Assembly (NCBI GenBank): GCA_021827485.1
Contig: JAKAVM010000106.1
Span: forward strand, 45,277-109,276
Direction: 5' to 3'
Origin: Actinomycetes bacterium
GTDB taxonomy: Bacteria > Actinomycetota > Acidimicrobiia > Acidimicrobiales > JAKAVM01
Length of the DNA: 64,000 nucleotides
The position numbers were made by a program, and so were the translations under genes. How positions within the stretch are numbered: position 1 is the stretch's first letter; every line of letters starts with the position of its first letter. Positions 1 to 64,000 of the stretch are shown in pieces. The notes below the pieces were generated by a model. The model had not been told where the DNA came from. It saw only the letters and a list, made by a program, of their open reading frames with translations, and ran no database searches.

Positions 1-455
1 AAACAAACCTCTTGGCGCTGAACGCTACGATCGAAGCCGCACGAGCGCAAGAAGCTGGTAAGGGCTTTTCTGTTGTTGCGAGAGAAGTGAAGGAATTAGC
101 CAAAGAGACCGCAGAAGCCACCGAACAAATTGGAGTAATTATTAGCCAAGTCCAAGAGCAATCCAGGAATGTTGTCTTATCAATTGATCAGATTACAGAC
201 GTAATTACTAGCATTGATGAGCATCAAGGATCAATCGCGTCAGCCGTCGAAGAACAAGCCGCTAGTACTGATGAGATTGCACGAACAGTTTCTATTGCGG
301 CGAAAGCAATTTCAGACGTTTCGGCAAACGTTACTGACGTTGCCCAGGCTGCCGAAGAAACTACTAAGGGTGCCGTCCAAATTCAAACTTCAGCAGAAGA
401 ACTTGCAAGGCTTGCCGTCGAGTTGCATGAAATGTCGCAAGTATTTACCTACTAA
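1..455 (+). CDS. Methyl-accepting chemotaxis protein, C-terminal signalling-domain fragment (5' end outside window)
   Basis: Frame is open from base 3 ([36 protein letters not shown]...), which is the conserved MCP signalling-hairpin motif. Stop at 453-455. Confidence 0.85.
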
Positions 456-473
456 AATCCCAGCTCGGTAAGA

Positions 474-704
474 TTAGTAGGACTGATCAGAGAGCCGTGA
501 GTTCATTATACTTGCGAGGACCCTATCTAGCTCCTCGTATAACTTAGGTTGCTTAGGAGCGCTAAGGAACGTCCAAATACTTACGCACAGAAAGGCGATT
601 GCGTAACCGATTATGGTTACTAGACTCAGTAAGGCGGCAATTCCAGCTATAAAATATAGAACGGTAGACATACTTCTATTGTGACCAATGGGTAGGTGCG
701 GCAA
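474..704 (-). CDS. Small two-TM membrane protein, unknown function (last gene of the NrfCD/cupredoxin operon)
   Basis: 76-aa ORF with hydrophobic stretches (VLYFIAGIAALLSLVTIIGYAIAFLCVSIWTFL). Same strand as the upstream gene, 32 nt downstream of it. No recognisable motif. Confidence 0.35.
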   Translation of the reverse strand: MPHLPIGHNRSMSTVLYFIAGIAALLSLVTIIGYAIAFLCVSIWTFLSAPKQPKLYEELDRVLASIMNSRLSDQSY

Positions 705-736
705 ATCCAGGAAACCCGCAGAATTTATCCGAAATC

Positions 737-1705
737 CTACGGTAGAGAAAAACGCGTGAATTTACGGGTCTTTGAGCGCAGTATTGAAATGCTAGGCAGT
801 TCAAGCCCAGCTGCTAGGGCCAGTAGGACAATAAGGGGTCCTGTGTTCGGGTCAGTTGCAGTTCCGGTTAGGATTCCACCAAATGACTGGCCAAAGACCC
901 AGTAAAAGAGCGCGATAACAGATCCTAGTACGAGAAAGAGAGAACGGTGCCTTCCAATGAAGACCCCAGAGGCAATCAATAACTGAATTGCACTTAGAAC
1001 TACCGCAATTTCAATTCCACGTCCGCGTGAAATATTGATAATAGGTTGTTGAATTGCTCTCAACCAGCCAGGTTGACCGCTTTGGGCGGAGGTGAATGCC
1101 GACGCAATTGAGTTCTTGGAGGTATTCCCAGGGAGAAGTAGGAGCACAGTGTTGGTCAACCATAGAAGTGCCCACATAATTGCTCCCAAGAACACCCGTT
1201 CAGCAATCCTGCTACCGCCTTCGAAAGTGGCACCTAGCTCGAAAGTGGGCACGTCTTGACTAGGGAGGATCGGCATCTTCGTGTCAGGCCACACAAGAAC
1301 CGCAATTAGCGTATAGATGATCACTGCACCTGGGGCTCCTGTCAACGGCGTGGCGCTTCCGGTAAGTATTCCACCGAACCCTTCAGCGAACCACCATACC
1401 ATCAAACTCCAAATTATGGAGATGGAGAGTGCTAGTTTTAGAGTCTTCCGGTGGAACATGCCAGCTCCAATTGCGAGCTGCATTGTCGCAAATAAAAGAT
1501 TCCACTCTGCAATATGGGAACCAATGAGACTGCTTGCCCACCGAATGGATGATGCAACAAAATTAGGTTGTCCTTGGGCCACTGGATCAATAACTTGGGT
1601 TATGAAAGAGTGGGTGAACATAAAATGTTGTAGCTGTAGTAGCCCATCAAGAAGCCAAACACTGCCCAATAGCATTTGAAGGTGGCGATTGGTTAACTTC
1701 TTCAT
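737..1705 (-). CDS. Polytopic membrane protein with internal two-fold duplication, unknown function
   Basis: 322 aa with many hydrophobic segments. The two halves share WWFAEGFGGILTGSATPLTGAPG versus YWVFGQSFGGILTGTATDPNTGP. Lies 13 nt downstream of the preceding operon gene. Confidence 0.6.
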   Translation of the reverse strand: MKKLTNRHLQMLLGSVWLLDGLLQLQHFMFTHSFITQVIDPVAQGQPNFVASSIRWASSLIGSHIAEWNLLFATMQLAIGAGMFHRKTLKLALSISIIWSLMVWWFAEGFGGILTGSATPLTGAPGAVIIYTLIAVLVWPDTKMPILPSQDVPTFELGATFEGGSRIAERVFLGAIMWALLWLTNTVLLLLPGNTSKNSIASAFTSAQSGQPGWLRAIQQPIINISRGRGIEIAVVLSAIQLLIASGVFIGRHRSLFLVLGSVIALFYWVFGQSFGGILTGTATDPNTGPLIVLLALAAGLELPSISILRSKTRKFTRFSLP

Positions 1706-1718
1706 GCAAAACCCAGTT

Positions 1719-2279
1719 TTACGGTGCCAGTTTGCTCATTCCTCTAACGACACGGAAAAGGGTGGTAAGCAATGTTACCCAAACGGCTGCAACGATGATA
1801 AGAAGAGCAACTATGAATCCTTTGCCGAAATGTGAGAGCGGATTTTTTTGATTTGCATTTGCAAAACTGACCGCCGGCTTCGATGAAATTACATCGTAAG
1901 AGGCGTTAGCAGTTATCTGAGTTGCGCCTGTTTTCGGATCGACAACAGTTGCGGTAAAGCTTTGAGTCCCATCCCAAGTAGGTTTATAGGTAATACTGGC
2001 TGTGCCGTCATTTAGAGAAGATACTCCAATAGGGACTAGATGTTTGCCACCGAACAACTTCGTGGTCACATAGAAATGGATTGGAGAGTTGAGAGATGTA
2101 TTGCTTGGCAGGCTTGCAGCAAGTGTTAGAGTATCACTTGTACTTGCTGGCTGTGTGACATTAAGAGTCAGAGGGGAAGCCACAACTTGTGCAAAGGCAC
2201 TATCCATTGAGGCAAGACTTACTAGGGAAAGAGATGCTAGTAAGAAGGTGGCTACGATATATTGTGATAATCTTGACAT
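1719..2279 (-). CDS. Secreted protein with N-terminal signal peptide and C-terminal TM anchor, unknown function
   Basis: Signal-like N-terminus (LLASLSLVSLASMDSAFAQV). Ser/Thr-rich, beta-rich middle. C-terminal hydrophobic anchor (FIVALLIIVAAVWVTLLTTLF). Starts 6 nt after the NrfD-like gene. Confidence 0.55.
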   Translation of the reverse strand: MSRLSQYIVATFLLASLSLVSLASMDSAFAQVVASPLTLNVTQPASTSDTLTLAASLPSNTSLNSPIHFYVTTKLFGGKHLVPIGVSSLNDGTASITYKPTWDGTQSFTATVVDPKTGATQITANASYDVISSKPAVSFANANQKNPLSHFGKGFIVALLIIVAAVWVTLLTTLFRVVRGMSKLAP

Positions 2280-2285
2280 CTTATT

Positions 2286-3761
2286 TCATATCTCCTCTGC
2301 TTGAATTTCAAGGCTTGTACTCGTTGCGAGCTGGGCTGACGAGCTAGCATGCACGATTTCTCGAATCCCTATCTTTCTCGAAGGATCTCCTAAGGATATC
2401 TGGTCAGAATGATTGAAATCTTTCAAAGATTGGAGTTTCTCCTCTAAGAGTTTGGTTTCATGATCTACTATTTCTTCCATCTCGGTAATCGACAGGATAG
2501 GAACTACACGGAAAACAAGGAGTAGTAGAAGTGGGATGGCAGCAACTCCAGCTAAAGTTACTGAAATCGATATCCAGGTAAAGTGATAAGAGCCGAATAG
2601 TCCAGATACCCGTCCGTAATTAGCTGGTCCAACAACCATGATAATTCTCTTGAGCCATAATGATGCATCCACTAATGCAGCCCCAATGAGTATTGTCCCA
2701 ATTCGACGGGTCCAAGGTAGTGCCATAATCAAGACGGGGAGAATGCACCCCCCAAATACAAAGAGCCAAAACCAGAGGGCATATCTACCGATAATAACTG
2801 CCGCAAATACGCTAACGACGCCATGTTCGCCCACATAACTTCCCGGCAGAAAGTCAGCAACCGTAAGATAAAGGTAAGTAGCACCAAAAGGAACTAAAAT
2901 TAATCCTAACCGTACAAAATGTCGTTCATTGATATAGTCTTCAAGATGATAGATCTTGCGAAAAAGTGCAACGATCAGTATGACTAAAGCGATCCCGGAG
3001 TAAAGGGCAGCCACAACGAAGTAAGGGGCCCAAATACTCTCATGCCACCAGGGCCGACTTGTAAGGGAAAAGGCCCAAGATAGGACTGAGTGAACCGATA
3101 CGGCAAGTGGGATTATCAAGATCGCAATCAGCCCAATTGAGCCATTGAGCAACTTACGCTGCCTGGTGTTACCGTTCCATTTCCAGGACATCTTACTATA
3201 AATTCGCGCAAGTCGGTTTCGACCTTTGTCGACTAATTGTTCGTGGCCGACAGATAAATCGGGTAATAGCGGTAAATAGAAGAATACGATAGATGCAAAT
3301 GCATAGGTCGATATTGCAATAAAGTCCCAGAAGATTGGTGAGGAAAGGTTAGGGCGATATATAAGTTCCAAAAACCGTTCCGGTCTTCCAAGGTGGGGGA
3401 ATATAAATGAAGCCCCAATTAGAACTGTTACTACTGCCGTTGCTTCTGCTATACGGGTTAGCGGCGCTCGCCAAGTTGCACCAGTAAGCCTGAGAATAGC
3501 CGAAACAACAGCACCTCCGTAGCTAACGCCCACAAAAGTTACAACATTGGCTATATAAATTGCCCAAAAAGCGTGATTGTTGTAACCAGCTGAACCTAAG
3601 CCGCGATGGACCTGTATTATCCATGCGACGATTCCCCAGGCCACGATAGCAGCCAAGATGCAAACTGCAAGCCAGTAGCGTTTTCCTGGCTCGAAGACGG
3701 GGCGCATAGCAGCTTTCCTCAGATGTGCAATTGGCGCTATATTACTTGTCGTCGTTGTCAC
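2286..3761 (-). CDS. NrfD/PsrC-family polytopic quinone-interacting membrane subunit
   Basis: 491 aa. The N-terminal region WLAVCILAAIVAWGIVAWIIQVHRGLGSAGYNNHAFWAIYIANVVTFVGVSYGG is typical of NrfD/polysulfide-reductase membrane subunits. Multiple TM helices. About 80 aa of polar C-terminal tail. Confidence 0.85.
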   Translation of the reverse strand: MTTTTSNIAPIAHLRKAAMRPVFEPGKRYWLAVCILAAIVAWGIVAWIIQVHRGLGSAGYNNHAFWAIYIANVVTFVGVSYGGAVVSAILRLTGATWRAPLTRIAEATAVVTVLIGASFIFPHLGRPERFLELIYRPNLSSPIFWDFIAISTYAFASIVFFYLPLLPDLSVGHEQLVDKGRNRLARIYSKMSWKWNGNTRQRKLLNGSIGLIAILIIPLAVSVHSVLSWAFSLTSRPWWHESIWAPYFVVAALYSGIALVILIVALFRKIYHLEDYINERHFVRLGLILVPFGATYLYLTVADFLPGSYVGEHGVVSVFAAVIIGRYALWFWLFVFGGCILPVLIMALPWTRRIGTILIGAALVDASLWLKRIIMVVGPANYGRVSGLFGSYHFTWISISVTLAGVAAIPLLLLLVFRVVPILSITEMEEIVDHETKLLEEKLQSLKDFNHSDQISLGDPSRKIGIREIVHASSSAQLATSTSLEIQAEEI

Positions 3762-3784
3762 GTGATTAATCCTTCTCTACTTTC

Positions 3785-4666
3785 CTAGCTTGAGGCCGAG
3801 TCATTATTGAGGTCTTGTCCATGACCGGGTATGTACCAAACTCGCGGATTGGTTCCGTATTCTTCTTGAAACCTGTAAGCATCATTGTTGCGCAAAAAGT
3901 CTGAAAGTTTTACAACATTGCCAGCGCTATTGATCGCTGCATCTGTGGTTAGATCCCCAATGTAGATGACACCCATCGGACATCCAGCTACGCATGCCGG
4001 TAGCTCCCCATGTGGGAGCCGATCCGCGCACCAGACACACTTACCTACGGTGTCTTTGATCTGAGGCACAGGCCATTCAGGTGACTGTTTCATTCCCGGA
4101 ATCTTGGTGGCAGGAGGGGGAGTAGTCCAGTTGAAGTACCTTGCCTCATAGGGACAAGCAGCCATACAAGTTCTACATCCGATACATGCCTCTTGGTCAA
4201 CCAGGACCAACCCTTCGTCTGTCCGGAAGGTGGCCCCAACCGGACAGACATACATACATGGCGGGTCTTCACACATCATACAAGGGCGAGCCATATGGTA
4301 TGTTTGACCCGCTGAACTTTGCATCGTGTAAACCTTTATCCATGTTTGCTCAGAGGTAAGTGAGTGCCTTTGTTGACAAGCCATTGTGCAAGCCTTGCAT
4401 CCGTCGCAGTTGCGAAGATCAAAGACCATCGCCCACTGGTGAAGGCTGGATGTGCCAGTACTTGCCGTCCCTTGTGCTTGGGCACTTTGAGCAAAAAGTT
4501 CAATAACACTTGTTGCAGCGATCGTAGTTGCACCCAGGGTTCCTATGCCCCCAAGAAATGCTCGACGGCTCAATGGGCCTCGTGCCGGCAGATCAGATGT
4601 AGAATCAACTTGGCGCTGTCGGTGGCTTGAAATCTTTACTCGTGTATATTCGTTATTTAGCATCAA
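3785..4666 (-). CDS. Tat-exported 4x[4Fe-4S] ferredoxin-type subunit (NrfC/PsrB/DmsB-like)
   Basis: Twin-arginine leader SRRAFLGGIGTLGATT. Four Cys groups: CDGCKACTMAC, CMMCEDPPCMYVCP, CIGCRTCMAACPY, CVWCADRL..ACVAGCP. Confidence 0.85.
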   Translation of the reverse strand: MMLNNEYTRVKISSHRQRQVDSTSDLPARGPLSRRAFLGGIGTLGATTIAATSVIELFAQSAQAQGTASTGTSSLHQWAMVFDLRNCDGCKACTMACQQRHSLTSEQTWIKVYTMQSSAGQTYHMARPCMMCEDPPCMYVCPVGATFRTDEGLVLVDQEACIGCRTCMAACPYEARYFNWTTPPPATKIPGMKQSPEWPVPQIKDTVGKCVWCADRLPHGELPACVAGCPMGVIYIGDLTTDAAINSAGNVVKLSDFLRNNDAYRFQEEYGTNPRVWYIPGHGQDLNNDSASS

Positions 4667-4677
4667 TTTCTCCCTGC

Positions 4678-5322
4678 TTAGGCGACAGTTAGAGTGCCTT
4701 TCATGTAACCGGGCGTTGCCATTGCTCCACCCATTCCATCAGAACCACTTCCACACGGGTCAAGACATTCCCAATTGAAAGTGCCAGAGTGTGATGCAGT
4801 GAACGTGAATGTAACAGTTACGGGCATATATTCTCCGCTACCTCTTGCTGGAGCTGCAGGGATAACTGCATTAATCCCTAGGCTAGGAATTGTAAATGTG
4901 TGTGCTATCTCGGAATTCGACATACTAGTGATCGGGCTTCCGCCAATTGTTTCAGTTCCACCTGATACTTTTAGATATGGAGAGCTGGCATTTGGGAAGG
5001 GAGTTGGACCATCGTCATAACTAATGATTGTTAGGACTACCCGAGCACCTGCCGGGACTGTCATATCGGCAGGAACGTACTTGGGACCTTGAGCAGGTCC
5101 TGCGCTATTATTGATCATTCCACCAGTTAGTATCGTCGTATAGAGATGCACGGTAGGTGGAGCGCTTTGAGCGGAAGCACTATTGCCTGTGTTGGAAGAG
5201 CTTGATCCACAGGCGGAAACTGCTATTGCTAGAGCACCAGTCGCAAAAAGAGCAAAGAGTGGTAATCGACGCAAGCGTCTGCCAATTCGCCCGCTGTGCA
5301 ATTGCTTATTGGAATGAATCAT
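4678..5322 (-). CDS. Cupredoxin-like lipoprotein (first gene of operon)
   Basis: Lipobox-like AIAVSAC followed by a Ser/Gly linker. Cupredoxin-style segments YVPADMTVPAGARVVLTI, HTFTIPSLG and C-terminal GTFNWECLDPCGSGSDGMGGAM..GYMKGTLTV. The fold call is from motif resemblance only. Confidence 0.5.
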   Translation of the reverse strand: MIHSNKQLHSGRIGRRLRRLPLFALFATGALAIAVSACGSSSSNTGNSASAQSAPPTVHLYTTILTGGMINNSAGPAQGPKYVPADMTVPAGARVVLTIISYDDGPTPFPNASSPYLKVSGGTETIGGSPITSMSNSEIAHTFTIPSLGINAVIPAAPARGSGEYMPVTVTFTFTASHSGTFNWECLDPCGSGSDGMGGAMATPGYMKGTLTVA

Positions 5323-5452
5323 TTATGAAGCTCCTTTGTTGATCACGATTATCATTGAGAAACTTTCAATCCTAAATACATGTGAGGACTACATCTGAAA
5401 GCTACTCAAGTTATTAGTATCACTAGTTTGAAATAGAATCGCTAGGGGGCAC

Positions 5453-5474
5453 TTACGGTAATTGATTACCGTAA
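5453..5474. promoter_or_regulatory. Perfect 10-2-10 palindrome TTACGGTAAT-TG-ATTACCGTAA in the divergent promoter region; candidate operator
   Basis: Read directly from the sequence. It contains a 7-2-7 inverted-heptamer core, the geometry used by NarL-family regulators. It lies between the cupredoxin operon and the NarL-type response regulator. Confidence 0.5.
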
Positions 5475-5645
5475 TTGCCGAGTTAGTATGATGTAACTAA
5501 TTCCGACATATTTTGCTATTGCCATAAGTTCCTAGTGCCTTAATAGCCTTTTGGGTGGATATGGGACCAATGGCACTTGTATAAAGAGGCCTATATTGGT
5601 AAGACGGTTAATAGAGATCTATGAACCTAAAGACACTAGACAGTA

Positions 5646-5664
5646 GAATTACGGGCCGTAATTC
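5646..5664. promoter_or_regulatory. Second palindrome GAATTACGG-G-CCGTAATTC sharing the TTACGG/CCGTAA half-site
   Basis: Read directly from the sequence. A third TTACGG sits in CTTAC-GGT-GTAAG at 5700-5712. All lie upstream of the preferred response-regulator start at 5726. Confidence 0.4.
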
Positions 5665-5725
5665 CGTAGATAACCCCATGGTGAATAGGCAACTTATACC
5701 TTACGGTGTAAGTGTGGAAAATATC

Positions 5726-6409
5726 ATGGTTGAAAAGCTGGAGAATACCCGCTCAGTCATTACCGTTGCATTGGTCGAAGATCATTGCATGGTCAGAGAG
5801 GGGACACGCGACCTTCTAGAGAAGAGTCCTGGTATTGAAGTTATTGGTGAAGCTGGAACTGGCGATCAAGCAATTCACCTACTCGACTACCTAGTTCCTG
5901 ATGTCATGATAGTTGATATTCAGCTCCCCGATATGTCTGGAATTGAAGTTGTAAGGGCATCGATCAATAAGTCGCCACGTATCAAATGCGTTATATTATC
6001 GGCATACGATGACTATGTATTTGCTGCTGAAGCTCTCGATGCAGGGGCACATGGTTATCTCTTGAAAACTATTGGAATTGCTGAGTTGATTGGTGCAGTT
6101 CACGCTGTTGCCGCAGGTTCAACCGTATTAGATGAAGCAATTTCTCGCAGGTTAACCAAGCACTGGCATCATTATGATCGCCCTCCAGCCGAGGAGTTGA
6201 CACGCAGAGAAGTAGATGTGATGAAGATGCTAGCTCAAGGTAATTCCAACAAGGAGATTGCTCACGAACTGAACCTTGGCATTCGAACAGTGGAAAGTTA
6301 CGTATCAAACATTCTTTCAAAGTTTGGAGTACGTTCCAGGACTGAGGCAGTTGTTTATGCGCTGAACAATCATATTATCTCGTCGGATAATATTGAACTT
6401 TCCAAGTGA
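5726..6409 (+). CDS. NarL/LuxR-family response regulator (REC + LuxR HTH)
   Basis: The REC domain starts at ITVALVEDHCMVREG..DVMIVDIQLPDMSG. The C-terminal LuxR HTH is LTRREVDVMKMLAQGNSNKEIAHELNLGIRTVESYVSNIL. The ORF is open from 5621. 5726 (MVEKLE..) is preferred because it leaves the usual short leader before beta-1, but the start is uncertain. Confidence 0.9.
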   Translation: MVEKLENTRSVITVALVEDHCMVREGTRDLLEKSPGIEVIGEAGTGDQAIHLLDYLVPDVMIVDIQLPDMSGIEVVRASINKSPRIKCVILSAYDDYVFAAEALDAGAHGYLLKTIGIAELIGAVHAVAAGSTVLDEAISRRLTKHWHHYDRPPAEELTRREVDVMKMLAQGNSNKEIAHELNLGIRTVESYVSNILSKFGVRSRTEAVVYALNNHIISSDNIELSK

Positions 6410-6437
6410 TACTATCGAGTAATACCGCACTTTCCAA

Positions 6438-7898
6438 GTGACGATTTCGGCCAAAAGTGCACATAAGTTAGGAAGTGAAATAGGCCAAGAATCAGTCTTA
6501 CAAGGGGATACCAGGGCAACATTTGCCGATCTATGCAAGCGCGCAAGCCACCCGCCGCTGAAAGATAGAGCTTTTTGGGTTGTACAGGCAATGGTTGTAG
6601 TGTTGGCAGCGCTGCATTTACTTGGAGATCTCGATATTTCAAGTGTCGGTAATATTTTTCCAACCAGCGTTCCTATTGAGCTACTTCTTATCCCGATCGG
6701 ATATGCTGCTATTCGATACGGATTATCAGGATCAGTAGCAACTTCCATCTGGGCTGCTCTAGCATGGCTTCCAGATTTGGCACTTCCAAATGAAGAAGGC
6801 CACCCGATCAACGATATTACCGAACTAAGTCTGATAGTTGCAGCGGCGATCTTTGTGGGTATTCGCGTTGAGCGGGAATTTCTTGAACACGAACAGGCAG
6901 TTCAGGCCAAACAGAATTTTCATGAAGCAGAAACACGCTATCGAGAACTATTTGAGGCAAATAGCTCTCCGATAATTCTTGTCCGCCAGGATGGAATAAT
7001 TGTTGGCGCTAACCATGCAGCGATAAGCGTCTTTCGCAATCAACTTATCTCTCAGGACGTCGCAATAATCTTTGGAGTTGCAAATCAGTCGATAATGAAA
7101 TCTAATCAAAAACTTTCTATCAAGGTATCAAGTGAAGGCGATTATGAACGCGATTATAAATTGCTTGTTAGTGAACTGACTTCAAATGATCCGAAAGTTG
7201 ATTCCGTACGGCAAATAGTATTTCAAGATGTTACCCAAGAGAGCCGAGAACGGGCCTTCGCCGCGATGTTGATAACTGCACAGGAAGAAGAGCGTATGCG
7301 AATTGCTAGAGAAATCCATGACGAACCTCTTCAGACATTGATCCATTTATCGCGTAAAGCAGAGCTCATATTAAACGAATCTGAGGAGGATATGAAGCAT
7401 GGCGAGTTCTCTTGGCTGCGCCAGGACATCTTGGGAGTGGTATCTCAACTCCGAAGTGTTGCAAAGGGACTTCGTCCTGCGGGACTTGATCAGCTCGGAT
7501 TGATTGCCGCGATTCGAGGATTGATAGCTGACATTGAAGACGAGTGTGAGTCCAAAATTAACTTTACAGTCAGAGGGGTTGAGCAGCGTCTCGGAGCTGA
7601 AGTGGAATTAGGCGTATTTAGAATCATCCAGGAAGCTCTCAACAATTCAATTCGGCATTCCTCGGCTAATACGATTCGTATTCAGCTTGAATTTAGTGCT
7701 GAAGTAATAAAGGTGCAGGTTATAGACGATGGTATTGGGTTTGAACGAGATAGAGTCAATTATGGTGGGAGCTTGCATATGGGACTTATGGGTATCGACG
7801 AACGTGCAAGTTTGCTTGGAGGAGGTGTCGAAGTAATCTCAACTCCGAAAGCTGGCACAAAGGTTTTTGCAACAATTCCACTAGATTCAATTAGTTGA
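6438..7898 (+). CDS. Sensor histidine kinase, NarX/DesK-type (TM region, PAS-like, HisKA_3, HATPase_c)
   Basis: H-box EERMRIAREIHDEPLQTL (HisKA_3). ATPase motifs IIQEALNNSIRHS, DDGIGF, GLMGIDERASLLGG. N-terminal hydrophobic helices. Start codon uncertain. Confidence 0.85.
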   Translation: MTISAKSAHKLGSEIGQESVLQGDTRATFADLCKRASHPPLKDRAFWVVQAMVVVLAALHLLGDLDISSVGNIFPTSVPIELLLIPIGYAAIRYGLSGSVATSIWAALAWLPDLALPNEEGHPINDITELSLIVAAAIFVGIRVEREFLEHEQAVQAKQNFHEAETRYRELFEANSSPIILVRQDGIIVGANHAAISVFRNQLISQDVAIIFGVANQSIMKSNQKLSIKVSSEGDYERDYKLLVSELTSNDPKVDSVRQIVFQDVTQESRERAFAAMLITAQEEERMRIAREIHDEPLQTLIHLSRKAELILNESEEDMKHGEFSWLRQDILGVVSQLRSVAKGLRPAGLDQLGLIAAIRGLIADIEDECESKINFTVRGVEQRLGAEVELGVFRIIQEALNNSIRHSSANTIRIQLEFSAEVIKVQVIDDGIGFERDRVNYGGSLHMGLMGIDERASLLGGGVEVISTPKAGTKVFATIPLDSIS

Positions 7899-7948
7899 GA
7901 CTTTAGACCCTTGTTTGTTGGCTGGTATTCCATAATTATTCATAACCT

Positions 7949-9472
7949 ATGCGAGAGAAAAATAGGGATCATAATGAGCTAACGGGACCGCCTTTCCAAC
8001 CGGGACCGTCTTTCCAACCCGAGCAAACCAAGGGGCAAGACTCTCAAGACTCCAAACCAAGTCAGCTAATTCAGGTGTTTCGATTACGTGATTTGGCTGG
8101 CTTATCTATTTCTGGAGTTGGTCCGTTATTTTCTGTAGCCGCTACCGCTGGTCTGTTTGCCGCAAAAGCCGGAGATTATTCACTCATTTCAATCGGGATT
8201 GTAGCGATACCGTTACTTTGTTGTGCATTTGTATTAAGGTTTCTGAATCAGAAGTTTCCTAACGCTGGAGCTTCTTACCATTGGACGAGGATTGTTTTAG
8301 GCCAGCGAGCTTCTCTATTGCAAGCAGCAGTACTTGCCTTTGGGTACTTCCTGTCTCTCCCGGCAATAATTGTTCCAGCCGCAAGTTATACGTTGGCGCT
8401 CATAGCTCCCCATCTTGAGTCGTCATCGCTTGCCGAGCTAGTGACGGGTACTTGCTGGCTAGGAGTTGCCCTGATTGCTTTGTTGGTCGGAGCCAGGCCA
8501 ATTGCATGGGCTGTGAAATTATTTATTGCAATTGAAGGATTATCACTTCTAACGATCTTTATCTTGGGTATCATACACTTGCATTCTCACGGTGTCTCAC
8601 AAGTTGCTTCACAACATTTGCAAGCAGCTGTCTCAATCAAGACAGCCGGTTTTACGTTGCCACTTGCCGGAATAATTATTACGGCCATAATGGCAGCTCC
8701 TATTCTTGACGGTTGGGAGGTGGACAGCTACGCGGCCGAAGAGTCTAAATCGCCGCGTCGAGACCCGGGATTAGGAGGAATCATTGGAGTTGGGATTTCG
8801 GTACTAGTTTATCTGACTGTATTCCCGCTGCTTTTTAGTGAAGTACCGCGTAAAATTCTTCTAGGCAGTACCAATCCTATGCTCAACTGGGGATCTCGGC
8901 TTATCCCTGGGTCCCCATCGATCATATTATTACCGATTATTACCTCAGCGGGCGGAGTCTTGATGCTCATATCATACATCCTGTCACGAGCGTTATTTGC
9001 TATGGGACGTGATAAAGTTTTACCGAAGGCATTCGCTCGTTTGTCCGCTAGGAAGATTCCTAATGTAGCTATCATCATCAGTTTGAGTGCAGCATTTGCA
9101 GTAGTGTCGTTGGAACTATTCGCAACTTCACTCTCTGGCTTCTTCGCTCAATTACTATCTGCAGCGGGCTTCTTTCTAATTGCGGAGTTCTTTATTGATA
9201 CTCTTGTTGCATTGTTTGTACTGAGGCGTGATCCCAGTCATGCATGGTTGCGTAGATGTACCTTTATATCGACCTTATTACTTGCTAGCTTGTTAGTTGG
9301 GTTTCTTATTATATCGCCACGGGAGGTTGGTTCGCAGGTAGATTTCATCTGTATGGGGCTGGTAGTTCTTGCCGTACTTTTTGCTTGGGGCCGTAAACTT
9401 AGGCCACGAGCAACCACGCTAGTATTCGTTCCCGAGACCAAGACCCTAGAGAGTCACGATGTTGGTGTTTGA
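7949..9472 (+). CDS. APC-superfamily amino acid/polyamine permease
   Basis: 507 aa with about 12 hydrophobic segments. Carries NQKFPNAGASYHW, the typical APC motif near TM2-3. Confidence 0.8.
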   Translation: MREKNRDHNELTGPPFQPGPSFQPEQTKGQDSQDSKPSQLIQVFRLRDLAGLSISGVGPLFSVAATAGLFAAKAGDYSLISIGIVAIPLLCCAFVLRFLNQKFPNAGASYHWTRIVLGQRASLLQAAVLAFGYFLSLPAIIVPAASYTLALIAPHLESSSLAELVTGTCWLGVALIALLVGARPIAWAVKLFIAIEGLSLLTIFILGIIHLHSHGVSQVASQHLQAAVSIKTAGFTLPLAGIIITAIMAAPILDGWEVDSYAAEESKSPRRDPGLGGIIGVGISVLVYLTVFPLLFSEVPRKILLGSTNPMLNWGSRLIPGSPSIILLPIITSAGGVLMLISYILSRALFAMGRDKVLPKAFARLSARKIPNVAIIISLSAAFAVVSLELFATSLSGFFAQLLSAAGFFLIAEFFIDTLVALFVLRRDPSHAWLRRCTFISTLLLASLLVGFLIISPREVGSQVDFICMGLVVLAVLFAWGRKLRPRATTLVFVPETKTLESHDVGV

Positions 9473-9526
9473 TACGCGAGGACATCTCCAAGGGGGCGGA
9501 GGCATTAAGTCCTCAGAGAACTCACA

Positions 9527-10846
9527 CTAGGTAGCCTCTCTTCTTTTTGCCAAACAACAGTTCTTGAATTTCAGGCCGCTTTCGCACGGACAAGGTGCAT
9601 TTCGATTAGCACTTTTCCAACGGGCCCGCTCATTGGCTTCAACTGCTCGCAGGTCAGCCATTAGTCTTGAGGGTTTCTGTCCGAGCAGGGAAAGTTCAAC
9701 CATTTTGTTCATATATGGCGAAATATGTTGATAAAAAGCTCGATATCCTGAACATAGATAATTCAGACCAGCTTCACCATCAATGGCGCTAGAGAAACGG
9801 TCTTTTGGACAGCCGCCGTTACACGCAAATAGTACTGGACATGCTTGGCAATAAGAGGTGAGCGAAGAAGTCTTTGCCTTCCCAAACTCTATTTGAACCC
9901 GAGAGTCGATCAAGTCAGCTAATGAATTCGAATCAATAGTGCCAAGGCGATGCTCCAAATCAACAAAATGATCACACGAGTATATGCTACCGTCATGTTC
10001 CATGGCTAGAACTTGTCCACAGTCTTGCGCCATAATACACAGATCTGCGGGACTGCCAGACCATACTCGCAAGCACTCCAGAAATAGTTGGATAGCAATA
10101 GAAGTCATGTCATAACGAACCCATTCGTCAAATATGGCAATTAGGAAATTAGCGTATGCATCTGGGGATACTGATTGCTTCGATACTCTATTATTGGCTA
10201 GTCGTACAACGATAGGTATGAATTGAAGCCAAGCAACCTCATTTCTGAGGAAGAACCGATAGGTTTCTTCAGGAAACTGGCTATTAAAAGAATTAATCGT
10301 GCAAAGTACGTCGGGATCAATCCCACTTTCTCGAAGGTTATTGTATCCCAGCATGACGCGAGCATGTGAAGGGCTTCCACCCTGCGAAACCCTATATTTA
10401 TCGTGAAGGCGGCTGGGGCCATCAATACTTATACCCACATGAAAATTATTTTCCGAGAGGAAGCGACACCAATACTTGTCCAGTAATACTCCGTTCGTCT
10501 GAAGATTATTTATACAATTGAAGCCAGGAGGAGAATACTTGCGTTGAAGTTCCAGCGCGCGCTCATAAAAGCCTATACCGGCCAGGGTTGGCTCCCCACC
10601 ATGCCAAACGAAATGGACAATCGGTCCGGGACTTGCCTGTATGAACTTTGCTATGTAAGCATCAAGCGCTCCGTTGCCCATTATGAACTCTTGATGATCT
10701 GGGAAGAGGGCTGTTTTACCGAGATAGTAGCAGTAACGACAGTGAAGATTGCAAGTCGGGCCTACCGGTTTGGCCATGACGATAAAAGGGTCTGTACGCG
10801 ACTTTCTACGGCTAAAGCCGGGGCCTTGCGCTCTCAGCTCGGTCAT
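9527..10846 (-). CDS. Radical SAM/SPASM enzyme of the anaerobic sulfatase-maturase (anSME) type with C-terminal SEC-C motif
   Basis: Radical-SAM cluster motif CNLHCRYCYY, followed by VWHGGEPTL and LQTNGVLL. Cys-rich SPASM region (CDHF.., CQACPVLFACNGGCPKDR). Terminal CPCESGLKFKNCC is SEC-C-like. The start overlaps the upstream stop (ATGA). Confidence 0.85.
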   Translation of the reverse strand: MTELRAQGPGFSRRKSRTDPFIVMAKPVGPTCNLHCRYCYYLGKTALFPDHQEFIMGNGALDAYIAKFIQASPGPIVHFVWHGGEPTLAGIGFYERALELQRKYSPPGFNCINNLQTNGVLLDKYWCRFLSENNFHVGISIDGPSRLHDKYRVSQGGSPSHARVMLGYNNLRESGIDPDVLCTINSFNSQFPEETYRFFLRNEVAWLQFIPIVVRLANNRVSKQSVSPDAYANFLIAIFDEWVRYDMTSIAIQLFLECLRVWSGSPADLCIMAQDCGQVLAMEHDGSIYSCDHFVDLEHRLGTIDSNSLADLIDSRVQIEFGKAKTSSLTSYCQACPVLFACNGGCPKDRFSSAIDGEAGLNYLCSGYRAFYQHISPYMNKMVELSLLGQKPSRLMADLRAVEANERARWKSANRNAPCPCESGLKFKNCCLAKRREAT

Positions 10847-12081
10847 TCGTCTACTAAATAGAGCATTCCATTGGGGTCCGAAGCAGCTAGCTTGCCAGTA
10901 GAATAAAGTCGCGCGAAACCATCGTAGGAAAGTTCATCACCGTGATAACCGAGCATCACAGATGGCGACCAAATACTTATCATTGCTGAGTCAATTAGCT
11001 CCCACAAAGTTGCAATTGGTGCTTTAGTGCGAGGGTCGGTAGGTATTATATGTACGTTTGGCAGCGGGAGGCCTACCGATTCCGCTAAGTACCAGCTCGG
11101 ATGCGAACCAATTATCGGCCCTGTTTCTGGCATTCCATAAAAGCTCAAAGTTGGGCATTGAAGGATCTTGGCAATGGATCGTATCGTGCCAGGCTCGAAT
11201 GAATCGCTTACATCGACAAGAACGCCGTTGAGGCCATATTGGTCACCTTTAGATCGTTTAGCAGAAAGATCAAACGTTGAAGCTGCATCACTAGTGTTGA
11301 TATATAACCATCCTGCATCCAACGTTCTAATTGAATCAAGAGAAACTTCACTAGGGGCAAGTGCAAACAAAGTTCGTCCAGAAAGTAGTGTTGCGCTAAG
11401 TACCATGAGACCTTGCCACGAGCTAGGAGAGAAGGTAGATATCACAGGTCTCATCTCGTTATCGGTAATGAAACTTGTCATGCTCAAGCAGTGACTAGTA
11501 AGACTTCGATTGGAATGCCAGGCGATCTTGCCGTCTTTGAAGATACCTACTTTCGGTACGCGGCTGGCGGCGGTCTTTGCACTAATCATCGCAGAGCTAA
11601 GCTGTTCGCAATTTTGTAGATCCACAAGGTCATCTAGGCTAATCAGCTCAATAGACGTACCCGATAAATATGTTGCCTGCGGATTGTCTACTAGAAGTAA
11701 GTCTACCTGAAAGTTTCCAAGTTGGCTTATAGCCTCTTGGGTAGAAGGAAATAATAGAAAAGGCCTTTGGGAAGCTAGCGCCCCAAGTACCGATAATATT
11801 GCCTTGTGATTGGAGTCCAGGCTTACTGCTAGGACACGTTCAGTTGGTACTCGATCATCTATTGCCTTGGCTATAGATGAAACTATTCTTTTGAGCGCAA
11901 GTGCGCTGATAGATTGGTGGCCATCTGAGATAGCCAGTGTATTGGGGTCTAGTCTTGCCCAACTATCTAGTATGAGCTCATGCAATGGGAATGGAGGGAT
12001 CCCAAAAGTTCGGGTAACCCCACGCGGCCAGTAATGAGATGGTGCAATTGCAATCGTCTTAGGCATACGGGACAACCACAA
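10843..12081 (-). CDS. ANL-superfamily (acyl/aryl-CoA ligase-like) N-terminal domain protein, degenerate motifs, no C-terminal subdomain
   Basis: Collinear with adenylate-forming enzymes. The P-loop position reads TAASRVPKVG where TSGTTGxPKG is expected. YGMPETGP stands for YGxTE. YSTGKLAASDPNGMLYLVDE stands for the TGD...G.l.i.GR segment. The protein ends there, so the about 110-aa C-terminal lobe is missing. Confidence 0.5.
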   Translation of the reverse strand: MWLSRMPKTIAIAPSHYWPRGVTRTFGIPPFPLHELILDSWARLDPNTLAISDGHQSISALALKRIVSSIAKAIDDRVPTERVLAVSLDSNHKAILSVLGALASQRPFLLFPSTQEAISQLGNFQVDLLLVDNPQATYLSGTSIELISLDDLVDLQNCEQLSSAMISAKTAASRVPKVGIFKDGKIAWHSNRSLTSHCLSMTSFITDNEMRPVISTFSPSSWQGLMVLSATLLSGRTLFALAPSEVSLDSIRTLDAGWLYINTSDAASTFDLSAKRSKGDQYGLNGVLVDVSDSFEPGTIRSIAKILQCPTLSFYGMPETGPIIGSHPSWYLAESVGLPLPNVHIIPTDPRTKAPIATLWELIDSAMISIWSPSVMLGYHGDELSYDGFARLYSTGKLAASDPNGMLYLVDE

Positions 12082-12577
12082 TCAACGTAATGAGTAACGC
12101 TGCAAATAGTTCGAAGCGAAGCATCCTATTCATCATTGCTATAAGAGATAATCGTTTTTTGCGAAATTGTAACCGCTCACTTTCGCTAGCTATAACAGGA
12201 AGTTTTGTATGCGACAAAGGGTGTATTAGAGTCCCCATGCCAAGAACGACGGCGACTAACAATACCCAACCTAAAGATAGGAAATATCTTTGCCAATTTT
12301 GCAATTGAGGATGATTTAAATTTGCAATAATCGGCACACTGGCAAATCGGCTAGAGAATTCACCGTGCGGGACCATTATGATCTGCGAGGCCGCGATCAG
12401 GATCAAAGCCGCTAGTGCCATCCATTTGTACTTCTTGCCCATCCTAAGGCAGAGAACTCCCGTCTGAGACGGTGGCACAATTTGCTGTACGGGTCTCCAA
12501 ACTAATTCCATGATGAGAGCCCCACCCAAGTATATGCTCCATGCAACTGTCATCAAAAAGTCTCCTATGATCTTCAT
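12059..12577 (-). CDS. 4-TM membrane protein, paralogue of the upstream gene, unknown function
   Basis: 172 aa. Shares IYLGGALIMELVWRPVQQIVPPSQ with the neighbour's IYLGGTIAMEFVLGPAQKYIPPAQ. Start overlaps the upstream stop by 4 nt. Confidence 0.5.
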   Translation of the reverse strand: MKIIGDFLMTVAWSIYLGGALIMELVWRPVQQIVPPSQTGVLCLRMGKKYKWMALAALILIAASQIIMVPHGEFSSRFASVPIIANLNHPQLQNWQRYFLSLGWVLLVAVVLGMGTLIHPLSHTKLPVIASESERLQFRKKRLSLIAMMNRMLRFELFAALLITLIVVVPYA

Positions 12578-13107
12578 AAAATTCCATTTCCATACGATAA
12601 TGAAGCTCCTAGTAGGACTATAAAAAGAGCGATAACTAAATCAGCACGGGTGATGCGCTCAATCCACTTTGCAGCCGAGACCATTTCCTCGATCTTTCCT
12701 GACATTGTGGATCCTGTAGTTCCAGCACTTGCTTTGCGTGTTAGTTTAGGGCGTAAGAAAAATGTGATTAGTGATCCATTGATGACTAGAACAACCCATA
12801 AGATCATCATTGTTACTAGAGTTTGACCATATGAGGAGCTAATAAAGTGTCCTTTTGCAACTAAGTGCTGGTCTCCTAGAGAGAAGAATAAGAGCATTCC
12901 ACTTATAGGAAAGAGTGCAAGAGAACCCCATACAAGGACCAGGAAACGATCCGCACTGCGCTGCGCAACAACCTGGGCTTGAGCTGGCGGAATATATTTC
13001 TGTGCGGGTCCTAAGACAAACTCCATAGCTATAGTCCCTCCAAGATATATAGCTACAGCTAGAAGATGTAAGTAAGATGCGATAATTTGCATTGCGGTGG
13101 ATGTCAC
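12574..13107 (-). CDS. 4-TM membrane protein, paralogue of the downstream gene, unknown function
   Basis: 177 aa and hydrophobic. GTG start shares 1 nt with the upstream TAG stop. Confidence 0.5.
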   Translation of the reverse strand: MTSTAMQIIASYLHLLAVAIYLGGTIAMEFVLGPAQKYIPPAQAQVVAQRSADRFLVLVWGSLALFPISGMLLFFSLGDQHLVAKGHFISSSYGQTLVTMMILWVVLVINGSLITFFLRPKLTRKASAGTTGSTMSGKIEEMVSAAKWIERITRADLVIALFIVLLGASLSYGNGIL

Positions 13108-14669
13108 TAATTATCTCCAATATCTGTCTGGGGAGTAGAAGATGGTGCTGATGGATCTTCTGTATTGGGATGCCATGTAGCAAAGTGTGAAGTGATGGCA
13201 GAAGGTAACCCGTAAGGGGTAGGATTACCGGTCTGGAACTTGTTGTAGAAGCTTTGATCAACATGATGGAGCTGCACTGAAAATTTAGCGCGTACCGGAT
13301 TCACAAAAGCTGGACAACATCCATACTTATCTACAATATACTCAACAGTTGCGACACAGGCCTCCTCCGCCCAGTCTGAAATATAGTAACGAGGGTGTTG
13401 AGTAATCTCTTGGCGGATATCGTCGTTATATGAACTAGCTGCGTCGAAAGATGTAGCGACGGACGATTGTGAAGATAGTGATGGGTAGCGGAGTTCTTTG
13501 ACAAATCTAACTGCACTCCTTGCGTCAGGAAATCGCGCAGATGGAACAACAACGGCATCTTTGATTCCAGGAAGTCCAAGACAAGTGAGAGTTTTTGAGG
13601 GATTGGTTGCATCATCTCGCTCAAGAAACGAGAAGCCTAACCCTTGACATATTTCTGGATATGCGCCCAAGACAAGATCATCAGCGTAGGATCCGATCGG
13701 CCATGCTCCGATTCCAAGTTGCTCTGCTGCAAGTCGCATGTTTTGCACCGAACATGCTGCTTGACTTGCCCCTAGTAGGAGAGCAAGTTCGTCAAATGCA
13801 GGTATAGGGAATCCAACCTCTAAGAATCCGGGACAAATCCATTCCTTGCATCCAGCTGGCTCGCCGGTTCCTGGGTCCATTAGATAAAAACCCGACCATT
13901 CATAAGACATCAACAGCTGATTGAACCATTCGAGACCGATATCGCACACCGGAAGCAACCACGTACTTGCCGGTCTATTGATATTGTATTGGCCAGGTCC
14001 CATTGGATTGACGTTTTGAGTGGCCTCAGGTGCTGAAAACCAAGCTACATCAGGTCGGCTAGAAGATAGTATCGTGCGATTATTTCTATACCACGCCAGG
14101 ACTTTTCCGTAGTCATCGGCCCCTGCTATTTCAATTGGGGCATGATCTTGGGAAATTGGTCGGTATAGCGATACTCCTGCATCATTTATGATAAATAAAT
14201 CGACCGAAAGATCATTAGAAGATGCGGGAATAGTTCTGCCTTGTGACGATATAATACCCGATAGGCCGCCATTTATCGGAATATCAGCCATTATGGTTCC
14301 GTTTAAACCAACTCCAGCCCAAGCCACAAGAGCTTCTTCGATTTCGGAAAGAGGTATTGGATCTTTATCTAAACGGTGGGAGAGCGGCCCCTTGGCTTGA
14401 CGATGGGTACGTTGGGAGGACCAAGTAAAGGTCTCCTCTTCTCCCGTCTCAATTGAATATCCTAATCCAACTCGTCGCGTTCGAAGAGTTGATAGAAGTT
14501 TGAAAACCGAGGTTGGTGATTCAAAAGCTTCGCTGATTTGGGACTGCTCTTGCGCAGTGAGTTGAATGGGCGCCGATTGTGGTGAAGAGTCCTTTGAGGG
14601 TGTAGCTGTAGCTGAAGCTGTAGCTGGAGGATTATCCTGGTCGGTTGATTGTTTTCTTGAGAAGATCAT
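13107..14669 (-). CDS. Nitroreductase-superfamily-like (SagB/ThcOx-like) protein with low-complexity N-terminus
   Basis: 520 aa. Segments resemble the nitroreductase fold: LLSTLRTRRVG (compare LLxxRRSxR), PLSEIEEALVAWAGVG, GRTIPASSNDLSVDLFII and QNMRLAAEQLGIGAWPIGSY. The family call rests on motif memory only. The CDS itself is solid, with a 4-nt overlap to alpha2. Confidence 0.45.
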   Translation of the reverse strand: MIFSRKQSTDQDNPPATASATATPSKDSSPQSAPIQLTAQEQSQISEAFESPTSVFKLLSTLRTRRVGLGYSIETGEEETFTWSSQRTHRQAKGPLSHRLDKDPIPLSEIEEALVAWAGVGLNGTIMADIPINGGLSGIISSQGRTIPASSNDLSVDLFIINDAGVSLYRPISQDHAPIEIAGADDYGKVLAWYRNNRTILSSSRPDVAWFSAPEATQNVNPMGPGQYNINRPASTWLLPVCDIGLEWFNQLLMSYEWSGFYLMDPGTGEPAGCKEWICPGFLEVGFPIPAFDELALLLGASQAACSVQNMRLAAEQLGIGAWPIGSYADDLVLGAYPEICQGLGFSFLERDDATNPSKTLTCLGLPGIKDAVVVPSARFPDARSAVRFVKELRYPSLSSQSSVATSFDAASSYNDDIRQEITQHPRYYISDWAEEACVATVEYIVDKYGCCPAFVNPVRAKFSVQLHHVDQSFYNKFQTGNPTPYGLPSAITSHFATWHPNTEDPSAPSSTPQTDIGDN

Positions 14670-17416
14670 TCTTCATCTCCTATTTTGGTTAGGTTCACAT
14701 AAACAGCCCGGTCGGCCGGAACAGGTTGCCAGCCAAAAGGGATATATCGTAAGTGTCCGTATTTTCCGACCAGATGTAGCCATTTCACCATGCCGGGTTC
14801 TACCTCATTTGAGCCTTTCCACTGTGAAAACATGTGTGGCTCAAATCCGTTATAGACGACAATTTGACCCGGTCGAATCCGTGGTGTGATTCGAACCATT
14901 GCACTAAAGTCACCATGGTCGTTACTGACTCTGACAAACTCGCCATCTTCGATGGAGATAGTGGCTGCATCTAGAGTGTTTAGGATAACCAGTGGTCTCC
15001 CGCGGTGTGTTCCTAATAGAGCGGAATTACCCATGTTGATAGAATGTACTGTCCAGCGAGAGTGACCACTGGTCAAGACATATTGACCATCTCCACCTTG
15101 TCGAGGAGGTTCTTTGTGGCGCGGAAGGTGCTCATCTGCCTCTAGAAACCAAGGATGGTCTATATAAAACTGAGCACGACGCACGAGAGTTGGAAACGGA
15201 AGACCTTTTTCAGTATGCCAAGAGAAAGCAGTCATGACTTTGTCCGGCAATACGTCGGAGGCAACAGATAATCCCGGAGAGAAAACTCCTAAGTCGGTAA
15301 AGCGGATACTTCCCTTGTCTCGAAGCGAGGTTATCGAGCTATCACGAGGAAGGGTACCCGCCATTGCTGAGTCACGTACCCACTCATCGAGGACATCTTC
15401 GTCAGATGCGAAAGCTCCTTGTAATACAAAATCTTTGCCGAGTGTGTCAAGATTGCGGGTAACTCTTCTTGAATCTACGTAGTTGTGCATACCTCGAGAT
15501 AGCGCTTTTTCTGATATATGATTCGCTAGCTCGCTGAAAATTTCCCACTCACTCCTAACGTTTTCAGGGGGAGGGACGGATTTGTCAGAGAAGGAAAGCC
15601 GGAGCATGTGAGTAATCGGATATTGTAGGTTCACTCGTTCATAGGCCATTGCGGCAGGCAGGATTAGATCAGCATGAAGAGCTGTAGTAGACATCCGGAA
15701 GTCAACCACGATTATTTTTTCGAGTTCATCCCATAAGTCGGACAACATTCTATTTCGTCCTCCTCGAGTCCTTCGCAAGGGGTTAGTGCCGACACAGAAT
15801 AGGACTTTTGGAGTGGTTGATGCACTTGGTCTGTTTACTCCTCCCCACCATCCTTTCCGGGTTGCTTCTGTTAGGTAAGACTCGAAATCTTTAGTCATGG
15901 ATTTATCAGACCAATCGGGATTGTTCCATGATTGTTCGTATCCACAGTGGTAGTAGTTAAAAAATATTGGGGGTGCGCTGGTGCCAGAAGCCGCAGCGAG
16001 GTGGATAAGTTGACTTCCTGCTATCTCGTCAGTCATAGATGGATCGGATGAACGAATCTCCTCTACGGCTCGATCAATTCCATCGAGAATTCGGGCAGTT
16101 TCCTCAACCCCTTTGGCTGACTTCATGGAAAATAGCAAGTACCCATCCAGCCCAGCTAAGGCAAGACCTTGAATACCTGTCCCGGGTTTACCCCAATTGC
16201 CAGTTAAGGCGGCAAGTAAGCACATCGAGCGCTCCATTAGGTCGCCGTGGAAATACTTTGGTCCGTTGAAACCTTCGAGGATTTTTGTCGGTTTAGTCGC
16301 AACAAGATGCGCAAGATGCCGAATCATTTGAGGACTAACTCCACAAATAGGGCTAGCCAGTTCGGGGGTATAGCCTTCCAGGCGCTCCTGGAGAAGTGTA
16401 AATACTGTTGTCACTTGCGTACTTATCCCACTGGCAAGTGTAACGGTCCAAGTCCCGACTAATTCAGGCGAAATGTCCCCCAACACAAGGCTATCTCGTC
16501 GAGCTTGGGAGAGCCCGAGTGACTTATCCCAGTGGTAGAACTGGTCATCACTTCCATCGACGGACATATCACTTGATCTAAGAAATCGCCGACTCTCTTT
16601 GACGACTAAGAGAGGTAAGTCTGACTGTGAACAAACAAAATCTTCATCCATCATTTGTTCTTCAATAATTACTTGACACATCGAAAGTGCGAGAGCCGCA
16701 TCACTACCAGGTGTGATTGGAACAAAGTAGTCAGAGTGGATTGCTGAAGCATTATAGTCAGGTGCAATCGCAATTACAGTAGCTCCCCGATATCTATTCT
16801 CGGAAATAAAGTGATGATAAGGGATAGATGTATAAGCAGGATTCGAATGCCATTGTAGAATTAGCTGTGATTTGAAAGTATCATCTACCGTGCTAGCGCA
16901 TGAGAACTTTCCAAAAGTTATGTGTTGGCCCGTCGGCAAATCGTTGACTAATCCATTTGCATCGAGCGTTACCGCACCCAATAGGCCTGCCAATCTCAAG
17001 AAAGACGCTTGGCTCATCAGTCCCCCCTCAACACTCTCTTCAAAGATCACTGAGTCTGAACCTTCTTCAACTATAGCGTCCAAGATCGAATCTGCTATTT
17101 CATCTAAAGCCTCTTGCCACGAGATCTCTTCCCACTGGCCAGACCCGCGTTCTCCTACTCTGCGAAGAGGGTGTAGGATACGATCTGGTGACGTGAGCTG
17201 GCGACTCCAAGCGCTCCCTTTTTGGCAGCCCAGCGGATTGAGGTCAGGTACTTGGCTTTCGATTGATTCAATATGACCACCCTGCTCTTCAAAAAGGACT
17301 TTACCGTCTCTAACATAAACTTTATAGGGACAAGCAGCTAAGCAATTAACACAGTGAGTTCCCCAGGCGGTCTTATCCCATGTCCAACGTGCTCGATAAG
17401 TCTCGGCAGTCCGCAC
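14666..17416 (-). CDS. Type-II DMSO-reductase-family Mo-bisPGD catalytic subunit, paralogue 2 (alpha2), no signal peptide
   Basis: 916 aa. RARWTWDKTAWGTHCVNCLAACPYKVYV plus NPLGCQKG form the FS0 His/Cys motif. NDLPTGQHITFG sits at the NarG Asp-ligand segment. Alignable along its length with alpha1. GTG start inside the last unit of a 16-bp repeat. Confidence 0.85.
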   Translation of the reverse strand: MRTAETYRARWTWDKTAWGTHCVNCLAACPYKVYVRDGKVLFEEQGGHIESIESQVPDLNPLGCQKGSAWSRQLTSPDRILHPLRRVGERGSGQWEEISWQEALDEIADSILDAIVEEGSDSVIFEESVEGGLMSQASFLRLAGLLGAVTLDANGLVNDLPTGQHITFGKFSCASTVDDTFKSQLILQWHSNPAYTSIPYHHFISENRYRGATVIAIAPDYNASAIHSDYFVPITPGSDAALALSMCQVIIEEQMMDEDFVCSQSDLPLLVVKESRRFLRSSDMSVDGSDDQFYHWDKSLGLSQARRDSLVLGDISPELVGTWTVTLASGISTQVTTVFTLLQERLEGYTPELASPICGVSPQMIRHLAHLVATKPTKILEGFNGPKYFHGDLMERSMCLLAALTGNWGKPGTGIQGLALAGLDGYLLFSMKSAKGVEETARILDGIDRAVEEIRSSDPSMTDEIAGSQLIHLAAASGTSAPPIFFNYYHCGYEQSWNNPDWSDKSMTKDFESYLTEATRKGWWGGVNRPSASTTPKVLFCVGTNPLRRTRGGRNRMLSDLWDELEKIIVVDFRMSTTALHADLILPAAMAYERVNLQYPITHMLRLSFSDKSVPPPENVRSEWEIFSELANHISEKALSRGMHNYVDSRRVTRNLDTLGKDFVLQGAFASDEDVLDEWVRDSAMAGTLPRDSSITSLRDKGSIRFTDLGVFSPGLSVASDVLPDKVMTAFSWHTEKGLPFPTLVRRAQFYIDHPWFLEADEHLPRHKEPPRQGGDGQYVLTSGHSRWTVHSINMGNSALLGTHRGRPLVILNTLDAATISIEDGEFVRVSNDHGDFSAMVRITPRIRPGQIVVYNGFEPHMFSQWKGSNEVEPGMVKWLHLVGKYGHLRYIPFGWQPVPADRAVYVNLTKIGDEE

Positions 17417-17485
17417 CTTAGCTTGACACCACCTTAGATTGATACCACCTTAGATTGATACCACCTTAGCTTGACTGCACCTTAG
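17414..17485. repeat. Tandem 16-bp repeat x4.5 (minus strand CTAAGGTG + 8 nt) filling the delta/alpha2 intergenic gap
   Basis: CACCTTAG recurs at 17414, 17430, 17446, 17462 and 17478. The first minus-strand unit carries the TAA stop of the chaperone gene. The last carries the GTG start of alpha2. Confidence 0.95.
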
Positions 17486-18174
17486 TTCGACTGAGGCGAT
17501 GGTGCCAGGATAGTGTCGAGGTAGATAATATCCTTGGCGACAAAGACTTCAAGGTAACGAAGACCCCACGCAATTGCCGGGATCAGAGTCGTGGGGTTTG
17601 AACGTGCGACGAGCCCTGTTACGAGACCTTCAAGGAAGCGAGAAAGAAAATCTGCCTGCGCCCTACGATAAGAAGAGCGAAGGCGGTCAGAGCTTGTGGC
17701 CGCTTCCTTAAAGCACAGAAATCCCATGAACTCAAGCTCAGTGGATAAGTGGTCTGCCCTATGAGCATCTGAGGCGCCTGTAGCCAGACCGAAATACTCA
17801 TACTCACGCTGCACATCATGAATAGTTTGTGCATTATCGCCACTATAAAAACTAGATTCGAGGGGAGATCCATTTTCATCAGATCCCTGGAACGCTAAAG
17901 ACCACTGAGACTCAAATTCTTGGCTATCAAGGCCAGAAAGATCAATCGGAAGGTCGACATCTAATTTATATGGCAGCAGCTCAGATGCACTTTCAAGCTC
18001 TTTGACCCAGATCCCATCGCGACTTTTTGCAAAATGACTAGAGTCAGCGCCACTAAACCATTTTGCAAAAAGTTGATATAACGCACTGCGAGAAGTTGTT
18101 TCATTTTCTTCAACTTCTTGCAGGGTTTCTCCTGCAGCTTTGATTTCTAAACCTGATAGTGAATATGTGAACAT
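17482..18174 (-). CDS. TorD/NarJ/DmsD-family redox-enzyme maturation chaperone (delta)
   Basis: 230 aa, acidic and helical. Sits after the beta subunit as in narGHJ and ebdABCD. SALYQLFAKWF and HLSTELEFMGFL resemble the TorD-family core. The call rests on position plus weak motif resemblance. Confidence 0.7.
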   Translation of the reverse strand: MFTYSLSGLEIKAAGETLQEVEENETTSRSALYQLFAKWFSGADSSHFAKSRDGIWVKELESASELLPYKLDVDLPIDLSGLDSQEFESQWSLAFQGSDENGSPLESSFYSGDNAQTIHDVQREYEYFGLATGASDAHRADHLSTELEFMGFLCFKEAATSSDRLRSSYRRAQADFLSRFLEGLVTGLVARSNPTTLIPAIAWGLRYLEVFVAKDIIYLDTILAPSPQSN

Positions 18175-18191
18175 TAGTTTCTCCTTATCAA

Positions 18192-19334
18192 CTAAGACCG
18201 ATTTGCAGTTCGTCTTGAAGTATCGATGCTTACTGCTACAGTTTCAGGTCTGCGATCGAGTGAAGCTGGGTCAGTTGTGTACGGCCCAAAAAGCTCATTC
18301 CAGTGGTAAACAATTAGAGTATCCAAGATTTCTGAGCTGCCTCCAGAGCGCACAGTATCAAGTTCGCTGCGAAGCTTATCCATAACCGCATGAACCTTCG
18401 GGCCAAAAAGACTTTCCAGATATTCAGGGGGAATTCGAGGAGTCTCATAGTCTATTGACATGTCATCGTTGAGGCGATATGGAGACAAAGGCGGGATATA
18501 AAAGATATTCGGCCCAGTTCCATATTCGGGGTGGAGCGGAAGAGCAATCTCCCATTCATGTACCAACTTGTGGATTGGACCATTCTTATCGTTTGCCATT
18601 CCGACAAAAACAAGTCGACCTGGGCACTGACGGGCGCACGCTGGTGCTACGCCAACTTCGAGCCTTGGGAAGCATAGAATGCAGTGCTGGGCTACATTGC
18701 GAGCGTAATTGAAGTAGATCTTCTTGTAAGGACAGGCCTCCATGCAAAAGCGCGAACCTTGACAGATCTCTTCATCGCGCAAAACAGCTCCATCTTCAGA
18801 TCTTTTGTACATTGCCCCGGATGGACATGCAGTTATGCAAACTGGGTAGGTGCAATGGTTACAAAGTCTCGGGAGATAAAAATAGTACGCGTTAGGATAT
18901 TCACCAGCACCTTGATCTTCGTCCCAGTTCATTCCCCATTTCGTAGTACCGTCGCCCTTGTCTTTAGGTGCTAAATGGACCGATCGACCTTTGCCTCCAT
19001 AGAATACTTCGTCATAATTAAACTCCCATCCGCCACCAAACTCCTCTCTTGTGGGTTGGTGCCCTGGATTTGGCTGGTTCTGATTCCACCCACCCCCCAT
19101 TTGCTCCCAAGCCTTCGGCGTGCCCTGGCCTGGCTGCGTGTTCACCGTCATCCACCACTGATGCTCTTCGCCCTCTTCCCTAGTCCACAGTACCTTGCAA
19201 GCAATGGAGCAGGTTTGGCAACCCATACATTTATTCAAGTCGAAAACCATCGACACCTGATGATCGGTTGCCAAAGATTCTCTGGTAACTTCCGAGTTAG
19301 CAGTTGCGTTATTTCCCTCTAGGCGATCTGTCAT
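18192..19334 (-). CDS. Type-II DMSO-reductase-family iron-sulfur beta subunit (NarH/EbdB-like)
   Basis: VSMVFDLNKCMGCQTCSIACKVLWT, CNHCTYPVCITACP, CQGSRFCMEACPY (NarH CxGWRxC-type group) and CILCFPRLEVGVAPACARQCP. Confidence 0.9.
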   Translation of the reverse strand: MTDRLEGNNATANSEVTRESLATDHQVSMVFDLNKCMGCQTCSIACKVLWTREEGEEHQWWMTVNTQPGQGTPKAWEQMGGGWNQNQPNPGHQPTREEFGGGWEFNYDEVFYGGKGRSVHLAPKDKGDGTTKWGMNWDEDQGAGEYPNAYYFYLPRLCNHCTYPVCITACPSGAMYKRSEDGAVLRDEEICQGSRFCMEACPYKKIYFNYARNVAQHCILCFPRLEVGVAPACARQCPGRLVFVGMANDKNGPIHKLVHEWEIALPLHPEYGTGPNIFYIPPLSPYRLNDDMSIDYETPRIPPEYLESLFGPKVHAVMDKLRSELDTVRSGGSSEILDTLIVYHWNELFGPYTTDPASLDRRPETVAVSIDTSRRTANRS

Positions 19335-19341
19335 TTTCTAT

Positions 19342-20046
19342 TTACAACCTTCCTGTTTGCTCTAAGCCGATCCACTGTGGACTTACTGATCCAATGCCTG
19401 CTCGCTCTTGGTTAGATCCATCCCAAATGGCGATCCCCATTTTCTCGATATTGTTAGCGCCTTCATACTCACCGGAAATTACGACCGTCCAATGATTGTC
19501 ACTCTTGAGAGCCTGGACACTGAGAGAGGCGGTTGTCGCAACGTCCTTATTGGACCTGACTGATTCGTTTAGATTGGGTCTAAAGACACCAGGGCCACTT
19601 GCATAAAGCTCTTTGATAGGTGGCAGATCACGCTGGATAGGAAGTTGATCGCGCCAGTACCATAGACGAACGGGTGCTTGGTGAGTACCTATTGTCAATG
19701 GCGCTGCTCCAGGCTGGTCTCCCTGGCCATTGGCTACAAAGTCAAGGGGGAAAAAAATAGCTGCCGCATCAGTGAACTCACCATCAAAGCCATCCTCTTT
19801 TTCGCTTGCGTTCCCATCAACCTTGTCCCATTCAAGACGAGCAAGTATCTTATTTCCACTGCGTGCAAGTGATAGTTGAGCAGATCGGGTCAATCCATAT
19901 TCGCGATCTGCCCATTTGGTTCTAATGTATGCATTGGGCTGGGAAGTTATCGGTATCGGGACTAGGGCGACTTGCTCTGTATCGATTCCGGACCAATCCA
20001 ATTCCAATAAATTGTTTGTACTTCCTTTTATTTCTGACACATTCAT
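19342..20046 (-). CDS. EB_dh/DOMON-like gamma-type subunit, no signal peptide
   Basis: 234 aa. LARLEWDK...FTDAAAIFFP...VRLWYWR...WTVVISGEY...MGIAIWDGSNQERAG..SPQW follows the ethylbenzene-dehydrogenase gamma (heme-b subunit) pattern. The N-terminus MNVSEIKGSTNN is not a signal peptide. Confidence 0.6.
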   Translation of the reverse strand: MNVSEIKGSTNNLLELDWSGIDTEQVALVPIPITSQPNAYIRTKWADREYGLTRSAQLSLARSGNKILARLEWDKVDGNASEKEDGFDGEFTDAAAIFFPLDFVANGQGDQPGAAPLTIGTHQAPVRLWYWRDQLPIQRDLPPIKELYASGPGVFRPNLNESVRSNKDVATTASLSVQALKSDNHWTVVISGEYEGANNIEKMGIAIWDGSNQERAGIGSVSPQWIGLEQTGRL

Positions 20047-20050
20047 TTTT

Positions 20051-22948
20051 TCAATGCCTTCCTAACTCCGAATTAGCTTTTGCAAAATCACAAGGTACTC
20101 CTCGATCAACCGGTATTGGTTGCCACTCAGCCATTGTGTAGTTGATGTGACCATACCCTCCAGCAAATGCGATCCACTTGACCATGCCTGCCTCAATTTC
20201 ATTAGCACCACTCCACTGATCGTACTGATGCCCATCCCAGCCGTTATATGAAATAATCTGACCAGGGCGAACCCCAGGGGATACTTTTGCTCGAGCGGTA
20301 AATGAAGATATATCGTTCCATACTCTTATGAGGTCGTTATCTTCTACTGAGCGCTGTTTCGCATCGATAGGGGATACTTCTATGTTTGGTTCACCGCGAT
20401 GAGTTTGAAGAATGATCGGATTCAACTGATTCATCGAATGAATACTCCACCTGTTATGTCCTGAGGTCATACGAAGTGGGTGATTTCCGCCAGAGAGTGG
20501 ATTGGGCTTGTGACAGGGAAGCTCTTCGTGGGCTTCAATCCACCAGGGGTGATCAATATAAAACTGCGCACGTCGAGCGTATGTCGGGAATGGAGCCCCT
20601 TTTTCTAGATGATCTCGAAAAGGCGTATGTGTCTTGTGGGTTTCAAACGGTGACGCCTGGGCCAAGGCAAACGGACTACCGCCCCATCCAATAAAGCGTT
20701 CATGGCCGACTTCACGCATCCTTGCAAGGTCAGTACGTTCTGGAAGTGTACCAGCGTAAGCCGAATCACGAATTATCTCATCAAAAAGCTTTTCCTCACT
20801 TTCGATGTAACCGTTCAATGTAAATGAATTCCACATCTCGTTCGGAATAAAAGATGCTCCAAATCTATTGGTGTACTCAGTAATTCCTCTAGCTTGTGCT
20901 CGCTCGGCAAATCTTTTCAGTATGATTTGGTAAATTTCCCACTCAGGTTTTGCTTCTCCAGCTGGATCGGCATTTCTGTCTGAAAAGGTTAGATTCATCA
21001 CATGAGAAGTCGGTATGTGTAGGTTAACCTTCTCATAATGCTGGGCAGCTGGCAGAACTATGTCAGAGTTGAGGCCAGTAAAATTGAGTCGGAAGTCGAT
21101 AGATACTATTAGGTCAAGCCTGTCCCATAGATTTTCACCTAACTGGGTCCAACCTCCCCTTGTGCGACGGAGCATGTTACCCCCGCACTCAATCAACATT
21201 TTAGGAGGCTCGTCTGGCCGTGGATGATCTAGACCTTGCCACCAACCGTTGGCTATTGCTTCCTCGAAGTATTCGTTGAATTTACGCGGTAGGGATTCGT
21301 CCCCCCACTCGGCCTTTTCCCAACGCTCCTTGAAGCCTCCTTGCCAGTACCACCAAAAGGCTGGAGGAGAACCAGTTTGCCTAGTCCCGGGAAAGATTCC
21401 CTGACTCTTGGCGATCATGCGCGATAACTCTCTCACAGCAAGCTCATCGGTGGTGATACTGGGATCTGCTTTGCGAAGAGCTTCTGTTGCAGCTTGTTGG
21501 GTGGAGAATAGCTGTTCTGCACCTTCAACACCGGGGACGGTTTTGACCATAATCGTAAACATGCCATCTGCCATACCAATCATCCATGATCGGATCCCCG
21601 TGCCAGCCTTGCCCCAATTGCCAGTAACAGCAAGTAGAAGGCACATAGATCTTTCCATAAGGTCACCGTGGTAGTACTTGCAGGAATTCCATCCCAACAT
21701 TATGTCTGTGCGTTTCGAAGCAGCTTTACGCGCCAACGTTCGCACAACATCAGGGTGGATTCCAGTAATACTTTGTGCCTTTTCGGGTGTATAGTTCGCG
21801 TTTACGTGGTTTTTCAGCAGCTCCATGACTGGTGAAACCTGAACCTGCGTCCCATCACCGAGTGTAACTTGGTAGGTTCCTTCCAGGGCAACACTTCTTC
21901 CGTTCAATAGCAAGTTCCCCCTATTTGCTTCTACTAGACCGCTTTGAAGATCCCAGTGATATAGCTGGTCCTCTCTGGCCTTTGAGGTGGTCGCGCCCTC
22001 TTGGCTAGGTGCGTTCTCATCTGTTGACTCAAGGTCGCATTGACGCAAGAAGCGCTTATTGTCGAGTCGGACCAAGCACGGTAGATCAGTTTGCTCTGAG
22101 ATAAATGTTGTATCGGCGATCTCTTCTTCGAGAATTACTTGAACCATTGCTAGAGCAAGTGCTGCATCGGCTCCCGGAACAATTGGAACATGATAGTCGG
22201 CGTGCATATGTGATGCATTTAGGTCAGGAGAAATCGAAACGACTTCTGCTCCCTTATATCGTGCTTCGAGCATGAAATGATAGAACGGAATGCGAGTGAA
22301 AGCGGGATTCATGTGCCAAATCATTATGATCGGAAAGTGGAACCAGTCATCAGCTGATGAAGCAGGATTCCACTTTCCAAAAGTCTCATGGAGTCCAATC
22401 GAAAAATCGTTAAACGATGGGTGTAGGTCGAGAGTTCGTCCTCCAATTACATTGAAGAAACGGTCTGTTGGCATAACCGCGGCAACCTCAGGTGTTCCCT
22501 CGCGCACTATTGACTCAGGGCCAGCTTTTTCAATAGCATCCAACATGCCATCAGCAATCTCGTCAAGGGCTTGATCCCAAGATATCTGTTCCCATTTACC
22601 CTCCCCACGTTCACCAACTCGCTTGAGTGGATGTAAGACTCTATCGGCCTGATAAAGTTGCTGACTCCAAGAGGCACCCTTGTTACATCCCATAGGGTTG
22701 AAGTCAGGAACCCCATCTTCAACTACGGAAAATGTTGCCGCAGCCTCTTCGCGAACTACTTTGCCATCTGTGACATAGACTCTGAAAGGACAGTTGCCGG
22801 GATAGCAATCGACGCAATGAGTGCCCCAACCGACTTTATCCCAAGCCCAACGTGATCGTAAGTTTGCCTCGCTTGCTTCATGTGGCGAAAACGCAACCGT
22901 TTCGCTTGGTGCTTTGCTTTCCACGGAACTACTTTTTGCAAGAGTCAC
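20051..22948 (-). CDS. Type-II DMSO-reductase-family Mo-bisPGD catalytic subunit, paralogue 1 (alpha1), no Tat signal
   Basis: 965 aa. RSRWAWDKVGWGTHCVDCYPGNCPFRVYV plus NPMGCNKG form the FS0 motif. NDFSIGLHETFG sits at the Asp-ligand segment. The GTG start is preceded by AAGGAGG (plus-strand 22959-22965). No RR motif in the N-terminus. Confidence 0.9.
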   Translation of the reverse strand: MTLAKSSSVESKAPSETVAFSPHEASEANLRSRWAWDKVGWGTHCVDCYPGNCPFRVYVTDGKVVREEAAATFSVVEDGVPDFNPMGCNKGASWSQQLYQADRVLHPLKRVGERGEGKWEQISWDQALDEIADGMLDAIEKAGPESIVREGTPEVAAVMPTDRFFNVIGGRTLDLHPSFNDFSIGLHETFGKWNPASSADDWFHFPIIMIWHMNPAFTRIPFYHFMLEARYKGAEVVSISPDLNASHMHADYHVPIVPGADAALALAMVQVILEEEIADTTFISEQTDLPCLVRLDNKRFLRQCDLESTDENAPSQEGATTSKAREDQLYHWDLQSGLVEANRGNLLLNGRSVALEGTYQVTLGDGTQVQVSPVMELLKNHVNANYTPEKAQSITGIHPDVVRTLARKAASKRTDIMLGWNSCKYYHGDLMERSMCLLLAVTGNWGKAGTGIRSWMIGMADGMFTIMVKTVPGVEGAEQLFSTQQAATEALRKADPSITTDELAVRELSRMIAKSQGIFPGTRQTGSPPAFWWYWQGGFKERWEKAEWGDESLPRKFNEYFEEAIANGWWQGLDHPRPDEPPKMLIECGGNMLRRTRGGWTQLGENLWDRLDLIVSIDFRLNFTGLNSDIVLPAAQHYEKVNLHIPTSHVMNLTFSDRNADPAGEAKPEWEIYQIILKRFAERAQARGITEYTNRFGASFIPNEMWNSFTLNGYIESEEKLFDEIIRDSAYAGTLPERTDLARMREVGHERFIGWGGSPFALAQASPFETHKTHTPFRDHLEKGAPFPTYARRAQFYIDHPWWIEAHEELPCHKPNPLSGGNHPLRMTSGHNRWSIHSMNQLNPIILQTHRGEPNIEVSPIDAKQRSVEDNDLIRVWNDISSFTARAKVSPGVRPGQIISYNGWDGHQYDQWSGANEIEAGMVKWIAFAGGYGHINYTMAEWQPIPVDRGVPCDFAKANSELGRH

Positions 22949-23082
22949 GGAGTAACGACCTCCTTATACATTGAGAAACACTGAGAAAGATTTTGTAGTT
23001 TTGTACCAGACAAATATACGAGCTAATCTAAGCCTGTAATAGAGCCGAAAGTCCCATAGCATTTGCACGGATTGTGGTTGAA

Positions 23083-23208
23083 GGTTAGCGGTGCCCGATT
23101 AGAGGTGCCCGATTAGCGGTGTACAATTTGAGATGTCAGATTAGAGGTGCCCGATTAGCGATGTACAATCTGAGATGTCAGATTAGAGGTGCCAGATTAG
23201 AGGTGCCA
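23083..23208. repeat. Nine tandem 14-bp units (consensus GATTAGAGGTGCCC; 42-bp super-period) in the divergent intergenic region
   Basis: (G/A)(A/G)TTAG starts at 23083, 23097, 23111, 23139, 23153, 23181 and 23195. Degenerate AAT(T/C)TGAGATGTCA units sit at 23125 and 23167. A stop codon in every unit closes all frames. Confidence 0.95.
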
Positions 23209-23216
23209 GAGAGTAA

Positions 23217-23849
23217 GTGGTTATGAGCAATTTGCTAGCTTCCGATCAGGTGCCAGTAACTGGACGTTTACAAAAAGCCACGGATTTCTTTCGTTGCTTC
23301 CCCGCAAGGCGTCGAGTCGGATTAGGAATGGGCCAAGTATTCATTGACTTTATGGAGTGGGAGATCTCTAGCGGACGCTTGTCTGACAGTATGGGATCGC
23401 CATGGTGGATGGCCGTTAATTGGATGATGATTGTTGATCTATCAAATACAATGAGACAATCGCCAGAAGCGGAAAAATTCAGATACACAATAGGACAAGA
23501 TAACATTAGAAACTCGCCATGGGATATATATCTTCAGTCTGATATAGCCAATGAAAAGGAACTGTTCTGGCGAGCGCATCAAAACTCTTTATCAAGAGCG
23601 GTCGAGCTGGCAAGCCCACTATTGGAAAGCGAAGTTGTAACTGAGCAAAGGTTTATCCAATTGAGTCTGGAAATAGTTGATTTTGTTGCAAGCTCCAAGG
23701 ATCTTGGAGACGCTGCAACACTCAAACAGTCACTAGACAAATTCTACCCGTCTAGCTATCCCATTACTCTCGACGATCTTGAAAGTCTTGAGTGTAGTCT
23801 AATACTTCTTGCGGGGGAAGAGAATACCAACCAAGCGATACTAAGATAA
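23217..23849 (+). CDS. Hypothetical protein
   Basis: 210-aa ORF with protein-like composition and no motif recognised. Its 3' end overlaps the ctaA 3' end by 86 nt (convergent), so its extent is uncertain. Confidence 0.4.
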   Translation: MVMSNLLASDQVPVTGRLQKATDFFRCFPARRRVGLGMGQVFIDFMEWEISSGRLSDSMGSPWWMAVNWMMIVDLSNTMRQSPEAEKFRYTIGQDNIRNSPWDIYLQSDIANEKELFWRAHQNSLSRAVELASPLLESEVVTEQRFIQLSLEIVDFVASSKDLGDAATLKQSLDKFYPSSYPITLDDLESLECSLILLAGEENTNQAILR

Positions 23850-24663
23850 CTAAGGTAATCCAAATACCCGCTGCAAATGCAAGGTGAATATCTTGGAGTG
23901 CACTGGGAGCTTTGAAGATAGCCGAGGCTGCCCCAACCCCAATCTGTATACATAACAAACCTGCTAAGGCATAACTAACAAGGTAAAGTCGGGGGACATC
24001 ACGCCAGTCTTTCAGTGCGCTGTAAAGAAACAGTCCAATTGCGATGGAAGCAATCAAGACAATGCTTCTATGGGCCAATTGTGTAAGTCCAAGGGGCGAA
24101 AACATCTCTTTGAAACTACATATTGGCCATCCGGGACAGGACTTCTCCCCACCTCCATCCACAACGATCGAACCTGAAATCATGACTAGAAAGGTCGCGA
24201 CTAAAGCCACAAAACTTTGATAGGACCGAAAGCCCGGCAGAAATTTCTGCTTTGCACCAAAGGTTTTACAAGTAGCAGAGACCCCTTCAACCTCGGGAAA
24301 AATTGAAGCAACATAAGTAACGGTCGTTGCTCCGGCAAATACCAGGCCTGTGATCAAGTGGAGTGCCACGGTAATTGGGGCATTATGGGTTATCACCGTG
24401 ACAGCACCTAGCACGACTTGGACAAGAATCAATACAACCGAACAAATGGACGGAAGCATCATCTTATTCAGTCGAGGACGGTGCATGCGCACTAATAAGA
24501 AAGTTGCAATCACAAGCACAGTTACAATGGATGCAAGGTAGCGGTGCGATTGTTCCATCTGGGCATGGAATCCATGAGTAGGTGCAACGTTTCCATAACA
24601 TAGGGGCCAACCAGGACATCCCATCCCTGAATTAGTTACCCGAACCGTGCTGCCTAGAACCAA
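23764..24663 (-). CDS. ctaA: Heme A synthase (CtaA/COX15 family)
   Basis: VRVTNSGMGCPGWPLCYG plus a second GGGEKSCPGWPIC pair, and several conserved His in TM helices. The listed TTG start would delete TM1. The frame stays open upstream to 24738 (see findings). Confidence 0.85.
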   Translation of the reverse strand: MVLGSTVRVTNSGMGCPGWPLCYGNVAPTHGFHAQMEQSHRYLASIVTVLVIATFLLVRMHRPRLNKMMLPSICSVVLILVQVVLGAVTVITHNAPITVALHLITGLVFAGATTVTYVASIFPEVEGVSATCKTFGAKQKFLPGFRSYQSFVALVATFLVMISGSIVVDGGGEKSCPGWPICSFKEMFSPLGLTQLAHRSIVLIASIAIGLFLYSALKDWRDVPRLYLVSYALAGLLCIQIGVGAASAIFKAPSALQDIHLAFAAGIWITLVILVSLGWYSLPPQEVLDYTQDFQDRRE

Positions 24664-24878
24664 GAGGGCATAAGTTGCAATTACGGTGAGTAGTGCTACT
24701 ACTCGTGTTGTACGTTCTGAATAAATGGTGTTACAAATCTAGAGGCAAAGAGCGGCAAATAATAGGGACTTCTGGCCCTGTTCCTGAAAAAAATCAGTTC
24801 CTAGGCTGGTAAGCGGCCGATTGAGACAGCAAGACATAATCTGTATTGTTGTCGCTTTTTGCTGATTGGAGATAGCAA

Positions 24879-26615
24879 GTGTCAGATGAGCGCTTTGATG
24901 TGGTAGTAATTGGAGGAGGCCACAATGGCTCCACAATCGCTGCCTATTTGGCCAAGTCCGGTTTATCAACCTGTGTGTTGGAGAGCCGCCCTGAGTGTGG
25001 TGGGGGCCAAGAGAATACAGAGGTCCGACCGGGATTTCGGATTGACCCCCATGCAACCTACCTATATGGAGGTGCAGCTCCGGGCTTTGACCAGCTAGAG
25101 CTTTGGAAATACGGGATGCGCATGGTTTATTACGCATCTATGGCTGGAGTTGCGACCTTGGACGGTCAAGCCGCCAATCTAGGTGGACGGTGGCGGCCCG
25201 ATCTCGGGGATGCAGCGATCAAACGCTATTCGCCAAATGACCTGGAAGGCCCCGGTAGGATTTTTGACCAGTTAGGTGAAGGCCCATCGAGAGAGTTGCT
25301 CCGTGCACTGTTTTGGACCCCTCCTTTCCCTGAAGGTGCTGAGATAGATCCTAGAGACATGCCGTGGTGGAAGGTATTTCGTCAATATCTTCCAAATCTA
25401 TTTTTTGATGAACTTGTCGATATGAGTTACGTGGATTTCCTGGACAACTTTGTGCAGTGGGATCCACTGAAGGTGGTCGGCGCATTTGGCGCTTGGTATT
25501 GCGGTGCTCACCCGGATTGGGAAGGAATGTTACTTCAATCGCTTGGTGGAACACTTCTTTATTCCTATGCTTCGGGGGCCCCGCGCGGAGGTATGCACAC
25601 TTATGCGCATGCAATAATCCGATGTGCAATCGCCAATGGTGCCAGAGTAATGACAAATGCCCCAGTTGGAGAGATAATCGTCAATAACGGTCGGGCGGTT
25701 GGAGTTCGGCTCTCGGATGAGGCAGCATTCCCTGAGAAGACGATATGGGCGGATAAAGCAGTTATATCGGGAGTAGATGTAAAGCAAACCTTCCTCAAAC
25801 TTGTCGGTAAAGGACATCTAGACCCCTCTTTCACCCAGAGGGTAGATGACATATCGCTTAAAGGTGGAAGTTTATTTGTTATGTCGGTTATATGTCGGGA
25901 GTTGCCACGATATCACAATAAGGAGGAATACTTTCCTCAAGACGTTTATCCTTCATGTGTTATTGCTCCAGCGGACTCTTTTGAGTATTTTCGAACTCAA
26001 ACTCGCGATGCATATTCATACAAGAAGCCCCCAGAACTAACACCTGAACATCTCACTATGATGATATGCACGCACGATCCCTATGATTCGACGCGTTGCC
26101 CTGACGGATATCACGTACTGTCCCCAATATACTTGGAGGTGCCACCTCCACAATATGATGTAACAGGTGCGCAAGGCATCAACAGACACAAAGAAGAGAT
26201 AACTAAAGCGGCACTTGGAGTACTGCGTCAGTTGGCGCCGAATATGACGGAAGGAAATATAGTGGATGTATTCGTCAATACTCCATATGATTCGGAGTTC
26301 CGAAATGCTGGAATGGTCGGGGGCAACTGGTATGGAATTCGCCAGTCCGAGGACCAGTGGTTCTCAAACCGTCCACTCCCAGAGCTTTCGCGATATCGGA
26401 CGCCAATTGAAGGGCTGTATCTGTGCAACCAGACATCTCATCCTGGTGGTCTGTGTCTAATGGCGGTTCCATACAACCTCATGCACATTCTTATTGACGA
26501 TGGAATAGCTAACCCGGGGAGTTGGTGGTATCCGTCGCCCCACTACATGAAAGATCTAAAGCCAACTGCAAGTATATCCAGGAAAACAGCCTTGGAAACG
26601 GATGTCGTCAAATGA
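24879..26615 (+). CDS. FAD-dependent oxidoreductase, phytoene-desaturase (CrtI)-like, paralogue P1
   Basis: [38 protein letters not shown] (dinucleotide fold plus GG). C-terminal [18 protein letters not shown]. Confidence 0.85.
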
Positions 26616-28315
26616 GCGCAAGTAAAGCTGGTCTAGAAGGTGTGCAACCACTTAGGCGCAAGGAAGAGTTCAAAGTCGAACCATTAGAACATATTCTTGA
26701 TGAATTCCCGATCAAGTCCAAGTATGATGTAGTGATTATCGGGGCAGGACCTAATGGGTTGATGGCCGCAGCCTACTTGGCTAAATCAGGATTGAAAACA
26801 ATTGTCTTGGAACGCCGTCAGGAGATTGGTGGAGGACTAGCCACAGAAGAGACCCTTTTCCCTGGGTACTATACGAATCCTCATGCCTTTTATCACATGA
26901 TGACTGACTATATGCCGATAATGTCTGATTTCAACCTGCAAGACCATGGGCTCTATTTTGTAAAGCCCAATACTCAAACCTCTGCAATTTTCTCGGATAA
27001 CTCCACTTTGACCTTGTACAACCAGCATGAAGATACCAAAGATTCGATTGCTAAATTCTCTGCTAATGATGCTAGAAGATTTGGGAAAGTCATGCGATCT
27101 TGGCGCAAAATTGTGTCAGAAATCATAGCGCCCGGCACTTATGTTCCTGCTATGTCGCCAATCGACATGATTGAGCGTTTCGAACAAACCGAAATGGGTA
27201 GGGAAGTACTTAGGCTATCGGAGATGTCACCACTAGAGATAGTGGAAGAGAACTTTGAAGATGACAGAGTTCGCGCGCTGATGCTTTATGTATCTTGCAT
27301 GTGGGGACTTGACCCAAACGAAAGTGGTTTAGGTTTTATGGTACCACTTATGATAGATCGAGCAATGAACAAGGCCCAGTGCTATGGAGGTTCACACAAA
27401 CTTGCAGGTTCGCTCTCGCGTGAAATCTTGAAAGCTGGCGGTACGGTTCTTGACAATGCTCAAGTACAGAGAATTATTGTTGATAATGGCCAGGCAAAAG
27501 GAGTGGAACTTTACGATGGAAGAGTAATCGAGGCAAATGTAGTACTTTCTAGTTTGCCACCACCGATTACTTTTGGGAGTTTGATCGATCAGACTATGGT
27601 GCCCCAAGAGATGGCAGAGGCCGCCAACCTCTGGGAGTGGGATAAGTGGTCTTTTTTCACCATGTCAATGGCTACCGAGAAAGCTCCCTACTACCAGTGT
27701 GATGATCCATCGGTAAACGATGCACTGATGGTGATTATGGGCTTTGACACTTGCCAGGCGGTCCGAGAGCATTTTGCTGCGGCAATTGCTGGAGAGATTC
27801 CACGAAATATTGGAGGACATGCAAGCGTGGAGACTCGTTATGATCCAACCCTTCCTCGGATACCGGGCCATCACGTCAGCTTTTTCCAGATCCATGCTCC
27901 ATACGACGTGCCAGGGGGATGGGACGAACAAGGACCAATTCTAGCCAACGAACTTAGCGCATTGTGGAAGCGTTCCTGCCCTAATTTAGTGGACGAGAAT
28001 ATCGTTATGCGCTCTATTGAAACTCCAGTTGATATTGAGACTCGTTTGACGTCAATGGTTAGAGGATCAATCAAACACGGCGATTACCATCCCTTGCAGA
28101 TGGGAGTATTCCGCCCGCACGATTCTTGTGTGGCAGGTAGATCTCCTATTGAAGGCTTATACCTTTGTGGCGCGTCTTCTTACCCCGGGGGTTTAGTGAT
28201 TGGTGGACCTGGTTACATAGCAGCCGGATCGGTTGTAGAGGATCTTGATGTTGCTAAGTGGTGGAGCCCACCGCAATACGTTCAACGATATTCGGCACAA
28301 TATATGAGTTCTTAG
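26612..28315 (+). CDS. FAD-dependent oxidoreductase, CrtI-like, paralogue P2
   Basis: The ATG at 26612 overlaps the P1 stop (ATGA). [39 protein letters not shown]-terminal [18 protein letters not shown]. The ORF is open from 26522, but that portion lies inside P1. Confidence 0.85.
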
Positions 28316-28318
28316 ACT

Positions 28319-28354
28319 GGGCGGGACGCGCACCATGGGGGCGGGCGGGCCGGG
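28319..28354 (+). other. G-rich tract with canonical G-quadruplex-forming motif
   Basis: GGG(319-321) C GGG(323-325) ... GGGGG(337-341) C GGG C GGG CC GGG(352-354). Embedded in a GC-rich stretch (about 28316-28410) just after the P2 stop. Confidence 0.6.
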
Positions 28355-28533
28355 TTGCTTGGGCTCGCGCTGGGCGCTGGGGTTCGCGCTGCGGTCGGCA
28401 AGCGCCAGGTGGCCTTTTTGGCCATAAGTTTGCTTATGGGACTAATGGCCCTATTGAGGCCGGGCTGCTTCGATCAGAATGTGGAATGTGACACCTTCCA
28501 CTTCGCACGCACAGCTTGCGGCCAAGGAACAAT

Positions 28534-28588
28534 TTGATACTTCGGGCGGCCAATTGCCGAAAAGTATGATTGATACTTCGGGCGGCCA
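28534..28588. repeat. 19-bp perfect direct repeat TTGATACTTCGGGCGGCCA x2, period 36
   Basis: Copies at 28534-28552 and 28570-28588. They straddle the probable MerR start codon (28566). In the long ORF they encode (F/I)DTSGGQ twice. Confidence 0.95.
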
Positions 28589-29375
28589 GTCGAGCCAAGG
28601 TGATTGTGGAACTCGCCACGACCAAAAGTATCCAGCCGGTTATCTATCCATCTCAGAGCTGATCAACGCCACTGGAGTCACCAAGGCAACAATTCATCAT
28701 TATATTGCTCGTGGCCTTCTCCCTAAGGCGTTCAAGACTGCACATAATATGGCATATTATCCTCCGGAATGTATCGAAATAATCAATGCAATTCGGGAGC
28801 TTAGGGCTAGGCACTTGCCACTAGCGCAAGTCGCGGAAATTCTATCTGAGCATGATCTATCAAAAATATACGCTTTACTTAGACTTGCCGACGAAGAGAG
28901 CTTACTGCTTGCTTCATACGTAAATACCACCACACCGTCAAAGTCAAGGGAGGAGCTCTTGCAGCTGAGTGGACTCGCTCCAGAGGACCTTGACTATTTG
29001 GAGGAATTGGGATTAGCAAGGCGTGAAAATGAAGATTCATACGATGGGCTCACAGTTGAACTGGCCAAATCACTTGCTGCAATGCGGTCTGGAGGTATGA
29101 CCGAGGAAACCGGTTTCCATCCGCGAGATATAGCACTTTACAAGCGGGCAATTGAACAAGTTGTAGAGAGCGAAATCGCATACTTTGAAAGTCGGCTATT
29201 AGGCAAGATTGCGCCAGAAGAGATTCCTAGTGTGATGAGAGCGGCACTTGAACATGCTGAGAGTATCTGTGTGCTGACGCGAAGACGATTACTTCTTGAT
29301 GAAATTGAGAAGGCTGCCAGCAACCGTTCGCATATAAAGAAAACAAACCAAACTAGCCATAGGAGGCAACAATGA
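28566..29375 (+). CDS. MerR-family transcriptional regulator
   Basis: HTH LSISELINATGVTKATIHHYIARGLLP followed by a long helical C-terminal domain. The ORF is open from 28479, so the start is uncertain. Confidence 0.75.
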   Translation: MIDTSGGQSSQGDCGTRHDQKYPAGYLSISELINATGVTKATIHHYIARGLLPKAFKTAHNMAYYPPECIEIINAIRELRARHLPLAQVAEILSEHDLSKIYALLRLADEESLLLASYVNTTTPSKSREELLQLSGLAPEDLDYLEELGLARRENEDSYDGLTVELAKSLAAMRSGGMTEETGFHPRDIALYKRAIEQVVESEIAYFESRLLGKIAPEEIPSVMRAALEHAESICVLTRRRLLLDEIEKAASNRSHIKKTNQTSHRRQQ

Positions 29376-29752
29376 AAATTCGTTCGCGTGGATTAGGTCG
29401 TCGTGAGCTACAAATGGATCTGCATGAGTTCAAGATGACCAAAGAGGGCAACGAAGTAGTCCTCAGTGGGGTAACCCATGCCCCAGTTACTTGGGAGACC
29501 AGTATCCGATTTTCGGCGGAAGACATCGGGGGAATGATAAAGGTGGCAATCAATCCTAAAGTATTATTCCTTGCACTTAGGTGGGCACTTCGCAGAAAAG
29601 ATAGTCCACAGGATGCACCTGTCATCTCCTGGGAACGCAGGACGACACATTCCGGTCTTAAGGGTCATTCACTTTCGAGTAAGGCTAATGCAAGTGAGCT
29701 CAGTTCTGACGAGTTAGAAAGTATTGACGAGTCAGAGGCACAAGGTAGCTAG
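29372..29752 (+). CDS. Hypothetical protein, translationally coupled to the MerR gene
   Basis: The ATG overlaps the MerR stop (ATGA). 126 aa with an acidic/Ser-rich tail. No motif recognised. Confidence 0.45.
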   Translation: MKIRSRGLGRRELQMDLHEFKMTKEGNEVVLSGVTHAPVTWETSIRFSAEDIGGMIKVAINPKVLFLALRWALRRKDSPQDAPVISWERRTTHSGLKGHSLSSKANASELSSDELESIDESEAQGS

Positions 29753-29852
29753 CAACCTTTAGTTTTTATCAGGAACCTGGGGCCCTGTCGACAGATGCGG
29801 GCCCTACATGGCAAGGCAAGATGCGAATCTTCCTATTAGAAAAGGGGGAAGT

Positions 29853-33117
<3,265 letters not shown>

Positions 33118-33119
33118 TA

Positions 33120-34610
33120 ATGGGCGACGCCATTGTATTCCCAAAGGATATTTCTAAAACTAAGGATCTTATTCTTCCGCAATTAGGGTCAATTGTGGGT
33201 GGGAGCTTACGCACTCAAGGTGAGACTTTTGATTGCGAGAATCCAGCTAACGGTGAAGTAATCTGTTCCCTTCCAAGTGCGAGCGACCAAGTGGTAGATG
33301 AAGCAGTTGCTTGTGCAAGGGAGGCTTATGGTGGAGTCTGGCGGGCAATGTCTCCTGGTAAACGCCAGAGATTGCTCACTAAGTTATCTGCGCTTATTGA
33401 AGAAAATAAAGATAACCTCTCTTTGCTGGAAAGTAGCGAAAATGGGGTTCCATTAAGTGTAGTACGTAGTTTTTCTGTGGCTGCTTTGGCCAAGAATATT
33501 GGATACTACGCTAGCTGGATAGACAAACTTCATGGCAGTGTTGTACCTCTCTCATCTAGTGGCGCACTAGATTATGTGGTGAATGAGCCATATGGTGTTG
33601 TTGCTCTAGTAACTGCATACAACACACCATCTCTCTTCCTTGGTTCAAAAGCAGGACCAGCCTTAGCGGCTGGCAACTGTGTGGTTATCAAGCCATCTCC
33701 AATGGCTAGTTTGCCTGCTTTGCGATTTGCTGAGTTGGCATCGCAAGCTGGCATACCTGACGGAGTTGTAAATGTCGTACTGGGAGGGGCTAAGGTAAGT
33801 TCAACGCTAGTATCTCATAAAGGGATAGACCTTGTCAGCTTTACGGGTTCCGGGGAGGCTGGAAGACACGTTAGTCATTTAGCAGCTGAAAACCTAACCC
33901 CAATTGCCCTCGAATTGGGTGGCAAGTCTCCTGATATTGTGTTCGGCGATGCAACGTTATCTAAAGTTACTATGGGTGCCTGTATTGGAGCTTTTGCTTT
34001 ATCGGGACAGGCATGCGTAGCAGGAAGCAGACTTTACGTTGAATCATCTGTGGTTGATGGGGTGACTGAATCTCTAGTCAAGTTTGCCAACTCTCTGCCT
34101 ATTGGCGAACCCTCTGATCCAAGCGTAGTCCTTGGTCCACTCATCTCGGCTGCACATAGAGAGCGCGTTGAACAGATGATAGCTAATGCTCAAGATCAGG
34201 GGGCTAAAGTTCTTTGCGGAGGTGATCGAATAGGTGGATTACTCAGCAATGGCTACTATCTTCGTCCGGCAGTGGTGAATGAAGTTAGTAGTAAGTGTGA
34301 TATCTATCGCCAAGAGGTATTCGGACCAGTTCTAACGATTAGTGCATTTGACAACGAGGAGCAAGCAATTGAACTTGCTAACAATACACCTTATGGTCTT
34401 GGCGCTGGCATATGGACCAATGATCTCTCTAGGGCTCATCGTGTGGCCTCAAGATTGCACGCCGGTACAGTGTGGGTGAACTCATATGGAGTAGTCCCTC
34501 ACACTGCGCCTTTTGGAGGGTTCAAGCAAAGCGGCAATGCTCGGGAAGGCGGAATATGGGGTCTAATGACATACCTTCAGCACAAAAATGTGTATATCGA
34601 TCTTGGATGA
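33120..34610 (+). CDS. NAD(P)+-dependent aldehyde dehydrogenase
   Basis: ALELGGKSP (catalytic Glu), FALSGQACVAGSRLYV (catalytic Cys), EVFGPVL and PFGGFKQSG. Confidence 0.9.
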   Translation: MGDAIVFPKDISKTKDLILPQLGSIVGGSLRTQGETFDCENPANGEVICSLPSASDQVVDEAVACAREAYGGVWRAMSPGKRQRLLTKLSALIEENKDNLSLLESSENGVPLSVVRSFSVAALAKNIGYYASWIDKLHGSVVPLSSSGALDYVVNEPYGVVALVTAYNTPSLFLGSKAGPALAAGNCVVIKPSPMASLPALRFAELASQAGIPDGVVNVVLGGAKVSSTLVSHKGIDLVSFTGSGEAGRHVSHLAAENLTPIALELGGKSPDIVFGDATLSKVTMGACIGAFALSGQACVAGSRLYVESSVVDGVTESLVKFANSLPIGEPSDPSVVLGPLISAAHRERVEQMIANAQDQGAKVLCGGDRIGGLLSNGYYLRPAVVNEVSSKCDIYRQEVFGPVLTISAFDNEEQAIELANNTPYGLGAGIWTNDLSRAHRVASRLHAGTVWVNSYGVVPHTAPFGGFKQSGNAREGGIWGLMTYLQHKNVYIDLG

Positions 34611-34626
34611 AAGCGTTCTGACACGA

Positions 34627-35808
34627 ATGGACTTTGATCTAACCGATGAAATCGAGATGCTACGTACTAACGTCTTAGCTGCTGCGACAAATGTCCTGGC
34701 GCCTGGTGCCCGACTAGGGGAATCTCAAGGATGCTGGAGCGATGAAAAGGCAAAAGTGCTTTCTGGATTGGGCCTGTCCACCCTACTTATCCCAGCAACT
34801 CTAGGGGGAGATCAAGACCCTCTTGCATGCTCAGTCGCGTTAGAAAGCCTCGCATCAGGAGATGTAGGAGGATTACTTTATCATGACAAGCCGGGTCCGT
34901 TCTCAGGGGCACTAACAGTTCTGGGAGCAGTTATGCTAAATGACCAAGATTTGCCCCAAACAAAGAGTGCTTTAGCCGAGATTGTATCGAGGTGGGAGTT
35001 GGATTTCCCATTAGGTCTTATCGAAAGTGAATCGGCAATTGCCTTGGCAGTTGTCAGCTATTCTTGTGAGGATCTGAAAAGTATCGATTCAAGTGAGCCA
35101 ATTTCCGGTTCGCTTGCCTGGAGTAGTGGGCGGGTTGAGGATTGGATTTCTTCGACGGAAGATAAGAGTTCACTTTTATTCATTGTTGGTGAGGATTTTG
35201 TATCTCTTCTTCAAGCAAAGGAACTCTCAGTAAGTCCCTGCATTGCTGGAGCCTTTGAAGCTTCCGGTGGAGTGAGTTTATATTGGCAGGATCTTAGCAA
35301 ATCAATAGTTGTGGATGCTTCGCGGCAAGCAGCTATTTATGTTCGATCAGTTGCTCGGCTGTGGGTTGCTTCGGTGCTAATCGGAATCGGGCAAGCATCA
35401 CTTGATTACGCGATTGACTATGGTCGGCAAAGAGTAGTGTTTGGATCAGCAGTGGTCGATCATCAGGCAAATGCATTCGACTTGGCAGAGGCATCGGTGA
35501 AACTAGAGGCCGCTCGACTTGGCCTGAGATTGGGATGTAGGAACCTGGAAATGAAATTGGATTTCGCTGGAGAGATGAGTGCTTGCTGGCTCTTAACTCA
35601 AGCCTATTGTGAAGCTCGTGAAGCTTCTTTACGTGCCACGGATTTGAGTTTACAACTGCTTGGTGGGCATGGTTACATGAAAGATCATCCAGTTGAGAAA
35701 TGGTGGAGAGAAGCTCGCTTGCTTGTTCGACTTTTTGGAGGCGAAGACGCTGCTCTATCAGATCTCTCGACGATGGTTCTCCGATACAAAGATCCTCTGG
35801 TGCTCTGA
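34627..35808 (+). CDS. Acyl-CoA dehydrogenase-like protein lacking the catalytic Glu (probable non-catalytic partner subunit)
   Basis: Starts at MDFDLTDEIEMLR, a typical ACAD N-terminus. ACAD-like C-terminal helices. The YEGT catalytic-base position reads LFGGED. Confidence 0.7.
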   Translation: MDFDLTDEIEMLRTNVLAAATNVLAPGARLGESQGCWSDEKAKVLSGLGLSTLLIPATLGGDQDPLACSVALESLASGDVGGLLYHDKPGPFSGALTVLGAVMLNDQDLPQTKSALAEIVSRWELDFPLGLIESESAIALAVVSYSCEDLKSIDSSEPISGSLAWSSGRVEDWISSTEDKSSLLFIVGEDFVSLLQAKELSVSPCIAGAFEASGGVSLYWQDLSKSIVVDASRQAAIYVRSVARLWVASVLIGIGQASLDYAIDYGRQRVVFGSAVVDHQANAFDLAEASVKLEAARLGLRLGCRNLEMKLDFAGEMSACWLLTQAYCEAREASLRATDLSLQLLGGHGYMKDHPVEKWWREARLLVRLFGGEDAALSDLSTMVLRYKDPLVL

Positions 35809-35835
35809 TGGTTCTCCGATACAAAGATCCTCTGG
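35772..35835. repeat. 29-bp perfect direct repeat (period 35) spanning the junction of the two ACAD genes
   Basis: GATGGTTCTCCGATACAAAGATCCTCTGG at 35772-35800 and 35807-35835. Copy 1 encodes the C-terminus (MVLRYKDPL) of the first gene, and its TGA stop (35806-35808) runs into copy 2. Confidence 0.95.
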
Positions 35836-35842
35836 CGTTGTG

Positions 35843-37051
35843 ATGGAGCTATTCTTGGATGATCATACTAAGAAGGCAATAGAGTTGATTCGTTCACTTG
35901 GCAAAGAATATTTGCGCCCTCTTGGGATTGAAGCCGACACCTTGGCAAGAGCAATCCCGCCCGACCATCCATTCTTTCAACTAATTGCCAGCTCTGGTTA
36001 CATGTCAAGAGGGCTTGGCAGCGCTCAAGACACGGCAACCAAGTCTAAGTCAGGTGATACGAAGAATTCTCGACCCGGCACGTGGGTATGTAATGTTCTC
36101 ATTGCCGAAGAAGGATCGTATTGGGATAGAGGAGCGCTAGTGTCTCTGCCAGGTCCAGGGTTAGGCGGGCCACCAGTTCTACAGATGGGTACGCTAGAGC
36201 AACAATCGAGATTTCTTTCGGTTTTTCGACAAAGGGAACGTCCGGTATGGGCCGCATTTGCAATGACTGAACCAGAAGCGGGAAGTGACGTAGCCCGAAT
36301 TCGTACAAACGCACGTAGGGACGGAGACGAGTGGATTTTGAACGGACAGAAGATGTATTCCTCGAATTCACCGAGAGCAGAATGGGTCGTAGTCTTTGCG
36401 ACAATTGATATTGAATTGGGGAGGGCTGGACACCGAGCTTTTGTGGTCGAGCGTGGAACTAAAGGATTTGAGATACTTCGAATAGAGCACAAGATGGGAA
36501 TACGTGCATACGAGACTGCAAGTTTTGCTTTAGACAATTGCCGAATCCCTTATGAAAACTTGCTAGGAGGAGAGAATTATTATAGCGAGAAAGGCAAGAA
36601 GGGTTTCGAAGGTGCGATGAGCACTTTTAATGCCACAAGGCCAATAGTAGCAGCTATGGGCATTGGTATTGCTAGAGCTGCTTACGACATTGCGCTGAAG
36701 TTCGTCGAGGAGGATTATCCAAAGCACGCAGCCGGAAGGCTAAGAAAGGCTCTGGAGCAGTTGGCAGCTATGCAGAGAAAGATAATGCTTTCTCGATTAC
36801 TTTGCCTAAAGGCAGCATCACTGCTCGATCAGGGTAAGCCCAATGCCTTAGCTGCTTCTTCTGCCAAGCAGTATGCACCGCCAATGTGTCTTGAGGTTGT
36901 AGAGCACGCAACCGATATTTTGGGAGAAGCTGGAATTGCCAAGGATGGACTTTTGGAAAAGCTAGCACGGGATGTCAAGGCCATTGATATTGTTGAGGGC
37001 ACCCAGCAAATTCAGCGCCGAGTAATCTCAAAAAATATCATTTCACGTTAG
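35843..37051 (+). CDS. Acyl-CoA dehydrogenase (catalytic subunit)
   Basis: Starts at MELFLDDHTKKAIELIR. WAAFAMTEPEAGSDV, and IDIVEGTQQIQRRVI carrying the catalytic Glu. The ORF is open from 35693, but that part overlaps the upstream gene. Confidence 0.85.
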   Translation: MELFLDDHTKKAIELIRSLGKEYLRPLGIEADTLARAIPPDHPFFQLIASSGYMSRGLGSAQDTATKSKSGDTKNSRPGTWVCNVLIAEEGSYWDRGALVSLPGPGLGGPPVLQMGTLEQQSRFLSVFRQRERPVWAAFAMTEPEAGSDVARIRTNARRDGDEWILNGQKMYSSNSPRAEWVVVFATIDIELGRAGHRAFVVERGTKGFEILRIEHKMGIRAYETASFALDNCRIPYENLLGGENYYSEKGKKGFEGAMSTFNATRPIVAAMGIGIARAAYDIALKFVEEDYPKHAAGRLRKALEQLAAMQRKIMLSRLLCLKAASLLDQGKPNALAASSAKQYAPPMCLEVVEHATDILGEAGIAKDGLLEKLARDVKAIDIVEGTQQIQRRVISKNIISR

Positions 37052-37072
37052 AAATCCAGCACCTGACCCTTT

Positions 37073-37891
37073 TCACCGGCCTTCGAAACGTGGCTCACGT
37101 TTAGTGAGCATTGCTGAAATGCCTTCAAAACAGTCCTGTGTAGTTACTAGTTCAGCTTGAGCAACTACTTCTCTCTCCATAGCTCTAGCAGCTTGATCCG
37201 CAAGGCCCGAGCGCAAGGTTGCTCGAGTTTTAGATACCGCTAGGGGTGCGGCCTTAGCGATTTCAAGAGCTATTTCCAATGCAGACTGTTTTGCATTACC
37301 TGAGCCAACAAGCCGATCGATTAATCCAAGTTCCATTGCTTCAACTGAAGTAACTCTCTTACCGGTTAGTAGCATTTCTGAAGCTTTTCCAGGGCCGATC
37401 CTAAGGCCAAGTGTATGAGATATCGCAAAACCTGGGTGTATCCCGAGCTTTACAAAGTTTGCGGACATCCAAGTGTCTTTACCCATTACGATAATATCGC
37501 AAGCCAGAGCAATTCCGAGACCGGCTCCAACTGCCGGGCCATCAAGTGCACAGATAATAGGTATCTCAACCCTAAATAGCCGTTCTGCCTGTCGATATAG
37601 TGAGCGCGCTTGGCTTTGAAAATCCTTATCGGCTGATGATGGATCGAGTTGGCTCCCGGAAGTAAAATTAGCTCCTGCGCAGAATGATTTGCCCGACGAG
37701 GCGATCACCAAAGCGCGAGATGAATGTTGAGAGCTTTCAAGAGCGTCTACTATTGCAGTAAGGAATGTTACATCAAGGAAGTTGTGGGGTGGACGATTAA
37801 GGACGATCACGCTAACATCACCGTGGCGTTCAATATGAACGTCGCCTAGCGCCGATTGCGGGTCAAGTGGCTCGTGATTCACAGTATTCAT
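37073..37891 (-). CDS. Enoyl-CoA hydratase/isomerase (crotonase) family protein
   Basis: SFCAGANF (oxyanion hole), ALDGPAVGAGLGIALACD and a C-terminal EGISAMLTKREPRF. The ATG at 37891 is preferred over the upstream in-frame start at 37933. Confidence 0.85.
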   Translation of the reverse strand: MNTVNHEPLDPQSALGDVHIERHGDVSVIVLNRPPHNFLDVTFLTAIVDALESSQHSSRALVIASSGKSFCAGANFTSGSQLDPSSADKDFQSQARSLYRQAERLFRVEIPIICALDGPAVGAGLGIALACDIIVMGKDTWMSANFVKLGIHPGFAISHTLGLRIGPGKASEMLLTGKRVTSVEAMELGLIDRLVGSGNAKQSALEIALEIAKAAPLAVSKTRATLRSGLADQAARAMEREVVAQAELVTTQDCFEGISAMLTKREPRFEGR

Positions 37892-37954
37892 AGATACCAA
37901 TCTAATCTGCCAAAGAGTGCCAACTCCAAACAAAGCCTTCGTAATTTCTTAGAA

Positions 37955-38086
37955 GGCGTTGGTCCAGGGGCAGTCCACGGGGCGCTACACGCGGCAGTCC
38001 AATGGGCAGTCCACGGGGGTAGTCCACGGGGCGCTACACGCGGCAGTCCAATGGGCAGTCCACGGTGTTCCAGGGGCGTTCCACGC
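37955..38086. repeat. GC-rich tandem repeat, 49-bp unit x2 (one mismatch) with degenerate flanking partial copies; core (C/T)AGTCCA x6
   Basis: 37967-38015 and 38016-38064 differ at one base. AGTCCA at 37972, 37996, 38008, 38021, 38045 and 38057. Lies between the divergent crotonase and ctaG genes. Confidence 0.95.
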
Positions 38087-38225
38087 CACACCCAACTTAC
38101 GGTAAGTTGATATTGTGTATTTTGAGTTCTAGGAGTCCACCAAAGCACTTATGAGAAAGCAACGGGCGTCGTGATATCAATACTTGAGATTGTGAGATTT
38201 GCAGCATCCTCGCGGCCGGGAGTAG

Positions 38226-39095
38226 TTGGTTAATTTGTTTCTTCTTCAAGTACCACCCCTAGGGATTCATAGTCTGTATTTGGTCCAGTTTGGATGGATT
38301 CCAACATTGCTCATAGTAGGGTTTGGGGCTTTGTATTTGTTGGGCGTGCACCGCGTACGACAACTTTCCTCATCCGCCTGGCCAAGATATCGAACGATCT
38401 CCTTTATGATCTCACTATTGGTTATCGCCATAGCTATAGAGAGTTTTATCGGTAAATATGACAATGTGCTTTTCTGGCTGCACATGATCCAGCATCTACT
38501 TCTCGTGATGATTGCAGGTGGACTTGCTGCTCTCGGCGCTCCGATAGATCTATTGCGAAGTGCTACCAGTGGTAAGTTGGGAAAGTACATTGAGAGTACT
38601 TACCAGAACCGCATCGTACAAGTAATATTCCATCCTATTACCGCAATGGTTCTCTATGCAGCGTCGATACCTATAACACATCTGACATCGATATATAATG
38701 ATACTCTTCGATATGAAAGTATTCACGACTTGGAGCACGTCTTCTTTATCGTACTTGGGTACTTATTTTGGAGACCAGTGATTGGCATTGAAGGAATCAA
38801 GCTTTCACCGGCTATCCGTCTGGCATATTTAGCTTTGGCCGTGCCAGTAGATACCTTTACTGGAATGGCTTTAGTTCTGACTAAATCAGAGATATTTCCA
38901 TACTACTTATCATTGCACCGCAACTGGGGTCCGAGCCTTGTCACCGATCTCCATGACGGAGGCGCTGCCATGTGGGTAGGGGGAGATTTTCTGATGTTCT
39001 TAGCAATGCTTCCCGTCGCCTTCCAATGGGCTCGTTTTGACGAGATCCAAGCCAAGGAGATCGATCGAATATTAGACGCGGCCGATTCTCAATGA
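38226..39095 (+). CDS. ctaG: Cytochrome c oxidase assembly factor CtaG (caa3_CtaG-type membrane protein)
   Basis: 289 aa, polytopic. LFWLHMIQHLLLVMIAGGLAALGAP and HDLEHVFF..GYLFW are typical of the Bacillus-type CtaG family. Confidence 0.7.
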   Translation: MVNLFLLQVPPLGIHSLYLVQFGWIPTLLIVGFGALYLLGVHRVRQLSSSAWPRYRTISFMISLLVIAIAIESFIGKYDNVLFWLHMIQHLLLVMIAGGLAALGAPIDLLRSATSGKLGKYIESTYQNRIVQVIFHPITAMVLYAASIPITHLTSIYNDTLRYESIHDLEHVFFIVLGYLFWRPVIGIEGIKLSPAIRLAYLALAVPVDTFTGMALVLTKSEIFPYYLSLHRNWGPSLVTDLHDGGAAMWVGGDFLMFLAMLPVAFQWARFDEIQAKEIDRILDAADSQ

Positions 39096-39162
39096 TTACT
39101 GCTTTGTATTCTGGTCTGGAAGCAATGTGGTAATCCAGATGCAATGATGCTATTATGTATGT

Positions 39163-39384
39163 ATGCCGAAAACACGAACAACACTGACGATAGATGAAGG
39201 CCTCCTGCGATCAGTGAAGGTTAGGGCAGCACGTTTAGGGAAGGGAGAGAGCGAAGTGATTGAGCAAGCTATCCGGAGGGAACTTGGTTTTGAACTACTT
39301 GACCAGCTTTGGGAGCGAAATGCCTTGGCTGAAGACGATGCCACCCGTTTAGCCTTAGAAGCTCAGCACGTAACGCGAGATTAA
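39163..39384 (+). CDS. Ribbon-helix-helix (CopG/VapB-like) antitoxin
   Basis: TTLTIDEGLLRSVKVRAARLGKGESEVIEQAIRREL is an RHH pattern. 73 aa. Lies 15 nt upstream of the PIN gene. Confidence 0.7.
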   Translation: MPKTRTTLTIDEGLLRSVKVRAARLGKGESEVIEQAIRRELGFELLDQLWERNALAEDDATRLALEAQHVTRD

Positions 39385-39399
39385 TCAAATCAAGCATAG

Positions 39400-39816
39400 A
39401 TGCGAGCAGTCGTTGATGTTAATGTTTTTATTTCAGCATTCCTAAGCCGAACTGGGGCCCCAGCAAGTGTAATTCTCGCTTGGTTAAACGGCGATTTTGA
39501 AATGATTATTTCACCTAAGCTCTTGGCGGAGCTTGAGAGAGCACTTGGCTATAGAAAGTTTAAAAATCGTATCTTGCCTTCAGAAGTCAACGAGCTTGTC
39601 GCTCTAGTACGATCGGAATCTATTATTGAGGAGGACAGTGAAGATTTGGCTACAATTCGCTCGGCTGATCCCGGAGACGATTACTTGATTGCCTTAGCGC
39701 TAACGACTCGATCAATACTCGTCTCCGGAGACTCTCATCTATTAGTCTTAGCAGACAAGGTACCAGTTTATACCCCAGCTACATTCTTAGAGAGGCTTTC
39801 TACTTCAAATTGGTAG
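39400..39816 (+). CDS. PIN-domain toxin (putative toxin-antitoxin system toxin, PIN family)
   Basis: MRAVVDVNVFISAFLS..., DPGDDYLIALA and ILVSGDSHLL carry the acidic PIN residues in the usual order. Confidence 0.8.
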   Translation: MRAVVDVNVFISAFLSRTGAPASVILAWLNGDFEMIISPKLLAELERALGYRKFKNRILPSEVNELVALVRSESIIEEDSEDLATIRSADPGDDYLIALALTTRSILVSGDSHLLVLADKVPVYTPATFLERLSTSNW

Positions 39817-40020
39817 ATTCTTTCCGAATTTCTCGGGGTGCATTGTCCAACCATTCAATTGCTTTATCAAAAGTCTGGTCGAAAACTCTTTTGCCAATGA
39901 ACCAATCAAGGTCAGTAAATTTTGTATCGTATCCATCTTCATCCGCACCAATTTTCTTAGAAAATGCCCCTGTAGCTCAGGAGCTACTTCAACCGGTCAG
40001 ACTCTCAAACTAGAACTGGC

Positions 40021-40092
<72 letters not shown>

Positions 40093-40255
40093 TATTCTAA
40101 TGAACTCTACAATGATAAGGCATTTTGTTGTTGATTAGCTTTTCAAGTGCCTCATTCGACGGCGGGCCACCGGGATTGTGAAGCCATTTGCCCTGGTAGA
40201 TGACATATTTGTTAATTCTTGCAAAATATGATCGAATTAGTCAACAATAGATGGT

Positions 40256-41968
40256 GTGGAATTCCTCGCTCCTCTTCGCAAAGGTACTGAATTAAATCAA
40301 GTCGAGAAGTGGAAGCTTGAGAGAAATCCTCTCGACGTGTACGACTCTGTGATCAATACCTATTCAAAAAACGGAGTCGAATCAATTTTGAGCGTAGAAG
40401 GCGAACAGGAAAGACTCAAGTGGGTAGGGCTCTATCCACAAAAGCAAGGGGGAGATGCTTTCATGATGCGGGTCAAAGTTCCCGGAGGGAGAATTACAGC
40501 CCAGCAAGCAGAAAAGCTGGGTGAGCTTTCTTTGAGATATGCCAAATCTCCAAGTTCAGATGCAGTTTTCGGAAATTGCTACTGCGATATAACGACTCGT
40601 CAATCAATTCAGCTGCACTGGTTGCCAATCGGCGACATTCCAACTATTTGGCATGAGCTAGAAGGAGTAGGACTCACAACTGTCCAGGCCTGTGGTGATT
40701 CTTCTAGGAACGTACTTTGCTGTCCTGTCTCGGGAATTGATGCGAATGAGATTTTTGACGCATATCCAATTGCAACTGCAATATCAGAGTTTTTTACTGG
40801 AAATCGCGAGTATTCAAACTTACCTCGTAAATTCAAGATCAGTGTTACGGGATGTCAAGAAGATTGTGCCCAAGCTGAGATAAATGACATTGGTATGTGG
40901 CCAGCAAAATTAGAAGATGGGACCTTAGGATTCAATCTTCTGGTTGGCGGGGGATTATCCGATGGGCCGCGGATGGCTTCCGATATTGACGTGTTCGTTC
41001 CTCTGGAGCAAGCAGTTGAAGCGACGAGGGGGATAGCACAGCTCTTCGGTGAGCTCGGCAATAGAGAAAATCGTGGTTTGAGCCGAATGAGATATTTAGT
41101 ACAGGAGCTAGGCCCTGAAGGATTTCGAAGCGAACTTGAAAAGAGAGTTTCATTTGGCATGCTGCCCGCGGGAGAAAGTCTAACCAAGGGTTATAGGGGT
41201 GATCACATTGGTATCCATCCTCAAAAAGAGCAAGACGTTTTCTATGCAGGGCTCAACGTTTTAGTAGGTCGTCTAAAGGCACCAGAGCTAATAGAGTTAG
41301 CACGCCTAGCTGCGACTTATGGCAACTCAGAGATCCGCTTGACCACCGATCAAAATGCAATCATCTCAGGGATCAGTAAAGATAAATTAGAGGAGTTTTT
41401 AGGTGAGCCAGTTCTCAAGACGATCTCTCCTTTCCCAAAGCCATTTGAGCGAGGAGCCGTTGCATGTACAGGCAACGAGTTCTGTCGGTTTGCAATTGTT
41501 GAGACAAAGGCCCATGCAGCCAAGTGGGCAAAGGCTATGGATGAGAAATTTTCGTCACTGATAGAAGGTGAAACACGCTTGAATGGGAGCGCGACAAGCT
41601 CTTGGCAAGATAAAGTACAACGGCAAGAACAAATAAGTTCGCAAGTTGTAAGGATGCATTTTTCGGGCTGCCCTGCTAGCTGTGCTCAGCCCCAGATTGG
41701 AGATATCGGGTTTCGGGGCGACACGGCCCATCGCAACGGTGAAATTGTGGAAGCCGTAGATATTGGACTCGGAGGTTCCCTTGGATCAGATGCTAGCTTT
41801 ATCGATTGGGTTGAAGGTGCCGTGCCTTCAGATGAAGTTCCGCAAGCATTGGTAGGGCTTTTTGAAGGGTATTTTGGACAGCGACGGGAAGGTGAGTCCT
41901 TTCGAAACTGGACAAGGCGAGTACCGAATCCCCAACTACGAAAAATACTTTCTAGTGGGGCAAAGTGA
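40256..41968 (+). CDS. sir: Assimilatory siroheme-[4Fe-4S] sulfite (or nitrite) reductase hemoprotein, NirA/Sir type
   Basis: 570 aa. LKWVGLYPQKQ..FMMRVKVPGGRITAQQ, TTRQSIQLHW, and the cluster/siroheme Cys motifs ACTGNEFCRFA and FSGCPASCAQPQIGDIG. The sulfate-assimilation context favours sulfite. Confidence 0.9.
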   Translation: MEFLAPLRKGTELNQVEKWKLERNPLDVYDSVINTYSKNGVESILSVEGEQERLKWVGLYPQKQGGDAFMMRVKVPGGRITAQQAEKLGELSLRYAKSPSSDAVFGNCYCDITTRQSIQLHWLPIGDIPTIWHELEGVGLTTVQACGDSSRNVLCCPVSGIDANEIFDAYPIATAISEFFTGNREYSNLPRKFKISVTGCQEDCAQAEINDIGMWPAKLEDGTLGFNLLVGGGLSDGPRMASDIDVFVPLEQAVEATRGIAQLFGELGNRENRGLSRMRYLVQELGPEGFRSELEKRVSFGMLPAGESLTKGYRGDHIGIHPQKEQDVFYAGLNVLVGRLKAPELIELARLAATYGNSEIRLTTDQNAIISGISKDKLEEFLGEPVLKTISPFPKPFERGAVACTGNEFCRFAIVETKAHAAKWAKAMDEKFSSLIEGETRLNGSATSSWQDKVQRQEQISSQVVRMHFSGCPASCAQPQIGDIGFRGDTAHRNGEIVEAVDIGLGGSLGSDASFIDWVEGAVPSDEVPQALVGLFEGYFGQRREGESFRNWTRRVPNPQLRKILSSGAK

Positions 41969-41998
41969 AATTAGCTATGAATCGTAAAGAGAAATAAA

Positions 41999-43327
41999 GT
42001 GCCAGCAAATCTTTTCAGCTTCCCGCAAGAAACGATATCGCTAGGCTTTGCTATTCGCGATCAAATGAATTCCATTTCCGAGGCTCCAGGCAAGACTTGG
42101 TTTTGGGAACTTGCAGACGCTGTAATTGATGCTGGTCGGTGCGTGCAGTGCGGTGTTTGTGTTGCAGCCTGCCCTTCGGATTCGATTGGTGTATCGGAAG
42201 CGGGGTTGCCAAAGCTTGTAAAGATGTGCACGGGATGCTCATTGTGTTGGGATTTTTGTCCGAGGGGAGGTTTGAGATATGAAGCAACTTGGCGCGAGTC
42301 AGCCCAGGTCCAGAGCAGCGAAGTAAAAGATCCTCAAATATCAAAAGTATCGTTGGGAAGGCGCAGCAAGACTACCCCAAACAAGATAACCCCAACGAAT
42401 GTTACTGCGCTTGGTGTCTTGGAGAAAGGCTATGCAGCTCGAGTACCAACGAGGATTGAAGGAGCCCAAGATGGCGGAGTTGTATCGCAAATCCTAATTG
42501 CTTTACTCGAAGCTGGAGAAATTGATGGTGCTCTTTTGGCAAAGCAAAGTAGCACACAAAGCTGGAAGGCCGAACCATATCTTGCACAAACGCCACAAGA
42601 TGTACGTACCTCTGCGGGTAGCTATTACAACCAAACAATGGCGTTAGGACATTTAGATCTATCGAAATATGATCTGCCGAAAAATCCTCGTATAGCGATG
42701 GTTGGAACTCCATGCGAAATTCAAGGGATCAAGGCGTTACAGGCAACCAGATGGTCAAGAGGAAGAAGCTTAGTAGATTCAATTGGCCTTACAATTGCCC
42801 TGCTTTGCACTAAGAGTTTTGACTACGAAAAATTGATACTAGGGGAACTCAAGCAGAAGCGAGGGATTGATCCGAGTGAGATTGGCAGGATCGATGTGAT
42901 CTACGGAAAACTAATTGTTGATTCGGTTAAAGGTTCAACGCTTGTTGCCGAGCCGATAAAGAATTTTCACGGGGCTGCGCTTCGAGGTTGTGATGAGTGT
43001 GCTGACTTCTTGGGTCGAGCCTCAGACATATCGGTGGGCAGTGTAGGAAGTGTGGCTGGCTGGTCAAGCGTATTGGTTCGAACTGAACAGGGTATGCGGG
43101 CCTTTGAAAAAGCTTGGCCTAAGCTCCAAGTCAGGGATTTGGACAACACTCAAGCTCTTGAGAAACTTGATGCTCTCGACAAAAAAATTGCATTCAACGC
43201 GTTACAACGAGAGTTTGATCCCGATGGCCCCCTCTTTATTGAGTTTGAGGATCACTTAGAAAACTATATGGATTCAGATCGCCAAGTTGTTGGCAGTAGC
43301 CAGCGTTCAAGGAAGGAAGCAGTATAA
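41999..43327 (+). CDS. FrhB/FpoF-family flavo-iron-sulfur protein (coenzyme F420 hydrogenase/dehydrogenase beta-subunit-like) with N-terminal 2x[4Fe-4S] ferredoxin domain
   Basis: CVQCGVCVAACPSDSI and CTGCSLCWDFCPR. Followed by GAQDGGVVSQILIALLEAGEIDGALL, SAGSYY and MVGTPCEIQGIKAL, typical of the FrhB N- and C-domains. Confidence 0.8.
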   Translation: MPANLFSFPQETISLGFAIRDQMNSISEAPGKTWFWELADAVIDAGRCVQCGVCVAACPSDSIGVSEAGLPKLVKMCTGCSLCWDFCPRGGLRYEATWRESAQVQSSEVKDPQISKVSLGRRSKTTPNKITPTNVTALGVLEKGYAARVPTRIEGAQDGGVVSQILIALLEAGEIDGALLAKQSSTQSWKAEPYLAQTPQDVRTSAGSYYNQTMALGHLDLSKYDLPKNPRIAMVGTPCEIQGIKALQATRWSRGRSLVDSIGLTIALLCTKSFDYEKLILGELKQKRGIDPSEIGRIDVIYGKLIVDSVKGSTLVAEPIKNFHGAALRGCDECADFLGRASDISVGSVGSVAGWSSVLVRTEQGMRAFEKAWPKLQVRDLDNTQALEKLDALDKKIAFNALQREFDPDGPLFIEFEDHLENYMDSDRQVVGSSQRSRKEAV

Positions 43328-44671
43328 GTGACAAGTCTACTTGATAGTCGAATTAGGCCAGTTGCAGTTAGGGATCACTTCGAGGCTGAAGTTGAAGAAG
43401 TAAGTCCGTTTACACTTTGTATTCCCGAGGAGGTCGATGGACTTCGTGGCAAGATTATGGACTCGATTGTCCAGTCTGGAGCTGACTCATCGTCAATTAT
43501 CGACCTGACCATCGAACTCCAAGAGTTCCTATGGAAGGGGTGGGAGCCAACTTTGACTTACTGGGGGATTGGATGGGGGAGTTTTCTTGATATTGTTAGT
43601 GGATATAGAAGAGAACTGTGGCTTTGGTGCATGCGTGAGCGCACTTGGCAACAGTGCATCAGTGGACTTGCAGGAAGGTTAGCTCGGAGAACTTTAGATG
43701 AGGCAACTAAGGAGCATCCGTTGATGGCGTCTGTAAACCAAGATCGCTTTGCTAATCGCGAAGCTAGTACGAACAACAAGTTATCTCATTTGGACGAACT
43801 TGAGTCACATGCCATATTTGTTATGAGAGAAGTGGCTGCGGAATGTGAAAGACCGGCGCTACTATTTTCAGGGGGGAAGGACTCAGCAGTTCTTCTTCGC
43901 ATAGCCGAGAAAGCTTTTAGGCCCGCAAGGTTTCCGTTCCCAATTCTTCATGTCGACACCGGGCATAACTTTCCTGAAGTTATCGAGTATCGTGATCGCC
44001 AGGTTGAACGGCTCGGCGAGAAACTGATAGTCGCCCAAGTTCAGAGGACAATTGATTTAGGCCGGGTGACTGATCCGGGACCTGGGGCAAGCAGGAATCG
44101 TCTGCAAAGTGTAACTTTACTTGATGCTATTTCTGAATACGAGATAGATGCAGCTATAGGCGGAGCCCGACGTGATGAAGACAAGGCCCGTGCTAAAGAG
44201 CGAATTCTATCGTTCAGAGATGCTCTTGGCCAGTGGGATCCACGCAATCAACGTCCAGAACTGTGGCATCTTTACCAGGGGCGAGTTCGTCAGGGTGAGC
44301 ATTTGAGGGCTTTCCCACTCTCGGATTGGACTGAATTGGACGTATGGCAATACATAGCTCGGGAAAAGATAGAATTACCTCCGATCTATTTCGCACACTC
44401 AAGGAAGGTCATCGAGCGATCGGGAATGCTACTTGCTCTAAGTGAGTGGGTTCAGCCAATGGGACAAGAGGAGATAATCGAGGAAGTTGTTAGATTTAGG
44501 ACCGTTGGTGATGCAACTTGCACCGGGGCAGTTAGGTCTAGAGCAAGTACTATTGAGGAGGTCATAGCCGAAGTAGCTTCGTCGAGAGTAACAGAGCGGG
44601 GAGCCACACGAGCCGATGATAAGTTTTCTGAGAGTTCAATGGAAGACCGAAAGCGCGAAGGCTATTTCTAA
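43328..44671 (+). CDS. cysD: Sulfate adenylyltransferase subunit 2 (CysD) fused in frame to a 132-aa N-terminal domain of unknown function
   Basis: The CysD core runs from about residue 133 (LSHLDELESHAIFVMREV..LLFSGGKDS PP-loop .. GYF C-terminus). GTG at 43328 directly follows the upstream TAA and has AGGAAGGAAG upstream. An internal ATG at 43724 has its own AAGGAG. Confidence 0.85.
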   Translation: MTSLLDSRIRPVAVRDHFEAEVEEVSPFTLCIPEEVDGLRGKIMDSIVQSGADSSSIIDLTIELQEFLWKGWEPTLTYWGIGWGSFLDIVSGYRRELWLWCMRERTWQQCISGLAGRLARRTLDEATKEHPLMASVNQDRFANREASTNNKLSHLDELESHAIFVMREVAAECERPALLFSGGKDSAVLLRIAEKAFRPARFPFPILHVDTGHNFPEVIEYRDRQVERLGEKLIVAQVQRTIDLGRVTDPGPGASRNRLQSVTLLDAISEYEIDAAIGGARRDEDKARAKERILSFRDALGQWDPRNQRPELWHLYQGRVRQGEHLRAFPLSDWTELDVWQYIAREKIELPPIYFAHSRKVIERSGMLLALSEWVQPMGQEEIIEEVVRFRTVGDATCTGAVRSRASTIEEVIAEVASSRVTERGATRADDKFSESSMEDRKREGYF

Positions 44672-44743
44672 ACAGTGCAAGAATCTCGACAACAGATTAT
44701 TTCTATTTCTAAACAGTGCAAGAATCTCGACAACAGATTATTT
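44662..44743. repeat. Perfect 41-bp tandem duplication that includes the last codons and stop of cysD
   Basis: CTATTTCTAAACAGTGCAAGAATCTCGACAACAGATTATTT at 44662-44702 and 44703-44743. The cysD TAA is at 44669-44671. Confidence 0.95.
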
Positions 44744-44765
44744 CTGTCAAGTGAAATTATAAGCC

Positions 44766-46019
44766 GTGGCTGATTTATTACGATTTTGTGCAGTTGGGTC
44801 GGTGGATGACGGTAAATCTACGCTAATTGGAAGGTTGTTGCACGACACGAAGCAGCTTTTTGATGATCAAGTTGAAGCGATGGCCGAGGCAAGCAAACGT
44901 CGTGGTTATGGTTCGGTTGAGCTAGCTTTTGCTACTGATGGATTGCGGGCTGAGCGAGAGCAAGGAATAACAATCGATGTAGCTTATCGTTATGCTCAGA
45001 CCCCGCGGCGTAAGTTTATCATTGCAGATTGCCCTGGACACGAGCAGTATACACGCAATATGGCTACGGGTGCTTCTACTGCTCAGGCTGCAATAGTGGT
45101 CGTAGATAGCGCAAAAGGTTTACGCGAGCAAACGCGAAGGCATCTGTGCATTGCCTCTCTAATGGGTGTACGTCGGGTCATTGTCTGCGTAAATAAGATG
45201 GATTTGATTGATTGGTCACGAGAGGTCTTTGATCAAGTGACCAATGAAATGAAAAGTTTGGCCGACAAGCTCGGCGTTGAAGAGTTTCATTCACTTCCGA
45301 TTTCAGCATTATCTGGACAAGGTGTGGTGGAGCCTGCGCATGACGCTCCTTGGTATAACGGCCCCACTTTTTTGGAGTTGATCGAGACTATTCCGGCCTC
45401 AAGTGTTGACATGGGTAACGGAGAATTTCGTCTTGCCGTACAGTGGATCTTACGGAATCCCGACGGAACAAGAGGATATGCCGGAATGCTCTCTGGGGGT
45501 CCTATAAGAACCGGTGAAGCAGTGGTGATACAGCCATCGGGTAGGCAAAGTAAGATTGTATCGGTTTATAATTTCGATGGACCACTAGATGTTGCCTGGC
45601 CAGGTAGTTCTGTTACGCTTGCTATCGAAGGTGATATTGATATCTCCCGAGGAGATATGATTGTACCGGCAACAAGTAATCTCAGTTCGGTCCAAGAGCT
45701 AACTTTGACAGTGTGTTGGTTCTCTGATCGACCTCTTACATCCAAGAGCCGATTTGCCGTGAAACACACCACGAGACGGACTCCAGCCATTGTTTCGAAG
45801 ATACTTGGGACCATAGACGTCAATAATCTAGAGCTACAAGAAGCGGACGAGATTTGCGCTAACGAAATTGGGAGAATTGAAATTCAAGTTTCAACTCCTC
45901 TAGCTGCGGACGACTATATGTCAAATAGAACAACTGGCAGTCTGGTAATTGTTGATCCACATAGCAACGCGACACTTGGCGCGGCTATGGTTGAACGTTC
46001 CAGAGAATTCGTTAGTTGA
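44766..46019 (+). CDS. cysN: Sulfate adenylyltransferase subunit 1 (CysN GTPase), no APS-kinase domain
   Basis: GSVDDGKSTLIGRLL (G1), DCPGHEQY (G3), NKMD (G4). 417 aa, so no CysC fusion. Confidence 0.9.
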   Translation: MADLLRFCAVGSVDDGKSTLIGRLLHDTKQLFDDQVEAMAEASKRRGYGSVELAFATDGLRAEREQGITIDVAYRYAQTPRRKFIIADCPGHEQYTRNMATGASTAQAAIVVVDSAKGLREQTRRHLCIASLMGVRRVIVCVNKMDLIDWSREVFDQVTNEMKSLADKLGVEEFHSLPISALSGQGVVEPAHDAPWYNGPTFLELIETIPASSVDMGNGEFRLAVQWILRNPDGTRGYAGMLSGGPIRTGEAVVIQPSGRQSKIVSVYNFDGPLDVAWPGSSVTLAIEGDIDISRGDMIVPATSNLSSVQELTLTVCWFSDRPLTSKSRFAVKHTTRRTPAIVSKILGTIDVNNLELQEADEICANEIGRIEIQVSTPLAADDYMSNRTTGSLVIVDPHSNATLGAAMVERSREFVS

Positions 46020-46726
46020 ATAAGACTCAAGCTAGTGTTCCCCTCTATCCGGTAACGCTAGTTCTGTCAGGACAGCCTTGCCTCGTTGTAGGTGGTGGGC
46101 CAGTCGGTTATAGAAAGGTTCATAACTTACTCTTGTCACAGGCAGAAGTTACTTTGGTGGCTCCTGAACTTTGCCCACAGTTAGAACAACTTGCAAGTGG
46201 CAAAATGGCTGAAGAAGTTGACGAAGCGGGTATCGGTGACGCGCTTGAACTGAAATCTTTCAAGGTCCATAGGCGCGACTATGAGAAGGGTGAGGCGAGC
46301 AACTATCGGTTAGTTTTTGCTGCGACTTCAAATCGAAATGTAAATCGTCAAGTATTCCAAGATGCTCAAGAGGCTGGAATTTTTGTGAATACTGCTGATG
46401 ACCCCCAAGGATGTACTTTTATGTTGCCATCCATTGCAAGATTTGATCCTGTGACCATCGCTGTCTCCAGTGGCGGATCAAGCCCAGCTCTAGCGATTTG
46501 GATACGCAATCAAATTACGACTCATTTTGGGAGCAATCTTTCGGCAATCGCGCAGTTACTTTTTCGGGCCAGGTGTGTGCTCCACGATAAGGGCATTTCC
46601 ACGGAAGCAGTTGACTGGAACGAGATTCTTGAGACAGGTTTACTGGATATCGTCTCTCAAGGCGACCTTCAGGGAGCTGAACGATTCTTGATGAATTCCG
46701 TCAATACTCAGTTAGGGACTTGTTGA
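46016..46726 (+). CDS. Precorrin-2 dehydrogenase / sirohydrochlorin ferrochelatase (siroheme synthase N-terminal-domain type, SirC/Met8-like)
   Basis: LVVGGGPVGYRKVHNLLLSQAEVTLVAPE is a Rossmann fold. 236 aa. Start overlaps the cysN stop. The context is a siroheme-dependent reductase. Confidence 0.8.
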   Translation: MNKTQASVPLYPVTLVLSGQPCLVVGGGPVGYRKVHNLLLSQAEVTLVAPELCPQLEQLASGKMAEEVDEAGIGDALELKSFKVHRRDYEKGEASNYRLVFAATSNRNVNRQVFQDAQEAGIFVNTADDPQGCTFMLPSIARFDPVTIAVSSGGSSPALAIWIRNQITTHFGSNLSAIAQLLFRARCVLHDKGISTEAVDWNEILETGLLDIVSQGDLQGAERFLMNSVNTQLGTC

Positions 46727-46744
46727 GGTGCTAATATTTTCCTT

Positions 46745-47278
46745 ATGTCAGATAAGCAAATTAGTGTTCGTGGCGTGAGTATTGTCCGCAGTGTTTCCCC
46801 AAAGCTAAGTATATTTGGAGTGATTCTAGGTATCAGCGTCTTATTGACCGCTTGCTCTAGTAGCTCGACCGCTCTTCCGAATGCTAAAACATCACAAGCC
46901 GATATAAGTCATGCTTATTCAGTATTATTTGACTTATCAAATCCGTCAGTTGCACCCAAGATTGCAGTTGTTCAAGATGGTAGCTCTATCAAATCTTCTA
47001 TGGCCAAGGAACTCAGCTCACCGTTAGCCAAAGAGGCAAGTGGCGCTACAGTTAACAAAGTTAAAATATTGAGTGCTAGTCAATGTAAGGCAGAGCTACT
47101 CCCAAATCCATGTGCTTCGGTGAGTTATACAATTACCCTGCCTAGTCTCCCTACTGGAAATATGACTGGATTGAAAGGATACGCCGTATATCAGTCTGGT
47201 AAGTGGCTGGTATCTAAGCAAACAATATGTGGTTTATTTTCTCTGGCCTCTAATGGAATTACATTGAGTGGCTGCTAA
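46745..47278 (+). CDS. Lipoprotein, unknown function
   Basis: Signal peptide plus lipobox VLLTACSSSS. 177 aa. Confidence 0.5.
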   Translation: MSDKQISVRGVSIVRSVSPKLSIFGVILGISVLLTACSSSSTALPNAKTSQADISHAYSVLFDLSNPSVAPKIAVVQDGSSIKSSMAKELSSPLAKEASGATVNKVKILSASQCKAELLPNPCASVSYTITLPSLPTGNMTGLKGYAVYQSGKWLVSKQTICGLFSLASNGITLSGC

Positions 47279-47341
47279 CATTCTTAATATCTTGATGCGA
47301 CTAGAGTCGTAGGATAACAATAAAGGGAGGCTTCAATACCT

Positions 47342-48499
47342 GTGAATCGAATAAACTCCTTCGAAGGGGATCGTTATATCCTCGGTGAATTGCATGAGCA
47401 ATCTCCTCAACACTACTCAGCATGGTACGCTATTTGGGATAACAGTGATCCGAACCCAGAGTCTACTCCCATAGCCACTTTCCCATTCGGGCCAGAAGGA
47501 TGGGCTCAGGCTTGGCAGTACTTTATTGAATTTGAACCCTCTCCTAGGCCAGTGCCACGCCCACAGTTTGATCCTACGCAGGGTCCAAAGTTTGACCCTA
47601 CGGGTGTCCGAACATCCGAACCGACCACAAGTATTCCGCCGGGATATGCACCTCCCCAAGGGTTCAATCAACCATCGACCTGGGGAGCCACTTCCGCAGG
47701 ACCAGGCGCAGGTCCACCGAGAGGTCCCTATCAACCAACCTGGGGAACTTCGTTCCCCAATGGGCCAAATAGCAATGGCGCTTCAGGGGTAGAAGTCGCA
47801 TTTGAAGGTCCTACCAAGCAACGCAGACTTACCGTTGCTTTTAGAATCATCCTAGCTGTTCCACAACTGTTCGTCCTGTGGGCATTGACAGTTGCTCTGT
47901 TCGTTCTTGGGGTTATTTCCTGGTTTGCAGCACTATTTACAGGTGCGGTTCCCGATGGGCTAGCTGAGTTTATGAGGTCAGTAGTCATCTATAATGGCCG
48001 TGTCTCTGGTTACTTGGCTTTACTAACTGATCGGTATCCACCTTTTACCTTGGCGTTAGTTCCTTATCCGATATATATAGAGATTTATTCATCTCGGCTA
48101 AACAGGCTCGCCGTATTTTTTAGAATTATTCTTGTAATTCCGGCCTACTTACTCATCTCCTTGATGGGGGTTGGCCTAGAAATTCTTTTCATTATTACAT
48201 GGGTGATAGTTTTGGTGGCTGGCCAGATGCCAGATGTGATCTATCGGGCCATAGCAAGTATTACGCGTTATCAGATGCGACTCGGCGCATACTTTTTCAT
48301 GCTGACATCGACATATCCCTTTGGGCTCTTTGGCGACAGCGATATTGCCCCGGACCAATATCGACGCCCACTGATTCTTCCAACAGGCTCAATAGTTATT
48401 ATTTCAATATGTATTGCTATAGGAGTATTGCAGTTTATTTTGTCTCACTTTCAGCACGGTGGCATAGTTACGCCCGGGCCACATCCAGTTTGGCTTTAG
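47342..48499 (+). CDS. DUF4389-type membrane protein (two repeats) with soluble N-domain and Pro-rich linker
   Basis: RLTVAFRIILAVPQLFVLW...FAALFTGAVPDGLAEF...LLTDRYPPF, repeated as RLAVFFRIILVIPAYLL...LVAGQMPDVIYRAI...MLTSTYPF. Confidence 0.7.
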   Translation: MNRINSFEGDRYILGELHEQSPQHYSAWYAIWDNSDPNPESTPIATFPFGPEGWAQAWQYFIEFEPSPRPVPRPQFDPTQGPKFDPTGVRTSEPTTSIPPGYAPPQGFNQPSTWGATSAGPGAGPPRGPYQPTWGTSFPNGPNSNGASGVEVAFEGPTKQRRLTVAFRIILAVPQLFVLWALTVALFVLGVISWFAALFTGAVPDGLAEFMRSVVIYNGRVSGYLALLTDRYPPFTLALVPYPIYIEIYSSRLNRLAVFFRIILVIPAYLLISLMGVGLEILFIITWVIVLVAGQMPDVIYRAIASITRYQMRLGAYFFMLTSTYPFGLFGDSDIAPDQYRRPLILPTGSIVIISICIAIGVLQFILSHFQHGGIVTPGPHPVWL

Positions 48500-48527
48500 C
48501 GTCCGGGGACTCTACGGCCCACCGGGG

Positions 48528-49256
48528 CTAACCTTCTCGCTTTCCCGGAATGAGAATTCTGTCCATGTCTCCAAGCTCTGAAACTGGCCCGGCGAGAATA
48601 ACCTCACCTTTTGAGAGAACAACTGCTTGGTCCGCAAATTCAAGAGCTCTATTTACATGTTGTTCTATTAGTAAAATTGAAGTGCCTAGTTCTTTGATTG
48701 CACTGAGTCCAGCAAAGACTTCATCTACTATCACTGGGGCAAGTCCAAGTGACATTTCATCGACAATAAGTAACTTTGGCGGTATAAGCAATACCCGAGC
48801 AAGTGCGAGAATTCTCTGTTCACCACCCGAGAGAGTTCCAGCGAGTTGCAAAGCTCGCTCGCCAAGACGAGGAAAGGTTTCGTATGCTTGGTTCAATAGA
48901 GATGCTACCTGGGATTTGGAACTCTGACAGCGAAGAGCAAGCTGTAAATTTTCACTTACGCTAAGAGAGGAAAAAATGCCTCTCCCCTCCGGAACTTGAG
49001 TAATTCCCAATCGCGCGATCTTCCAGGCGCTAGTTCTGCTTATATCGGTCGAATCAAAAATAATAGAGCCTTTGCTTGGTCTGACCAGTCCTGAAATAGT
49101 TCTTGCAATAGTGGACTTGCCGGCACCGTTCGGGCCTAGTAGGGCAACGGTTGTTCCCCTGCCAATCGAAAATGAGACACCAAAAATTGCGCGAAAAGGT
49201 CCATATTGCACCTCTATATCTCTTACGTCGAGAGTTGGGGGATTTGGCTTACTCAT
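48528..49256 (-). CDS. livF: Branched-chain amino acid ABC transporter ATP-binding protein (LivF-like)
   Basis: Walker A GPNGAGKST, signature LSGGEQRIL, Walker B LLIVDEMS. LivF-type length and position. Confidence 0.9.
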   Translation of the reverse strand: MSKPNPPTLDVRDIEVQYGPFRAIFGVSFSIGRGTTVALLGPNGAGKSTIARTISGLVRPSKGSIIFDSTDISRTSAWKIARLGITQVPEGRGIFSSLSVSENLQLALRCQSSKSQVASLLNQAYETFPRLGERALQLAGTLSGGEQRILALARVLLIPPKLLIVDEMSLGLAPVIVDEVFAGLSAIKELGTSILLIEQHVNRALEFADQAVVLSKGEVILAGPVSELGDMDRILIPGKREG

Positions 49257-49262
49257 GACATA

Positions 49263-50099
49263 TTACGGTTTCGAGGAATCTCTTACATTGCCTAGGTACG
49301 CGCTACGTAGCTCCTCGCCCTCAATCACGCTCTGCGTTTCACCTTGGGCAATAAGTTTTCCAAGGTCTAGAACGTATAGTCTATTTGTTAGTTCAACAAC
49401 TACGTCGAGGTCATGCTCAACGATCACAATCGCCATATTAGTGGCTGATTGTAAAGTGACAAGAGTATCAATCAATGAGTCAGTTTCTATTGAGTCCAAT
49501 CCGGATGACGGTTCATCCAGTAAGAGAAGTTTAGGATCTCGGATTAAAGCCCGCCCGAGTTCCACAAGTCGTCCCTTGCCTAGAGAAAGAGTGTCGACAG
49601 GAGCGCTGGCCACGTCAGCTAATTCCAGTAACTCTACCAGCGTTTGAGCTTGAGCGATCTCCGATCGGGTCGGAGCACCTAAATTAAGCAAGTCTTTCCA
49701 TAACCGTCCTGACCCTCGCTTTGCTCTGGCCGCTACAATGAGGTGCTCTCGAACTGTCATTGAGCTAAAAAGCTCAAGTCGTTGAAATGTGCGCCCAATT
49801 CCCCTTGAGGCCCTTCGGAAGACAGGAAGGTTTGTTATATCGCTACCTTCAAAAAGTATCCTTCCCGTATCTGGCGCTAAGGTTCCGCAAATGCAGTTGA
49901 ATAGAGTTGTTTTACCTGCCCCATTGGGTCCAATCAACCCAACTGATTCGCCTGAGTATATTTCAAGTGAGACGTTAGTAACTGCTTGAATCCCACCAAA
50001 GCTTCGTGATAGGTCTCGGATTTCGAGTAGTGGCTGAGTGCTCGCACCCAAGTCTGTGGCGTGAGTATCGTTGGAGGCTGGAATCGGCTGAGTGCTCAC
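49263..50099 (-). CDS. livG: Branched-chain amino acid ABC transporter ATP-binding protein (LivG-like)
   Basis: GPNGAGKTTLFN, LSLGKGRLVELGRAL, LLLDEPSSGL. The N-terminal 18 codons are one copy of a 54-bp duplication. Confidence 0.9.
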   Translation of the reverse strand: MSTQPIPASNDTHATDLGASTQPLLEIRDLSRSFGGIQAVTNVSLEIYSGESVGLIGPNGAGKTTLFNCICGTLAPDTGRILFEGSDITNLPVFRRASRGIGRTFQRLELFSSMTVREHLIVAARAKRGSGRLWKDLLNLGAPTRSEIAQAQTLVELLELADVASAPVDTLSLGKGRLVELGRALIRDPKLLLLDEPSSGLDSIETDSLIDTLVTLQSATNMAIVIVEHDLDVVVELTNRLYVLDLGKLIAQGETQSVIEGEELRSAYLGNVRDSSKP

Positions 50100-50139
50100 G
50101 GTTAGCTCGTTGGCGCAGGTATCGTTGGAGGCTGGTGAC
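50032..50139. repeat. Diverged 54-bp tandem duplication spanning the livHM stop / livG start junction
   Basis: GGCTGAGTGCTC at 50032 and 50086. GTATCGTTGGAGGCTGG at 50065 and 50119. The middle of the unit has diverged. Confidence 0.9.
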
Positions 50140-52087
50140 GATGATTCTTACGCTGCCTAGAAGCCTCAATTCGTCCCTCAATCTTGACTACAGACTTCTT
50201 ACGGAAATACTCGATCACCCCTTCGGGATGCGATAGAAAGCTCAAGGCAGCCAGGCCAAATATCACTGGTTCGAATGAATTGAACCAACTAGGCATGAAG
50301 CTCAAATTGAGAAATTGGGCAAGCAAAACATATGCAAATCCAGCCTGAATTGCACCCCCAACAGTACGCGATCCAACAATCATTACCACGACTAGAAAGA
50401 TGAGTGAAAACAAATATACAAAATCGTTAGTCGAAACCGTACTTTGGAAAGAACCATATAAACCCCCACCAATCCCAGCAAAAAAACACGAGATACCAAA
50501 TACGAGTACCTTGTACTTGGAAACATTTATTCCGATGGACTCAGCTGCTAATTCACTTCCCCTTATAGCAGTAATATACATTCCAATTGTGCCTTTGCGA
50601 ATTAGATAAATTGCACCGGCGCACAGTAGCAAGATTATCAAGACCAGCGCAAAAAATGGCCGTGCTGTTGAAAAATTAATATTACCAATTTGGGGACGCG
50701 GAATATTGACTCCGGTAGCACCGTTTCCTGCCCACGGATAAGGGAAAAGTACATTATCGCAAAGCAATGCAAACCCGAGTGTGGCAAGTGCGAGGCTAAT
50801 TCCACCTAGGCGCAATGTAGGTAGTGCAACCAAGACACCAACTAAGCCAGCCAAGATACCACCTAATAAGGTACCAACCAATACCGGAAGTCCGAGACTT
50901 CCCGAAGCAAGGTGCCCGGCCGTAAAGGCACCAATTCCTGCAAACGTCATTTGGGCCAGAGAGATCTGCCCGCTCATACCGGTTAAGAGCGTAATCGAGA
51001 GGAATATAATTGCAAAAATCATCGCCTGGCTGAAGTTATCCACCCAGTTGCTAGGGATCCAAGTCAATGATGAGCCGACTAGAAAAGCAAGTATTGCTAG
51101 CCACCAACTCTTTACGATTGACGCAGTTGCCACGCTAACATGGGGCGATGCCGTTGATGGCGTTGGGGGGTCGCAGCCACTCAAAGGGTCAGAAGTTCGA
51201 GAGAGTTTGCGTAAGGATGGAAGGGTGATAAGCAAAATAACCAATACCAGGAATGGAAACCCAGGGCGCAGTCCTTGAGCCAAAATGGTGCTGGCAGGAA
51301 GATAGCCACCTAGAATCTCTTGGCCAACTCCTAGAAAAATACCTCCAAAGAGGGCTAGTGGTAGCGAGAGAAAACCTCCGAAAGCAGCTGCTGCAATAGC
51401 GGAAACTAATAGTGTCGTAAAGTTTAGAGAACTAAGTTGGGCAAAAAGTGGGGCAAGAAGAACACCGGCCAGTCCCGCAATAAAGCTCGATAGAGCCCAC
51501 GCAAAAAGCGAAAAAGATGACGACCGTACGCCGTAAAGCTCTGAAAGTCTTGGGCTTTCCACGACCGCCCGAATACTCAATCCAATGGAAGAAAATCGAA
51601 GCAAGACCCATAGCGCTCCGACAGTTGCAAAAGTAACTATAACAGTTGAGAGTTCCAGGCCATTTAGCGGATATCGTCCTATCGAAAAGTAAACCTTATT
51701 TGGGTTTAGAAATAAGCTTGGTGGAGCTATCCGATTGGAAGTTCCGGCAATGGCATCGGCAATCTGTGGGATTGCAATGAGCATTCCCAGCGATGCGGTA
51801 AGTTTCACTACTGCAGGGGCTGTACGAATATGGCGGAATATTACTAAGTCCAATATCACTCCAACCAGAGGCCCCACGACTGCTACAGCAATGATGAACG
51901 ACCAGAAACTTCCCCAGCCATTTTTCATGCAAACGTAGAAGACAAGAGCAGAAATATAGGCCTGGGCTCCAAAAGCAAAGTTGAATACTCCAGAGGCTTT
52001 GTAAGTAAGTACTAGGCCAACGGCCAACAGAGAAAAAACGCAGCCCCAAGGAATCCCAGGCAGTGCGTAGTTCAGGAAATTATTCAC
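50102..52087 (-). CDS. Fused LivH-LivM-type branched-chain amino acid ABC permease
   Basis: 661 aa and very hydrophobic throughout, with two permease-length halves. Sits between the substrate-binding protein and the ATPases. Confidence 0.85.
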   Translation of the reverse strand: MNNFLNYALPGIPWGCVFSLLAVGLVLTYKASGVFNFAFGAQAYISALVFYVCMKNGWGSFWSFIIAVAVVGPLVGVILDLVIFRHIRTAPAVVKLTASLGMLIAIPQIADAIAGTSNRIAPPSLFLNPNKVYFSIGRYPLNGLELSTVIVTFATVGALWVLLRFSSIGLSIRAVVESPRLSELYGVRSSSFSLFAWALSSFIAGLAGVLLAPLFAQLSSLNFTTLLVSAIAAAAFGGFLSLPLALFGGIFLGVGQEILGGYLPASTILAQGLRPGFPFLVLVILLITLPSLRKLSRTSDPLSGCDPPTPSTASPHVSVATASIVKSWWLAILAFLVGSSLTWIPSNWVDNFSQAMIFAIIFLSITLLTGMSGQISLAQMTFAGIGAFTAGHLASGSLGLPVLVGTLLGGILAGLVGVLVALPTLRLGGISLALATLGFALLCDNVLFPYPWAGNGATGVNIPRPQIGNINFSTARPFFALVLIILLLCAGAIYLIRKGTIGMYITAIRGSELAAESIGINVSKYKVLVFGISCFFAGIGGGLYGSFQSTVSTNDFVYLFSLIFLVVVMIVGSRTVGGAIQAGFAYVLLAQFLNLSFMPSWFNSFEPVIFGLAALSFLSHPEGVIEYFRKKSVVKIEGRIEASRQRKNHRHQPPTIPAPTS

Positions 52088-52098
52088 GTCTAGGGCTG

Positions 52099-53439
52099 TT
52101 AGCCGATTATTCCGGGTTGAAGTGCAATTGTGGTTGGTGTCGTGACATTTGGATACGGATAGTTAAAACAAGTAAATGTCGAGCCAGAAGTCCCAAAGAC
52201 TGGTACAAACTTTGAGCCTTGTACTTGGACAAAAGCATCACACAAAGGACCTTTAACATCATTGTGGCCTCCACTACGCCAGTTGATCGCCGGGATTATT
52301 CCTTGGGCGGTAAAGTTGGTTTCGGTGTTGATTGCGTTGACCAATCGAGACCTAGTCACGTTTCGCCCAATTGATCTCAGTCCAGTTACAAACTGGTCAG
52401 CTGATATCCAGCCATTGAGAGCAACCTCGCTATAAGTTTCACTAGGAAAGTATTTATTCATCTCGGTAAGATATTCTTGCATACCTGGGTACTTACCCGG
52501 ATAAGCTGTAACAGCTTCAAAGGGTGCATTCCCAAGTAGGAAGTAGACGCCTTGCATTAGAGACTGATAGTCCTTCAAGTATGACTGGTCATAACCGTCT
52601 AGCCAATACTGGGTTAGGCCTGTGAGACCTGCTTGCTGAAGTTGTTGCGCAAGTCTTATATTGCCATCGATATCCATGCAACTGGCTATGAAAGTGGCTC
52701 CTGAATCTCGGATATGGGTTATGTCGGAAGATAGATCGCCAGCAGGGGCAGGAATTGACAGGTCCTCATAGGCCACATTGAAACCAAACTGCTTGATAGA
52801 AGAAGCTATGCCTTGGCATGCCTGAGAGGATTGGTTGATGTTATATGCCAAAATCGCAACATTCTTCGCGTGAGACTGAGCTGCGAGGAAGGCAGCTTCG
52901 GGCTGGGGAGAGTTGAAATCGACGTATGATCCAGTACTACCGAATAAGCTTTTCCCATCGGTCCATTGGGTCTCTATGGGATAGCCAAAGGTAGGAACAT
53001 CGTGCTGGGCTAGGTAGGACGCCCCCGAAAAACTAGGAGTTGCAACCCCAACTACGGCAAATACGTGGTACTGGTTGACCAAAGCACGCGCTTGATCAAC
53101 ATCTTGAGATGGACTTGAAGCGTCGTCAAGATTGAGGTTATTTGGTAAAACAATTTTGCGACCGTTTACACCACCTTGGGCATTGACCATATTGAAGTAT
53201 GCTTTTACTCCATCAATAATAGGGGCGAAGTCGGCAGGCAATGGACCCGATTGAGAATTTAGCGCACCGACTAATATCTGGTGAGCGCTAACACCGTCAG
53301 TATTGCCAGATGAGCTAAATTTACTTGTTGCATTCGAGCAACTGGTTAGCGCAAGGACCACTCCACTAAGCAATACCAAGGCGAATCTCGATCCAACATG
53401 AGGCCTGGTTCGCGCCCGGAGGGTATTTTGTGGCGACAT
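52099..53439 (-). CDS. ABC transporter substrate-binding lipoprotein (LivK/Leu-Ile-Val-binding family-like)
   Basis: Lipobox LALTSCSN. 446 aa. Type-I periplasmic-binding-protein-like composition. First gene of the liv-type operon. Confidence 0.8.
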   Translation of the reverse strand: MSPQNTLRARTRPHVGSRFALVLLSGVVLALTSCSNATSKFSSSGNTDGVSAHQILVGALNSQSGPLPADFAPIIDGVKAYFNMVNAQGGVNGRKIVLPNNLNLDDASSPSQDVDQARALVNQYHVFAVVGVATPSFSGASYLAQHDVPTFGYPIETQWTDGKSLFGSTGSYVDFNSPQPEAAFLAAQSHAKNVAILAYNINQSSQACQGIASSIKQFGFNVAYEDLSIPAPAGDLSSDITHIRDSGATFIASCMDIDGNIRLAQQLQQAGLTGLTQYWLDGYDQSYLKDYQSLMQGVYFLLGNAPFEAVTAYPGKYPGMQEYLTEMNKYFPSETYSEVALNGWISADQFVTGLRSIGRNVTRSRLVNAINTETNFTAQGIIPAINWRSGGHNDVKGPLCDAFVQVQGSKFVPVFGTSGSTFTCFNYPYPNVTTPTTIALQPGIIG

Positions 53440-53490
53440 GATTTCCTTCCCTAGTTGAGTACTCGTAATTGTTAACTTATCGCTTTGCGC

Positions 53491-53532
53491 AGCTAGTATT
53501 GAGCAATCGATAGTTAGTATTGAACAATCGAT
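53491..53532. repeat. 21-bp tandem duplication (2 mismatches) in the divergent liv/argS intergenic region
   Basis: AGCTAGTATTGAGCAATCGAT followed by AGTTAGTATTGAACAATCGAT. Confidence 0.95.
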
Positions 53533-53585
53533 ATTTTGACCAAATTATTCCGGTCCTAATTATTGGAAAGATTTAGAGGATTTTC

Positions 53586-55250
53586 GTGGAAACCAGTGCT
53601 CAGATACCCCTGAGCCAGTCAGATTTGATTGAGAAATCGATTCGTCGCTGCCTGGAAGCTTTGGGATTAGACCTTTCTGACCAGCCAATTCATGTTGAAA
53701 GAACTGCGCGGCTTGAGCTTGGGGACTTCTTTACCAACTGCGCGATGGTAAATGCCAAGAACCTCGGGCAGCAGCCTCGTCAGTTAGCACTACGACTAGC
53801 TCAGCAAATTGAAAAGGAATCTTTCCCAAATTTGGCAAGGGTTGAAGTTGCTGGCCCCGGATTCATTAACTTCTTTTTGGAACCTAGTTGGCTCCACCAG
53901 TCCTTGAGGAGGGTTATAGAACAAGGAGAGGGTACCTATGCCCGAGCCGATATTGGAGGCGGAGAACGTGTTCAGATCGAGTTTGTCTCAGCAAATCCTA
54001 CCGGGCCGTTACATGTAGGCAATGGTTGGCTTTGCAGCTTCGGCGACACACTTTCGCGTCTGCTTGACTGGTGCGGCTGGAATGTAACCAAGGAGTATTA
54101 CGTCAACGATACAGGCAATCAAATTCGCACTCTTGGGATGAGCCTGTTAGCCCACTGTGAGGGCCGAGCGGTTCCTGAAGGAGGTTACAAAGGACAATAT
54201 GTCGCAGAGTTAGCCAAAAAGTATCTGGATGAGAGTAAAAGCGCCAACAGTTCACTAGATCTTTCCGATGAACTAGTGGCAGGTAAGTGGGCCGGTGAGA
54301 AAATATTAGCCAATATAAGAGGTTCTCTCTCTCGTTTAGGAATTGAGTTCGATGTTTGGTTTTCTCAGGCCGAGATAGAAGAGGGCGGTGCGACCGCGCA
54401 AACAATCGAATATCTTAGCGTGAAGGATCTTGTATACGAAAAAGATGGTGCCATTTGGCTAAACTCGATTAGTCTTGGCGACACCAGAGATCGGGTTCTG
54501 GTCAAGTCCAATGGAGATGTGACCTACCTGGGAGGTGACATTGCCTACCATCGCAATAAGTTCTTAGTTCGCAATTTTGACAGAGTCATTGATATTTTTG
54601 GAGCAGATCACCATGGCCAAGTTGCGAGCCTTCGGTGTGCAATTCAAGCACTTGGAGTTGACCCTAGCCGACTAGAAATTTATTTGGGCCAAATGGTATC
54701 GCTCGCCGATAAGAAAATGTCAAAAAGAGATGGCAACTTCGTAAGTTTAGATGAGCTATTGGATGATATCGGAGAGGATGCTTTTAGATTTCTCTCTCTT
54801 GCCAAGTCGATAAATGAGTCGACGACACTGGATCTTGACTTAGTCCGCTCAAAAAGCATGGATAATCCTGTTTATTACGTTCAATATGCTCATGCCAGAA
54901 TTGCCTCGATTGAGCGTGTTCGTCAAGAGAGGGGTATAGATCGAAGTGAGATTGAAACAGTTGATCTTAGCTGCCTGGTCCATCCGAGAGAGTTAGACCT
55001 AATAAGGTCTATTGAAGAGTTGCCTGAAGTGATAGCTGATTGTGCAAGACTTAGAGAACCCTTCAAAATAACCAATCAGTCTCGCAAGATTGCAGATCGT
55101 TTCCATAGCTTTTACCATGACTGTCATGTGATCGGTGAATCCGTGCCTCCAGAACTCACTCAGGCAAGGCTTTGGTTAGTCGAGGCTTGTAGAATTGCAT
55201 TAGCTATAAGCCTGGGGCTACTTGGCGTTTCTCTTCCAGATTCGATGTGA
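53586..55250 (+). CDS. argS: Arginine--tRNA ligase
   Basis: HIGH-type ANPTGPLHVGNG, KMSKS-type KKMSKRDGN, and the C-terminal anticodon-binding DALR-like region. Confidence 0.95.
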   Translation: METSAQIPLSQSDLIEKSIRRCLEALGLDLSDQPIHVERTARLELGDFFTNCAMVNAKNLGQQPRQLALRLAQQIEKESFPNLARVEVAGPGFINFFLEPSWLHQSLRRVIEQGEGTYARADIGGGERVQIEFVSANPTGPLHVGNGWLCSFGDTLSRLLDWCGWNVTKEYYVNDTGNQIRTLGMSLLAHCEGRAVPEGGYKGQYVAELAKKYLDESKSANSSLDLSDELVAGKWAGEKILANIRGSLSRLGIEFDVWFSQAEIEEGGATAQTIEYLSVKDLVYEKDGAIWLNSISLGDTRDRVLVKSNGDVTYLGGDIAYHRNKFLVRNFDRVIDIFGADHHGQVASLRCAIQALGVDPSRLEIYLGQMVSLADKKMSKRDGNFVSLDELLDDIGEDAFRFLSLAKSINESTTLDLDLVRSKSMDNPVYYVQYAHARIASIERVRQERGIDRSEIETVDLSCLVHPRELDLIRSIEELPEVIADCARLREPFKITNQSRKIADRFHSFYHDCHVIGESVPPELTQARLWLVEACRIALAISLGLLGVSLPDSM

Positions 55251-55253
55251 TCA

Positions 55254-56522
55254 GTGTCTAGTAATCCTCTCCCTACATATCTCCTTCCGGATTGCGCATC
55301 TTCTTCTCCTTCGGGAGCATTGAAGATCGGAGGTATCTTGCTTGAAGATCTGGCAGAGGAGTTTGGTACTCCGTTATTCGTATACGATCAAGAACATATC
55401 GAACAGAGATGTAATGAAGCCGTCTCATCGTGGGGACCGGGAGTAGCATACGCAACCAAAGCTTTCCTGTGCAAAGAAATGGCCCGCTTAGCTTATGAGA
55501 TGGGTATGGATTTGGATGTCTCTACGGCTGGAGAACTCTACGTCGCCTTGCAGGCTGGGGTCCAGGGATCGGCAATTGTGTTGCATGGAAACAATAAATC
55601 AGACGAGGAGTTGAAGCTTGCGCTTGACAATTCAGTAGGGAAGATCGTAATTGACTCTTTTGACGAAATCGAGCGTTTGCGCAATTTATCCCGAAAATGT
55701 CGTGTGATGATCCGAGTTACACCTGGGATTGAAGCTCACACCCACGAGTTTGTCCAAACAGGTCAAGATGACTCCAAATTTGGATTTGGCCTAAAGTCGC
55801 AAAGCGCGCAAAAGGCCGTAAAACTAGTCGAGCAAATAAGTCATCTCGACTTAGTCGGGATTCACGTTCACATTGGTAGTCAAATCTTTGCGGAGTCTTC
55901 CTATGCTCTAGCCTTAGAGACAGTGGCTGATTTTGCAAAAAGCCTCGATATTGGTGAAATCTGCATCGGCGGAGGGCTTGGGGTGGCATATGTTGAAGGT
56001 GAAGTTGCTCCTTCCATCACGAGTTGGGCACAAAGCGTTCGTGATAGCGCTAACAGGGTAGGAATTGCTCCTGATGTGAAACTCACAGCTGAGCCAGGAC
56101 GCTCAATTGTTGCTCAGGCCGGGATCACACTTTACAGCGTTGGAACCATCAAAGACGTATCGGACTCAAAGACTTTTGTTTCAGTGGATGGGGGCATGAG
56201 CGATAATCCTCGACCAGTTTTATATGGAAGTGGGTATGAAGTATTTTTGCCTCGAGAGTATATGGTGGTTCGTGATAAAGTTGTAGACGTTGTAGGCAAG
56301 CATTGTGAGTCTGGAGATTTCATCGTGAAAGGAGCAAATATACCGGCAGATATTGAAGTCGGTGACATCCTCGCTACCCCAGTATCTGGAGCATATGGAT
56401 ACTCTATGGCCTCAAATTACAATAAGGTTCCCAGACCTGCTGTAGTTTTTGTTCGTCAAGGAGATGCACGACTGGTCGCACGTCGAGAAACCTTAGAAGA
56501 CCTTATACGTTTGGATGAGTAG
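55254..56522 (+). CDS. lysA: Diaminopimelate decarboxylase
   Basis: Fold-III PLP enzyme motifs (YATKAF with the PLP Lys, HVHIGSQ, GGGLGV, EPGRSIVA, CESGD). argS-lysA order as in Corynebacterium and Mycobacterium. Confidence 0.9.
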   Translation: MSSNPLPTYLLPDCASSSPSGALKIGGILLEDLAEEFGTPLFVYDQEHIEQRCNEAVSSWGPGVAYATKAFLCKEMARLAYEMGMDLDVSTAGELYVALQAGVQGSAIVLHGNNKSDEELKLALDNSVGKIVIDSFDEIERLRNLSRKCRVMIRVTPGIEAHTHEFVQTGQDDSKFGFGLKSQSAQKAVKLVEQISHLDLVGIHVHIGSQIFAESSYALALETVADFAKSLDIGEICIGGGLGVAYVEGEVAPSITSWAQSVRDSANRVGIAPDVKLTAEPGRSIVAQAGITLYSVGTIKDVSDSKTFVSVDGGMSDNPRPVLYGSGYEVFLPREYMVVRDKVVDVVGKHCESGDFIVKGANIPADIEVGDILATPVSGAYGYSMASNYNKVPRPAVVFVRQGDARLVARRETLEDLIRLDE

Positions 56523-56536
56523 AAAGACTGAGAGTT

Positions 56537-57403
56537 ATGCAGCAAAACTATACTGAAATAATTTTTGAGGTATCCGATAAGGTGGCGACCTTGTCTATCA
56601 ATCGACCCTTTAAGCGTAATTCACTTTCAAAGACAACCATTGATGAGATGACCAGTGCTATTGAGTTGGTTAGAGTTGATAGGTCGATTCGTGTCTTGGT
56701 GCTAACAGGTGTTGGGGGCAAGGCTTTTTGCTCAGGGGCTGATTTGTCGACGATGTTTCACTCAGAAAAACATGACAGAGAAGTTGGTCAAGGGCAAAGC
56801 ACCATTGAACATAAACTGACCTCCCAGGGCAATTCAACCCAGAGTAATTCAACCGTAGACGATCACGCAGCCCGCGGCGCATTGGCAGATCTATTTATTC
56901 GGCTATGGGAGTTGGGGAAACCAACGATCGCTAAGGTGAACGGTTACTGCCTTGCCGGTGGCTTCGGATTAGCAATGGCATGTGACATCGTTATTGCATC
57001 ACGAGATTCGCAATTTGGGACGCCAGAAATCAATGTGGGTCTGTGGCCGTATATGATAACAGTCCCACTTTTGCGTTCTATGGCGCCGAAAGTCGCTCTG
57101 GAACTTATGATGACTGGCCGGAAAGTATCAGCAGATGAGGGCTTTGAGCTGGGATTTGTCAATAAAGTGGTAGAAACTGACCGCTTAGACGAGGCAGTTG
57201 CTACTATTTCTAAACAGTTGGCTTCTTGTTCGCCTGAAGCTATGGCTCTAGGCCGAAGTTCGTTTTACAACGTACTAGGTTTTGGCTGCCGAGAATCTTT
57301 GAAGTACTTGCAAGCGATGTTGAGTGTGACGGCAATGAGTGGTGATGCCCAAGAGGGAATCACAGCTTTTATGGACAAGAGAAAACCCAGCTGGCAAGAG
57401 TGA
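56537..57403 (+). CDS. Enoyl-CoA hydratase/isomerase (crotonase) family protein
   Basis: AFCSGADLS, VNGYCLAGGFGLAMACD, EGITAFMDKRKPSW. Contains a polar low-complexity insertion (..QGNSTQSNSTV..). Confidence 0.85.
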   Translation: MQQNYTEIIFEVSDKVATLSINRPFKRNSLSKTTIDEMTSAIELVRVDRSIRVLVLTGVGGKAFCSGADLSTMFHSEKHDREVGQGQSTIEHKLTSQGNSTQSNSTVDDHAARGALADLFIRLWELGKPTIAKVNGYCLAGGFGLAMACDIVIASRDSQFGTPEINVGLWPYMITVPLLRSMAPKVALELMMTGRKVSADEGFELGFVNKVVETDRLDEAVATISKQLASCSPEAMALGRSSFYNVLGFGCRESLKYLQAMLSVTAMSGDAQEGITAFMDKRKPSWQE

Positions 57404-57499
57404 GAGAAATCGGTGGAGAAAGTTCGGCTTGGTAAAAAGAAAATTGTTGATACCAGTTCCAATAAATAGTGGAACAATAGAGATAAAGGAAATTGGGAG

Positions 57500-58474
57500 A
57501 TGGCTGGGCCAAAAAAGGCACTAATAACTGGAATCACCGGACAGGATGGTTCCTATTTGGCTGAGTTCTTACTGGATAAAGGCTATGAAGTAGTCGGGAT
57601 GGTGCGTCGTTCATCGACTGTTAATTTTGAGCGAATAGCGCATATCCAGGATCGAGTAAATCTTGTCGCTGGTGATTTACTTGACGAAGTATCTCTTATT
57701 CGCCTACTGCAAGAGTGGCAGCCTGGCGAAGTTTACAATCTGGCTGCTCAGTCCTTTGTGCAAACATCATGGAATCAACCAGTGTTCACAGGAGAAAGTA
57801 CTGCACTTGGCGTAACTAGGTTGTTGGATGCGATACGTATTGCAAATCCCGAAATCCGCTTTTATCAAGCCTCGTCTTCCGAGATGTTTGGCAAGGTGGT
57901 AGAAGTTCCTCAAAAAGAAGACACACCGTTTTACCCAAGAAGCCCTTATGGAGTCGCAAAAGTTTACGGTCACTGGATAACCGTTAACTATCGAGAGAGT
58001 TATGGTCTACATGCCTCGTCGGGAATTTTATTCAATCATGAAAGTCCGCGCAGAGGATTAGAGTTTGTTACCCGTAAGATTTCTAATACGGCTGCGAAAA
58101 TTGCATTAGGCGTTGAGAAGAAGATTAGTTTGGGCAATTTGGACGCGCGCAGAGATTGGGGTTACGCTCCAGATTACGTCAAAGCAATGTGGCTCATGCT
58201 TCAACAAGATGAACCGGATAACTATGTTATTGCTACTGGCGAGACCCATTCGGTTGGTGAGTTTTGTAAGTTAGCATTCACCTGCGTAGGATTGAATTAC
58301 GAGGATTACGTTGAGGTCGACAAGAAGTTTCTTAGGCCAGCGGAAGTTGACCTGCTGGTTGGGGATCCTTCCAAAGCAGGCAAAGTCCTTGGGTGGACCC
58401 CTGATGTTGCTTTCCAAGACTTAGTAGAAACAATGGTTGATGCAGATATGAAACTGGTGAAAGCCCAGTTGTGA
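57500..58474 (+). CDS. gmd: GDP-mannose 4,6-dehydratase
   Basis: [57 protein letters not shown]. Confidence 0.95.
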
Positions 58475-58478
58475 ACTT

Positions 58479-58500
58479 CTCGGGCCCTAAAGGGTCCGAG
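58479..58500 (+). terminator. Stem-loop CTCGGGCCC-TAAA-GGGTCCGAG directly after the gmd stop (terminator-like, weak T tract)
   Basis: 9-bp stem (one G-U pair) with a 4-nt loop, read from the sequence. Only TT follows, so intrinsic-terminator function is uncertain. Confidence 0.4.
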
Positions 58501-58610
58501 TTCGATGGAACTTTCCGACCCGACCTGTCACACGGCCGCAAGTCCGATCAGATGGATAGCCCGTAGTCTAGTAGATTGACAGGCCGATGGCTACCCGATA
58601 GACTGGAGCA

Positions 58611-58829
58611 GTGAAGCCGATCAGTACCAGGGCCTTGCGTATCTTGCTCCAAGCGATGGGTTGCGAGAAGGTGGCGGTGGTCGGCTCCCATGAGAAGTGG
58701 CGAGCCCCCGGAGGACATAGATGCATAATCAAAGCAGGCGTAAAGCAGCAGGCCCCGGGAACCTTACGGGCGATCCAGGCGAGCTTGGCCACTGAGTTTG
58801 GCGAGAGATGGCTGGAGGAAGGACGATGA
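58611..58829 (+). CDS. hicA: HicA-family toxin (mRNA interferase)
   Basis: 72 aa. ALRILLQAMGCEKVAVVGSHEKWRAPGG has the HicA dsRBD-like pattern with a conserved His. Stop overlaps the hicB start (ATGA). Lies in a GC-rich islet. Confidence 0.7.
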   Translation: MKPISTRALRILLQAMGCEKVAVVGSHEKWRAPGGHRCIIKAGVKQQAPGTLRAIQASLATEFGERWLEEGR

Positions 58830-59224
58830 AGACCTACACGGTGCAATGCGAGTGGGACCCCACTGGCTGGTGGGTGGTGACGGTACCCGAACTGCCAGGC
58901 GCGATCAGCCAGGCGCGACGCCTCGATCAGGTGCCAGGTGATGTAGCCGAGGTTATTGAGTTGATGACCGGGGAGAAACACGGCACGTACACTCTTGCGA
59001 CCGAGGCGCTCTACCCAGGCGTAGCTGGCGCCGTCGCGCGTGAAGCGGTCGCCTTGCGTCAGCAAGCCGAGGAGATCAAGAGCGCGGCGAGCGACGCCGT
59101 GCGCAATGCGGTAATTGCCCTGCGCAGAGAGGGTCTCACCCTGCGAGACGCAGCAGCCCTGACAGGAATCAGTTACCAGCGGGCGCAGCAGATCGAGCGC
59201 TCGGCGCTCAAGCACGCTGGTTGA
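58826..59224 (+). CDS. hicB: HicB-family antitoxin
   Basis: MKTYTVQCEWDPTGWWVVTVPELPGAISQARRLDQV is a HicB/UPF0150 N-domain. The C-terminal LTLRDAAALTGISYQRAQQIE is a DNA-binding HTH. Confidence 0.7.
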   Translation: MKTYTVQCEWDPTGWWVVTVPELPGAISQARRLDQVPGDVAEVIELMTGEKHGTYTLATEALYPGVAGAVAREAVALRQQAEEIKSAASDAVRNAVIALRREGLTLRDAAALTGISYQRAQQIERSALKHAG

Positions 59225-59341
59225 ACGGACGATCTCGATTCGCGACAAACGCGCTGGTAGTGCGAATATTTGAAAACAATTTTCAAGGCAAGCCACAAAT
59301 ATCAGAGCTTTCCGGCGCGTTTGGTAAACTATTAGACCAAC

Positions 59342-60109
59342 GTGCCTGTTTCGTTGGTTCTCACCATTTCCGCTAATCCATTAGGGATGCTCACCGCTTT
59401 CGGGGCGGGCATGCTGTCCTTCATCTCTCCGTGTTGCCTACCGTTGGTACCTGGTTACCTTGGAATGATCACCGGGATTGAAACGCCCAATCTTACATCT
59501 GGTAATGCGCAGTTGAAGAGGGTTCTTAGAACAACGTTACTTTTTATTGCTGGCTTTACTTTAGTATTCGTCCTTCTCGGTGCCGCAGCCTCATCGCTTG
59601 GAGGATTATTGGTTTCACATCGTCGCGTTTTGGATATCGTTGCAGGAGTATTAATTGTAGGTGTTGCCCTTTTGATTGTTACCGGTATAATGCCCGGGGT
59701 CTTATCAATGGAGCGACGAATTCATATTTCACCAAGTCGCTTTGGTTCTATCGCTCCTCCGATTATGGGTATGGCGTTCGCGTTTGGATGGACACCTTGC
59801 ATAGGACCGGTTCTAGGGGCGGTACTTTCAATTGCGGCACTGAAGGCAACACTTCCCGGCGGAATGGCATTACTTTGCGTCTACTCGCTTGGTCTGGGAG
59901 TCCCATTTATTTTGGCGGGAGTTGCATGGGGGAGGGCCAGCACCATCTTCACTTGGCTCAAATCTCACTACCGTTCAGTTTCGATTGGATCGGGTATTGT
60001 CCTCGGCGGATGGGGAGTTCTATTGATCTTGGGAGATACGACTCTGGTTGCATCTTGGTTCAGCCAAATTATGAATGACCTTCATTTATCTCGTCTGACT
60101 GTTAGCTAG
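59342..60109 (+). CDS. ccdA: Cytochrome c biogenesis thiol-reductant transporter CcdA (DsbD TM-domain family)
   Basis: FISPCCLPLVPGYLG and GWTPCIGPVLG, the two conserved Cys-containing motifs. Confidence 0.9.
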   Translation: MPVSLVLTISANPLGMLTAFGAGMLSFISPCCLPLVPGYLGMITGIETPNLTSGNAQLKRVLRTTLLFIAGFTLVFVLLGAAASSLGGLLVSHRRVLDIVAGVLIVGVALLIVTGIMPGVLSMERRIHISPSRFGSIAPPIMGMAFAFGWTPCIGPVLGAVLSIAALKATLPGGMALLCVYSLGLGVPFILAGVAWGRASTIFTWLKSHYRSVSIGSGIVLGGWGVLLILGDTTLVASWFSQIMNDLHLSRLTVS

Positions 60110-60126
60110 GCCGCTGAGGAACTTTT

Positions 60127-60792
60127 GTGTCAGACAATAAAGTCATAAGCATGGAAAATGTAATCTGTTTGCTGGGGAATTTCCCGGCTTTGTCTGGCGT
60201 GAACTTGGATGTTGCCAGAGGAGAGGTCTTGGCTATTTACGGTCCAAACGGTGCAGGCAAGACTACTTTATTGCGAGTTCTGGCCGGACTTGTCCAGATA
60301 AACCATGGTAAAGCCTCCGTTTTAGGGAGTGACATAGTTGGCGAGCGGGATAGCCTTGCAGGACGAGTTGCAATCCTGGGCCATTCTAATCACCTCTACG
60401 CTGATCTAGGTGCAGAAGAGAACGTACGATTCTTTGCAAAGGCCAGCCGCTCTGACTTGAATCTTCTTGAAACGACTCTTGAGAAATTGCAAATAACCAA
60501 TAGGGTTAGGCAATCAAAAGTTAGCCAGCTGTCTACAGGTCAAGCAAGAAGAGTAGCAATTGCGACGTTGATGGTGAGGTCGCCGCAGTTATGGCTTCTC
60601 GATGAACCCCACTCAGGGCTGGATGCCAAGGGGCGAGAGTTGTTTGATGGAATAGTTGAGGATTTGTCAAAACAGGGAACGACGATACTTATTGTTAGTC
60701 ATGAAGTTGATCGAATAGAGAAACTTGCAACACGTCGAGTCGAGATGGTTGGGGGAACTATCATTAGTCATGGCGGTAGCGATGTGGCGTGA
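60127..60792 (+). CDS. ccmA: Heme exporter ATP-binding protein CcmA
   Basis: GPNGAGKTTLLRVLAG, LSTGQARRVAIA, LWLLDEPHSGLD. First gene of the ccm cluster. Confidence 0.85.
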   Translation: MSDNKVISMENVICLLGNFPALSGVNLDVARGEVLAIYGPNGAGKTTLLRVLAGLVQINHGKASVLGSDIVGERDSLAGRVAILGHSNHLYADLGAEENVRFFAKASRSDLNLLETTLEKLQITNRVRQSKVSQLSTGQARRVAIATLMVRSPQLWLLDEPHSGLDAKGRELFDGIVEDLSKQGTTILIVSHEVDRIEKLATRRVEMVGGTIISHGGSDVA

Positions 60793-61450
60793 TGCGTTAC
60801 TTATAGCCAAAAAGGATCTCATTATTGAGATGCGCTCTCGGGTCATCCTAAATCAGGTTGTACCATTTGCATTAGTTGTAGTGATATTTTTTGGGATAGC
60901 GCTCAATGCAAACTCGACTTTGTTGAGAGATGCCGGTGGCGGCCTCTTCTGGGTTGCGATACTTTTTGCCTGCGTTTTAGCAATTGAGAGATCGAGCAGT
61001 ATCGAATCTCAAGATGAGGCAGGTGAGGCCCTTAGGCTTTGCGGAATTGATTTGGGCGGTATGTTTCTAGGCAAGACTCTTGCTGTCGTATTAGAGCTAA
61101 TTGTTTTAGAGATAGTTCTTGGGGTAGCTACTTTTCTCGTTTTTCATCTTGTGCTGAACGGATTGGCAATACTGCTTATCTCTGGGTTCTTTGCAACCGT
61201 GGGGCTGGCTAGCTCTGGGACAATTTACGGAGCGCTGACTAAATCTTCGAACGTCAAGGAAACTTTGCTGCCTCTTCTCTTCTTCCCAATAGTTGCACCA
61301 GTCCTGCTAGCTGCCAGTCGAGCTTGGCAACTTGCCATCAATGGCTATTCTTCCCAGGGAGCTGTCTGGCTCCGAATTCTCATTGCTTTTGCGGTAATCT
61401 ATTGTGTTCTAGGAACAATTTTATATGAGCAGATTCTTGAAACAACCTAA
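60770..61450 (+). CDS. ccmB: Heme exporter membrane protein CcmB
   Basis: Hydrophobic 6-TM protein following ccmA (..LIAKKDLIIEMRSRVILNQVVPF..). Start chosen at MAVAMWRD, but the ORF is open from 60725. Confidence 0.8.
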   Translation: MAVAMWRDALLIAKKDLIIEMRSRVILNQVVPFALVVVIFFGIALNANSTLLRDAGGGLFWVAILFACVLAIERSSSIESQDEAGEALRLCGIDLGGMFLGKTLAVVLELIVLEIVLGVATFLVFHLVLNGLAILLISGFFATVGLASSGTIYGALTKSSNVKETLLPLLFFPIVAPVLLAASRAWQLAINGYSSQGAVWLRILIAFAVIYCVLGTILYEQILETT

Positions 61451-62201
61451 TCGGGTGGAGACCAACTTGATTGAGCCACGTATTCCAACAGTTATTAGGG
61501 TTGTCGGATTTGTCGCCATTGTTGGTGTGGGATTGACAGTTTGGCTGGGACTCTGGGTCACGCCTCCGGATAAGTTCATGGGTAATTTAGTCCGATTGAT
61601 ATACCTGCATCCTCCTGTAGCATGGGTTGCCTTTCTGGCCTTTGGGGTTACCGCATTAGCCAGTGCGCTATATCTATGGAAGCGTACTCGTTCTATGCTA
61701 TGGGATCGGATAGCTGGGGCATCAGGAGAAGTCGGGGTAGTTTTTACTGGGTTAACTTTGGTATCTGGGTCCATCTGGGGACGGCCGACATGGGGAGTGT
61801 GGTGGACTTGGGATCCCTTGCTGACTACTACCGCATTACTATTTCTCCTCTATATTGGTTATCTCGTACTGCGTAATTCAATAGTTGATCCAACTCTAAG
61901 GGCAAAACGTTCTGCTATAGCAGCGCTTGTCGCTGTTGTAGATGTACCGATTGTACATTTTTCTGTCTTGTGGTGGAGGAGCTTACACCAGCCTCCTACG
62001 GTATTGAATCCTACGCTCAGTCCTGAAATACACGGCCAAATGGCTTGGACATTGCTATTAGGGTTTGTGTCATTTACTCTAGTTTATGTGTGGATGGCTT
62101 GGGTTCGCTATGAGACAATAAGGGCTCAAGACTATTTGGCCTCTGTCTGGCTTGATAATGCTCTTCAAGAGCGACGTGACGAAGCTTATGTTTCTAAATA
62201 G
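61425..62201 (+). CDS. ccmC: Heme exporter/heme-handling protein CcmC
   Basis: WWD-type motif WGRPTWGVWWTWDPLLTT with flanking conserved His-containing loops. Confidence 0.9.
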   Translation: MSRFLKQPNRVETNLIEPRIPTVIRVVGFVAIVGVGLTVWLGLWVTPPDKFMGNLVRLIYLHPPVAWVAFLAFGVTALASALYLWKRTRSMLWDRIAGASGEVGVVFTGLTLVSGSIWGRPTWGVWWTWDPLLTTTALLFLLYIGYLVLRNSIVDPTLRAKRSAIAALVAVVDVPIVHFSVLWWRSLHQPPTVLNPTLSPEIHGQMAWTLLLGFVSFTLVYVWMAWVRYETIRAQDYLASVWLDNALQERRDEAYVSK

Positions 62202-62216
62202 TAATAAGGCGATTCA

Positions 62217-62369
62217 TTGAAATATATTGATGCAGGATATATAATTGTGCTTTCAACATTGACTCTATATTCAATGTTTATTCTCATAAAGAAGCAACGG
62301 CTAAAAAGTTCAATTGCTAAGATTTCGGCCTCCAATGTTGAGCGTGATCCATCCGATTCAATTACCTAA
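62217..62369 (+). CDS. Possible CcmD-like small single-TM protein (not in the ORF track, 50 aa)
   Basis: TTG-started ORF LKYIDAGYIIVLSTLTLYSMFILIKKQRLKSS... One TM followed by a basic stretch. It occupies the ccmC-ccmE gap where ccmD normally sits. The start codon and the gene's existence are both uncertain. Confidence 0.4.
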   Translation: MKYIDAGYIIVLSTLTLYSMFILIKKQRLKSSIAKISASNVERDPSDSIT

Positions 62370-62414
62370 TGATTCATTCATCAGCAACACAATGAGTCAA
62401 GGCTGCGTCCGGAT

Positions 62415-62840
62415 TTGAAAATGAAGAAGAGGAAGAAAGTTCGACTCGCCATTGCTATTTTATTGATCGTTGGGGCAATTGCATTTGTTCTTGCTAAGGG
62501 TTTGGGGTCGTCTTTAGAGTATTTTCAAACTGCAAACCAAGCTGTTGCTGACCGTGCCCAACTTGGTTCACAGGACTTCAATATCGAAGGTGCAGTAGTG
62601 CCGGGAACAATTCGGCGATTTGGCAATAAGTTAACTTTTGAGATTCAAAGCAAGGGAGTAGTGGTGCACGTTGTAAGTACCGGTTCACCACCACAACTTT
62701 TCCAGGCAAAGATTCCAGTAGTACTTGCTGGTCATTTTCAGGGAATTACCTTCGAGAGTAATCAGATCATGGTCAAACATTCGGCCCAGTATGTCGCTGC
62801 CCACCCGAATCGGGTTCGGTCGCCTTACAGTTCAAAGTAA
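62415..62840 (+). CDS. ccmE: Heme chaperone CcmE
   Basis: N-terminal TM anchor, an OB-fold-like body, and a C-terminal heme-binding H-x3-Y in MVKHSAQY. Confidence 0.85.
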   Translation: MKMKKRKKVRLAIAILLIVGAIAFVLAKGLGSSLEYFQTANQAVADRAQLGSQDFNIEGAVVPGTIRRFGNKLTFEIQSKGVVVHVVSTGSPPQLFQAKIPVVLAGHFQGITFESNQIMVKHSAQYVAAHPNRVRSPYSSK

Positions 62841-62853
62841 TAGTTATAGGTTG

Positions 62854-64000
62854 ATGCACGATATAAATGTAGAAATTGGCTACAGTGGCATACTCATTGC
62901 TTTCTTATTCTCGCTTTTCGGAATCGTTGTCTTAGCACGAAGCATCTATCACCAGGTCAAGACGAGCAATTCATCAGGCCAAGTTTCCTTGGAAAATCGA
63001 TCCTTGCCTGTGATTTATGCTGTTGGGGTGCTCGCTGGTGCTCTGGTAGCTACTGGAGCTCTTGAGCATGGTCTGATAACTCACGATTTTTCTCTTGTAT
63101 ATGTTGAACAAAATAATTCGTTACAGACCCCACTCCTTTATACAATAACGGGTATGTGGTCCTCACTGTCAGGGTCCATATTACTCTGGGGTTTAGTGCT
63201 GGCTATCTATATTGCATGCGCCAGCTGGTATTTATCGAGGCGCAATAACACACTAGTTGCTGCTTGGGTGATCTTGGTGGGGTTGGTGGTATCACTGTTT
63301 TTCTTTGGTCTCATGCTTGGCCCGTCTAACCCATTTCTGACGCTAACCCATCCGCCGGTCAATGGGCTCGGTCCCAATCCGCTACTCCAGGACTATCCTC
63401 TAGTTGCTTTTCACCCGCCACTTCTCTACGCGGGTTTGGTGGGCTTTACTATCCCTTTTGGATTTGCTATTGCCGGACTCGCCACAGGTGACATTGGAGT
63501 TGAGTGGTCGAGGGATGTTCGCCGGTGGACACTAGTTGCCTGGGGGTGTCTTGGGACTGGAATACTGCTTGGGGCTTGGTGGTCCTATCAAGTGCTGGGT
63601 TGGGGTGGGTTCTGGGGATGGGATCCAGTTGAAAATGCGGCATTCGTCCCCTGGCTCGTTGCAACTGCATTTCTTCACTCGGTGATCGCGCATAATCGTC
63701 GTGGGATATATAAAATGTGGAATGTATCGCTTATATGTTCAACATTTGCACTCACAATTCTCTGTACCTTCCTGACGCGCTCAGGTGTTCTTGAGTCAGT
63801 ACATGCCTTTTCCAACTCTGACATTGGTCCTTATCTAATAGCCTTTTTTGGTCTAAGTGTCGTTACGAGTGTTGTTTTGATTGTATGGAGAACAGATCGG
63901 CTTCGATCTCCATCTCAGATTGATGCGCCACTTTCTCGCGAAGGTTTATTTCTTGCTAATAACTTTGCATTTGGCGCTTTGGGGCTGGTGATCTTGTTAG
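62854..64000 (+). CDS. ccmF: Cytochrome c-type biogenesis protein CcmF (3' end outside window)
   Basis: Frame is open from the ATG at 62854 to the window edge. WGGFWGWDPVENAAFVPWL (WWD motif) is in frame at 63601. Not in the ORF track because no stop is reached. Confidence 0.9.
   Translation, partial: MHDINVEIGYSGILIAFLFSLFGIVVLARSIYHQVKTSNSSGQVSLENRSLPVIYAVGVLAGALVATGALEHGLITHDFSLVYVEQNNSLQTPLLYTITGMWSSLSGSILLWGLVLAIYIACASWYLSRRNNTLVAAWVILVGLVVSLFFFGLMLGPSNPFLTLTHPPVNGLGPNPLLQDYPLVAFHPPLLYAGLVGFTIPFGFAIAGLATGDIGVEWSRDVRRWTLVAWGCLGTGILLGAWWSYQVLGWGGFWGWDPVENAAFVPWLVATAFLHSVIAHNRRGIYKMWNVSLICSTFALTILCTFLTRSGVLESVHAFSNSDIGPYLIAFFGLSVVTSVVLIVWRTDRLRSPSQIDAPLSREGLFLANNFAFGALGLVILL

Follow-up and report, generated by a model that had tools for sequence, protein, structure and literature searches.

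Tandem arrays in an uncultured Acidimicrobiales population are dense, strain-variable VNTRs that survive where reading frames stay unbroken

The short tandem arrays in a 64,000-nucleotide stretch (the window) of chromosomal DNA (47% GC; 6.2% intergenic), which belongs to an uncultured Acidimicrobiales population, are ordinary VNTRs, unusually dense for a bacterium, variable among strains, and surviving only where reading frames are left unbroken. They consist of head-to-tail units of about 10-100 bp, differ by whole units, and change at a rate well above that of point substitution. We consider it probable that they are locus-specific VNTRs produced by lineage-specific slippage or duplication and filtered by purifying selection. 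An earlier, sequence-only reading of this DNA had offered genome-specific slippage or duplication, with selection purging intragenic events, as one of its explanations, and this agrees with the unit variation, the arrayless sister species, the pattern of periods and placements, and a pN/pS of 0.12.

Tandem arrays were called with Tandem Repeats Finder (TRF), and the 54-mer was aligned in register by hand. The 13 arrays of the window are listed below.

7983..8019, forward strand: 18-bp in-frame array, 2.1 copies, encoding part of the N-terminal tail of an amino-acid permease (TRF)
11581..11634, reverse strand: 54-bp segment, single copy in the window, inside an AMP-binding enzyme gene
17413..17493, reverse strand: 16-bp unit, 5 copies, filling the junction between a NarJ-like chaperone gene and the gene for a second molybdopterin-oxidoreductase subunit (TRF, frame analysis)
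23085..23210, forward strand: 14-bp unit, 9 copies (higher-order unit of 42 bp, 2.6 copies), in a divergent intergenic region (TRF)
28345..28382, no strand assigned: 19-nt polymorphic tandem duplication in a GC-rich tract, downstream of an amine-oxidase gene
28533..28604, forward strand: imperfect 36-bp-period pair, core TTGATACTTCGGGCGGCCA identical at 19/21 positions, at or upstream of a MerR-family gene start
35772..35846, forward strand: 35-bp unit, 2.1 copies, where two acyl-CoA dehydrogenase genes meet (TRF, frame analysis)
37962..38065, no strand assigned: 12/24/49-bp repeats, GC-rich, with the core GTCCAnGGGGCA, lying within the 514 nt that separate the divergent enoyl-CoA hydratase and CtaG genes (TRF)
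44662..44745, forward strand: 41-bp unit, 2.0 copies, 100% identical, comprising the last CysD codons, the TAA stop and spacer, upstream of CysN (TRF)
47569..47602, forward strand: 24-bp unit inside a DUF4389 gene, N-terminal to the domain
50033..50140, reverse strand: 54-bp unit, 2 diverged copies (~70%), spanning a permease stop (50102-50104) and an ATPase GTG at 50099
53494..53533, no strand assigned: 21-bp pair, 1.9 copies, in the divergent LivK/ArgRS intergenic region (TRF)
56823..56854, forward strand: weak 15-bp in-frame array, 2.1 copies, inside an enoyl-CoA hydratase gene (TRF)

Six of the eight head-to-tail duplications named in the sequence-only reading were recovered by TRF as listed, and the remaining two differ in form. 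The duplication of the 54-bp pair is visible in register, with copies so diverged (~70% identity) that they fall below TRF detection. The supposed 19-bp pair at 28534 is not composed of head-to-tail 19-mers; it comprises two ~21-nt copies 36 nt apart, at 28533 and 28569, with the remainder of the unit diverged. We read this pair, which is invariant in 13 assemblies, as an old duplication of 36-bp period. Arrays at 7983 (18 bp), 56823 (15 bp), 11581 (54 bp), 28364 (19 bp) and 47569 (24 bp) had been absent from the earlier list.

A comparison with chance revealed a clear excess of arrays in the window, concentrated outside coding sequence. Eight arrays (score at least 50, period at least 9) were found against 0.23 in Markov-3 simulations, and five reached a score of at least 100 against 0.86 expected per 64 kb (P~0.002), an expectation derived from 1.35 Mb of unrelated bacterial loci. 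Strong arrays are thereby ~6 times as dense as in those loci, and arrays overall occur about once per 6-8 kb in a region that is 94% coding. Four further strong arrays lie in the 14.7 kb flanking the window; window and flanks together cover ~79 kb of the host genome, from which any genome-wide statement is an extrapolation.

Strains were compared across 5-13 independent assemblies per locus, ~99.4% identical and covering ~62 kb of the window. Copy-number variation, which the earlier reading had suggested seeking in population data, appeared as whole-unit differences at 8 of the 13 window arrays, against segregating sites of 0.6% overall (pS 0.018); these calls rest on short-read metagenome assemblies, which may collapse repeats, a risk counterbalanced by alleles common to several assemblies and by most arrays being shorter than the read length. 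One flanking array outside the window also varies by exact units (n = 1). In the ~62 kb that other assemblies overlap, 11 indels were seen; 8 of them add or remove repeat units, and none measures 1-2 nt. With ~0.96 events per array versus 0.006 segregating sites per nt, arrays change ~50-160 times as fast as single sites are substituted; with so small a sample, this figure is approximate. A search of JGI metagenomes for extra alleles, using the NarJ-like protein, returned no match.

It is highly improbable that assembly errors produced the arrays or the differences in copy number. Short-read contigs do break at the 49-bp and 35-bp arrays (L092 and L093 end at 38001, L099 and L100 at 37905, L101 at 35801), and Ns lie within one variant allele. 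However, NCBI, ENA and Logan assemblies of different samples, made with different assemblers, agree base for base in the arrays, variant alleles recur in 2-10 assemblies, and most arrays are shorter than 130 nt.

This species has a higher array density than the nearest sister species available for comparison. No array scoring at least 50 was detected in 42.5 kb of syntenic sister-species DNA, and the orthologous junctions lack repeats both there and in more distant relatives. MutS and MutL are not known from Actinomycetota, and their absence would not account for the difference from the sister species.

The placement of the arrays is consistent with reading-frame constraint. The claim that none lies deep inside a coding core holds for the eight arrays originally listed and fails for the window as a whole, which contains in-frame intragenic arrays. 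Although intergenic DNA makes up only 6.2% of the window, eight of the 13 arrays have 45% or more of their length in non-coding sequence (P~2e-7). Periods not divisible by 3 occur only in intergenic or junction arrays, and most in-frame periods lie inside genes (within CDS, 0/7 arrays of the former kind versus 6/10 with a multiple-of-3 period; Fisher P 0.02-0.03). Where 94% of the DNA is coding, a duplication whose length is not divisible by 3 would persist only between reading frames. The counts are reproduced if ~12% of in-frame coding duplications are tolerated, assuming that all intergenic ones survive; targeting to junctions is therefore not needed, and the placement would reflect purifying selection instead. 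Such an in-frame versus intergenic filter is standard VNTR behaviour.

In-frame duplications may persist in tolerant parts of proteins. The AMP-binding enzyme segment at 11581 is duplicated in tandem and in frame in L088 and L089 (50/54 identical), and the 24-bp unit at 47569 has one extra in-frame copy in four other assemblies. No allele switches a reading frame off: coding arrays are in frame, and junction alleles leave the flanking ORFs intact. Purifying selection is strong (pN/pS 0.12), and relaxed selection as a cause was ruled out by this value together with an intergenic diversity lower than the synonymous diversity. For the enoyl-CoA hydratase, a look-up with the longest-ORF start matched only two short contigs, as gene callers place the start later.

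Units are unrelated in sequence between loci and hold the flanking genes' own terminal codons. Each array may thus have originated by local tandem duplication of resident sequence, and probably grows and shrinks by replication slippage or unequal recombination between copies. Microhomology at the repeat borders, put forward earlier as something to look for, proved minimal where readable, amounting to 2 nt (CT) at the 41-mer; this is little for slippage-initiated duplication and does not explain the first duplication step. A 7-nt TATTTCT considered as border microhomology of the 41-mer was rejected, its copies being 35 rather than 41 nt apart and the periodic overhang 2 nt.

Frame analysis confirmed the earlier observation that four arrays contain a stop and/or the start of the next gene. 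At the 16-mer, which lies between the NarJ-like gene stop (17482-17484) and the GTG of the second molybdopterin-oxidoreductase subunit (17416), the unit reads TAA-G-GTG plus 3 codons, generating four chained 4-codon mini-ORFs (VQSS, VVSI, VVSI and VVSS, each followed by a stop). L088, L089 and L091 carry 4 units (a 16-nt loss), and in the relatives L103 and L107 a simple spacer of 16-33 nt takes its place. At the 35-mer, the second copy forms an 11-codon mini-ORF (MVLRYKDPLAL and a stop) whose ATG shares bases with the upstream TGA and whose TGA does so with the ATG downstream, giving TGATG at either end; three copies in L096 produce two mini-ORFs, and the sister species has a 59-nt spacer without repeat. 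The 21-mer junction array of L111, in the window flank, shows the same relay layout, with a mini-ORF stop beside the next start.

The 14-mer array presents a related arrangement between a Mo-oxidoreductase operon (start 22948, minus strand) and a gene for a 208-aa hypothetical protein (ATG 23223): it holds a 35-codon upstream ORF (23119-23226) whose TGA overlaps the ATG of the hypothetical gene (ATGA). L088 has 42 nt fewer, one higher-order unit, with the frame preserved.

The 41-mer lies upstream of the CysN GTG (44766), is single-copy in L006, and is replaced in the sister species by a 50-nt spacer without repeat. The distal copy of the 54-mer adds 18 aa in frame to the N-terminus of the LivG-like ATPase; L001 and L004 carry four copies (+108 nt), giving an ATPase of 314 versus 278 aa, and the sister-species ATPase has 262 aa and no repeat.

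Coupling-compatible layouts are thus preserved at junctions. The relay layout was kept in every allele examined of the 16-mer, the 35-mer, the L111 21-mer and the 14-mer upstream ORF, and was looked for in the 41-mer and 36-mer, where it is not present. Since any one array has a 1/3 chance of satisfying the relay condition, three or four cases yield only P~0.04-0.1. Duplication across a stop/start boundary would copy the whole stop-(SD)-start module, and the junction arrays that survive would be those whose unit length sets each new mini-ORF stop beside the next start. A terminating ribosome could then reinitiate stepwise along the mini-ORFs, keeping the translational coupling of the operon.

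Such layouts also raise the question of adaptive tuning, the other explanation offered by the earlier reading. Copy number would then fix the relative amounts of operon products by the number of termination-reinitiation steps and the strength of promoters by their spacing, and the arrays would be kept as "tuning knobs". Stop and start do stay adjacent in every junction-array allele, the promoter array shifts by 42 nt (four helical turns) with the upstream-ORF frame kept, and several alleles exist side by side in the population. We nevertheless judge this improbable: neither the sister species nor more distant relatives share any of the arrays, so that none is an old, maintained device. Moreover, in-frame arrays are found within unrelated genes, and others sit at gene ends where they have no coupling role (41-mer, 36-mer), a distribution that a non-selective mutational source fits better than tuning.

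The 19-nt tract at 28345..28382 has one extra unit in ten other assemblies, and the 12/24/49-bp array shows no copy-number difference among assemblies, with several short-read contigs ending in or beside it. The 21-mer pair, invariant in 6 assemblies, lies directly upstream of a -35/-10-like site (53536-53563), the only informative signal when the three divergent regions were scanned for promoters and terminators. Its core TAGTATTGAACA occurs once in the sister species, where the duplication is absent; the MerR 36-bp pair is likewise absent there, and the MerR protein has 261 aa. The 12/24/49-bp and 21-bp promoter arrays, being without variation, could be regulatory sites rather than neutral VNTRs.

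A broader version of this idea, in which all four short-unit promoter arrays (the 14-mer at 23085, 12-mer at 37962, 21-mer at 53494 and 36-bp pair at 28533) are direct-repeat transcription-factor sites, seems unlikely to us. All four are in divergent or 5' regions, three of them are invariant among strains, and the 21-mer core is conserved once in the sister species and is closely followed by a -35-like hexamer. Yet the duplicated state is missing from the sister species at the two arrays that could be compared in synteny, the 21-mer and the MerR pair, the 14-mer array differs by 42 nt between strains, and no adjacent regulator is tied to any motif.

The suggestion that these arrays represent an undescribed systematic feature was not upheld. 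MIRUs of Mycobacterium (Supply et al. 1997), as outlined in PMC12548453, are intergenic VNTRs with small ORFs coupled to flanking genes, and this description already covers the layout. The arrays studied here resemble MIRUs in being tandem units within intercistronic operon regions of an actinobacterium, in having small ORFs that touch or overlap the stop and start codons on either side (in the 16-mer, 35-mer and L111 21-mer, but not in the 41-mer, the 36-mer or the promoter arrays) so that coupling can persist, and in varying in copy number between strains. MIRUs, however, form a single dispersed family, regarded as mobile, with related units 40-100 bp long, whereas each array here has its own unrelated unit (14-54 bp) drawn from local gene ends. 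The relay-layout junction units, at 16, 21 and 35 bp, fall outside the MIRU range, and the same process here also yields in-frame intragenic and divergent-promoter arrays.

We accordingly give almost no credence to a dispersed, possibly mobile repeat family inserting at gene junctions as MIRUs do, despite the shared layout of small ORFs coupled to flanking genes. All-versus-all comparison of units on both strands against shuffles found similarity only between the two copies of the 54-mer array, and the composition of the units from the terminal codons of their neighbours contradicts such a family within the 79 kb covered. A resemblance of the 16-mer to part of the 42-mer (P=0.025 uncorrected, 91 comparisons) was attributed to chance. 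Dispersed elements of the REP/BIME/MITE type, which have a shared, usually palindromic consensus, were rejected because no consensus is common to the loci, and the cyanobacterial HIP1 motif GCGATCGC had no match. Rfam at gathering thresholds detected only a tRNA-Arg in the window; the arrays are therefore not known RNA elements.

Locus-specific VNTRs remain the preferred explanation. Bacterial VNTRs or minisatellites, as used in MLVA typing (e.g., the ETR loci of M. tuberculosis), are locus-specific repeats of ~10-100 bp that gain or lose whole units by slippage or recombination, are enriched in intergenic or in-frame positions, and are polymorphic among close strains. Nothing fundamental separates the present arrays from these; their density and their absence from the sister species stand out. 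Contingency loci, the phase-variable SSRs of pathogens, likewise shift copy number rapidly in or near genes and promoters, but they have 1-9-nt units and switch frames or promoters ON and OFF, whereas units here are 14-54 nt and no frame is switched off.

More speculatively, and with considerable doubt on our part, this lineage, with a raised local duplication rate that its sister lacks and with ribosome-relaying mini-ORF chains as the only surviving intercistronic duplications, may exemplify an ongoing de novo origin of MIRU-like repeats from ordinary junctions. If so, MIRU-type layouts could arise without mobility, and unit number would determine how strongly neighbouring operon genes are translated relative to one another. 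The mini-ORF chains, built from local sequence, offer a clean natural example of stop/start junctions tolerating duplication and a testable model for the origin of MIRU-like coupled repeats, and the sister-species contrast makes the cause of the raised duplication rate tractable by comparative genomics. The loci also provide ready, high-resolution MLVA-type strain markers for an uncultured, widely sampled Acidimicrobiales population. For annotation, gene starts and lengths at the junctions are strain-variable, as in the two ATPase lengths (278 vs 314 aa) and in MerR and DUF4389, whose calls are inflated.

Analysis with TRF, simulations and control loci confirmed the dense short tandem duplications that the sequence-only reading had observed in the window. 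Eight arrays were observed against 0.23 expected in Markov-3 simulations, a frequency far above prediction from composition alone. Measured against 1.35 Mb of unrelated bacterial loci, strong arrays (score ≥100) were about six times as frequent (5 in the window versus 0.86 per 64 kb in the controls; P~0.002); among the controls, a locus of a Thalassotalea genome was about as array-rich as the window. The excess over other bacterial loci is real, not extreme.

TRF recovered six of the eight arrays first listed, at their reported positions. TRF missed the 54-bp pair at 50033-50140 because its copies have diverged too far, yet the pair shows plainly once set in register and is expanded in other strains. 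What had been read as a 19-bp pair at 28534 is not a 19-bp unit: it consists of a ~21-nt core that occurs twice at a distance of 36 nt, the remainder having diverged. Also present, and overlooked before, are in-frame arrays inside genes at 7983 and 56823 and extra tandem copies in other strains at 11581, 28364 and 47569. As an out-of-sample test, 14.7 kb beside the window, reached via the same-species contigs L111 and L114, yielded four additional strong arrays, and the genome sample comprised ~79 kb of this species and 42.5 kb of its sister species.

Strong arrays in the flanking DNA
48-bp array: in frame inside a TPR gene; two strains one unit shorter
43-bp array: divergent intergenic region
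21-bp and 36-bp arrays: co-directional junctions

The window is bacterial chromosome of 47% GC, packed with metabolic genes. Its intergenic share is only 6.2%, and 1- or 4-nt overlaps are frequent between co-oriented genes.

Gene content of the window (Pfam)
Two-enzyme molybdopterin-oxidoreductase operon and NarJ-like chaperone
Amine oxidases, MerR regulator, two acyl-CoA dehydrogenases, enoyl-CoA hydratase
CtaG, sulfite reductase, CysD/CysN
Branched-chain amino-acid ABC transporter, ArgRS, cytochrome c maturation genes

The operon at 9527-22948 (minus strand) encodes two molybdopterin oxidoreductase catalytic subunits, an ethylbenzene-dehydrogenase-like gamma subunit, an Fe-S subunit and the NarJ-like chaperone, together with two unknown proteins, CopD, an AMP-binding enzyme and a radical SAM/SPASM protein with a C-terminal SEC-C motif. 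Its gene order is kept in L103 and L107, distant relatives of 65-70% GC.

By exact-protein look-ups the window belongs to a population of metagenome-assembled genomes: DAHYFY010000058.1 (GCA_027390335.1) is 99.98% identical to the window, and at least 12 further assemblies (NCBI, ENA, Logan) match it at 98.7-99.7% identity. The name 'Acidimicrobiales bacterium' is borne by many homologues and by a cluster member of >90% identity. All same-species loci were aligned to the window and every gap was listed (~62 kb covered, mean depth 7), which revealed 371 segregating sites (0.6%) and 11 indels, as well as one exchange of an RHH-PIN toxin-antitoxin cassette. In eight of the 11, an array had gained or lost exactly one repeat unit or two; none of the 11 was only 1-2 nt long.

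Repeat-unit indels among strains
17454: 16-nt unit, loss
23159: 42-nt unit, loss
28363: 19-nt unit, gain
35771: 35-nt unit, gain
44705: 41-nt unit, loss
47568: 24-nt unit, gain
50035: 54-nt unit, two units gained (108 nt)
11634: 54-nt unit, gain

The copy-number variation that the sequence-only reading had proposed looking for in population data is therefore present, as whole-unit differences at 8 of 13 arrays, with variant alleles common to two to ten independent assemblies. Given that only 0.6% of sites overall and 1.8% of synonymous sites differ, this polymorphism implies that an array changes roughly 50-160 times as fast as a single site, on copy numbers taken from short-read assemblies. 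Five same-species short-read contigs (L092, L093, L099, L100 and L101) end in or beside the 49-bp or 35-bp arrays (37905-38001; 35801); these repeats break up metagenome assemblies of this species.

Array placement followed period length. Those with periods not divisible by three (16, 14, 19, 35, 49, 41 and 43 bp) lay outside coding sequence or straddled a gene end in 7/7 cases, while six of the ten arrays with multiple-of-3 periods were in frame inside genes (Fisher P 0.02-0.03 versus other periods). Under a model of uniform hits in which all intergenic events survive, the observed 8:5 split needs just ~12% tolerance of in-frame coding duplications, and purifying selection is strong (pN/pS 0.12). 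A selection filter therefore explains the bias towards junctions and promoters, and targeting is unneeded. The same pN/pS, with intergenic diversity below synonymous diversity, rules out a general relaxation of selection as the source of the excess. Unit-wise copy changes, the period-modulo-3 filter and the pN/pS value all support the earlier proposal of slippage plus selection, in which duplications would strike by slippage and selection would filter which survive. At the only perfect duplication the borders share just 2 nt of microhomology, which does not account for the first duplication step.

The junction arrays are built from the flanking gene ends. On the gene strand, the 16-mer unit (17413) reads TAA-G-GTG plus three codons, so that the array forms four chained 4-codon mini-ORFs, each stop one base before the next GTG and the final GTG being the Mo subunit start; four-unit strains have three mini-ORFs. 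The 35-mer (35772) repeats the 3' end of the first dehydrogenase gene, 11 codons counted from an internal ATG, its extra copy forming the ORF MVLRYKDPLAL* with a TGATG overlap at either end, and a three-copy strain carries two such ORFs. In L111, a 21-bp x3 array lies entirely within a 28-codon ORF that starts directly after the upstream TAATAG and ends by an ATGA overlap with the chemoreceptor start. The 14-mer promoter array (23085) holds an upstream ORF of 35 codons whose stop overlaps the ATG of the following gene (ATGA), and varies by 42 nt among strains, which keeps the frame. The 54-mer (50033) covers TAA-CC-GTG and lengthens the N-terminus of the ATPase by in-frame repeats of 18 aa, and the 41-mer (44662) and the 36-mer of the flanking DNA duplicate the upstream stop and spacer. 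Taking as a relay any array whose unit length modulo 3 equals the stop-to-start offset (prior one in three per array), such layouts are suggestive at most (P~0.04-0.1), and preserved coupling may have been selected for.

The MerR-family gene beside the 36-bp pair was called from 28479 or 28488 (295-298 aa; sister orthologue 261 aa, HTH from residue 57). ATG 28566, which lies within the pair's second copy, is probably the real start codon.

The closest relative found, the sister species GCA_027452005.1 (CysN 77% and ACAD 71% identical, GC ~53%), had no array scoring ≥50 in two syntenic stretches totalling 42.5 kb, where ~6.5 would be expected (12 in 78.7 kb, scaled by hand arithmetic; Poisson P of zero ~0.0015). 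Its CysD-CysN spacer (50 nt) and the 59-nt spacer of its acyl-CoA dehydrogenase gene pair are unrepeated, its 262-aa ATPase directly follows the permease stop at an unrepeated junction, and a single TAGTATTGAACA lies upstream of ArgRS. In distant relatives (65-70% GC), the NarJ-to-Mo-subunit junction is a plain 16-33-nt spacer. These unrepeated junctions indicate that the arrays are recent and species-specific, not conserved devices. The invariant promoter arrays (12/24/49-bp, 21-bp and 36-bp) may be regulatory direct repeats: the 21-mer core adjoins a -35-like site and has one conserved copy in the sister species, although the duplicated state is not conserved there where comparable (21-mer, 36-bp pair). 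To our knowledge, MutS/MutL are generally missing from Actinomycetota, and as a cause of the raised rate their absence would not separate this species from its sister.

GC content runs from 47% in this species through ~53% in the closest relative (L106/L122) to 65-70% in more distant relatives (L103/L107; Fe-S subunits 82% identical). GC has thus fallen markedly in this lineage, even though purifying selection is strong.

Intergenic enrichment and in-frame periods within genes are standard behaviour of generic VNTRs. The arrays do not match contingency loci, since the units are too long and frame switching is absent. The junction layout matches that of MIRUs as described in PMC12548453 (citing Supply et al. 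1997), namely repeats that lie between the genes of an operon and have an internal ORF coupled at -4 spacing to the gene downstream. In contrast to MIRUs, however, several units here are <40 bp, units are unrelated between loci, and they derive from the flanking genes' own ends; by the last two differences they fall outside that family. The arrays are better classed as generic locus-specific VNTRs. Rather than the undescribed systematic feature first claimed, they are of a known kind, VNTRs with a MIRU-like junction layout, and provide a well-documented fresh case in an uncultured Acidimicrobiales species.

Several further segments also vary among strains. Beside tRNA-Arg(CCG), the genes of an RHH antitoxin (39163-39384) and a PIN toxin (39400-39816) make up a cassette (39096-39993) that some strains carry and that same-species contigs L095 and L097 lack or have replaced, which marks it as a toxin-antitoxin insertion at a tRNA gene that varies among strains. 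The 70% GC island at 58475-59224, within a 47% GC genome, was probably horizontally acquired; its 132-aa ORF shows an HTH and a weak match to a HicB-like antitoxin, both below Pfam cut-offs, and the adjoining 172 nt (58480-58651) are deleted in L001. Immediately 3' of the amine-oxidase stop codon, an 80% GC tract (28291-28440), missing from the sister species, contains the 19-nt duplication that is polymorphic; the 73-77-aa ORF that gene callers put there is dubious. At 48500-48527, the 28-nt convergent gap between the DUF4389 and ABC ATPase genes, four other strains have gained 42 nt of GC-rich, non-tandem sequence (ATGGTCTACAGGGAGGCCCACCGG...), which has GGCCCACCGG in common with its left flank.

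Follow-up and report, generated by a model that had tools for sequence, protein, structure and literature searches.

Gene content of the operon and the fold of its gamma subunit

The window (the whole 64,000-nucleotide stretch of DNA that was analysed) carries on its minus strand an operon in which a gamma subunit is encoded together with a type II alpha subunit, a four-cluster beta subunit and a NarJ-like chaperone, an arrangement kept in 33–39 of the 40 loci of the same kind that we compared. The string starts with alpha1, a Mo-bisMGD catalytic subunit whose best PDB match is EbdA (positions 20051–22948, 965 residues), followed by gamma (19342–20046, 234 residues), the Fe-S subunit beta (18192–19334, 380 residues), the NarJ/EbdD-type assembly chaperone delta (17482–18174, 230 residues) and alpha2, a second EbdA-like catalytic subunit (14666–17416, 916 residues) whose stop codon overlaps the start of the next gene by 4 nt. 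The alpha–gamma–beta–delta order, singled out as unusual in a preliminary description of this DNA, was confirmed and is conserved in 33 of the 35 ligand-less loci (defined below) with enough upstream sequence. Both alphas keep the equivalent of the Mo-ligand Asp223 and the H-x3-C motif of FS0 (in alpha1 the FS0 His/Cys ligands are retained). The equivalent of Lys450 is likewise present in both; where EbdA has His192, alpha1 has Pro and alpha2 has Ser. We take His192 and Lys450 of EbdA to be active-site residues of importance, as the EBDH literature holds. Beta has retained each of the 15 Cys of EbdB. Judged by these residues, alpha (Mo-ligand Asp, FS0 ligands) and beta (Fe-S Cys) look intact.

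The gamma ATG lies 4 nt downstream of the alpha1 stop codon, and gamma is translationally coupled to alpha1. The possibility of a leader hidden in a longer gamma frame was ruled out, the ORF being maximal and the alpha1 stop sitting just those 4 nt before it. The protein begins MNVSEIKGSTNN, and an inventory of its residues places Met at positions 1 and 203 only (the latter within NNIEKMGIAIWDG) and His at 122 (GTHQAP) and 185 (SDNHWT) only, with Cys absent from all 234 residues; the initial observation of a sole internal Met near the C-terminus, and none in the N-terminal half, therefore stands.

Gamma is homologous to the gamma subunits of the DMSO reductase type II family (EB_dh), but divergent. 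The EB_dh/DOMON pattern first read from the sequence is real, though the profile scores lie below curated cut-offs: 30.5 bits against 33.3 for the Pfam family PF09459 (EB_dh), 70.7 bits against 169.85 for TIGR03477 (with a match spanning the full length of the model) and 40.4 against 400 for NF042980 (EbdC). A phmmer search of the PDB matches gamma to EbdC over its full length (2ivf_C, E=2e-6) and to NxrC (7b04_C, E=4e-6). An AlphaFold2 model (pLDDT 85, pTM 0.86) shows the EbdC/NxrC fold, with Foldseek matches to 2ivf_C (E=9e-14, TM 0.71/0.77) and 7b04_C (E=2e-10); CBM9 domains come next in the list.

Loss of the Met and Lys heme ligands across one clade

The heme b of EB_dh-type gamma subunits is ligated by a Met/Lys pair (PMC8840923), identified in NxrC as Met155 and Lys305, “as in EBDH” (PMC8387239). 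Pairwise alignment of the window gamma with the two solved gammas, EbdC and NxrC, puts Ile119 (codon at 19690–19692, minus strand) in the column of the Met ligand (EbdC Met108/NxrC Met155) and Gly219 (codon at 19390–19392, minus strand) in that of the Lys ligand (EbdC Lys201/NxrC Lys305; NxrC numbering from PMC8387239), such that neither column is occupied by a ligand. The suspected absence of the canonical Met is thereby borne out, and extends to the Lys. A loop (residues 193–207, 19426–19470, minus strand) is ~10 residues shorter in all ligand-less than in Met/Lys gammas, and Arg192, which flanks this loop in heme-type gammas, is Gly in the window protein.

These substitutions are not peculiar to the window. 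We compared 40 ligand-less with 38 Met/Lys genome loci, and pooled 82 ligand-less and 123 Met/Lys sequences in one gamma alignment. In 40 of 40 loci sharing the operon structure of the window, all of them in MAGs of Acidimicrobiia/Actinomycetes or Chloroflexota, a Gly or Ala stands in the Lys column; Ile, Leu or Phe is the usual residue in the Met column of ligand-less loci, with Met kept there in 13 of the 82 sequences. Three further residues go with the ligands: His62 (conserved in 97% of Met/Lys gammas) and Arg132 (80%) are lost in ligand-less gammas, and Arg192 (99%) has become Gly in 82% of them; their conservation suggests that all three are linked to heme binding. The loop measured between positions 192 and 208 has a median length of 14 residues in ligand-less and 24 in Met/Lys gammas, with ranges that do not overlap. 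Among the 82 ligand-less sequences, conservation of His, Met, Cys and Lys stays below 60% at every position, and His122 and His185, proposed at the outset as candidate heme ligands, are not conserved; that proposal fails. New invariants have appeared in their turn, namely Glu90, Pro152 and a G-P-G-V-F motif at 151–155, together with the clade-specific Thr118, Val154, Phe155, Arg42 and Glu72.

A neighbor-joining tree of the adjacent beta subunit (Kimura distances, bootstrapped, rooted in the Met/Lys group) recovers the ligand-less loci as a single clan with bootstrap 100/100. The window falls among MAGs labelled Actinomycetes/Acidimicrobiales in the beta tree, and identities of 80–85% to these relatives agree with that placement. 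The sisters of the clan are Chloroflexota loci (L043 and L055) with M/K or M/H gammas beside Tat-less alphas. On these alignments and this tree, ligand loss is best described as a trait of one well-supported clade of Acidimicrobiia/Actinomycetes and Chloroflexota MAGs. Because the absence of ligands is conserved clade-wide, “heme-free” becomes the better of the two alternatives first put forward, the other being a different mode of heme ligation.

Cellular location and the linked downstream module

In enzymes with an EB_dh gamma, export is set by the Tat signal of alpha. Judged from motif and hydropathy, no Tat or Sec signal is present in alpha1, alpha2, beta or gamma of the window operon; neither alpha frame can be extended, and the N-termini of both are hydrophilic and free of an RR motif. 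The same motif is absent from every alpha ORF examined in ligand-less loci (n=~60), and is present in every alpha of the Alphaproteobacterial Met/Lys sister group. The window alpha–beta–gamma complex is consequently predicted to be cytoplasmic, because neither alpha has a Tat signal. The lack of a leader in gamma itself, to which attention was first drawn, is correct as an observation but not diagnostic: neither the EbdC chain in the PDB nor the NCBIfam EbdC model, each of 214 residues and aligned from residues 1–4, has an N-terminal leader, and most close Met/Lys gammas start ~20 residues ahead of the conserved Trp. We thus dropped the leaderless gamma as proof of a cytoplasmic location, since EbdC and most close Met/Lys gammas are leaderless too and it is the alpha signal that decides.

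Downstream of alpha2 the overlapping genes continue on the minus strand with a conserved 520-residue protein of no Pfam family and a probable nitroreductase-superfamily fold (13107–14669), a CopD-like membrane protein with a conserved His14 in its first hydrophobic segment (12574–13107, 177 residues) and a paralogous CopD-like membrane protein with a conserved His118-Pro (12059–12577, 172 residues). There follow an AMP-binding-domain protein whose frame overlaps those of its neighbours (10843–12081, 412 residues), found behind the CopD-like pair in 8 other loci, and a radical-SAM/SPASM protein with a C-terminal SEC-C motif (9527–10846, 439 residues), which closes the string of overlapping genes and is conserved in just 2 further loci. 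The 520-residue protein scores 16.3 bits with PF00881 (cut-off 23.5). A profile search of the PDB gave ten weak matches, all ten to nitroreductases, and Foldseek gave 3hj9, 3hoi and 8cqs (E=4e-5 to 7e-4, target TM 0.43–0.59), then ThcOx, McbC and BmdC; it is probably a flavoprotein, to go by these fold matches.

The nitroreductase-fold protein occurs in 22 of 40 ligand-less and in 0 of 38 Met/Lys loci, the CopD-like genes in the same counts, and the linked module as a whole (second alpha, nitroreductase-fold protein, two CopD-like proteins) is confined to ligand-less loci. Within the fetched DNA it was not seen in the other 18 of 40, some of which end with their contigs while others have room for it. 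Gene neighbourhood makes the nitroreductase-fold/CopD-like module a candidate partner to which gamma may be tied. The role annotated for the CopD family is copper handling rather than electron transfer. The operon has catabolic genes as neighbours, encoding a CoA-ligase-like protein, an aldehyde dehydrogenase, acyl-CoA dehydrogenases, an enoyl-CoA hydratase and four CrtI-like flavoenzymes; genes for CtaA and CtaG also lie near it. An Rfam scan of the window returned one tRNA only.

A probable heme-free gamma subunit and its relation to known enzymes

We consider it likely that gamma is a heme-free structural or adaptor subunit of a cytoplasmic EBDH-type (DMSO-reductase type II) molybdoenzyme whose electron exit has been re-routed. 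The conservation of Tyr40 (100%) and Tyr50 (99%) in the ligand-less clade could be read otherwise, with gamma binding heme b through non-canonical ligands (these two Tyr, a retained Met or a residue supplied by beta) and still acting as the terminal redox centre. The Met that persists at position 119 in some members would allow a five-coordinate or otherwise unusual heme there, the nearby CtaA and CtaG genes indicate that the organism makes heme, and other ligand variants (M/H, for example) occur elsewhere in the gamma family. Both Tyr are, however, the majority residue in Met/Lys gammas as well, and so do not look like replacement ligands; moreover, His122 and His185 vary among relatives, no conventional ligand residue reaches 60% conservation, and the joint loss of His62, Arg132, Arg192 and ten loop residues points to dismantling of the heme site, leaving us to regard a retained heme as quite improbable.

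The former heme pocket might instead have been put to new use, with a quinone, a flavin or a hydrophobic substrate or product as its ligand and gamma as carrier, channel or new cofactor site. The DOMON/CBM9 superfamily does contain heme-free ligand-binding modules (CBM9 being next in the Foldseek list), and the clade-specific invariants (from Glu90, Thr118 and Pro152 to Val154, Phe155, Arg42 and Glu72) argue for new constraint over mere decay; these residues could just as well fill the cavity or build a new protein–protein interface, and we think such re-use unlikely. The divergence of gamma raises the further question of whether it is no more than a functionless remnant in decay, or an artefact of annotation, the enzyme working as alpha–beta in the manner suggested by PcrAB, whose crystals lacked a gamma subunit (PMC8840923). 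Gamma has indeed diverged most (32–42% identity to relatives, against 59–80% for alpha and 65–85% for beta), and at beta identities of 70–90% its gamma/beta identity ratio is 0.64–0.69 in ligand-less and 0.75–0.89 in heme-type clades, a signal that vanishes at greater divergence; this lends modest, weak support to a mildly relaxed constraint on ligand-less gamma. Against decay, the gene is intact, full-length and in the same position in 40 of 40 loci from two phyla, is translationally coupled to alpha1, encodes a protein identical in sequence on 21 contigs and yields a confidently folded model; ~20 invariant residues persist (many of them common to heme-type gammas) and new ones have arisen. 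A functionless gamma is hence scarcely credible.

The preferred reading, a heme-free adaptor, can be set out as a series of proposed steps. An exported ancestral enzyme would have become cytoplasmic, leaving the high-potential Met/Lys heme, normally a donor to periplasmic cytochrome c, without a partner; the heme would for that reason have been lost. Purifying selection would have kept gamma in place at the FS4 end of beta, where it would cap the structure or act as a docking adaptor and probably serve either alpha paralogue (as in steroid C25 dehydrogenases), and electrons would leave or enter FS4 directly, to or from another partner. The best candidates for that partner are the clade-specific, translationally coupled downstream nitroreductase-fold protein (probably with FMN) and/or the CopD-like pair, whose two membrane proteins might act in a NarI-like way. 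To judge from the catabolic neighbours, the enzyme may hydroxylate an aliphatic or isoprenoid-type substrate independently of oxygen. A fuller scheme, which we put forward tentatively and hold to be rather doubtful, treats heme loss not as simple decay but as part of this rewiring, out of which a new architecture for the enzyme family would have come: the heme-less gamma would dock FS4 to the newly recruited nitroreductase-fold flavoprotein and a CopD-like heterodimer, and in aerobic Acidimicrobiia and Chloroflexota this module would link oxygen-independent C–H hydroxylation with the quinone pool (or, via flavin, with O2).

Enzymes with an EB_dh gamma include the ethylbenzene, steroid C25 and dimethylsulfide dehydrogenases, the selenate and chlorate reductases and the anammox/Nitrospira-type NXR, and are described as periplasmic (anammoxosomal for NXR), with an electron wire ending in the Met/Lys heme b (PMC8840923, PMC6153880, PMC8387239). 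In the full-text literature searched, the coverage of which was limited, we came across neither a cytoplasmic or heme-less EB_dh gamma nor the operon type in the window. A cytoplasmic clade with a dismantled heme site would show that this wire can end differently; on the predicted loss of heme, electron hand-over in the ligand-less clade must follow a route not yet described for the EBDH-type family. The loci would also provide a natural series for respiratory re-plumbing, from an exported Met/Lys heme, through a Tat-less Met/Lys heme, to a Tat-less, heme-less state with a new partner module. The hosts belong to abundant, mostly uncultured aerobic lineages (Acidimicrobiia, Microthrixaceae, Anaerolineae, Dehalococcoidia, Tepidiformaceae), with beta-oxidation-type genes adjoining the loci, and through this clade recalcitrant aliphatic or isoprenoid compounds may be hydroxylated without oxygen by a route that has gone unrecognised. 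Relatives of Tepidiforma and Aquihabitans are represented among the loci. The pipeline name “heme b subunit” (JGI) is probably wrong for ligand-less gammas.

Of the known systems, EbdC from Aromatoleum aromaticum (2IVF, chain C) matches the window gamma in fold and along its full-length sequence, and both are leaderless. The likeness extends to the remaining subunits, with ~665–700 bits between EbdA and the window alphas, 419 bits between EbdB and beta, and an EbdD-like chaperone also encoded. EbdC binds heme b through Met108/Lys201 at +256 mV, is periplasmic and works with cytochrome c (PMC8840923). Where Ebd has Met/Lys and an exported alpha, the window has Ile/Gly, a deleted loop and Tat-less alphas, and the Ebd gene order is alpha–beta–gamma–delta rather than alpha–gamma–beta–delta. 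NxrC of Kuenenia stuttgartiensis (7B04, chain C) has in common with the window gamma its fold and conserved motifs around both ligand columns, but is larger, is located in the anammoxosome and carries a Met155/Lys305 heme b (PMC8387239). Heme-free CBM9/DOMON modules demonstrate that the superfamily fold seen in the window gamma can exist without heme, although CBM9 modules are extracellular and carbohydrate-binding, come from an unrelated context and reach a TM of only 0.44.

The EBDH-like hydroxylases of the steroid C25 dehydrogenase family in Sterolibacterium denitrificans have alpha paralogues in excess of their beta–gamma sets (PMC6153880). Several alphas in a side-chain-oxidation catabolic context recall alpha1 and alpha2 of the window; these enzymes, however, are periplasmic, with heme b in gamma and cytochrome c as the presumed acceptor. 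NarGHJI resembles the window enzyme in being a type II system with a cytoplasm-facing active site, no functional Tat export, an Asp Mo ligand, a His-ligated FS0, a four-cluster beta and a NarJ-type chaperone (PMC8840923). The window alphas are nonetheless far closer to EbdA (665–700 bits) than to NarG (about 200 bits), and Nar has an unrelated membrane di-heme subunit, NarI, in place of the EB_dh-fold gamma. NarGHJI can accordingly be considered an analogy for an exported ancestor turned cytoplasmic with a changed third subunit.

Fold and heme-ligand columns of the gamma subunit

The gamma open reading frame that the preliminary description placed at 19342–20046 is real and lies on the minus strand, encoding a 234-residue protein that begins MNVSEIKGSTNN. 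Its two Met residues stand at positions 1 and 203 and its two His residues at 122 and 185; it has no Cys. Since the frame is maximal and its ATG falls 4 nt past the stop of the upstream 965-aa gene, there is no space for a hidden leader; a Shine–Dalgarno-like GGAAGG sits within the 3′ end of that gene. Profile scores fall below their cut-offs (30.5 bits against 33.3 for Pfam EB_dh; 70.7 against 169.85, over the whole model length, for TIGR03477, “DMSO reductase type II heme b subunit”). A phmmer search recovered only two relevant solved structures, EbdC, the gamma subunit of ethylbenzene dehydrogenase (EBDH; 2ivf_C, E=2e-6, full length), and NxrC, that of Kuenenia nitrite oxidoreductase (7b04_C). 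An AlphaFold2 model (110 homologues; pLDDT 85, pTM 0.86, low confidence confined to lineage-specific insertions) led Foldseek first to 2ivf_C (E=9e-14, TM 0.71/0.77), then to 7b04_C, and next to heme-free CBM9 modules. Together, the scores, model, and matches identify gamma as a genuine, though divergent, EB_dh-fold subunit.

EBDH gamma carries a single heme b with Met and Lys ligation (+256 mV; PMC8840923), and NxrC ligates its heme through Met155 and Lys305, “as in EBDH” (PMC8387239). A residue count along HMMER alignments of gamma with both proteins places Ile119 (PLTIGTHQAPVRLWYWR; codon 19690–19692, minus strand) in the column of EbdC Met108 (VTMGATGRPVNAWYWK) and NxrC Met155 (PRMGDRQKPVNLWHWK), and Gly219 (ERAGIGSVS; codon 19390–19392, minus strand) in that of EbdC Lys201 (ERSGRKSYS) and NxrC Lys305 (RNGQKNIS). 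The register is secure, given that the flanking motifs are conserved (G120, P125, W129, W131; W208, G210, N212, E214, R215, G217). Elsewhere in the family, one automated alignment each gives the pairs Met/His, Asp/His, Leu/Arg, Lys/Lys, Met/Met, and Trp/Arg (carried by genome locus L055:7959–8576 and proteins P0112, P0248, P0144, P0146, P0150, P0156, and P0207); some of these, Met/His for example, could represent working alternatives for holding the heme.

Ligand loss across a clade

Across 185,579 species genomes, a pattern scan picked out 80 loci, and in about 40 of them the genes run alpha1-gamma-beta-delta as in the window; genes for alpha2, a 520-aa protein, a CopD-like protein, and another membrane protein often come next. 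These ~40 loci derive from MAGs of Acidimicrobiia/Actinomycetes (including Microthrixaceae and Aquihabitans) and Chloroflexota (Dehalococcoidia, Anaerolineae, Tepidiformaceae, Thermoflexaceae), with a few MAGs labeled otherwise. All have Gly or Ala in the Lys column; in the Met column Ile or Leu predominates, Phe is rare, and nine loci have Met. The remaining loci, mainly Alphaproteobacteria in gamma-beta-alpha-delta order plus some Dehalococcoidia, keep Met/Lys. Metagenome proteins split likewise (85 Met/Lys versus ~44 ligand-less), and the ~130 best aligned of 1587 matches (50%-identity representatives, E up to 1e-3) comprise 105 Met/Lys and ~15 ligand-less members. In a neighbor-joining tree of the adjacent beta subunit, the ligand-less loci all split from the Met/Lys loci (bootstrap 100/100), their sister tips being the Chloroflexota entries L043_13081 (Met/Lys) and L055_7959 (Met/His). 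Read from these comparisons, ligand loss is a trait of a clade and not an accident. Three gamma insertions (residues 79–89, 101–112, and 159–172), each modeled at pLDDT below 60, occur in the window's lineage and are absent from most other ligand-less members.

Column comparison of 82 ligand-less with 123 Met/Lys sequences bears on what the altered site might now do. A heme held by non-canonical ligands appears quite improbable: His122 and His185, put forward earlier as candidate ligands, are not conserved among relatives, and conservation of every His, Met, Cys, or Lys stays below 60% among the 82 sequences; of the possible ligands only Tyr40 and Tyr50 pass that mark, and these are also the majority residue in Met/Lys gammas. 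Residues conserved in the Met/Lys set have been lost (His62, 97%; Arg192, 99%, replaced by Gly in 82% of ligand-less sequences; Arg132, 80%), and the loop between 192 and 208 spans 12–16 residues versus 21–34, with no overlap in range. The ligand-less set has gained invariants (Glu90, Pro152, and a G-P-G-V-F motif at 151–155) and strongly conserves Thr118, Arg42, and Glu72, a pattern that a re-purposed ligand pocket might leave, although we regard such re-purposing as unlikely.

Gamma is 32–42% identical to its relatives, versus 59–80% for alpha and 65–85% for beta, and at beta identities of 70–90% the gamma/beta identity ratio is 0.64–0.69 versus 0.75–0.89 in Met/Lys clades, modest evidence that constraint on the ligand-less gammas has relaxed. 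That gamma has decayed into a dead relic is nonetheless scarcely credible: it is never missing, keeps its full length and many invariant residues, and is evidently still under selection.

Catalytic partners and the missing export signal

Both catalytic subunits, alpha1 (20051–22948) and alpha2 (14666–17416; all partners on the minus strand), find their best match in EbdA (665 and 700 bits; PcrA ~440, NarG ~200) and retain the His/Cys motif of Fe-S cluster FS0, the Mo-ligand Asp (EbdA Asp223), and Lys450; where EbdA has His192, alpha1 has Pro and alpha2 has Ser. Beta (18192–19334) scores 419 bits against EbdB with all four Cys groups intact, and delta (17482–18174) is a NarJ/EbdD-type chaperone. 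Alphas outnumbering beta-gamma sets have a precedent in Sterolibacterium (PMC6153880). Overall, the Mo-FS0-FS1-4 wire is complete; the canonical heme site and an export signal are absent.

The missing gamma leader, remarked on previously, proved uninformative as to location: EbdC itself, whether taken from the PDB or from the NCBIfam equivalog model, is 214 residues long, has a hydrophilic N-terminus, and aligns with gamma from residues 1–4. Most close Met/Lys gammas start ~20 residues ahead of the conserved Trp, and more distant ones bear hydrophobic leaders of 50–60 residues. Export in this branch must therefore rest on alpha. Both window alphas are maximal frames whose N-termini are hydrophilic and lack a twin-arginine motif, no Tat motif was found in ~60 alpha frames of ligand-less loci, and beta, delta, and the 520-aa protein of the window lack signals; every alpha of the Alphaproteobacterial Met/Lys loci carries a Tat motif. 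A sister group (loci L044–L080, Anderseniella/Hyphomicrobiales MAGs; gamma-beta-alpha-delta) combines Tat-bearing alphas with leaderless Met/Lys gammas, implying that heme is inserted in the cytoplasm and that gamma is exported by hitch-hiking. Chloroflexota loci L040, L041, L043, and L055 place Tat-less alphas beside Met/Lys or Met/His gammas, L043 already in alpha-gamma-beta-delta order, which suggests that export would have been lost first and heme second.

A linked module and candidate electron partners

Downstream, overlapping or abutting frames encode alpha2, the 520-aa protein (13107–14669, minus), two membrane proteins, an AMP-binding-domain protein, and a radical-SAM/SPASM protein. 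The 520-aa protein is highly conserved (mean column identity ~60%) in a tight family (136 matches; at least 49% identity, and almost all unnamed or “hypothetical”, among the 120 matches listed). No Pfam family passes threshold (PF00881, 16.3 bits versus 23.5); weak PDB profile matches are nitroreductases in 10/10 cases, all on the same helix, and structural matches to its model (pLDDT 81) are headed by nitroreductases (E=4e-5 to 7e-4), with the FMN oxidases ThcOx, McbC, and BmdC next. The protein is thus predicted to adopt a nitroreductase-superfamily fold, perhaps in a tandem arrangement resembling ThcOx. The N-terminal motif LSTLRTRRxGLGY is invariant or nearly so, as is the HH pair at 468–469.

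The two CopD-like membrane proteins (12059–13107, minus) are paralogs inside the molybdoenzyme operon, one with a conserved His14 in its first hydrophobic segment, the other with Trp there and a conserved His118-Pro; they may form a membrane anchor, a heme site, or a metal-handling pair. Within the DNA fetched, the 520-aa and CopD-like genes each occur in 22/40 ligand-less and 0/38 Met/Lys loci; in the loci examined the 520-aa protein adjoins ligand-less gammas only. The radical-SAM/SPASM protein (9527–10846, minus; C-terminal SEC-C zinc motif, 4-nt overlap with the preceding AMP-binding-domain gene) is conserved in two other loci only, and such a maturase hints at post-translational modification or a peptide-derived cofactor.

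Divergent from alpha1 lies a 210-aa frame (23217–23849, plus) with no Pfam match; homologs adjoin the operon in 14 other loci, in most cases on the other strand, which makes it a probable member of the system, perhaps as regulator or assembly factor. A catabolic island (24879–37933) encodes four CrtI/amine-oxidase-like FAD enzymes together with a MerR regulator, an aldehyde dehydrogenase, an enoyl-CoA hydratase, and two acyl-CoA dehydrogenases; a CoA-ligase-like protein, CtaA, and CtaG are also in the neighborhood, which suggests an aerobe that breaks down an aliphatic or isoprenoid-type compound. The Dehalococcoidia loci L040, L041, L043, and L048, which are Tat-less and Met/Lys, are likewise flanked by pairs of similar FAD enzymes. 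The sole Rfam match in the 64-kb window is a tRNA gene (40020–40091, minus).

We propose that a high-potential heme serving periplasmic cytochrome c would have become useless once the enzyme was cytoplasmic, and was lost, gamma being retained as a structural cap or adaptor at cluster FS4. FS4 electrons would then be exchanged, out or in, with a different partner, and the first candidates for it are the flavoprotein-like and CopD-like proteins specific to the clade. The literature searched, which took in subscription papers in part and may have missed an earlier mention, describes neither this operon nor an EB_dh gamma that is cytoplasmic or heme-less. The finding bears on the molybdoenzyme and bioenergetics fields and would correct an automatic “heme b subunit” annotation; reviews describe enzymes with an EB_dh gamma as all periplasmic and heme-containing (PMC8840923, PMC6153880).

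Follow-up and report, generated by a model that had tools for sequence, protein, structure and literature searches.

Short direct repeats just 5' of bacterial genes have been described in several settings. In operator and iteron arrays, such as the PhoP DRu boxes, the omega heptads and ParR/parC, short units run head to tail immediately upstream of a gene; their spacing matches the helical repeat (7, 10-11 or 20-22 bp), selection on the sites is purifying, and a cognate protein binds them. Another kind of upstream repeat is found in M. tuberculosis, where promoter tandem repeats with units of 54-58 bp lie 12-29 bp upstream of lpdA and cysG, and where copy number shows polyphyletic variation, also within cultures, that is missed by short reads (PMC12817950). 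The MIRUs, which are also actinobacterial minisatellites, are elements of 40-100 bp that belong to one sequence family and occupy about 40-50 loci inside operons. They are reported to carry small ORFs overlapping their neighbours (PMC3184786). In the known promoter SSR contingency loci, units of 1-7 bp act between or beside mapped promoter elements and are gained or lost singly at high frequency. An example is given by the 7-bp repeats of H. influenzae hmw1A, upstream repeats whose number can vary by slippage (PMC8262952). Finally, the TAACTGA heptamer repeats of Beggiatoaceae and cyanobacteria are stop-containing direct repeats just before start codons, for which a translational role has been proposed, and a single heptamer is deployed at about 170 loci per genome (PMC4679880).

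Here we describe a tandem array that, within a 64-kb stretch of DNA (64,000 nucleotides, hereafter the window), lies between alpha1, the first gene of a molybdoenzyme operon, and the divergently transcribed gene hyp210. The array is real, locus-specific, lineage-specific and length-polymorphic, and its evolution is both fast and concerted. It probably represents a slippage-generated, lineage-specific minisatellite (VNTR) in the leader or promoter of hyp210, and would then document that a minisatellite of the promoter/leader kind, studied mostly in pathogens, segregates naturally in a low-GC, Acidimicrobiia-like bacterium that is uncultured. The features of the region are as follows.

20051-22948, minus strand: alpha1, molybdopterin subunit of a type II DMSO-reductase-family (EbdA-like) enzyme, first gene of the operon.
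23013-23040, minus strand: predicted alpha1 promoter, ATTACA-16-TATATT, from a consensus scan; TATATT is also present in the relative L015.
23040-23057, minus strand: conserved cis-element ATGGGACTTTCGGCTCTA (GGGACTTTnGnCYCTA), abutting the -35 hexamer.
23083-23208, plus strand: tandem array, nine units of 14 bp repeated head to tail, seen in the sequence, by TRF and by self-identity; consensus GATTAGAGGTGCCC, with unit positions T3, G6, G8, T10 and G11 (5/14) invariant.
23091-23102 and 23105-23116, plus strand: two mini-ORFs, each GTG CCC GAT TAG, with AG between them.
23097-23138, plus strand: first copy of the 42-bp super-repeat, units 2-4 (types A, B and C), from the TRF period of 42.
23119-23226, plus strand: open frame through the array in the ORF list, 35 codons with a GTG start, peptide MYNLRCQIRGARLAMYNLRCQIRGARLEVPESKWL.
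23125-23142: 18-bp near-palindrome AATTTGAGATGTCAGATT at the junction of units 4 and 5.
23139-23180, plus strand: second copy of the super-repeat, units 5-7, from TRF; one super-repeat's worth is absent from the six-unit allele (contigs L102 and L103).
23167-23184: 18-bp palindrome AATCTGAGATGTCAGATT, 42 bp from the first and weakened in haplotype B.
23181-23208, plus strand: units 8 and 9, two identical A-type units.
23223-23849, plus strand: hyp210, 208 aa, conserved partner gene divergent from alpha1.
23248-23256, plus strand: 9-mer AGGTGCCAG, as in units 8 and 9, within codons 9-11 of hyp210, 43 nt downstream.

The initial annotation had listed nine 14-bp units and a 42-bp super-repeat at 23083-23208, and the nine units read exactly as it gave them. 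The array has the order u1-[A B C][A B C] A A, with three unit types (A, the consensus given above; B, GATTAGCGGTGTAC; C, AATYTGAGATGTCA), of which A and C are identical at only 8/14 positions. TRF resolves it either as a period of 14 (9.0 copies, 72% matches) or as a period of 42 (2.6 copies, 92% matches, score 190), and lags of 14 and 42 give self-identities of 0.72 and 0.82, against a maximum of 0.45 over lags 5-59 in 2000 shuffles. The super-repeat spans 4.0 helical turns; the 14-bp unit spacing is incompatible with a single helical face, which calls for about 10.5 or 21 bp. A -10-like hexamer, TACAAT, occurs once per 42-bp copy (at 23122 and 23164) and is retained in all haplotypes, and the consensus promoter scan gave no promoter match within the array. 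The same annotation correctly placed the array between alpha1 (minus strand, GTG 22948) and a hypothetical gene, but began the latter at GTG 23217, whereas gene calls in public assemblies start hyp210 at ATG 23223. Only 14 nt separate the end of the array from this ATG, and the array thus lies within the 140 bp directly 5' of hyp210. Its further statement that every unit has a plus-strand TAG and a minus-strand TAA breaks down at units 4 (AATTTGAG) and 7 (AATCTGAG), which lack both and show TGA on each strand.

The minus-strand operon alpha1-gamma-beta-delta-alpha2 runs from 22948 down to 14666 and encodes an ethylbenzene-dehydrogenase-like molybdoenzyme. The predicted alpha1 promoter is the only sigma-70-like match in the interval 22800-23400. 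The core of the adjoining cis-element, GGGACTTT or GTGACTTT followed by nGnCYCTA, is found 5' of alpha1 in 8/70 relatives whatever their GC content, against a background rate of 0.013 per 400 nt, and also in L111; the conserved element near alpha1 may also be written GGGACTTTCGGCTCTA. With promoter and cis-element occupying 23013-23057, the conserved regulatory module of the Mo operon stops about 25 bp before the array, which extends from about -65 to -190 relative to the inferred alpha1 start. The array had been assigned to the divergent promoter of the Mo operon, an assignment that we revise: by layout it stands outside the conserved, in part predicted, promoter/operator of that operon and directly 5' of hyp210. 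As it fills the 140 bp upstream of this gene, it presumably belongs to the hyp210 promoter or 5' leader, and to judge from position any effect of the array would fall on hyp210 expression.

The gene hyp210 is real and conserved. It belongs to no Pfam family; its homologues form about 198 representative clusters, some members of which are C-terminal domains of RHS-repeat proteins. Homologues with the invariant motifs WE.S.R...GS.W, W.AH..S and YP..YP face away from an alpha1 homologue, in divergent orientation, at 13 loci in MAGs of Acidimicrobiia and Chloroflexota. Profile searches against PDB and Pfam returned only a marginal Leg1/MLP match and no DNA-binding domain match, and the structure model (pLDDT 50) was too poor for a fold search. 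Beyond hyp210 lie a CtaA-like gene, CrtO/CrtI-like flavoproteins, a MerR-family regulator, an aldehyde dehydrogenase, acyl-CoA dehydrogenases and an enoyl-CoA hydratase.

Variation of the array among strains was investigated by using public assemblies as a population sample. We fetched 25 loci from NCBI MAGs (GCA_0273903xx-0273905xx), ENA and Logan assemblies, of which 19 span the array. The hyp210 protein cluster contains six variants at an identity of at least 99%, found on many contigs. All contigs are short-read assemblies, which may collapse or freeze repeats and hide variation within a sample. The loci are distributed as follows.

Haplotype A: 7 contigs and the window, 9 units.
Haplotype B: 9 contigs, 9 units.
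Haplotype C: 1 contig, 9 units.
Haplotype D: 2 contigs (L102 and L103), 6 units, intergenic region of 232 bp as against 274 bp.
Non-spanning: 6 Logan contigs that end 28 bp before the hyp210 ATG, at the identical units 8 and 9.

The array is fixed in the species, being present in all 19 spanning contigs, with nine units in 17 and six in 2. Haplotype D is an exact deletion of one 42-bp super-repeat, and hence a 42-bp gain/loss allele segregates in nature. The two contigs that carry it differ from each other at 4 SNPs over 1821 shared bases, and are therefore not one contig deposited twice. This allele is tied to a single strain lineage (protein variant P0006) and is the sole indel seen. Population-level length polymorphism had been proposed as a check, and it yields precisely these two alleles, nine and six units, separated by an exact 42-bp step. 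Substitutions tell a similar story of flux. Between haplotypes A and B, 8/126 sites of the array differ (6.3%), compared with 17/1267 four-fold degenerate sites (1.3%; Fisher p = 0.001) and 0/363 of the other intergenic positions of the 8.6-kb locus (p = 1.6e-5). The array has thus diverged about 5-fold more than four-fold degenerate sites, whereas the remaining intergenic DNA shows the opposite pattern, being more constrained than silent sites (P = 0.007 for 0/363). Three of the eight substitutions fall on invariant unit positions (5 of 14), in the proportion expected under neutrality, and an identical T-to-C change at unit position 10 accounts for two, one in each of the paralogous C units 4 and 7. 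This shared change is a signature of concerted evolution and, along with the 42-bp length step, supports the description of the repeat as slippage-prone. More generally, such data indicate that public metagenome assemblies can serve as a population sample in which constrained regulatory DNA (0/363 bp) is told from an unconstrained repeat (8/126 bp).

The array was not found in any other species with the hyp210/alpha1 gene pair that we examined, in which the intergenic regions measure 175-800 bp. The closest other species by alpha1 identity (L015, 83%; L111, 80%; L112, 78%) have no tandem array, nor do 12 further loci with the same divergent gene pair, and the databases contain no species between 83% and 99% alpha1 identity. 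A pattern of two units was not found in the JGI metagenome or viral contigs. Dispersal of the motif as a genome-wide repeat had been named as an observation that would count against a local role; within the 64-kb window the unit is no commoner elsewhere than expected by chance. Absent from relatives, and found neither in the JGI contigs nor, beyond chance, elsewhere in the window, the array is lineage-specific and locus-specific. The 9-mer AGGTGCCAG occurs 4 times in the window against 0.6 expected, and its copy inside hyp210 is possibly a seed or relic of duplication, which would fit a local origin of the 14-bp unit.

The window as a whole is unusually rich in tandem repeats: its 64 kb contain 5 TRF loci with scores of 100 or more (78 per Mb), as against 6 in 0.9 Mb of the relatives' loci (6.7 per Mb) and 0 in 91 kb of the low-GC relatives, which amounts to a density about 12-fold higher than in the relatives' loci. 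All 5 strong arrays of the window touch gene boundaries, and two others besides the 14-bp array are clear duplications of a stop/start junction. On the coding strand, the 16-bp array reads delta TAA-G-[GTG xxx xxx xxx TAA-G]x4-GTG alpha2. In a 35-bp x 2 repeat, the TGATG stop/start overlap between two acyl-CoA dehydrogenase genes is duplicated, leaving an 11-codon bridging ORF with both TGATG overlaps intact, and in a 41-bp x 2 repeat a stop codon is duplicated along with the sequence after it. A perfect 33-bp x 2 duplication is also present at the alpha/gamma junction of the relative L111. Sequence beside the 12-bp array of the window was matched only by Logan contigs, all of which end at that array. 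Homology of the 14-bp array to the 16-bp or 12-bp array was considered and rejected, the similarity being no better than chance. Slippage or unequal exchange, as the source and upkeep of the array, would appear to be unusually active in this genome.

We regard the minisatellite interpretation as the probable one, and the following course of events might be envisaged. The array would have its origin at the 5' end of hyp210, in a 14-bp seed resembling GATCAGGTGCCAG, a sequence still found inside the gene; copied by replication slippage or unequal recombination, this seed would have given rise to three diverged unit types, A, B and C. The 42-bp ABC block would have been duplicated next, followed by a further duplication of the last A unit, with intra-array exchange subsequently keeping the array in flux. 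Each 42-bp block would bring with it a TACAAT -10-like hexamer, SD-like GAGGTG motifs and an in-frame start, and in view of these signals the array may be mildly functional. Steps of 42 bp, equal to 14 codons and to 4.0 helical turns, would change neither reading frame nor helical face, and the block would be tolerated because ribosomes are still delivered to the gene along the one open frame, which ends on the hyp210 ATG. A dedicated DNA-binding regulator is not needed. Some observations sit less comfortably with this picture: array length is the same in 17/19 spanning contigs despite the turnover in sequence, which could mean selection on length; five invariant unit positions and a super-repeat of 4.0 turns are what cooperative binding sites might show; and units A and C, identical at just 8/14 positions, speak for an array that is not very young and yet persists.

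These reservations have to be seen beside the rival explanations, the first group of which is concerned with translation. The array might be transcribed as the leader of hyp210 and its translation be functionally required, a proposal that we consider unlikely. Ribosomes would load at GAGGTG, a hexamer fully complementary to the conserved 3' tail of 16S rRNA, translate the two 3-codon mini-ORFs and then the 35-codon uORF, and start anew after termination at its TGA, which overlaps the hyp210 ATG; selection would hold the frame open, and hyp210 translation would depend on the array. The array had earlier been judged non-coding on account of the stops in its units, an argument that fails, since one plus-strand frame is open, as the ORF at 23119-23226. 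A GAGGTG stands 11 nt 5' of its GTG and another likewise 11 nt 5' of its in-frame ATG at 23161, and its stop (23224-23226) overlaps the hyp210 ATG (23223-23225) in the sequence ATGA, while the GAGGTG closest to that ATG is poorly spaced at 17 nt. The frame is open in 4/4 haplotypes, the 42-bp deletion removing exactly 14 codons. As 14 is not divisible by 3, consecutive units bring their TAG into each frame in turn; the frame from 23083 has a single stop, located in unit 1, and the units due to place TAG into it are exactly the TAG-less C-type units 4 and 7, with TTG or CTG instead. The same architecture recurs in the 16-bp array and in the 35-bp duplication (TGATG-11 codons-TGATG), and the ends of ORFs reported in MIRUs also overlap adjacent genes (PMC3184786). 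Here the earlier comparison of the repeat core to a duplicated SD-GTG segment, as in the 16-bp array, survives in part: the units do carry GAGGTG, GTG and a stop and form mini-cistrons as that array does, but in sequence the two are alike only at the level of chance, with 32% of random windows scoring equally. The ORF is nevertheless not proof of translation, since an open frame is unsurprising given six frames and only about 24 independent codons, since in-frame steps follow automatically from 3 x 14, and since the L015 homologue has no uORF upstream (11 codons, no start) and most codon changes that separate the haplotypes alter the peptide (5 non-synonymous versus 2). In addition, transcription of hyp210 from the gene-proximal TACAAT would leave most of the uORF untranscribed. 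If such a mini-cistron relay were true, it would be a simple and evolvable means of tuning translation of a downstream gene. A bolder version, to which we give rather little credence, holds that this lineage repeatedly duplicates stop/start junctions and keeps only those that form mini-cistron chains (each stop overlapping the next start or 1-2 nt away from it), the array being a translational rather than a transcriptional rheostat. Were it correct, an expandable, repeat-encoded leader peptide growing in 14-codon steps would set the number of ribosomes that reach hyp210, and the same device would be at work within operons in the form of the 16-bp array (delta/alpha2) and the 35-bp array (acyl-CoA dehydrogenase pair).

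The remaining alternatives look to transcription or to technical error. Regulator-binding sites were the first suggestion of the initial annotation. An array of transcription-factor sites, with a protein binding the 14-bp repeats or the two palindromes and co-regulating hyp210 and alpha1, strikes us as very improbable. The five positions invariant across nine units are in keeping with it, as are the divergent intergenic location, a MerR-family gene 5 kb away, and the palindromes themselves (AATYTGA-N4-TCAGATT), which each consist of a C unit and the beginning of the A unit that follows, and which lie exactly 4 helical turns apart. Yet haplotype B weakens both palindromes, to 6/9 pairs each as against 8/9 in unit 7 of the window, and the six-unit allele is left with one; successive sites at a 14-bp spacing would face different sides of the helix; the motif was not found elsewhere in the 64-kb window; and the array is missing from other species with the gene pair, while a different element, GGGACTTTnGnCYCTA, is the one conserved there. 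The regulator-site idea is further undercut by the pace of change, about 5-fold faster than at silent sites amid invariant flanking intergenic DNA, with 3/8 of the changes at invariant positions. Phased repeats in a divergent promoter thus need not be operator arrays. A conserved RNA structure was likewise considered and rejected: the fold z-score is -2.0 on the plus strand, marginal against shuffles, and +0.4 on the minus strand, the plus-strand signal derives from the two palindromic C-type units, and the changes in haplotype B break pairs, none of them being compensatory. Rfam gave no match at gathering scores and, at E <= 1, only a chance miRNA match (E = 0.76). We think it equally improbable that the array is a contingency locus, in which frequent, reversible slippage would switch or tune expression within populations. 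Two length alleles do exist in nature, the tract shows raised substitution and conversion, and six Logan contigs end within it. In M. tuberculosis, variation of the promoter tandem repeats runs at 10^-2 to 10^-3 per chromosome and is reportedly missed by short reads (PMC12817950). The Logan breaks, however, arise because units 8 and 9 form an identical 28-bp pair, together with the short k-mer, and 17/19 spanning contigs, from many samples, share one length. The proposed change of promoter geometry in contingency-locus fashion would fit poorly with a single 42-bp indel allele confined to the P0006 lineage, a step that keeps hyp210 frame and helical phase, and a tract outside the -35 to -10 interval of the only promoter predicted. 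An assembly artefact, which the initial annotation had envisaged, can be practically dismissed. Repeats are error-prone in short-read assemblies and some contigs do end in the array, but 19 contigs from NCBI, ENA and Logan assemblies span it, and the idea of an artefact is refuted by the same 274-bp intergenic sequence in 17 contigs, from three assembly pipelines and in three reproducible haplotypes.

Returning to the minisatellite interpretation, the array would, by analogy, be a promoter/leader VNTR of a kind already known, with the promoter tandem repeats of M. tuberculosis as the closest precedent. As in the PTR/VNTR loci of that species (dop, lpdA-glpD2 and cysG-efpA), we are dealing with Actinobacteria and with copies of tens of bp that end just before a start codon (here at 14 bp) and whose number varies between strains by whole units (here 9 versus 6 units), a variation that short reads show poorly in both cases. 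The M. tuberculosis repeats differ in that each 54-58-bp copy contains a promoter, whereas the 42-bp copy found here is composed of three diverged 14-bp sub-units and has only a -10-like TACAAT, with no promoter by consensus scan. With the MIRUs the array shares the character of an actinobacterial minisatellite with a small ORF overlapping its neighbour, in this instance by an ATGA on hyp210; unlike the multi-locus MIRU family, its unit is unique in the 64-kb window, is unrelated to the 16-bp and 12-bp arrays of the window, and is placed in a divergent region rather than inside an operon. Like the SSR contingency loci, it is an upstream repeat of variable number, but it is built of 14/42-bp units, with one rare allele seen. 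Its head-to-tail short units just 5' of a gene recall the operator and iteron arrays, from which it departs in constraint, in conservation and in helical spacing. It resembles the TAACTGA heptamers as a set of stop-containing direct repeats just before a start codon, and contrasts with them in being a 14/42-bp array at a single locus.

Strong tandem repeats, defined by a Tandem Repeats Finder (TRF) score of at least 100, were compared between the window and the relatives' loci L001-L079, L111 and L112. Five were detected in the 64 kb window as against six in 0.9 Mb of the relatives' loci, an approximately 12-fold greater density, and none reached this threshold in 91 kb from the low-GC relatives. 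All five strong arrays of the window are situated at gene boundaries. Besides the 14-bp array upstream of hyp210, the repeats and duplications discussed here are:

17413-17493, minus strand: 16-bp x 5 array at the delta/alpha2 junction
35772-35846: 35-bp x 2.1 repeat between two acyl-CoA dehydrogenase genes
37962-38065: hierarchical 12/24/49-bp array of GGCAGTCCACGG-like units in a divergent intergenic region
44662-44745: perfect 41-bp x 2 duplication
5222-5288 of L111: perfect 33-bp x 2 duplication across the alpha stop/gamma start junction

The coding strand of the 16-bp array reads as the delta TAA, a G, four successive mini-ORFs of four codons (GTG xxx xxx xxx TAA) with a single G after each one, and finally the GTG start of alpha2. 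This arrangement is unchanged in four further assemblies, and the corresponding junction in the relative L015 spans only about 25 nt. The 35-bp repeat is a duplication of the final 11 codons together with the TGATG stop/start overlap, and has thereby created a bridging ORF of 11 codons (35808-35843). This ORF is tied to both neighbours by stop/start overlaps, its ATG with the TGA upstream and its TGA with the ATG at 35843 downstream. The 41-bp duplication takes in the TAA stop of the upstream gene (44669-44671) and sequence beyond it, with the next gene starting at a GTG at 44766. The 12/24/49-bp array, at which the contigs of the public Logan assembly set stop, is separated by 29 nt from the enoyl-CoA hydratase gene downstream of it and is unrelated in sequence to the 14-bp array. 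As L111 (80% alpha1 identity, GC 65%) carries the 33-bp duplication, such junction duplications are not limited to the source species.

The regions upstream of alpha1 in the window and in relatives contain further elements:

22968-22988: 10-bp x 2.1 tandem duplication of ACACTGAGAA in the inferred alpha1 5' leader
23040-23057, minus strand: cis-element GGGACTTTnGnCYCTA, an imperfect dyad conserved in relatives
2481-2506 of L008 and 5776-5800 of L012: two copies of the palindromic TACTTTAAGTA at 14 bp spacing

The cis-element adjoins the predicted -35 hexamer of alpha1, is present in L015, L004, L005, L008, L011, L012, L049, L001 and L111, and is retained across both low-GC and high-GC relatives. 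This element is probably the true regulator site of the alpha1 operon. In contrast to the duplicated ACACTGAGAA of the window, L015 has only one copy of the related ACATTGAGA. The TACTTTAAGTA pair of the low-GC relatives lies about 200 bp upstream of alpha1 and is unrelated in sequence to the window's 14-bp array.

When the two main haplotypes of the source species were compared (window 19223-27849 against L080), 0 of 363 bp of non-array intergenic DNA differed, whereas four-fold sites differed at 1.3%, indicating that this DNA is more constrained than silent sites.

The hyp210 gene itself (23223-23849) belongs to a conserved orphan family of 198 representative clusters. Its AlphaFold model is all-helical and of low confidence (pLDDT 50), and a profile match to the Leg1/monotreme lactation protein is marginal (E = 0.006). 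In RHS-repeat proteins, such as P0178 (1701 aa, residues 1503-1667), the hyp210 domain also makes up the C-terminal tip, a position usually occupied by polymorphic toxin domains.

Follow-up and report, generated by a model that had tools for sequence, protein, structure and literature searches.

A conserved small helical protein joined to CysD in a sulfate-assimilation operon of Acidimicrobiales

The 447-aa protein annotated as CysD in the window (the whole 64-kb stretch of DNA under study) is a two-domain protein in which a conserved small helical domain precedes a complete CysD, and we are highly confident that it is a real, translated fusion. The small domain belongs to a new small-protein family that is unnamed in domain databases and spans Acidimicrobiales, Rubrobacterales, and Chloroflexota. 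The best explanation overall, to which we assign a probability of roughly 0.55, is that the conserved small protein serves a putative F420-type sulfite reductase as an accessory subunit or adaptor and is here joined to CysD.

Reading frame and operon of the fused gene

A single plus-strand frame (43328–44671) opens with GTG and runs for 447 codons into full-length CysD (Table 1). As the earlier note had stated, the GTG (43328–43330) follows the TAA of the upstream gene (43325–43327) at zero spacing, with both ORFs in the same frame. The Shine-Dalgarno sequence, given there without coordinates, is present as AGGAAGGAAG at 43310–43319, and the quoted peptides FLWKGWEPTLTYWGIGWGSFLD and ELWLWCMRERTWQQC were found in the open frame of this ORF. 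At least 24 contigs from independent assemblies encode exactly this 447-aa protein; among them are 3 NCBI metagenome-assembled genomes (MAGs) and ENA assemblies. A frameshift or stop codon between the two parts, which the earlier note had named as a finding against the fusion, appeared in none of these contigs despite nucleotide differences elsewhere in the operon.

Table 1 Features of the fused gene and of its operon in the window
Feature	Position	Strand	Evidence or remark
Siroheme sulfite (or nitrite) reductase of the NirA/SirA type, 570 aa, encoded first in the operon	40256..41968	+	Pfam
FrhB/FpoF-like flavoprotein with N-terminal 2x[4Fe-4S] ferredoxin domain, 442 aa	41999..43327	+	Pfam
Shine-Dalgarno-like AGGAAGGAAG	43310..43319	+	8 nt 5′ of GTG; letters read
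Junction where the frhB-like gene ends (TAA) and the fused gene starts (GTG)	43325..43330	+	Same frame, translational coupling; letters read
Variable N-terminal leader, residues 1–27	43328..43408	+	No family-wide conservation; AlphaFold2 pLDDT 57–75
Small helical domain, residues 28–122	43409..43693	+	Conserved; HMM, AlphaFold2 pLDDT 91–96
Linker, residues 123–139	43694..43744	+	Length and sequence vary among fused lineages; pLDDT 63–68
Internal AAGGAG (43709–43714) and ATG (43724–43726)	43709..43726	+	Letters read
CysD (sulfate adenylyltransferase subunit 2) core, residues 140–447 and stop	43745..44671	+	NCBIfam, Pfam
CysN (sulfate adenylyltransferase GTPase subunit), 417 aa	44766..46019	+	TIGR02034, 506 bits (cutoff 336); Pfam GTP_EFTU
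CysG N-terminal-type precorrin-2 dehydrogenase/sirohydrochlorin ferrochelatase (siroheme synthesis)	46016..46726	+	TIGR01470, Pfam

The C-terminal part was identified as CysD by the NCBIfam profiles NF003587 (437.5 bits; cutoff 195), TIGR02039 (418.3 bits; cutoff 396.6), and NF009214 (416 bits; cutoff 413), whose matches start at residues 140, 149, or 155 and reach residue 447. Since the CysD profiles begin only at residues 140–155, the extension beyond a normal CysD amounts to ~132–140 residues. Pfam PAPS_reduct (PF01507, N-type ATP pyrophosphatase) covers residues 176–400 (E = 3.1 × 10−40), and the partner GTPase CysN, which carries no APS-kinase (CysC) domain, is encoded adjacent to CysD, consistent with this assignment.

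The product of the first gene contains the Pfam families NIR_SIR and NIR_SIR_ferr, in two stretches each. Among PDB sequences, it is matched best by ferredoxin-nitrite reductases (1e-102) and Mycobacterium tuberculosis NirA (2.5e-69); sulfite is assigned as the substrate of this NirA-type reductase from gene context. The FrhB-like protein encoded by the second gene, which matches the FrhB_FdhB_N, FrhB_FdhB_C, and Fer4 families of Pfam, is predicted to be the electron-donor subunit. Its matches among PDB sequences include the F420-dependent sulfite reductase Fsr (7np8, 4e-32; also 7npa) and FrhB, and Foldseek with the model of an FrhB-like homolog returned the same PDB set, with Fsr at E = 1e-15. 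The siroheme gene at the 3′ end was recognized by TIGR01470 (122 bits; cutoff 62.3) together with NAD_binding_7 and Sirohm_synth_M. No F420 biosynthesis genes were found among the part of the window ORFs that was scanned, and a promoter and terminator scan inside the operon yielded counts no higher than the shuffle expectation.

The small helical family and its gene neighborhoods

We identified 245 representative clusters of the family, mostly 95–130 aa in length, by an exhaustive profile search of 1.84 billion proteins. A word-indexed protein search with residues 1–147 returned a single homolog; the family came to light only through the exhaustive profile search and a locus scan. One free-standing homolog (P0001), 35% identical, lies directly 3′ of an FrhB-like gene. 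Residues 28–122 of the window protein could be aligned to 95 homologs, with the consensus L.P.EP ... LW..W ... Y.RELWLW..GERTW.Q...GL.GR..RR. The invariant residues E96, W100, R105, and R120 are all present in the window protein, in which the near-invariant G103 is replaced by R. Reciprocal HMM matches of the family profile across 77 loci ranged from E = 1e-15 to 1e-32. No invariant or near-invariant cysteine was found in the 96 sequences, Cys110 of the window protein being replaced in many members, and the domain contains no recognizable cofactor or ligand motif.

AlphaFold2 modeled the domain as all-helical with a confident core (Table 1). Structural and profile searches of the region of residues 1–132, of the kind suggested in the earlier note, recovered no relative in Pfam, NCBIfam, PDB, or BFVD. 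The best Foldseek matches of the domain had E = 3.5 (TM <0.33) in PDB and E = 0.59 in BFVD, the best match of the domain profile among PDB sequences (E = 0.07) was a designed repeat protein, and residues 1–147 matched no Pfam or NCBIfam family. Our literature search found no description of a bacterial sir–frhB–small module or of the small domain. The suggestion of a novel partner domain in the sulfate pathway is borne out to the extent that the domain has no database relative and occurs exclusively inside sulfate-assimilation clusters.

We then analyzed the gene neighborhoods of the family. Among 81 loci fetched from Acidimicrobiales, Rubrobacterales, and Chloroflexota, 79 were assessable, as two of the four profile misses were contigs ending at that point; the extension profile matched the ORF immediately 3′ of the FrhB-like gene in 77 loci (77/81 fetched, 77/79 assessable). 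The family occurs as a free-standing gene of ~100–130 aa in at least 70 related loci and in most of the 245 clusters, unlike the window copy, which is fused to CysD. An FrhB-like gene also adjoins each of three divergent family members that were sampled. The usual order is cysH–sir–frhB–small, where sir denotes the NirA-type sulfite reductase gene and frhB the FrhB-like Fe-S flavoprotein gene. Across 78 loci, the FrhB-like and small ORFs abut or overlap at their stop and start codons (TAGTTG, TGATTG, ATGA, GTGA). In 38 of these 78 loci, a single stop codon separates the two ORFs and the frame is shared. Stop-codon readthrough was considered and set aside, since in the remaining 40 loci the two ORFs differ in frame, with overlaps of the ATGA/GTGA type, and every locus has a start codon.

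The earlier note had suggested looking for free-standing homologs next to cysD. The gene that follows the small ORF often encodes an ATP sulfurylase, either Sat (in Rubrobacter-type loci) or CysD (as in the window). A Sat-type ATP sulfurylase lies directly 3′ of the small ORF in 40 Rubrobacter-type loci, in most of which its start overlaps the 3′ end of the small ORF. The ~110-aa “hypothetical proteins” encoded 3′ of FrhB-like genes are members of the sulfate-assimilation pathway, and cultivable Rubrobacter species offer a direct experimental route to them.

Origin and proposed role of the fusion

The earlier proposal that a small separate gene became fused to cysD agrees with these data: homologs are free-standing, and the CysD fusion is limited to four lineages, namely the window species, P0153, P0154 (L054), and P0281 (L002). 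Only three other clusters share the extension among the 120 best CysD matches, and in a comparison of 120 CysD cores the four fused lineages group together to the exclusion of all others. Their linkers are unrelated to one another, their G+C contents differ, and no re-separation was observed. On this sequence evidence, the join to CysD goes back to a single event in the ancestry of a small Acidimicrobiales clade and was retained afterwards. The same domain is attached to the C-terminus of the FrhB-like protein in P0038, P0283–P0286, P0339, P0282, P0030, and P0138. AlphaFold2 modeling of one such natural fusion (P0038, unpaired alignment) gave a pTM of only 0.62, with a disordered 16-residue linker and a poorly modeled Fe-S domain (pLDDT <50). 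A triple fusion of FrhB-like protein, small domain, and CysD was also considered and rejected: the long CysD matches P0261, P0246, P0267, P0242, and P0213 contain no domain motif, and their extensions are unrelated or spurious.

Natural fusions are a classic hint that proteins work together; the joins of this domain, to CysD here and to the FrhB-like flavoprotein elsewhere, hint at its partners. According to our preferred reading, the small domain would have no catalytic role and would assist, as an accessory subunit or adaptor, a two-subunit sulfite reductase, whose FrhB-like partner would feed the reductase electrons from F420H2 or another low-potential donor. We consider it an even bet that the FrhB-like/Sir module has the small protein as a structural partner. 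With the fusion, the small domain would be made 1:1 with CysD and could thereby link the reductase complex to the CysDN ATP sulfurylase; we put forward such a functional tether only tentatively. Going further, the small protein might be the docking subunit of an undescribed three-component bacterial sulfite reductase, consisting of a NirA-type hemoprotein, an FrhB-like F420H2 oxidase, and the adaptor, and also bind Sat or CysDN to form a metabolon, the CysD fusion being a hard-wired form of this contact. We regard this extended scheme as doubtful, and with no cysH near the operon the intermediate step of any such metabolon is not accounted for. The fusions suggest that sulfate activation is physically coupled to sulfite reduction. 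They may also reveal, in aerobic Actinomycetota and Chloroflexota, a split version of an F420-type sulfite reductase that has apparently gone undescribed.

Among the alternatives, it is possible, at well below even odds, that the domain serves the FrhB-like/sulfite reductase pair alone and that its attachment to CysD is a tolerated accident with no functional coupling. The small ORF abuts or overlaps both of its neighbors in most loci, so that one point mutation or indel would be enough to fuse it, and the domain is indeed found joined to either neighbor, at the C-terminus of the FrhB-like protein or the N-terminus of CysD. The long, variable, low-confidence linker and the lack of the extension in most Acidimicrobiales CysD proteins are likewise consistent with neutrality. 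However, the join has been kept in four lineages despite their divergence (82–89% identity in the CysD core and ~40% in the small domain), and purifying selection on the small domain is evident.

Loss of a stop codon is a plausible route to the fusion. Most probably, the stop codon of the small gene would have been lost in a tightly packed small–cysD junction, which would leave the former cysD ribosome-binding site and ATG in frame. The AAGGAG that the earlier note had placed before the internal ATG at 43724 was confirmed at 43709–43714; read as Lys-Glu just past the point where free-standing homologs end, it probably survives, together with the ATG, from the ribosome-binding site and start codon of the ancestral cysD. 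That note had also considered two isoforms, in which an extra start at this ATG would yield a free 315-aa CysD beside the 447-aa fusion. The perfect AAGGAG 9 nt before the ATG and the position of the latter, where unfused CysD begins (~15–20 residues before the LSHLDELES motif), fit such a second start, but the combination of AAGGAG and ATG is not enriched in the window (6 observed versus 4.35 expected, with 27 of 100 shuffles reaching 6). Moreover, Met133 is restricted to the species cluster of the window: no Met is aligned with it in P0153, P0154, or P0281, and the L002 and L054 linkers contain no ATG. With the motif within chance expectation and missing from the other three fused lineages, two isoforms are unsupported, and we consider them unlikely.

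It is also quite unlikely that the small domain, rather than being a structural subunit, acts as a DNA- or ligand-binding regulator or assists in the assembly of its neighbors, for example by helping to insert flavin, Fe-S, or siroheme. Its make-up would suit such a role: it is a small bundle of helices, some of its Trp and Arg residues are conserved, and its GR..RR end is basic. The long Lys/Ala/Thr-rich basic tails of some members, which resemble nucleic-acid-binding tails, would fit as well. Small helical assembly factors have precedents, SdhE being one example. Nonetheless, no Pfam family, helix-turn-helix included, recurred when all 96 members were scanned at E up to 1, and no fold match was found in PDB or BFVD. 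Neither a transcription factor nor a chaperone that binds transiently would usually show stoichiometric coupling and permanent fusion to enzymes.

The earlier note further allowed for a fortuitously open leader. On such a reading, the gene would begin at the internal ATG (43724), and the 132 codons before it would be left untranslated. Although the internal Shine-Dalgarno sequence and ATG exist and residues 1–27 show no conservation, this reading is contradicted by the protein-level conservation of residues ~28–122 in dozens of genomes and across phyla. The confidently predicted fold, the conserved position of the start relative to the upstream stop, and the low probability that 132 codons stay open at the base composition of the window (P ~7 × 10−4) argue in the same direction. 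A mis-called start is thus effectively refuted by homology, and we consider it very improbable.

The earlier note had placed the extension where cysH usually sits. No cysH is present in the cluster, as stated there, and the rest of the 64-kb window has none either: an HMM derived from the CysH ORFs of related loci (51 sequences), which recovered its positive control (L088) at 1.7e-93, matched the CysD part alone and weakly (E = 2e-8). In relatives with the fused gene, no cysH was found in the 13–21 kb around it. In module-bearing relatives, cysH lies 5′ of the sulfite reductase gene and not between the reductase genes and cysD; the extension is therefore not in its place. That the extension replaces the missing CysH (APS/PAPS reductase) can be dismissed, since the small protein coexists with an adjacent cysH in ~50 related loci, is all-helical with no conserved cysteine, and shows no PAPS_reduct or thioredoxin-like signature in residues 1–132.

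Comparison with known systems

Residues 140–447 of the window protein resemble canonical CysD of the E. coli/Pseudomonas type from end to end, and CysN is likewise the next gene in the operon, whereas the ~130-residue N-terminal domain is missing from nearly all CysD proteins.

The closest parallel to the upstream genes is Fsr of Methanocaldococcus and Methanothermococcus (7np8, 7npa; PMC10229431), in which an FrhB-like F420H2-oxidase module with Fe-S centers is combined, as here, with a siroheme sulfite reductase; the N-terminal half of Fsr is the part matched by the FrhB-like protein of the window. In contrast to Fsr, which is one polypeptide, the window encodes the two components in separate genes (40256–41968 and 41999–43327), and its reductase is of the NirA/assimilatory type. 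The solved Fsr and Frh structures contain no counterpart of the small protein, the aligned columns stopping before it. F420 use is a feature of Fsr and is suggested for the window by family membership. In some FrhB relatives, for example HCAR, the donor is ferredoxin.

CysX of Corynebacterium glutamicum, encoded between cysI and cysH in the fpr2-cysIXHDNYZ cluster, is an 82-aa protein with four conserved cysteines, proposed to be ferredoxin-like, and is required for full growth on sulfate or sulfite (PMC1266029). Like CysX, the window family is small, of unknown mechanism, and encoded in an actinobacterial operon for sulfate assimilation, beside the gene for sulfite reductase. It differs from the published description of CysX in having no invariant cysteine, in being all-helical, and in its gene position, which is 3′ of the FrhB-like gene rather than between cysI and cysH.

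Finally, the CysN–CysC fusions (NodQ and M. tuberculosis CysNC; NF004035) join two enzymes of known function, whereas the fusion in the window adds an uncharacterized, presumably non-enzymatic domain to one; they nevertheless set a precedent for the merging of consecutive genes of this pathway.

Operon and extended CysD frame

Five closely packed genes on the + strand (40256-46726) include a 447-codon frame that the earlier note had described as cysD with a 132-codon extension. Its GTG (43328) directly abuts the upstream TAA (43325-43327) behind a Shine-Dalgarno-like motif, as that note had described. CysD profile matches start at residues 140-155 and PAPS_reduct spans residues 176-400, leaving ~132-140 extra residues ahead of a bona fide CysD. 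From base composition alone, P is ~7e-4 that 132 codons stay open. At least 24 contigs from separate assemblies, three NCBI MAGs among them, encode the exact 447-aa protein; the operon copies differ at few nucleotides, and neither a stop nor a frameshift separates the two parts in any of them, so a sequencing artefact is excluded for practical purposes.

The best PDB matches of the siroheme reductase were ferredoxin-nitrite reductases, with plant enzymes (E 1e-102) ahead of M. tuberculosis NirA/SirA (2.5e-69) and plant Sir (9e-32), and its scores reach neither the sulfite nor the nitrite reductase cutoff of NCBIfam. Sulfite was assigned as its putative substrate from gene context only.

Features of the window and related loci (L, related loci fetched for comparison; P, clusters of homologous proteins; ::, fused)
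Feature	Source	Positions	Strand	Details
NirA/SirA-type siroheme reductase (sir)	Window	40256-41968	+
FrhB/FpoF-like flavoprotein	Window	41999-43327	+	N-terminal 2x[4Fe-4S] domain
Small domain + CysD	Window, P0152	43328-44671	+	447 aa
CysN	Window	44766-46019	+	No APS kinase domain
CysG-N-type siroheme synthesis gene	Window	46016-46726	+
Shine-Dalgarno-like motif	Window	43310-43319		AGGAAGGAAG
Internal AAGGAG; ATG	Window	43709-43714; 43724
Mtb12_C protein, DUF4389 membrane protein	Window	46745-48499		Directly 3' of operon; 177 and 385 aa; Mtb12_C from precomputed Pfam listing for identical gene on L082, position kept in L086; DUF4389 protein Pro/Gly-rich in N-terminal half
RHH antitoxin/PIN toxin pair	Window	39163-39816		Between ctaG and sir
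Molybdopterin oxidoreductase genes	Window	2286-4666, 14666-22948	-	Catalytic subunits 916 and 965 aa, each with nearby 4Fe-4S (Fer4_11) partner; NrfD-type membrane subunit and another Fer4_11 protein further upstream
Four FAD-dependent amine-oxidase/phytoene-desaturase-like genes	Window	24879-33117	+	Neighbouring
MerR-family regulator	Window	28479-29375		Among the preceding four
CysD fusion	L086, P0153			487 aa
CysD fusion	L054, P0154			469 aa
CysD fusion	L002, P0281			446 aa
Sat gene, Rubrobacter-type example	L006	7533-9358
small, cysD	L044			Acidimicrobiales order
frhB::small, tauE, cysD, cysN	L088			Acidimicrobiales order
small, cysG-type genes				Acidimicrobiales order
Tailed small proteins	L042	6891-7745
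Tailed small proteins	L047	6843-8006
Tailed small proteins	L056	4246-5607

A small-protein family behind frhB-like genes

Residues 1-147 gave no Pfam or NCBIfam match, and a word-indexed search returned a single relative (35% identity): a free-standing hypothetical protein of 115 aa, encoded directly 3' of an FrhB-like gene in metagenomic DNA. With the FrhB-like protein of the window as query, a scan of a single genome from each species yielded at least 582 matching stretches; the best 80 loci, which were kept, belong to Acidimicrobiales, Rubrobacterales and Chloroflexota. In 77 of 81 loci that were fetched, a profile built from the extension matched the ORF directly 3' of the FrhB-like gene (E 1e-15 to 1e-32); among the other four, two contigs end there and two truly have no small ORF. 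Searching 1.84 billion representative proteins exhaustively with HMMER recovered 245 clusters at E ≤1e-3, mostly of 95-130 aa, and three sampled divergent members all sit behind FrhB-like genes.

The small protein is a genuine family without a name in current libraries. Its conserved core (window residues 28-122) carries the motifs L.P.EP, LW..W and Y.RELWLW..GERTW.Q...GL.GR..RR, with E96, W100, R105 and R120 invariant and no conserved cysteine in the family alignment. AlphaFold2 (96-sequence alignment) predicts an all-helical domain with core pLDDT of 91-96, for which Foldseek found nothing in PDB (best E 3.5) or BFVD (best E 0.59). The profile matched no PDB sequence, and no Pfam family recurred among the 96 members at thresholds up to E = 1. 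Some free-standing members bear repetitive Lys/Ala/Thr-rich C-terminal tails (KAKKTTKA..., up to ~240 residues) resembling basic nucleic-acid-binding or disordered tails.

Typically the genes run cysH-sir-frhB-like-small, and in 51 loci cysH is the gene immediately before sir. In 78 loci the small ORF starts right at the FrhB-like stop or overlaps with it (TAGTTG, TGATTG, TAAGTG, ATGA or GTGA), so the window's zero-spacing GTG is the family's normal, translationally coupled start. Both genes share a frame across a single stop in 38 of the 78, mostly as TAG or TGA then TTG in Rubrobacter-type loci and as TAA then GTG in the window, which probably reflects common descent. On the 3' side, 40 Rubrobacter-type loci (within L003-L069) carry a Sat-type ATP sulfurylase gene (PUA_2 + ATP-sulfurylase), followed by cysC where the contig reaches that far; in most, the Sat start overlaps the small ORF by ~6-21 nt, coupling it on both sides. 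Given these Sat and CysD neighbours, the small gene recurrently has the presumed electron-donor subunit on one side and, on the other, a sulfate adenylyltransferase of one or other of the two non-homologous types.

Fusion to CysD and the internal start

In four lineages the small domain is read in the same frame as a CysD core, and these lineages form an exclusive clade when 120 CysD cores are placed in a neighbour-joining tree. Among them, identity is 82-89% in the CysD core and ~40% in the small domain, and the linkers are unrelated in sequence. This points to a single fusion event, retained while both parts diverged. The FrhB-like C-terminus carries the domain in P0038, P0283-P0286, P0339, P0282, P0030 and P0138. 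Other long CysD proteins were ruled out as carriers, their extensions being unrelated. With free-standing homologues and four one-frame fusions, the suggestion that a separate small gene had joined cysD is borne out: ORF 43328-44671 is a new CysD architectural variant, in which an unannotated small protein specific to the pathway has been captured. CysD is here joined covalently to a conserved protein that is made in step with the FrhB-like Fe-S flavoprotein. That overlapping genes simply fused neutrally is possible, if rather unlikely.

The internal AAGGAG and ATG reported earlier are present, where unfused CysD proteins begin. Initiation of a second CysD isoform there is improbable: nothing supports it, the window holds six such motifs against 4.35 expected, within chance expectation, and the other fused lineages lack the motif (no linker ATG in L002 or L054; no Met aligned with Met133 in P0153, P0154 or P0281). 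We take it to be what remains of the former cysD ribosome-binding site and start once the small gene had lost its stop.

Proposed role and relation to known sulfite reductases

The FrhB-like protein resembles FrhB and the F420H2-oxidising half of archaeal Fsr, and always occurs together with a NirA-type siroheme reductase; by this analogy, the two probably make up a sulfite reductase in split form, with F420H2 or another low-potential donor supplying the electrons. From the missing cofactor-binding signature, the translational coupling and the fusions to neighbours, we infer that the small protein would most simply serve that enzyme as an accessory subunit or adaptor without catalytic activity; in the fused clade it would, in addition, link the CysDN sulfurylase to the reductase. 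A role as regulator or assembly factor seems very doubtful. Substitution for the cysH product is contradicted by coexistence with cysH in ~50 loci and by the lack of conserved cysteines.

The earlier note had seen no cysH in the cluster, and none occurs in the whole 64-kb window, nor within 13-21 kb of the fused gene in L002 and L086. As the window CysN also has no APS kinase domain, an APS reductase is expected elsewhere in the genome. The RHH/PIN pair, roughly at cysH's position in related loci, is a strain-variable insertion, being missing from the otherwise near-identical strain contig L084 (GCA_027390325.1).

CysX of C. glutamicum, with 82 aa, four conserved cysteines and a gene between cysI and cysH (PMC1266029), was rejected as an equivalent, since its size, cysteines and gene position set it apart. 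The literature searched contained no description of the bacterial sir-frhB-like-small module or of the small domain. The main value of the locus is as a pointer to a putative undescribed accessory subunit, and to what is probably an undescribed F420-type sulfite reductase, in split form, of Actinomycetota and Chloroflexota. The NirA-type/FrhB-like gene pair is widespread (at least 582 genome stretches; Acidimicrobiales, Rubrobacterales, Chloroflexota) and usually preceded by cysH. Archaeal Fsr has an F420H2-oxidising half (PMC10229431), and the module may work similarly, but it is not an Fsr family member: its polypeptides are separate, its haemoprotein is of the assimilatory NirA type, and it has an extra, putative subunit. 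The pair resembles an assimilatory version of archaeal Fsr split over two genes.
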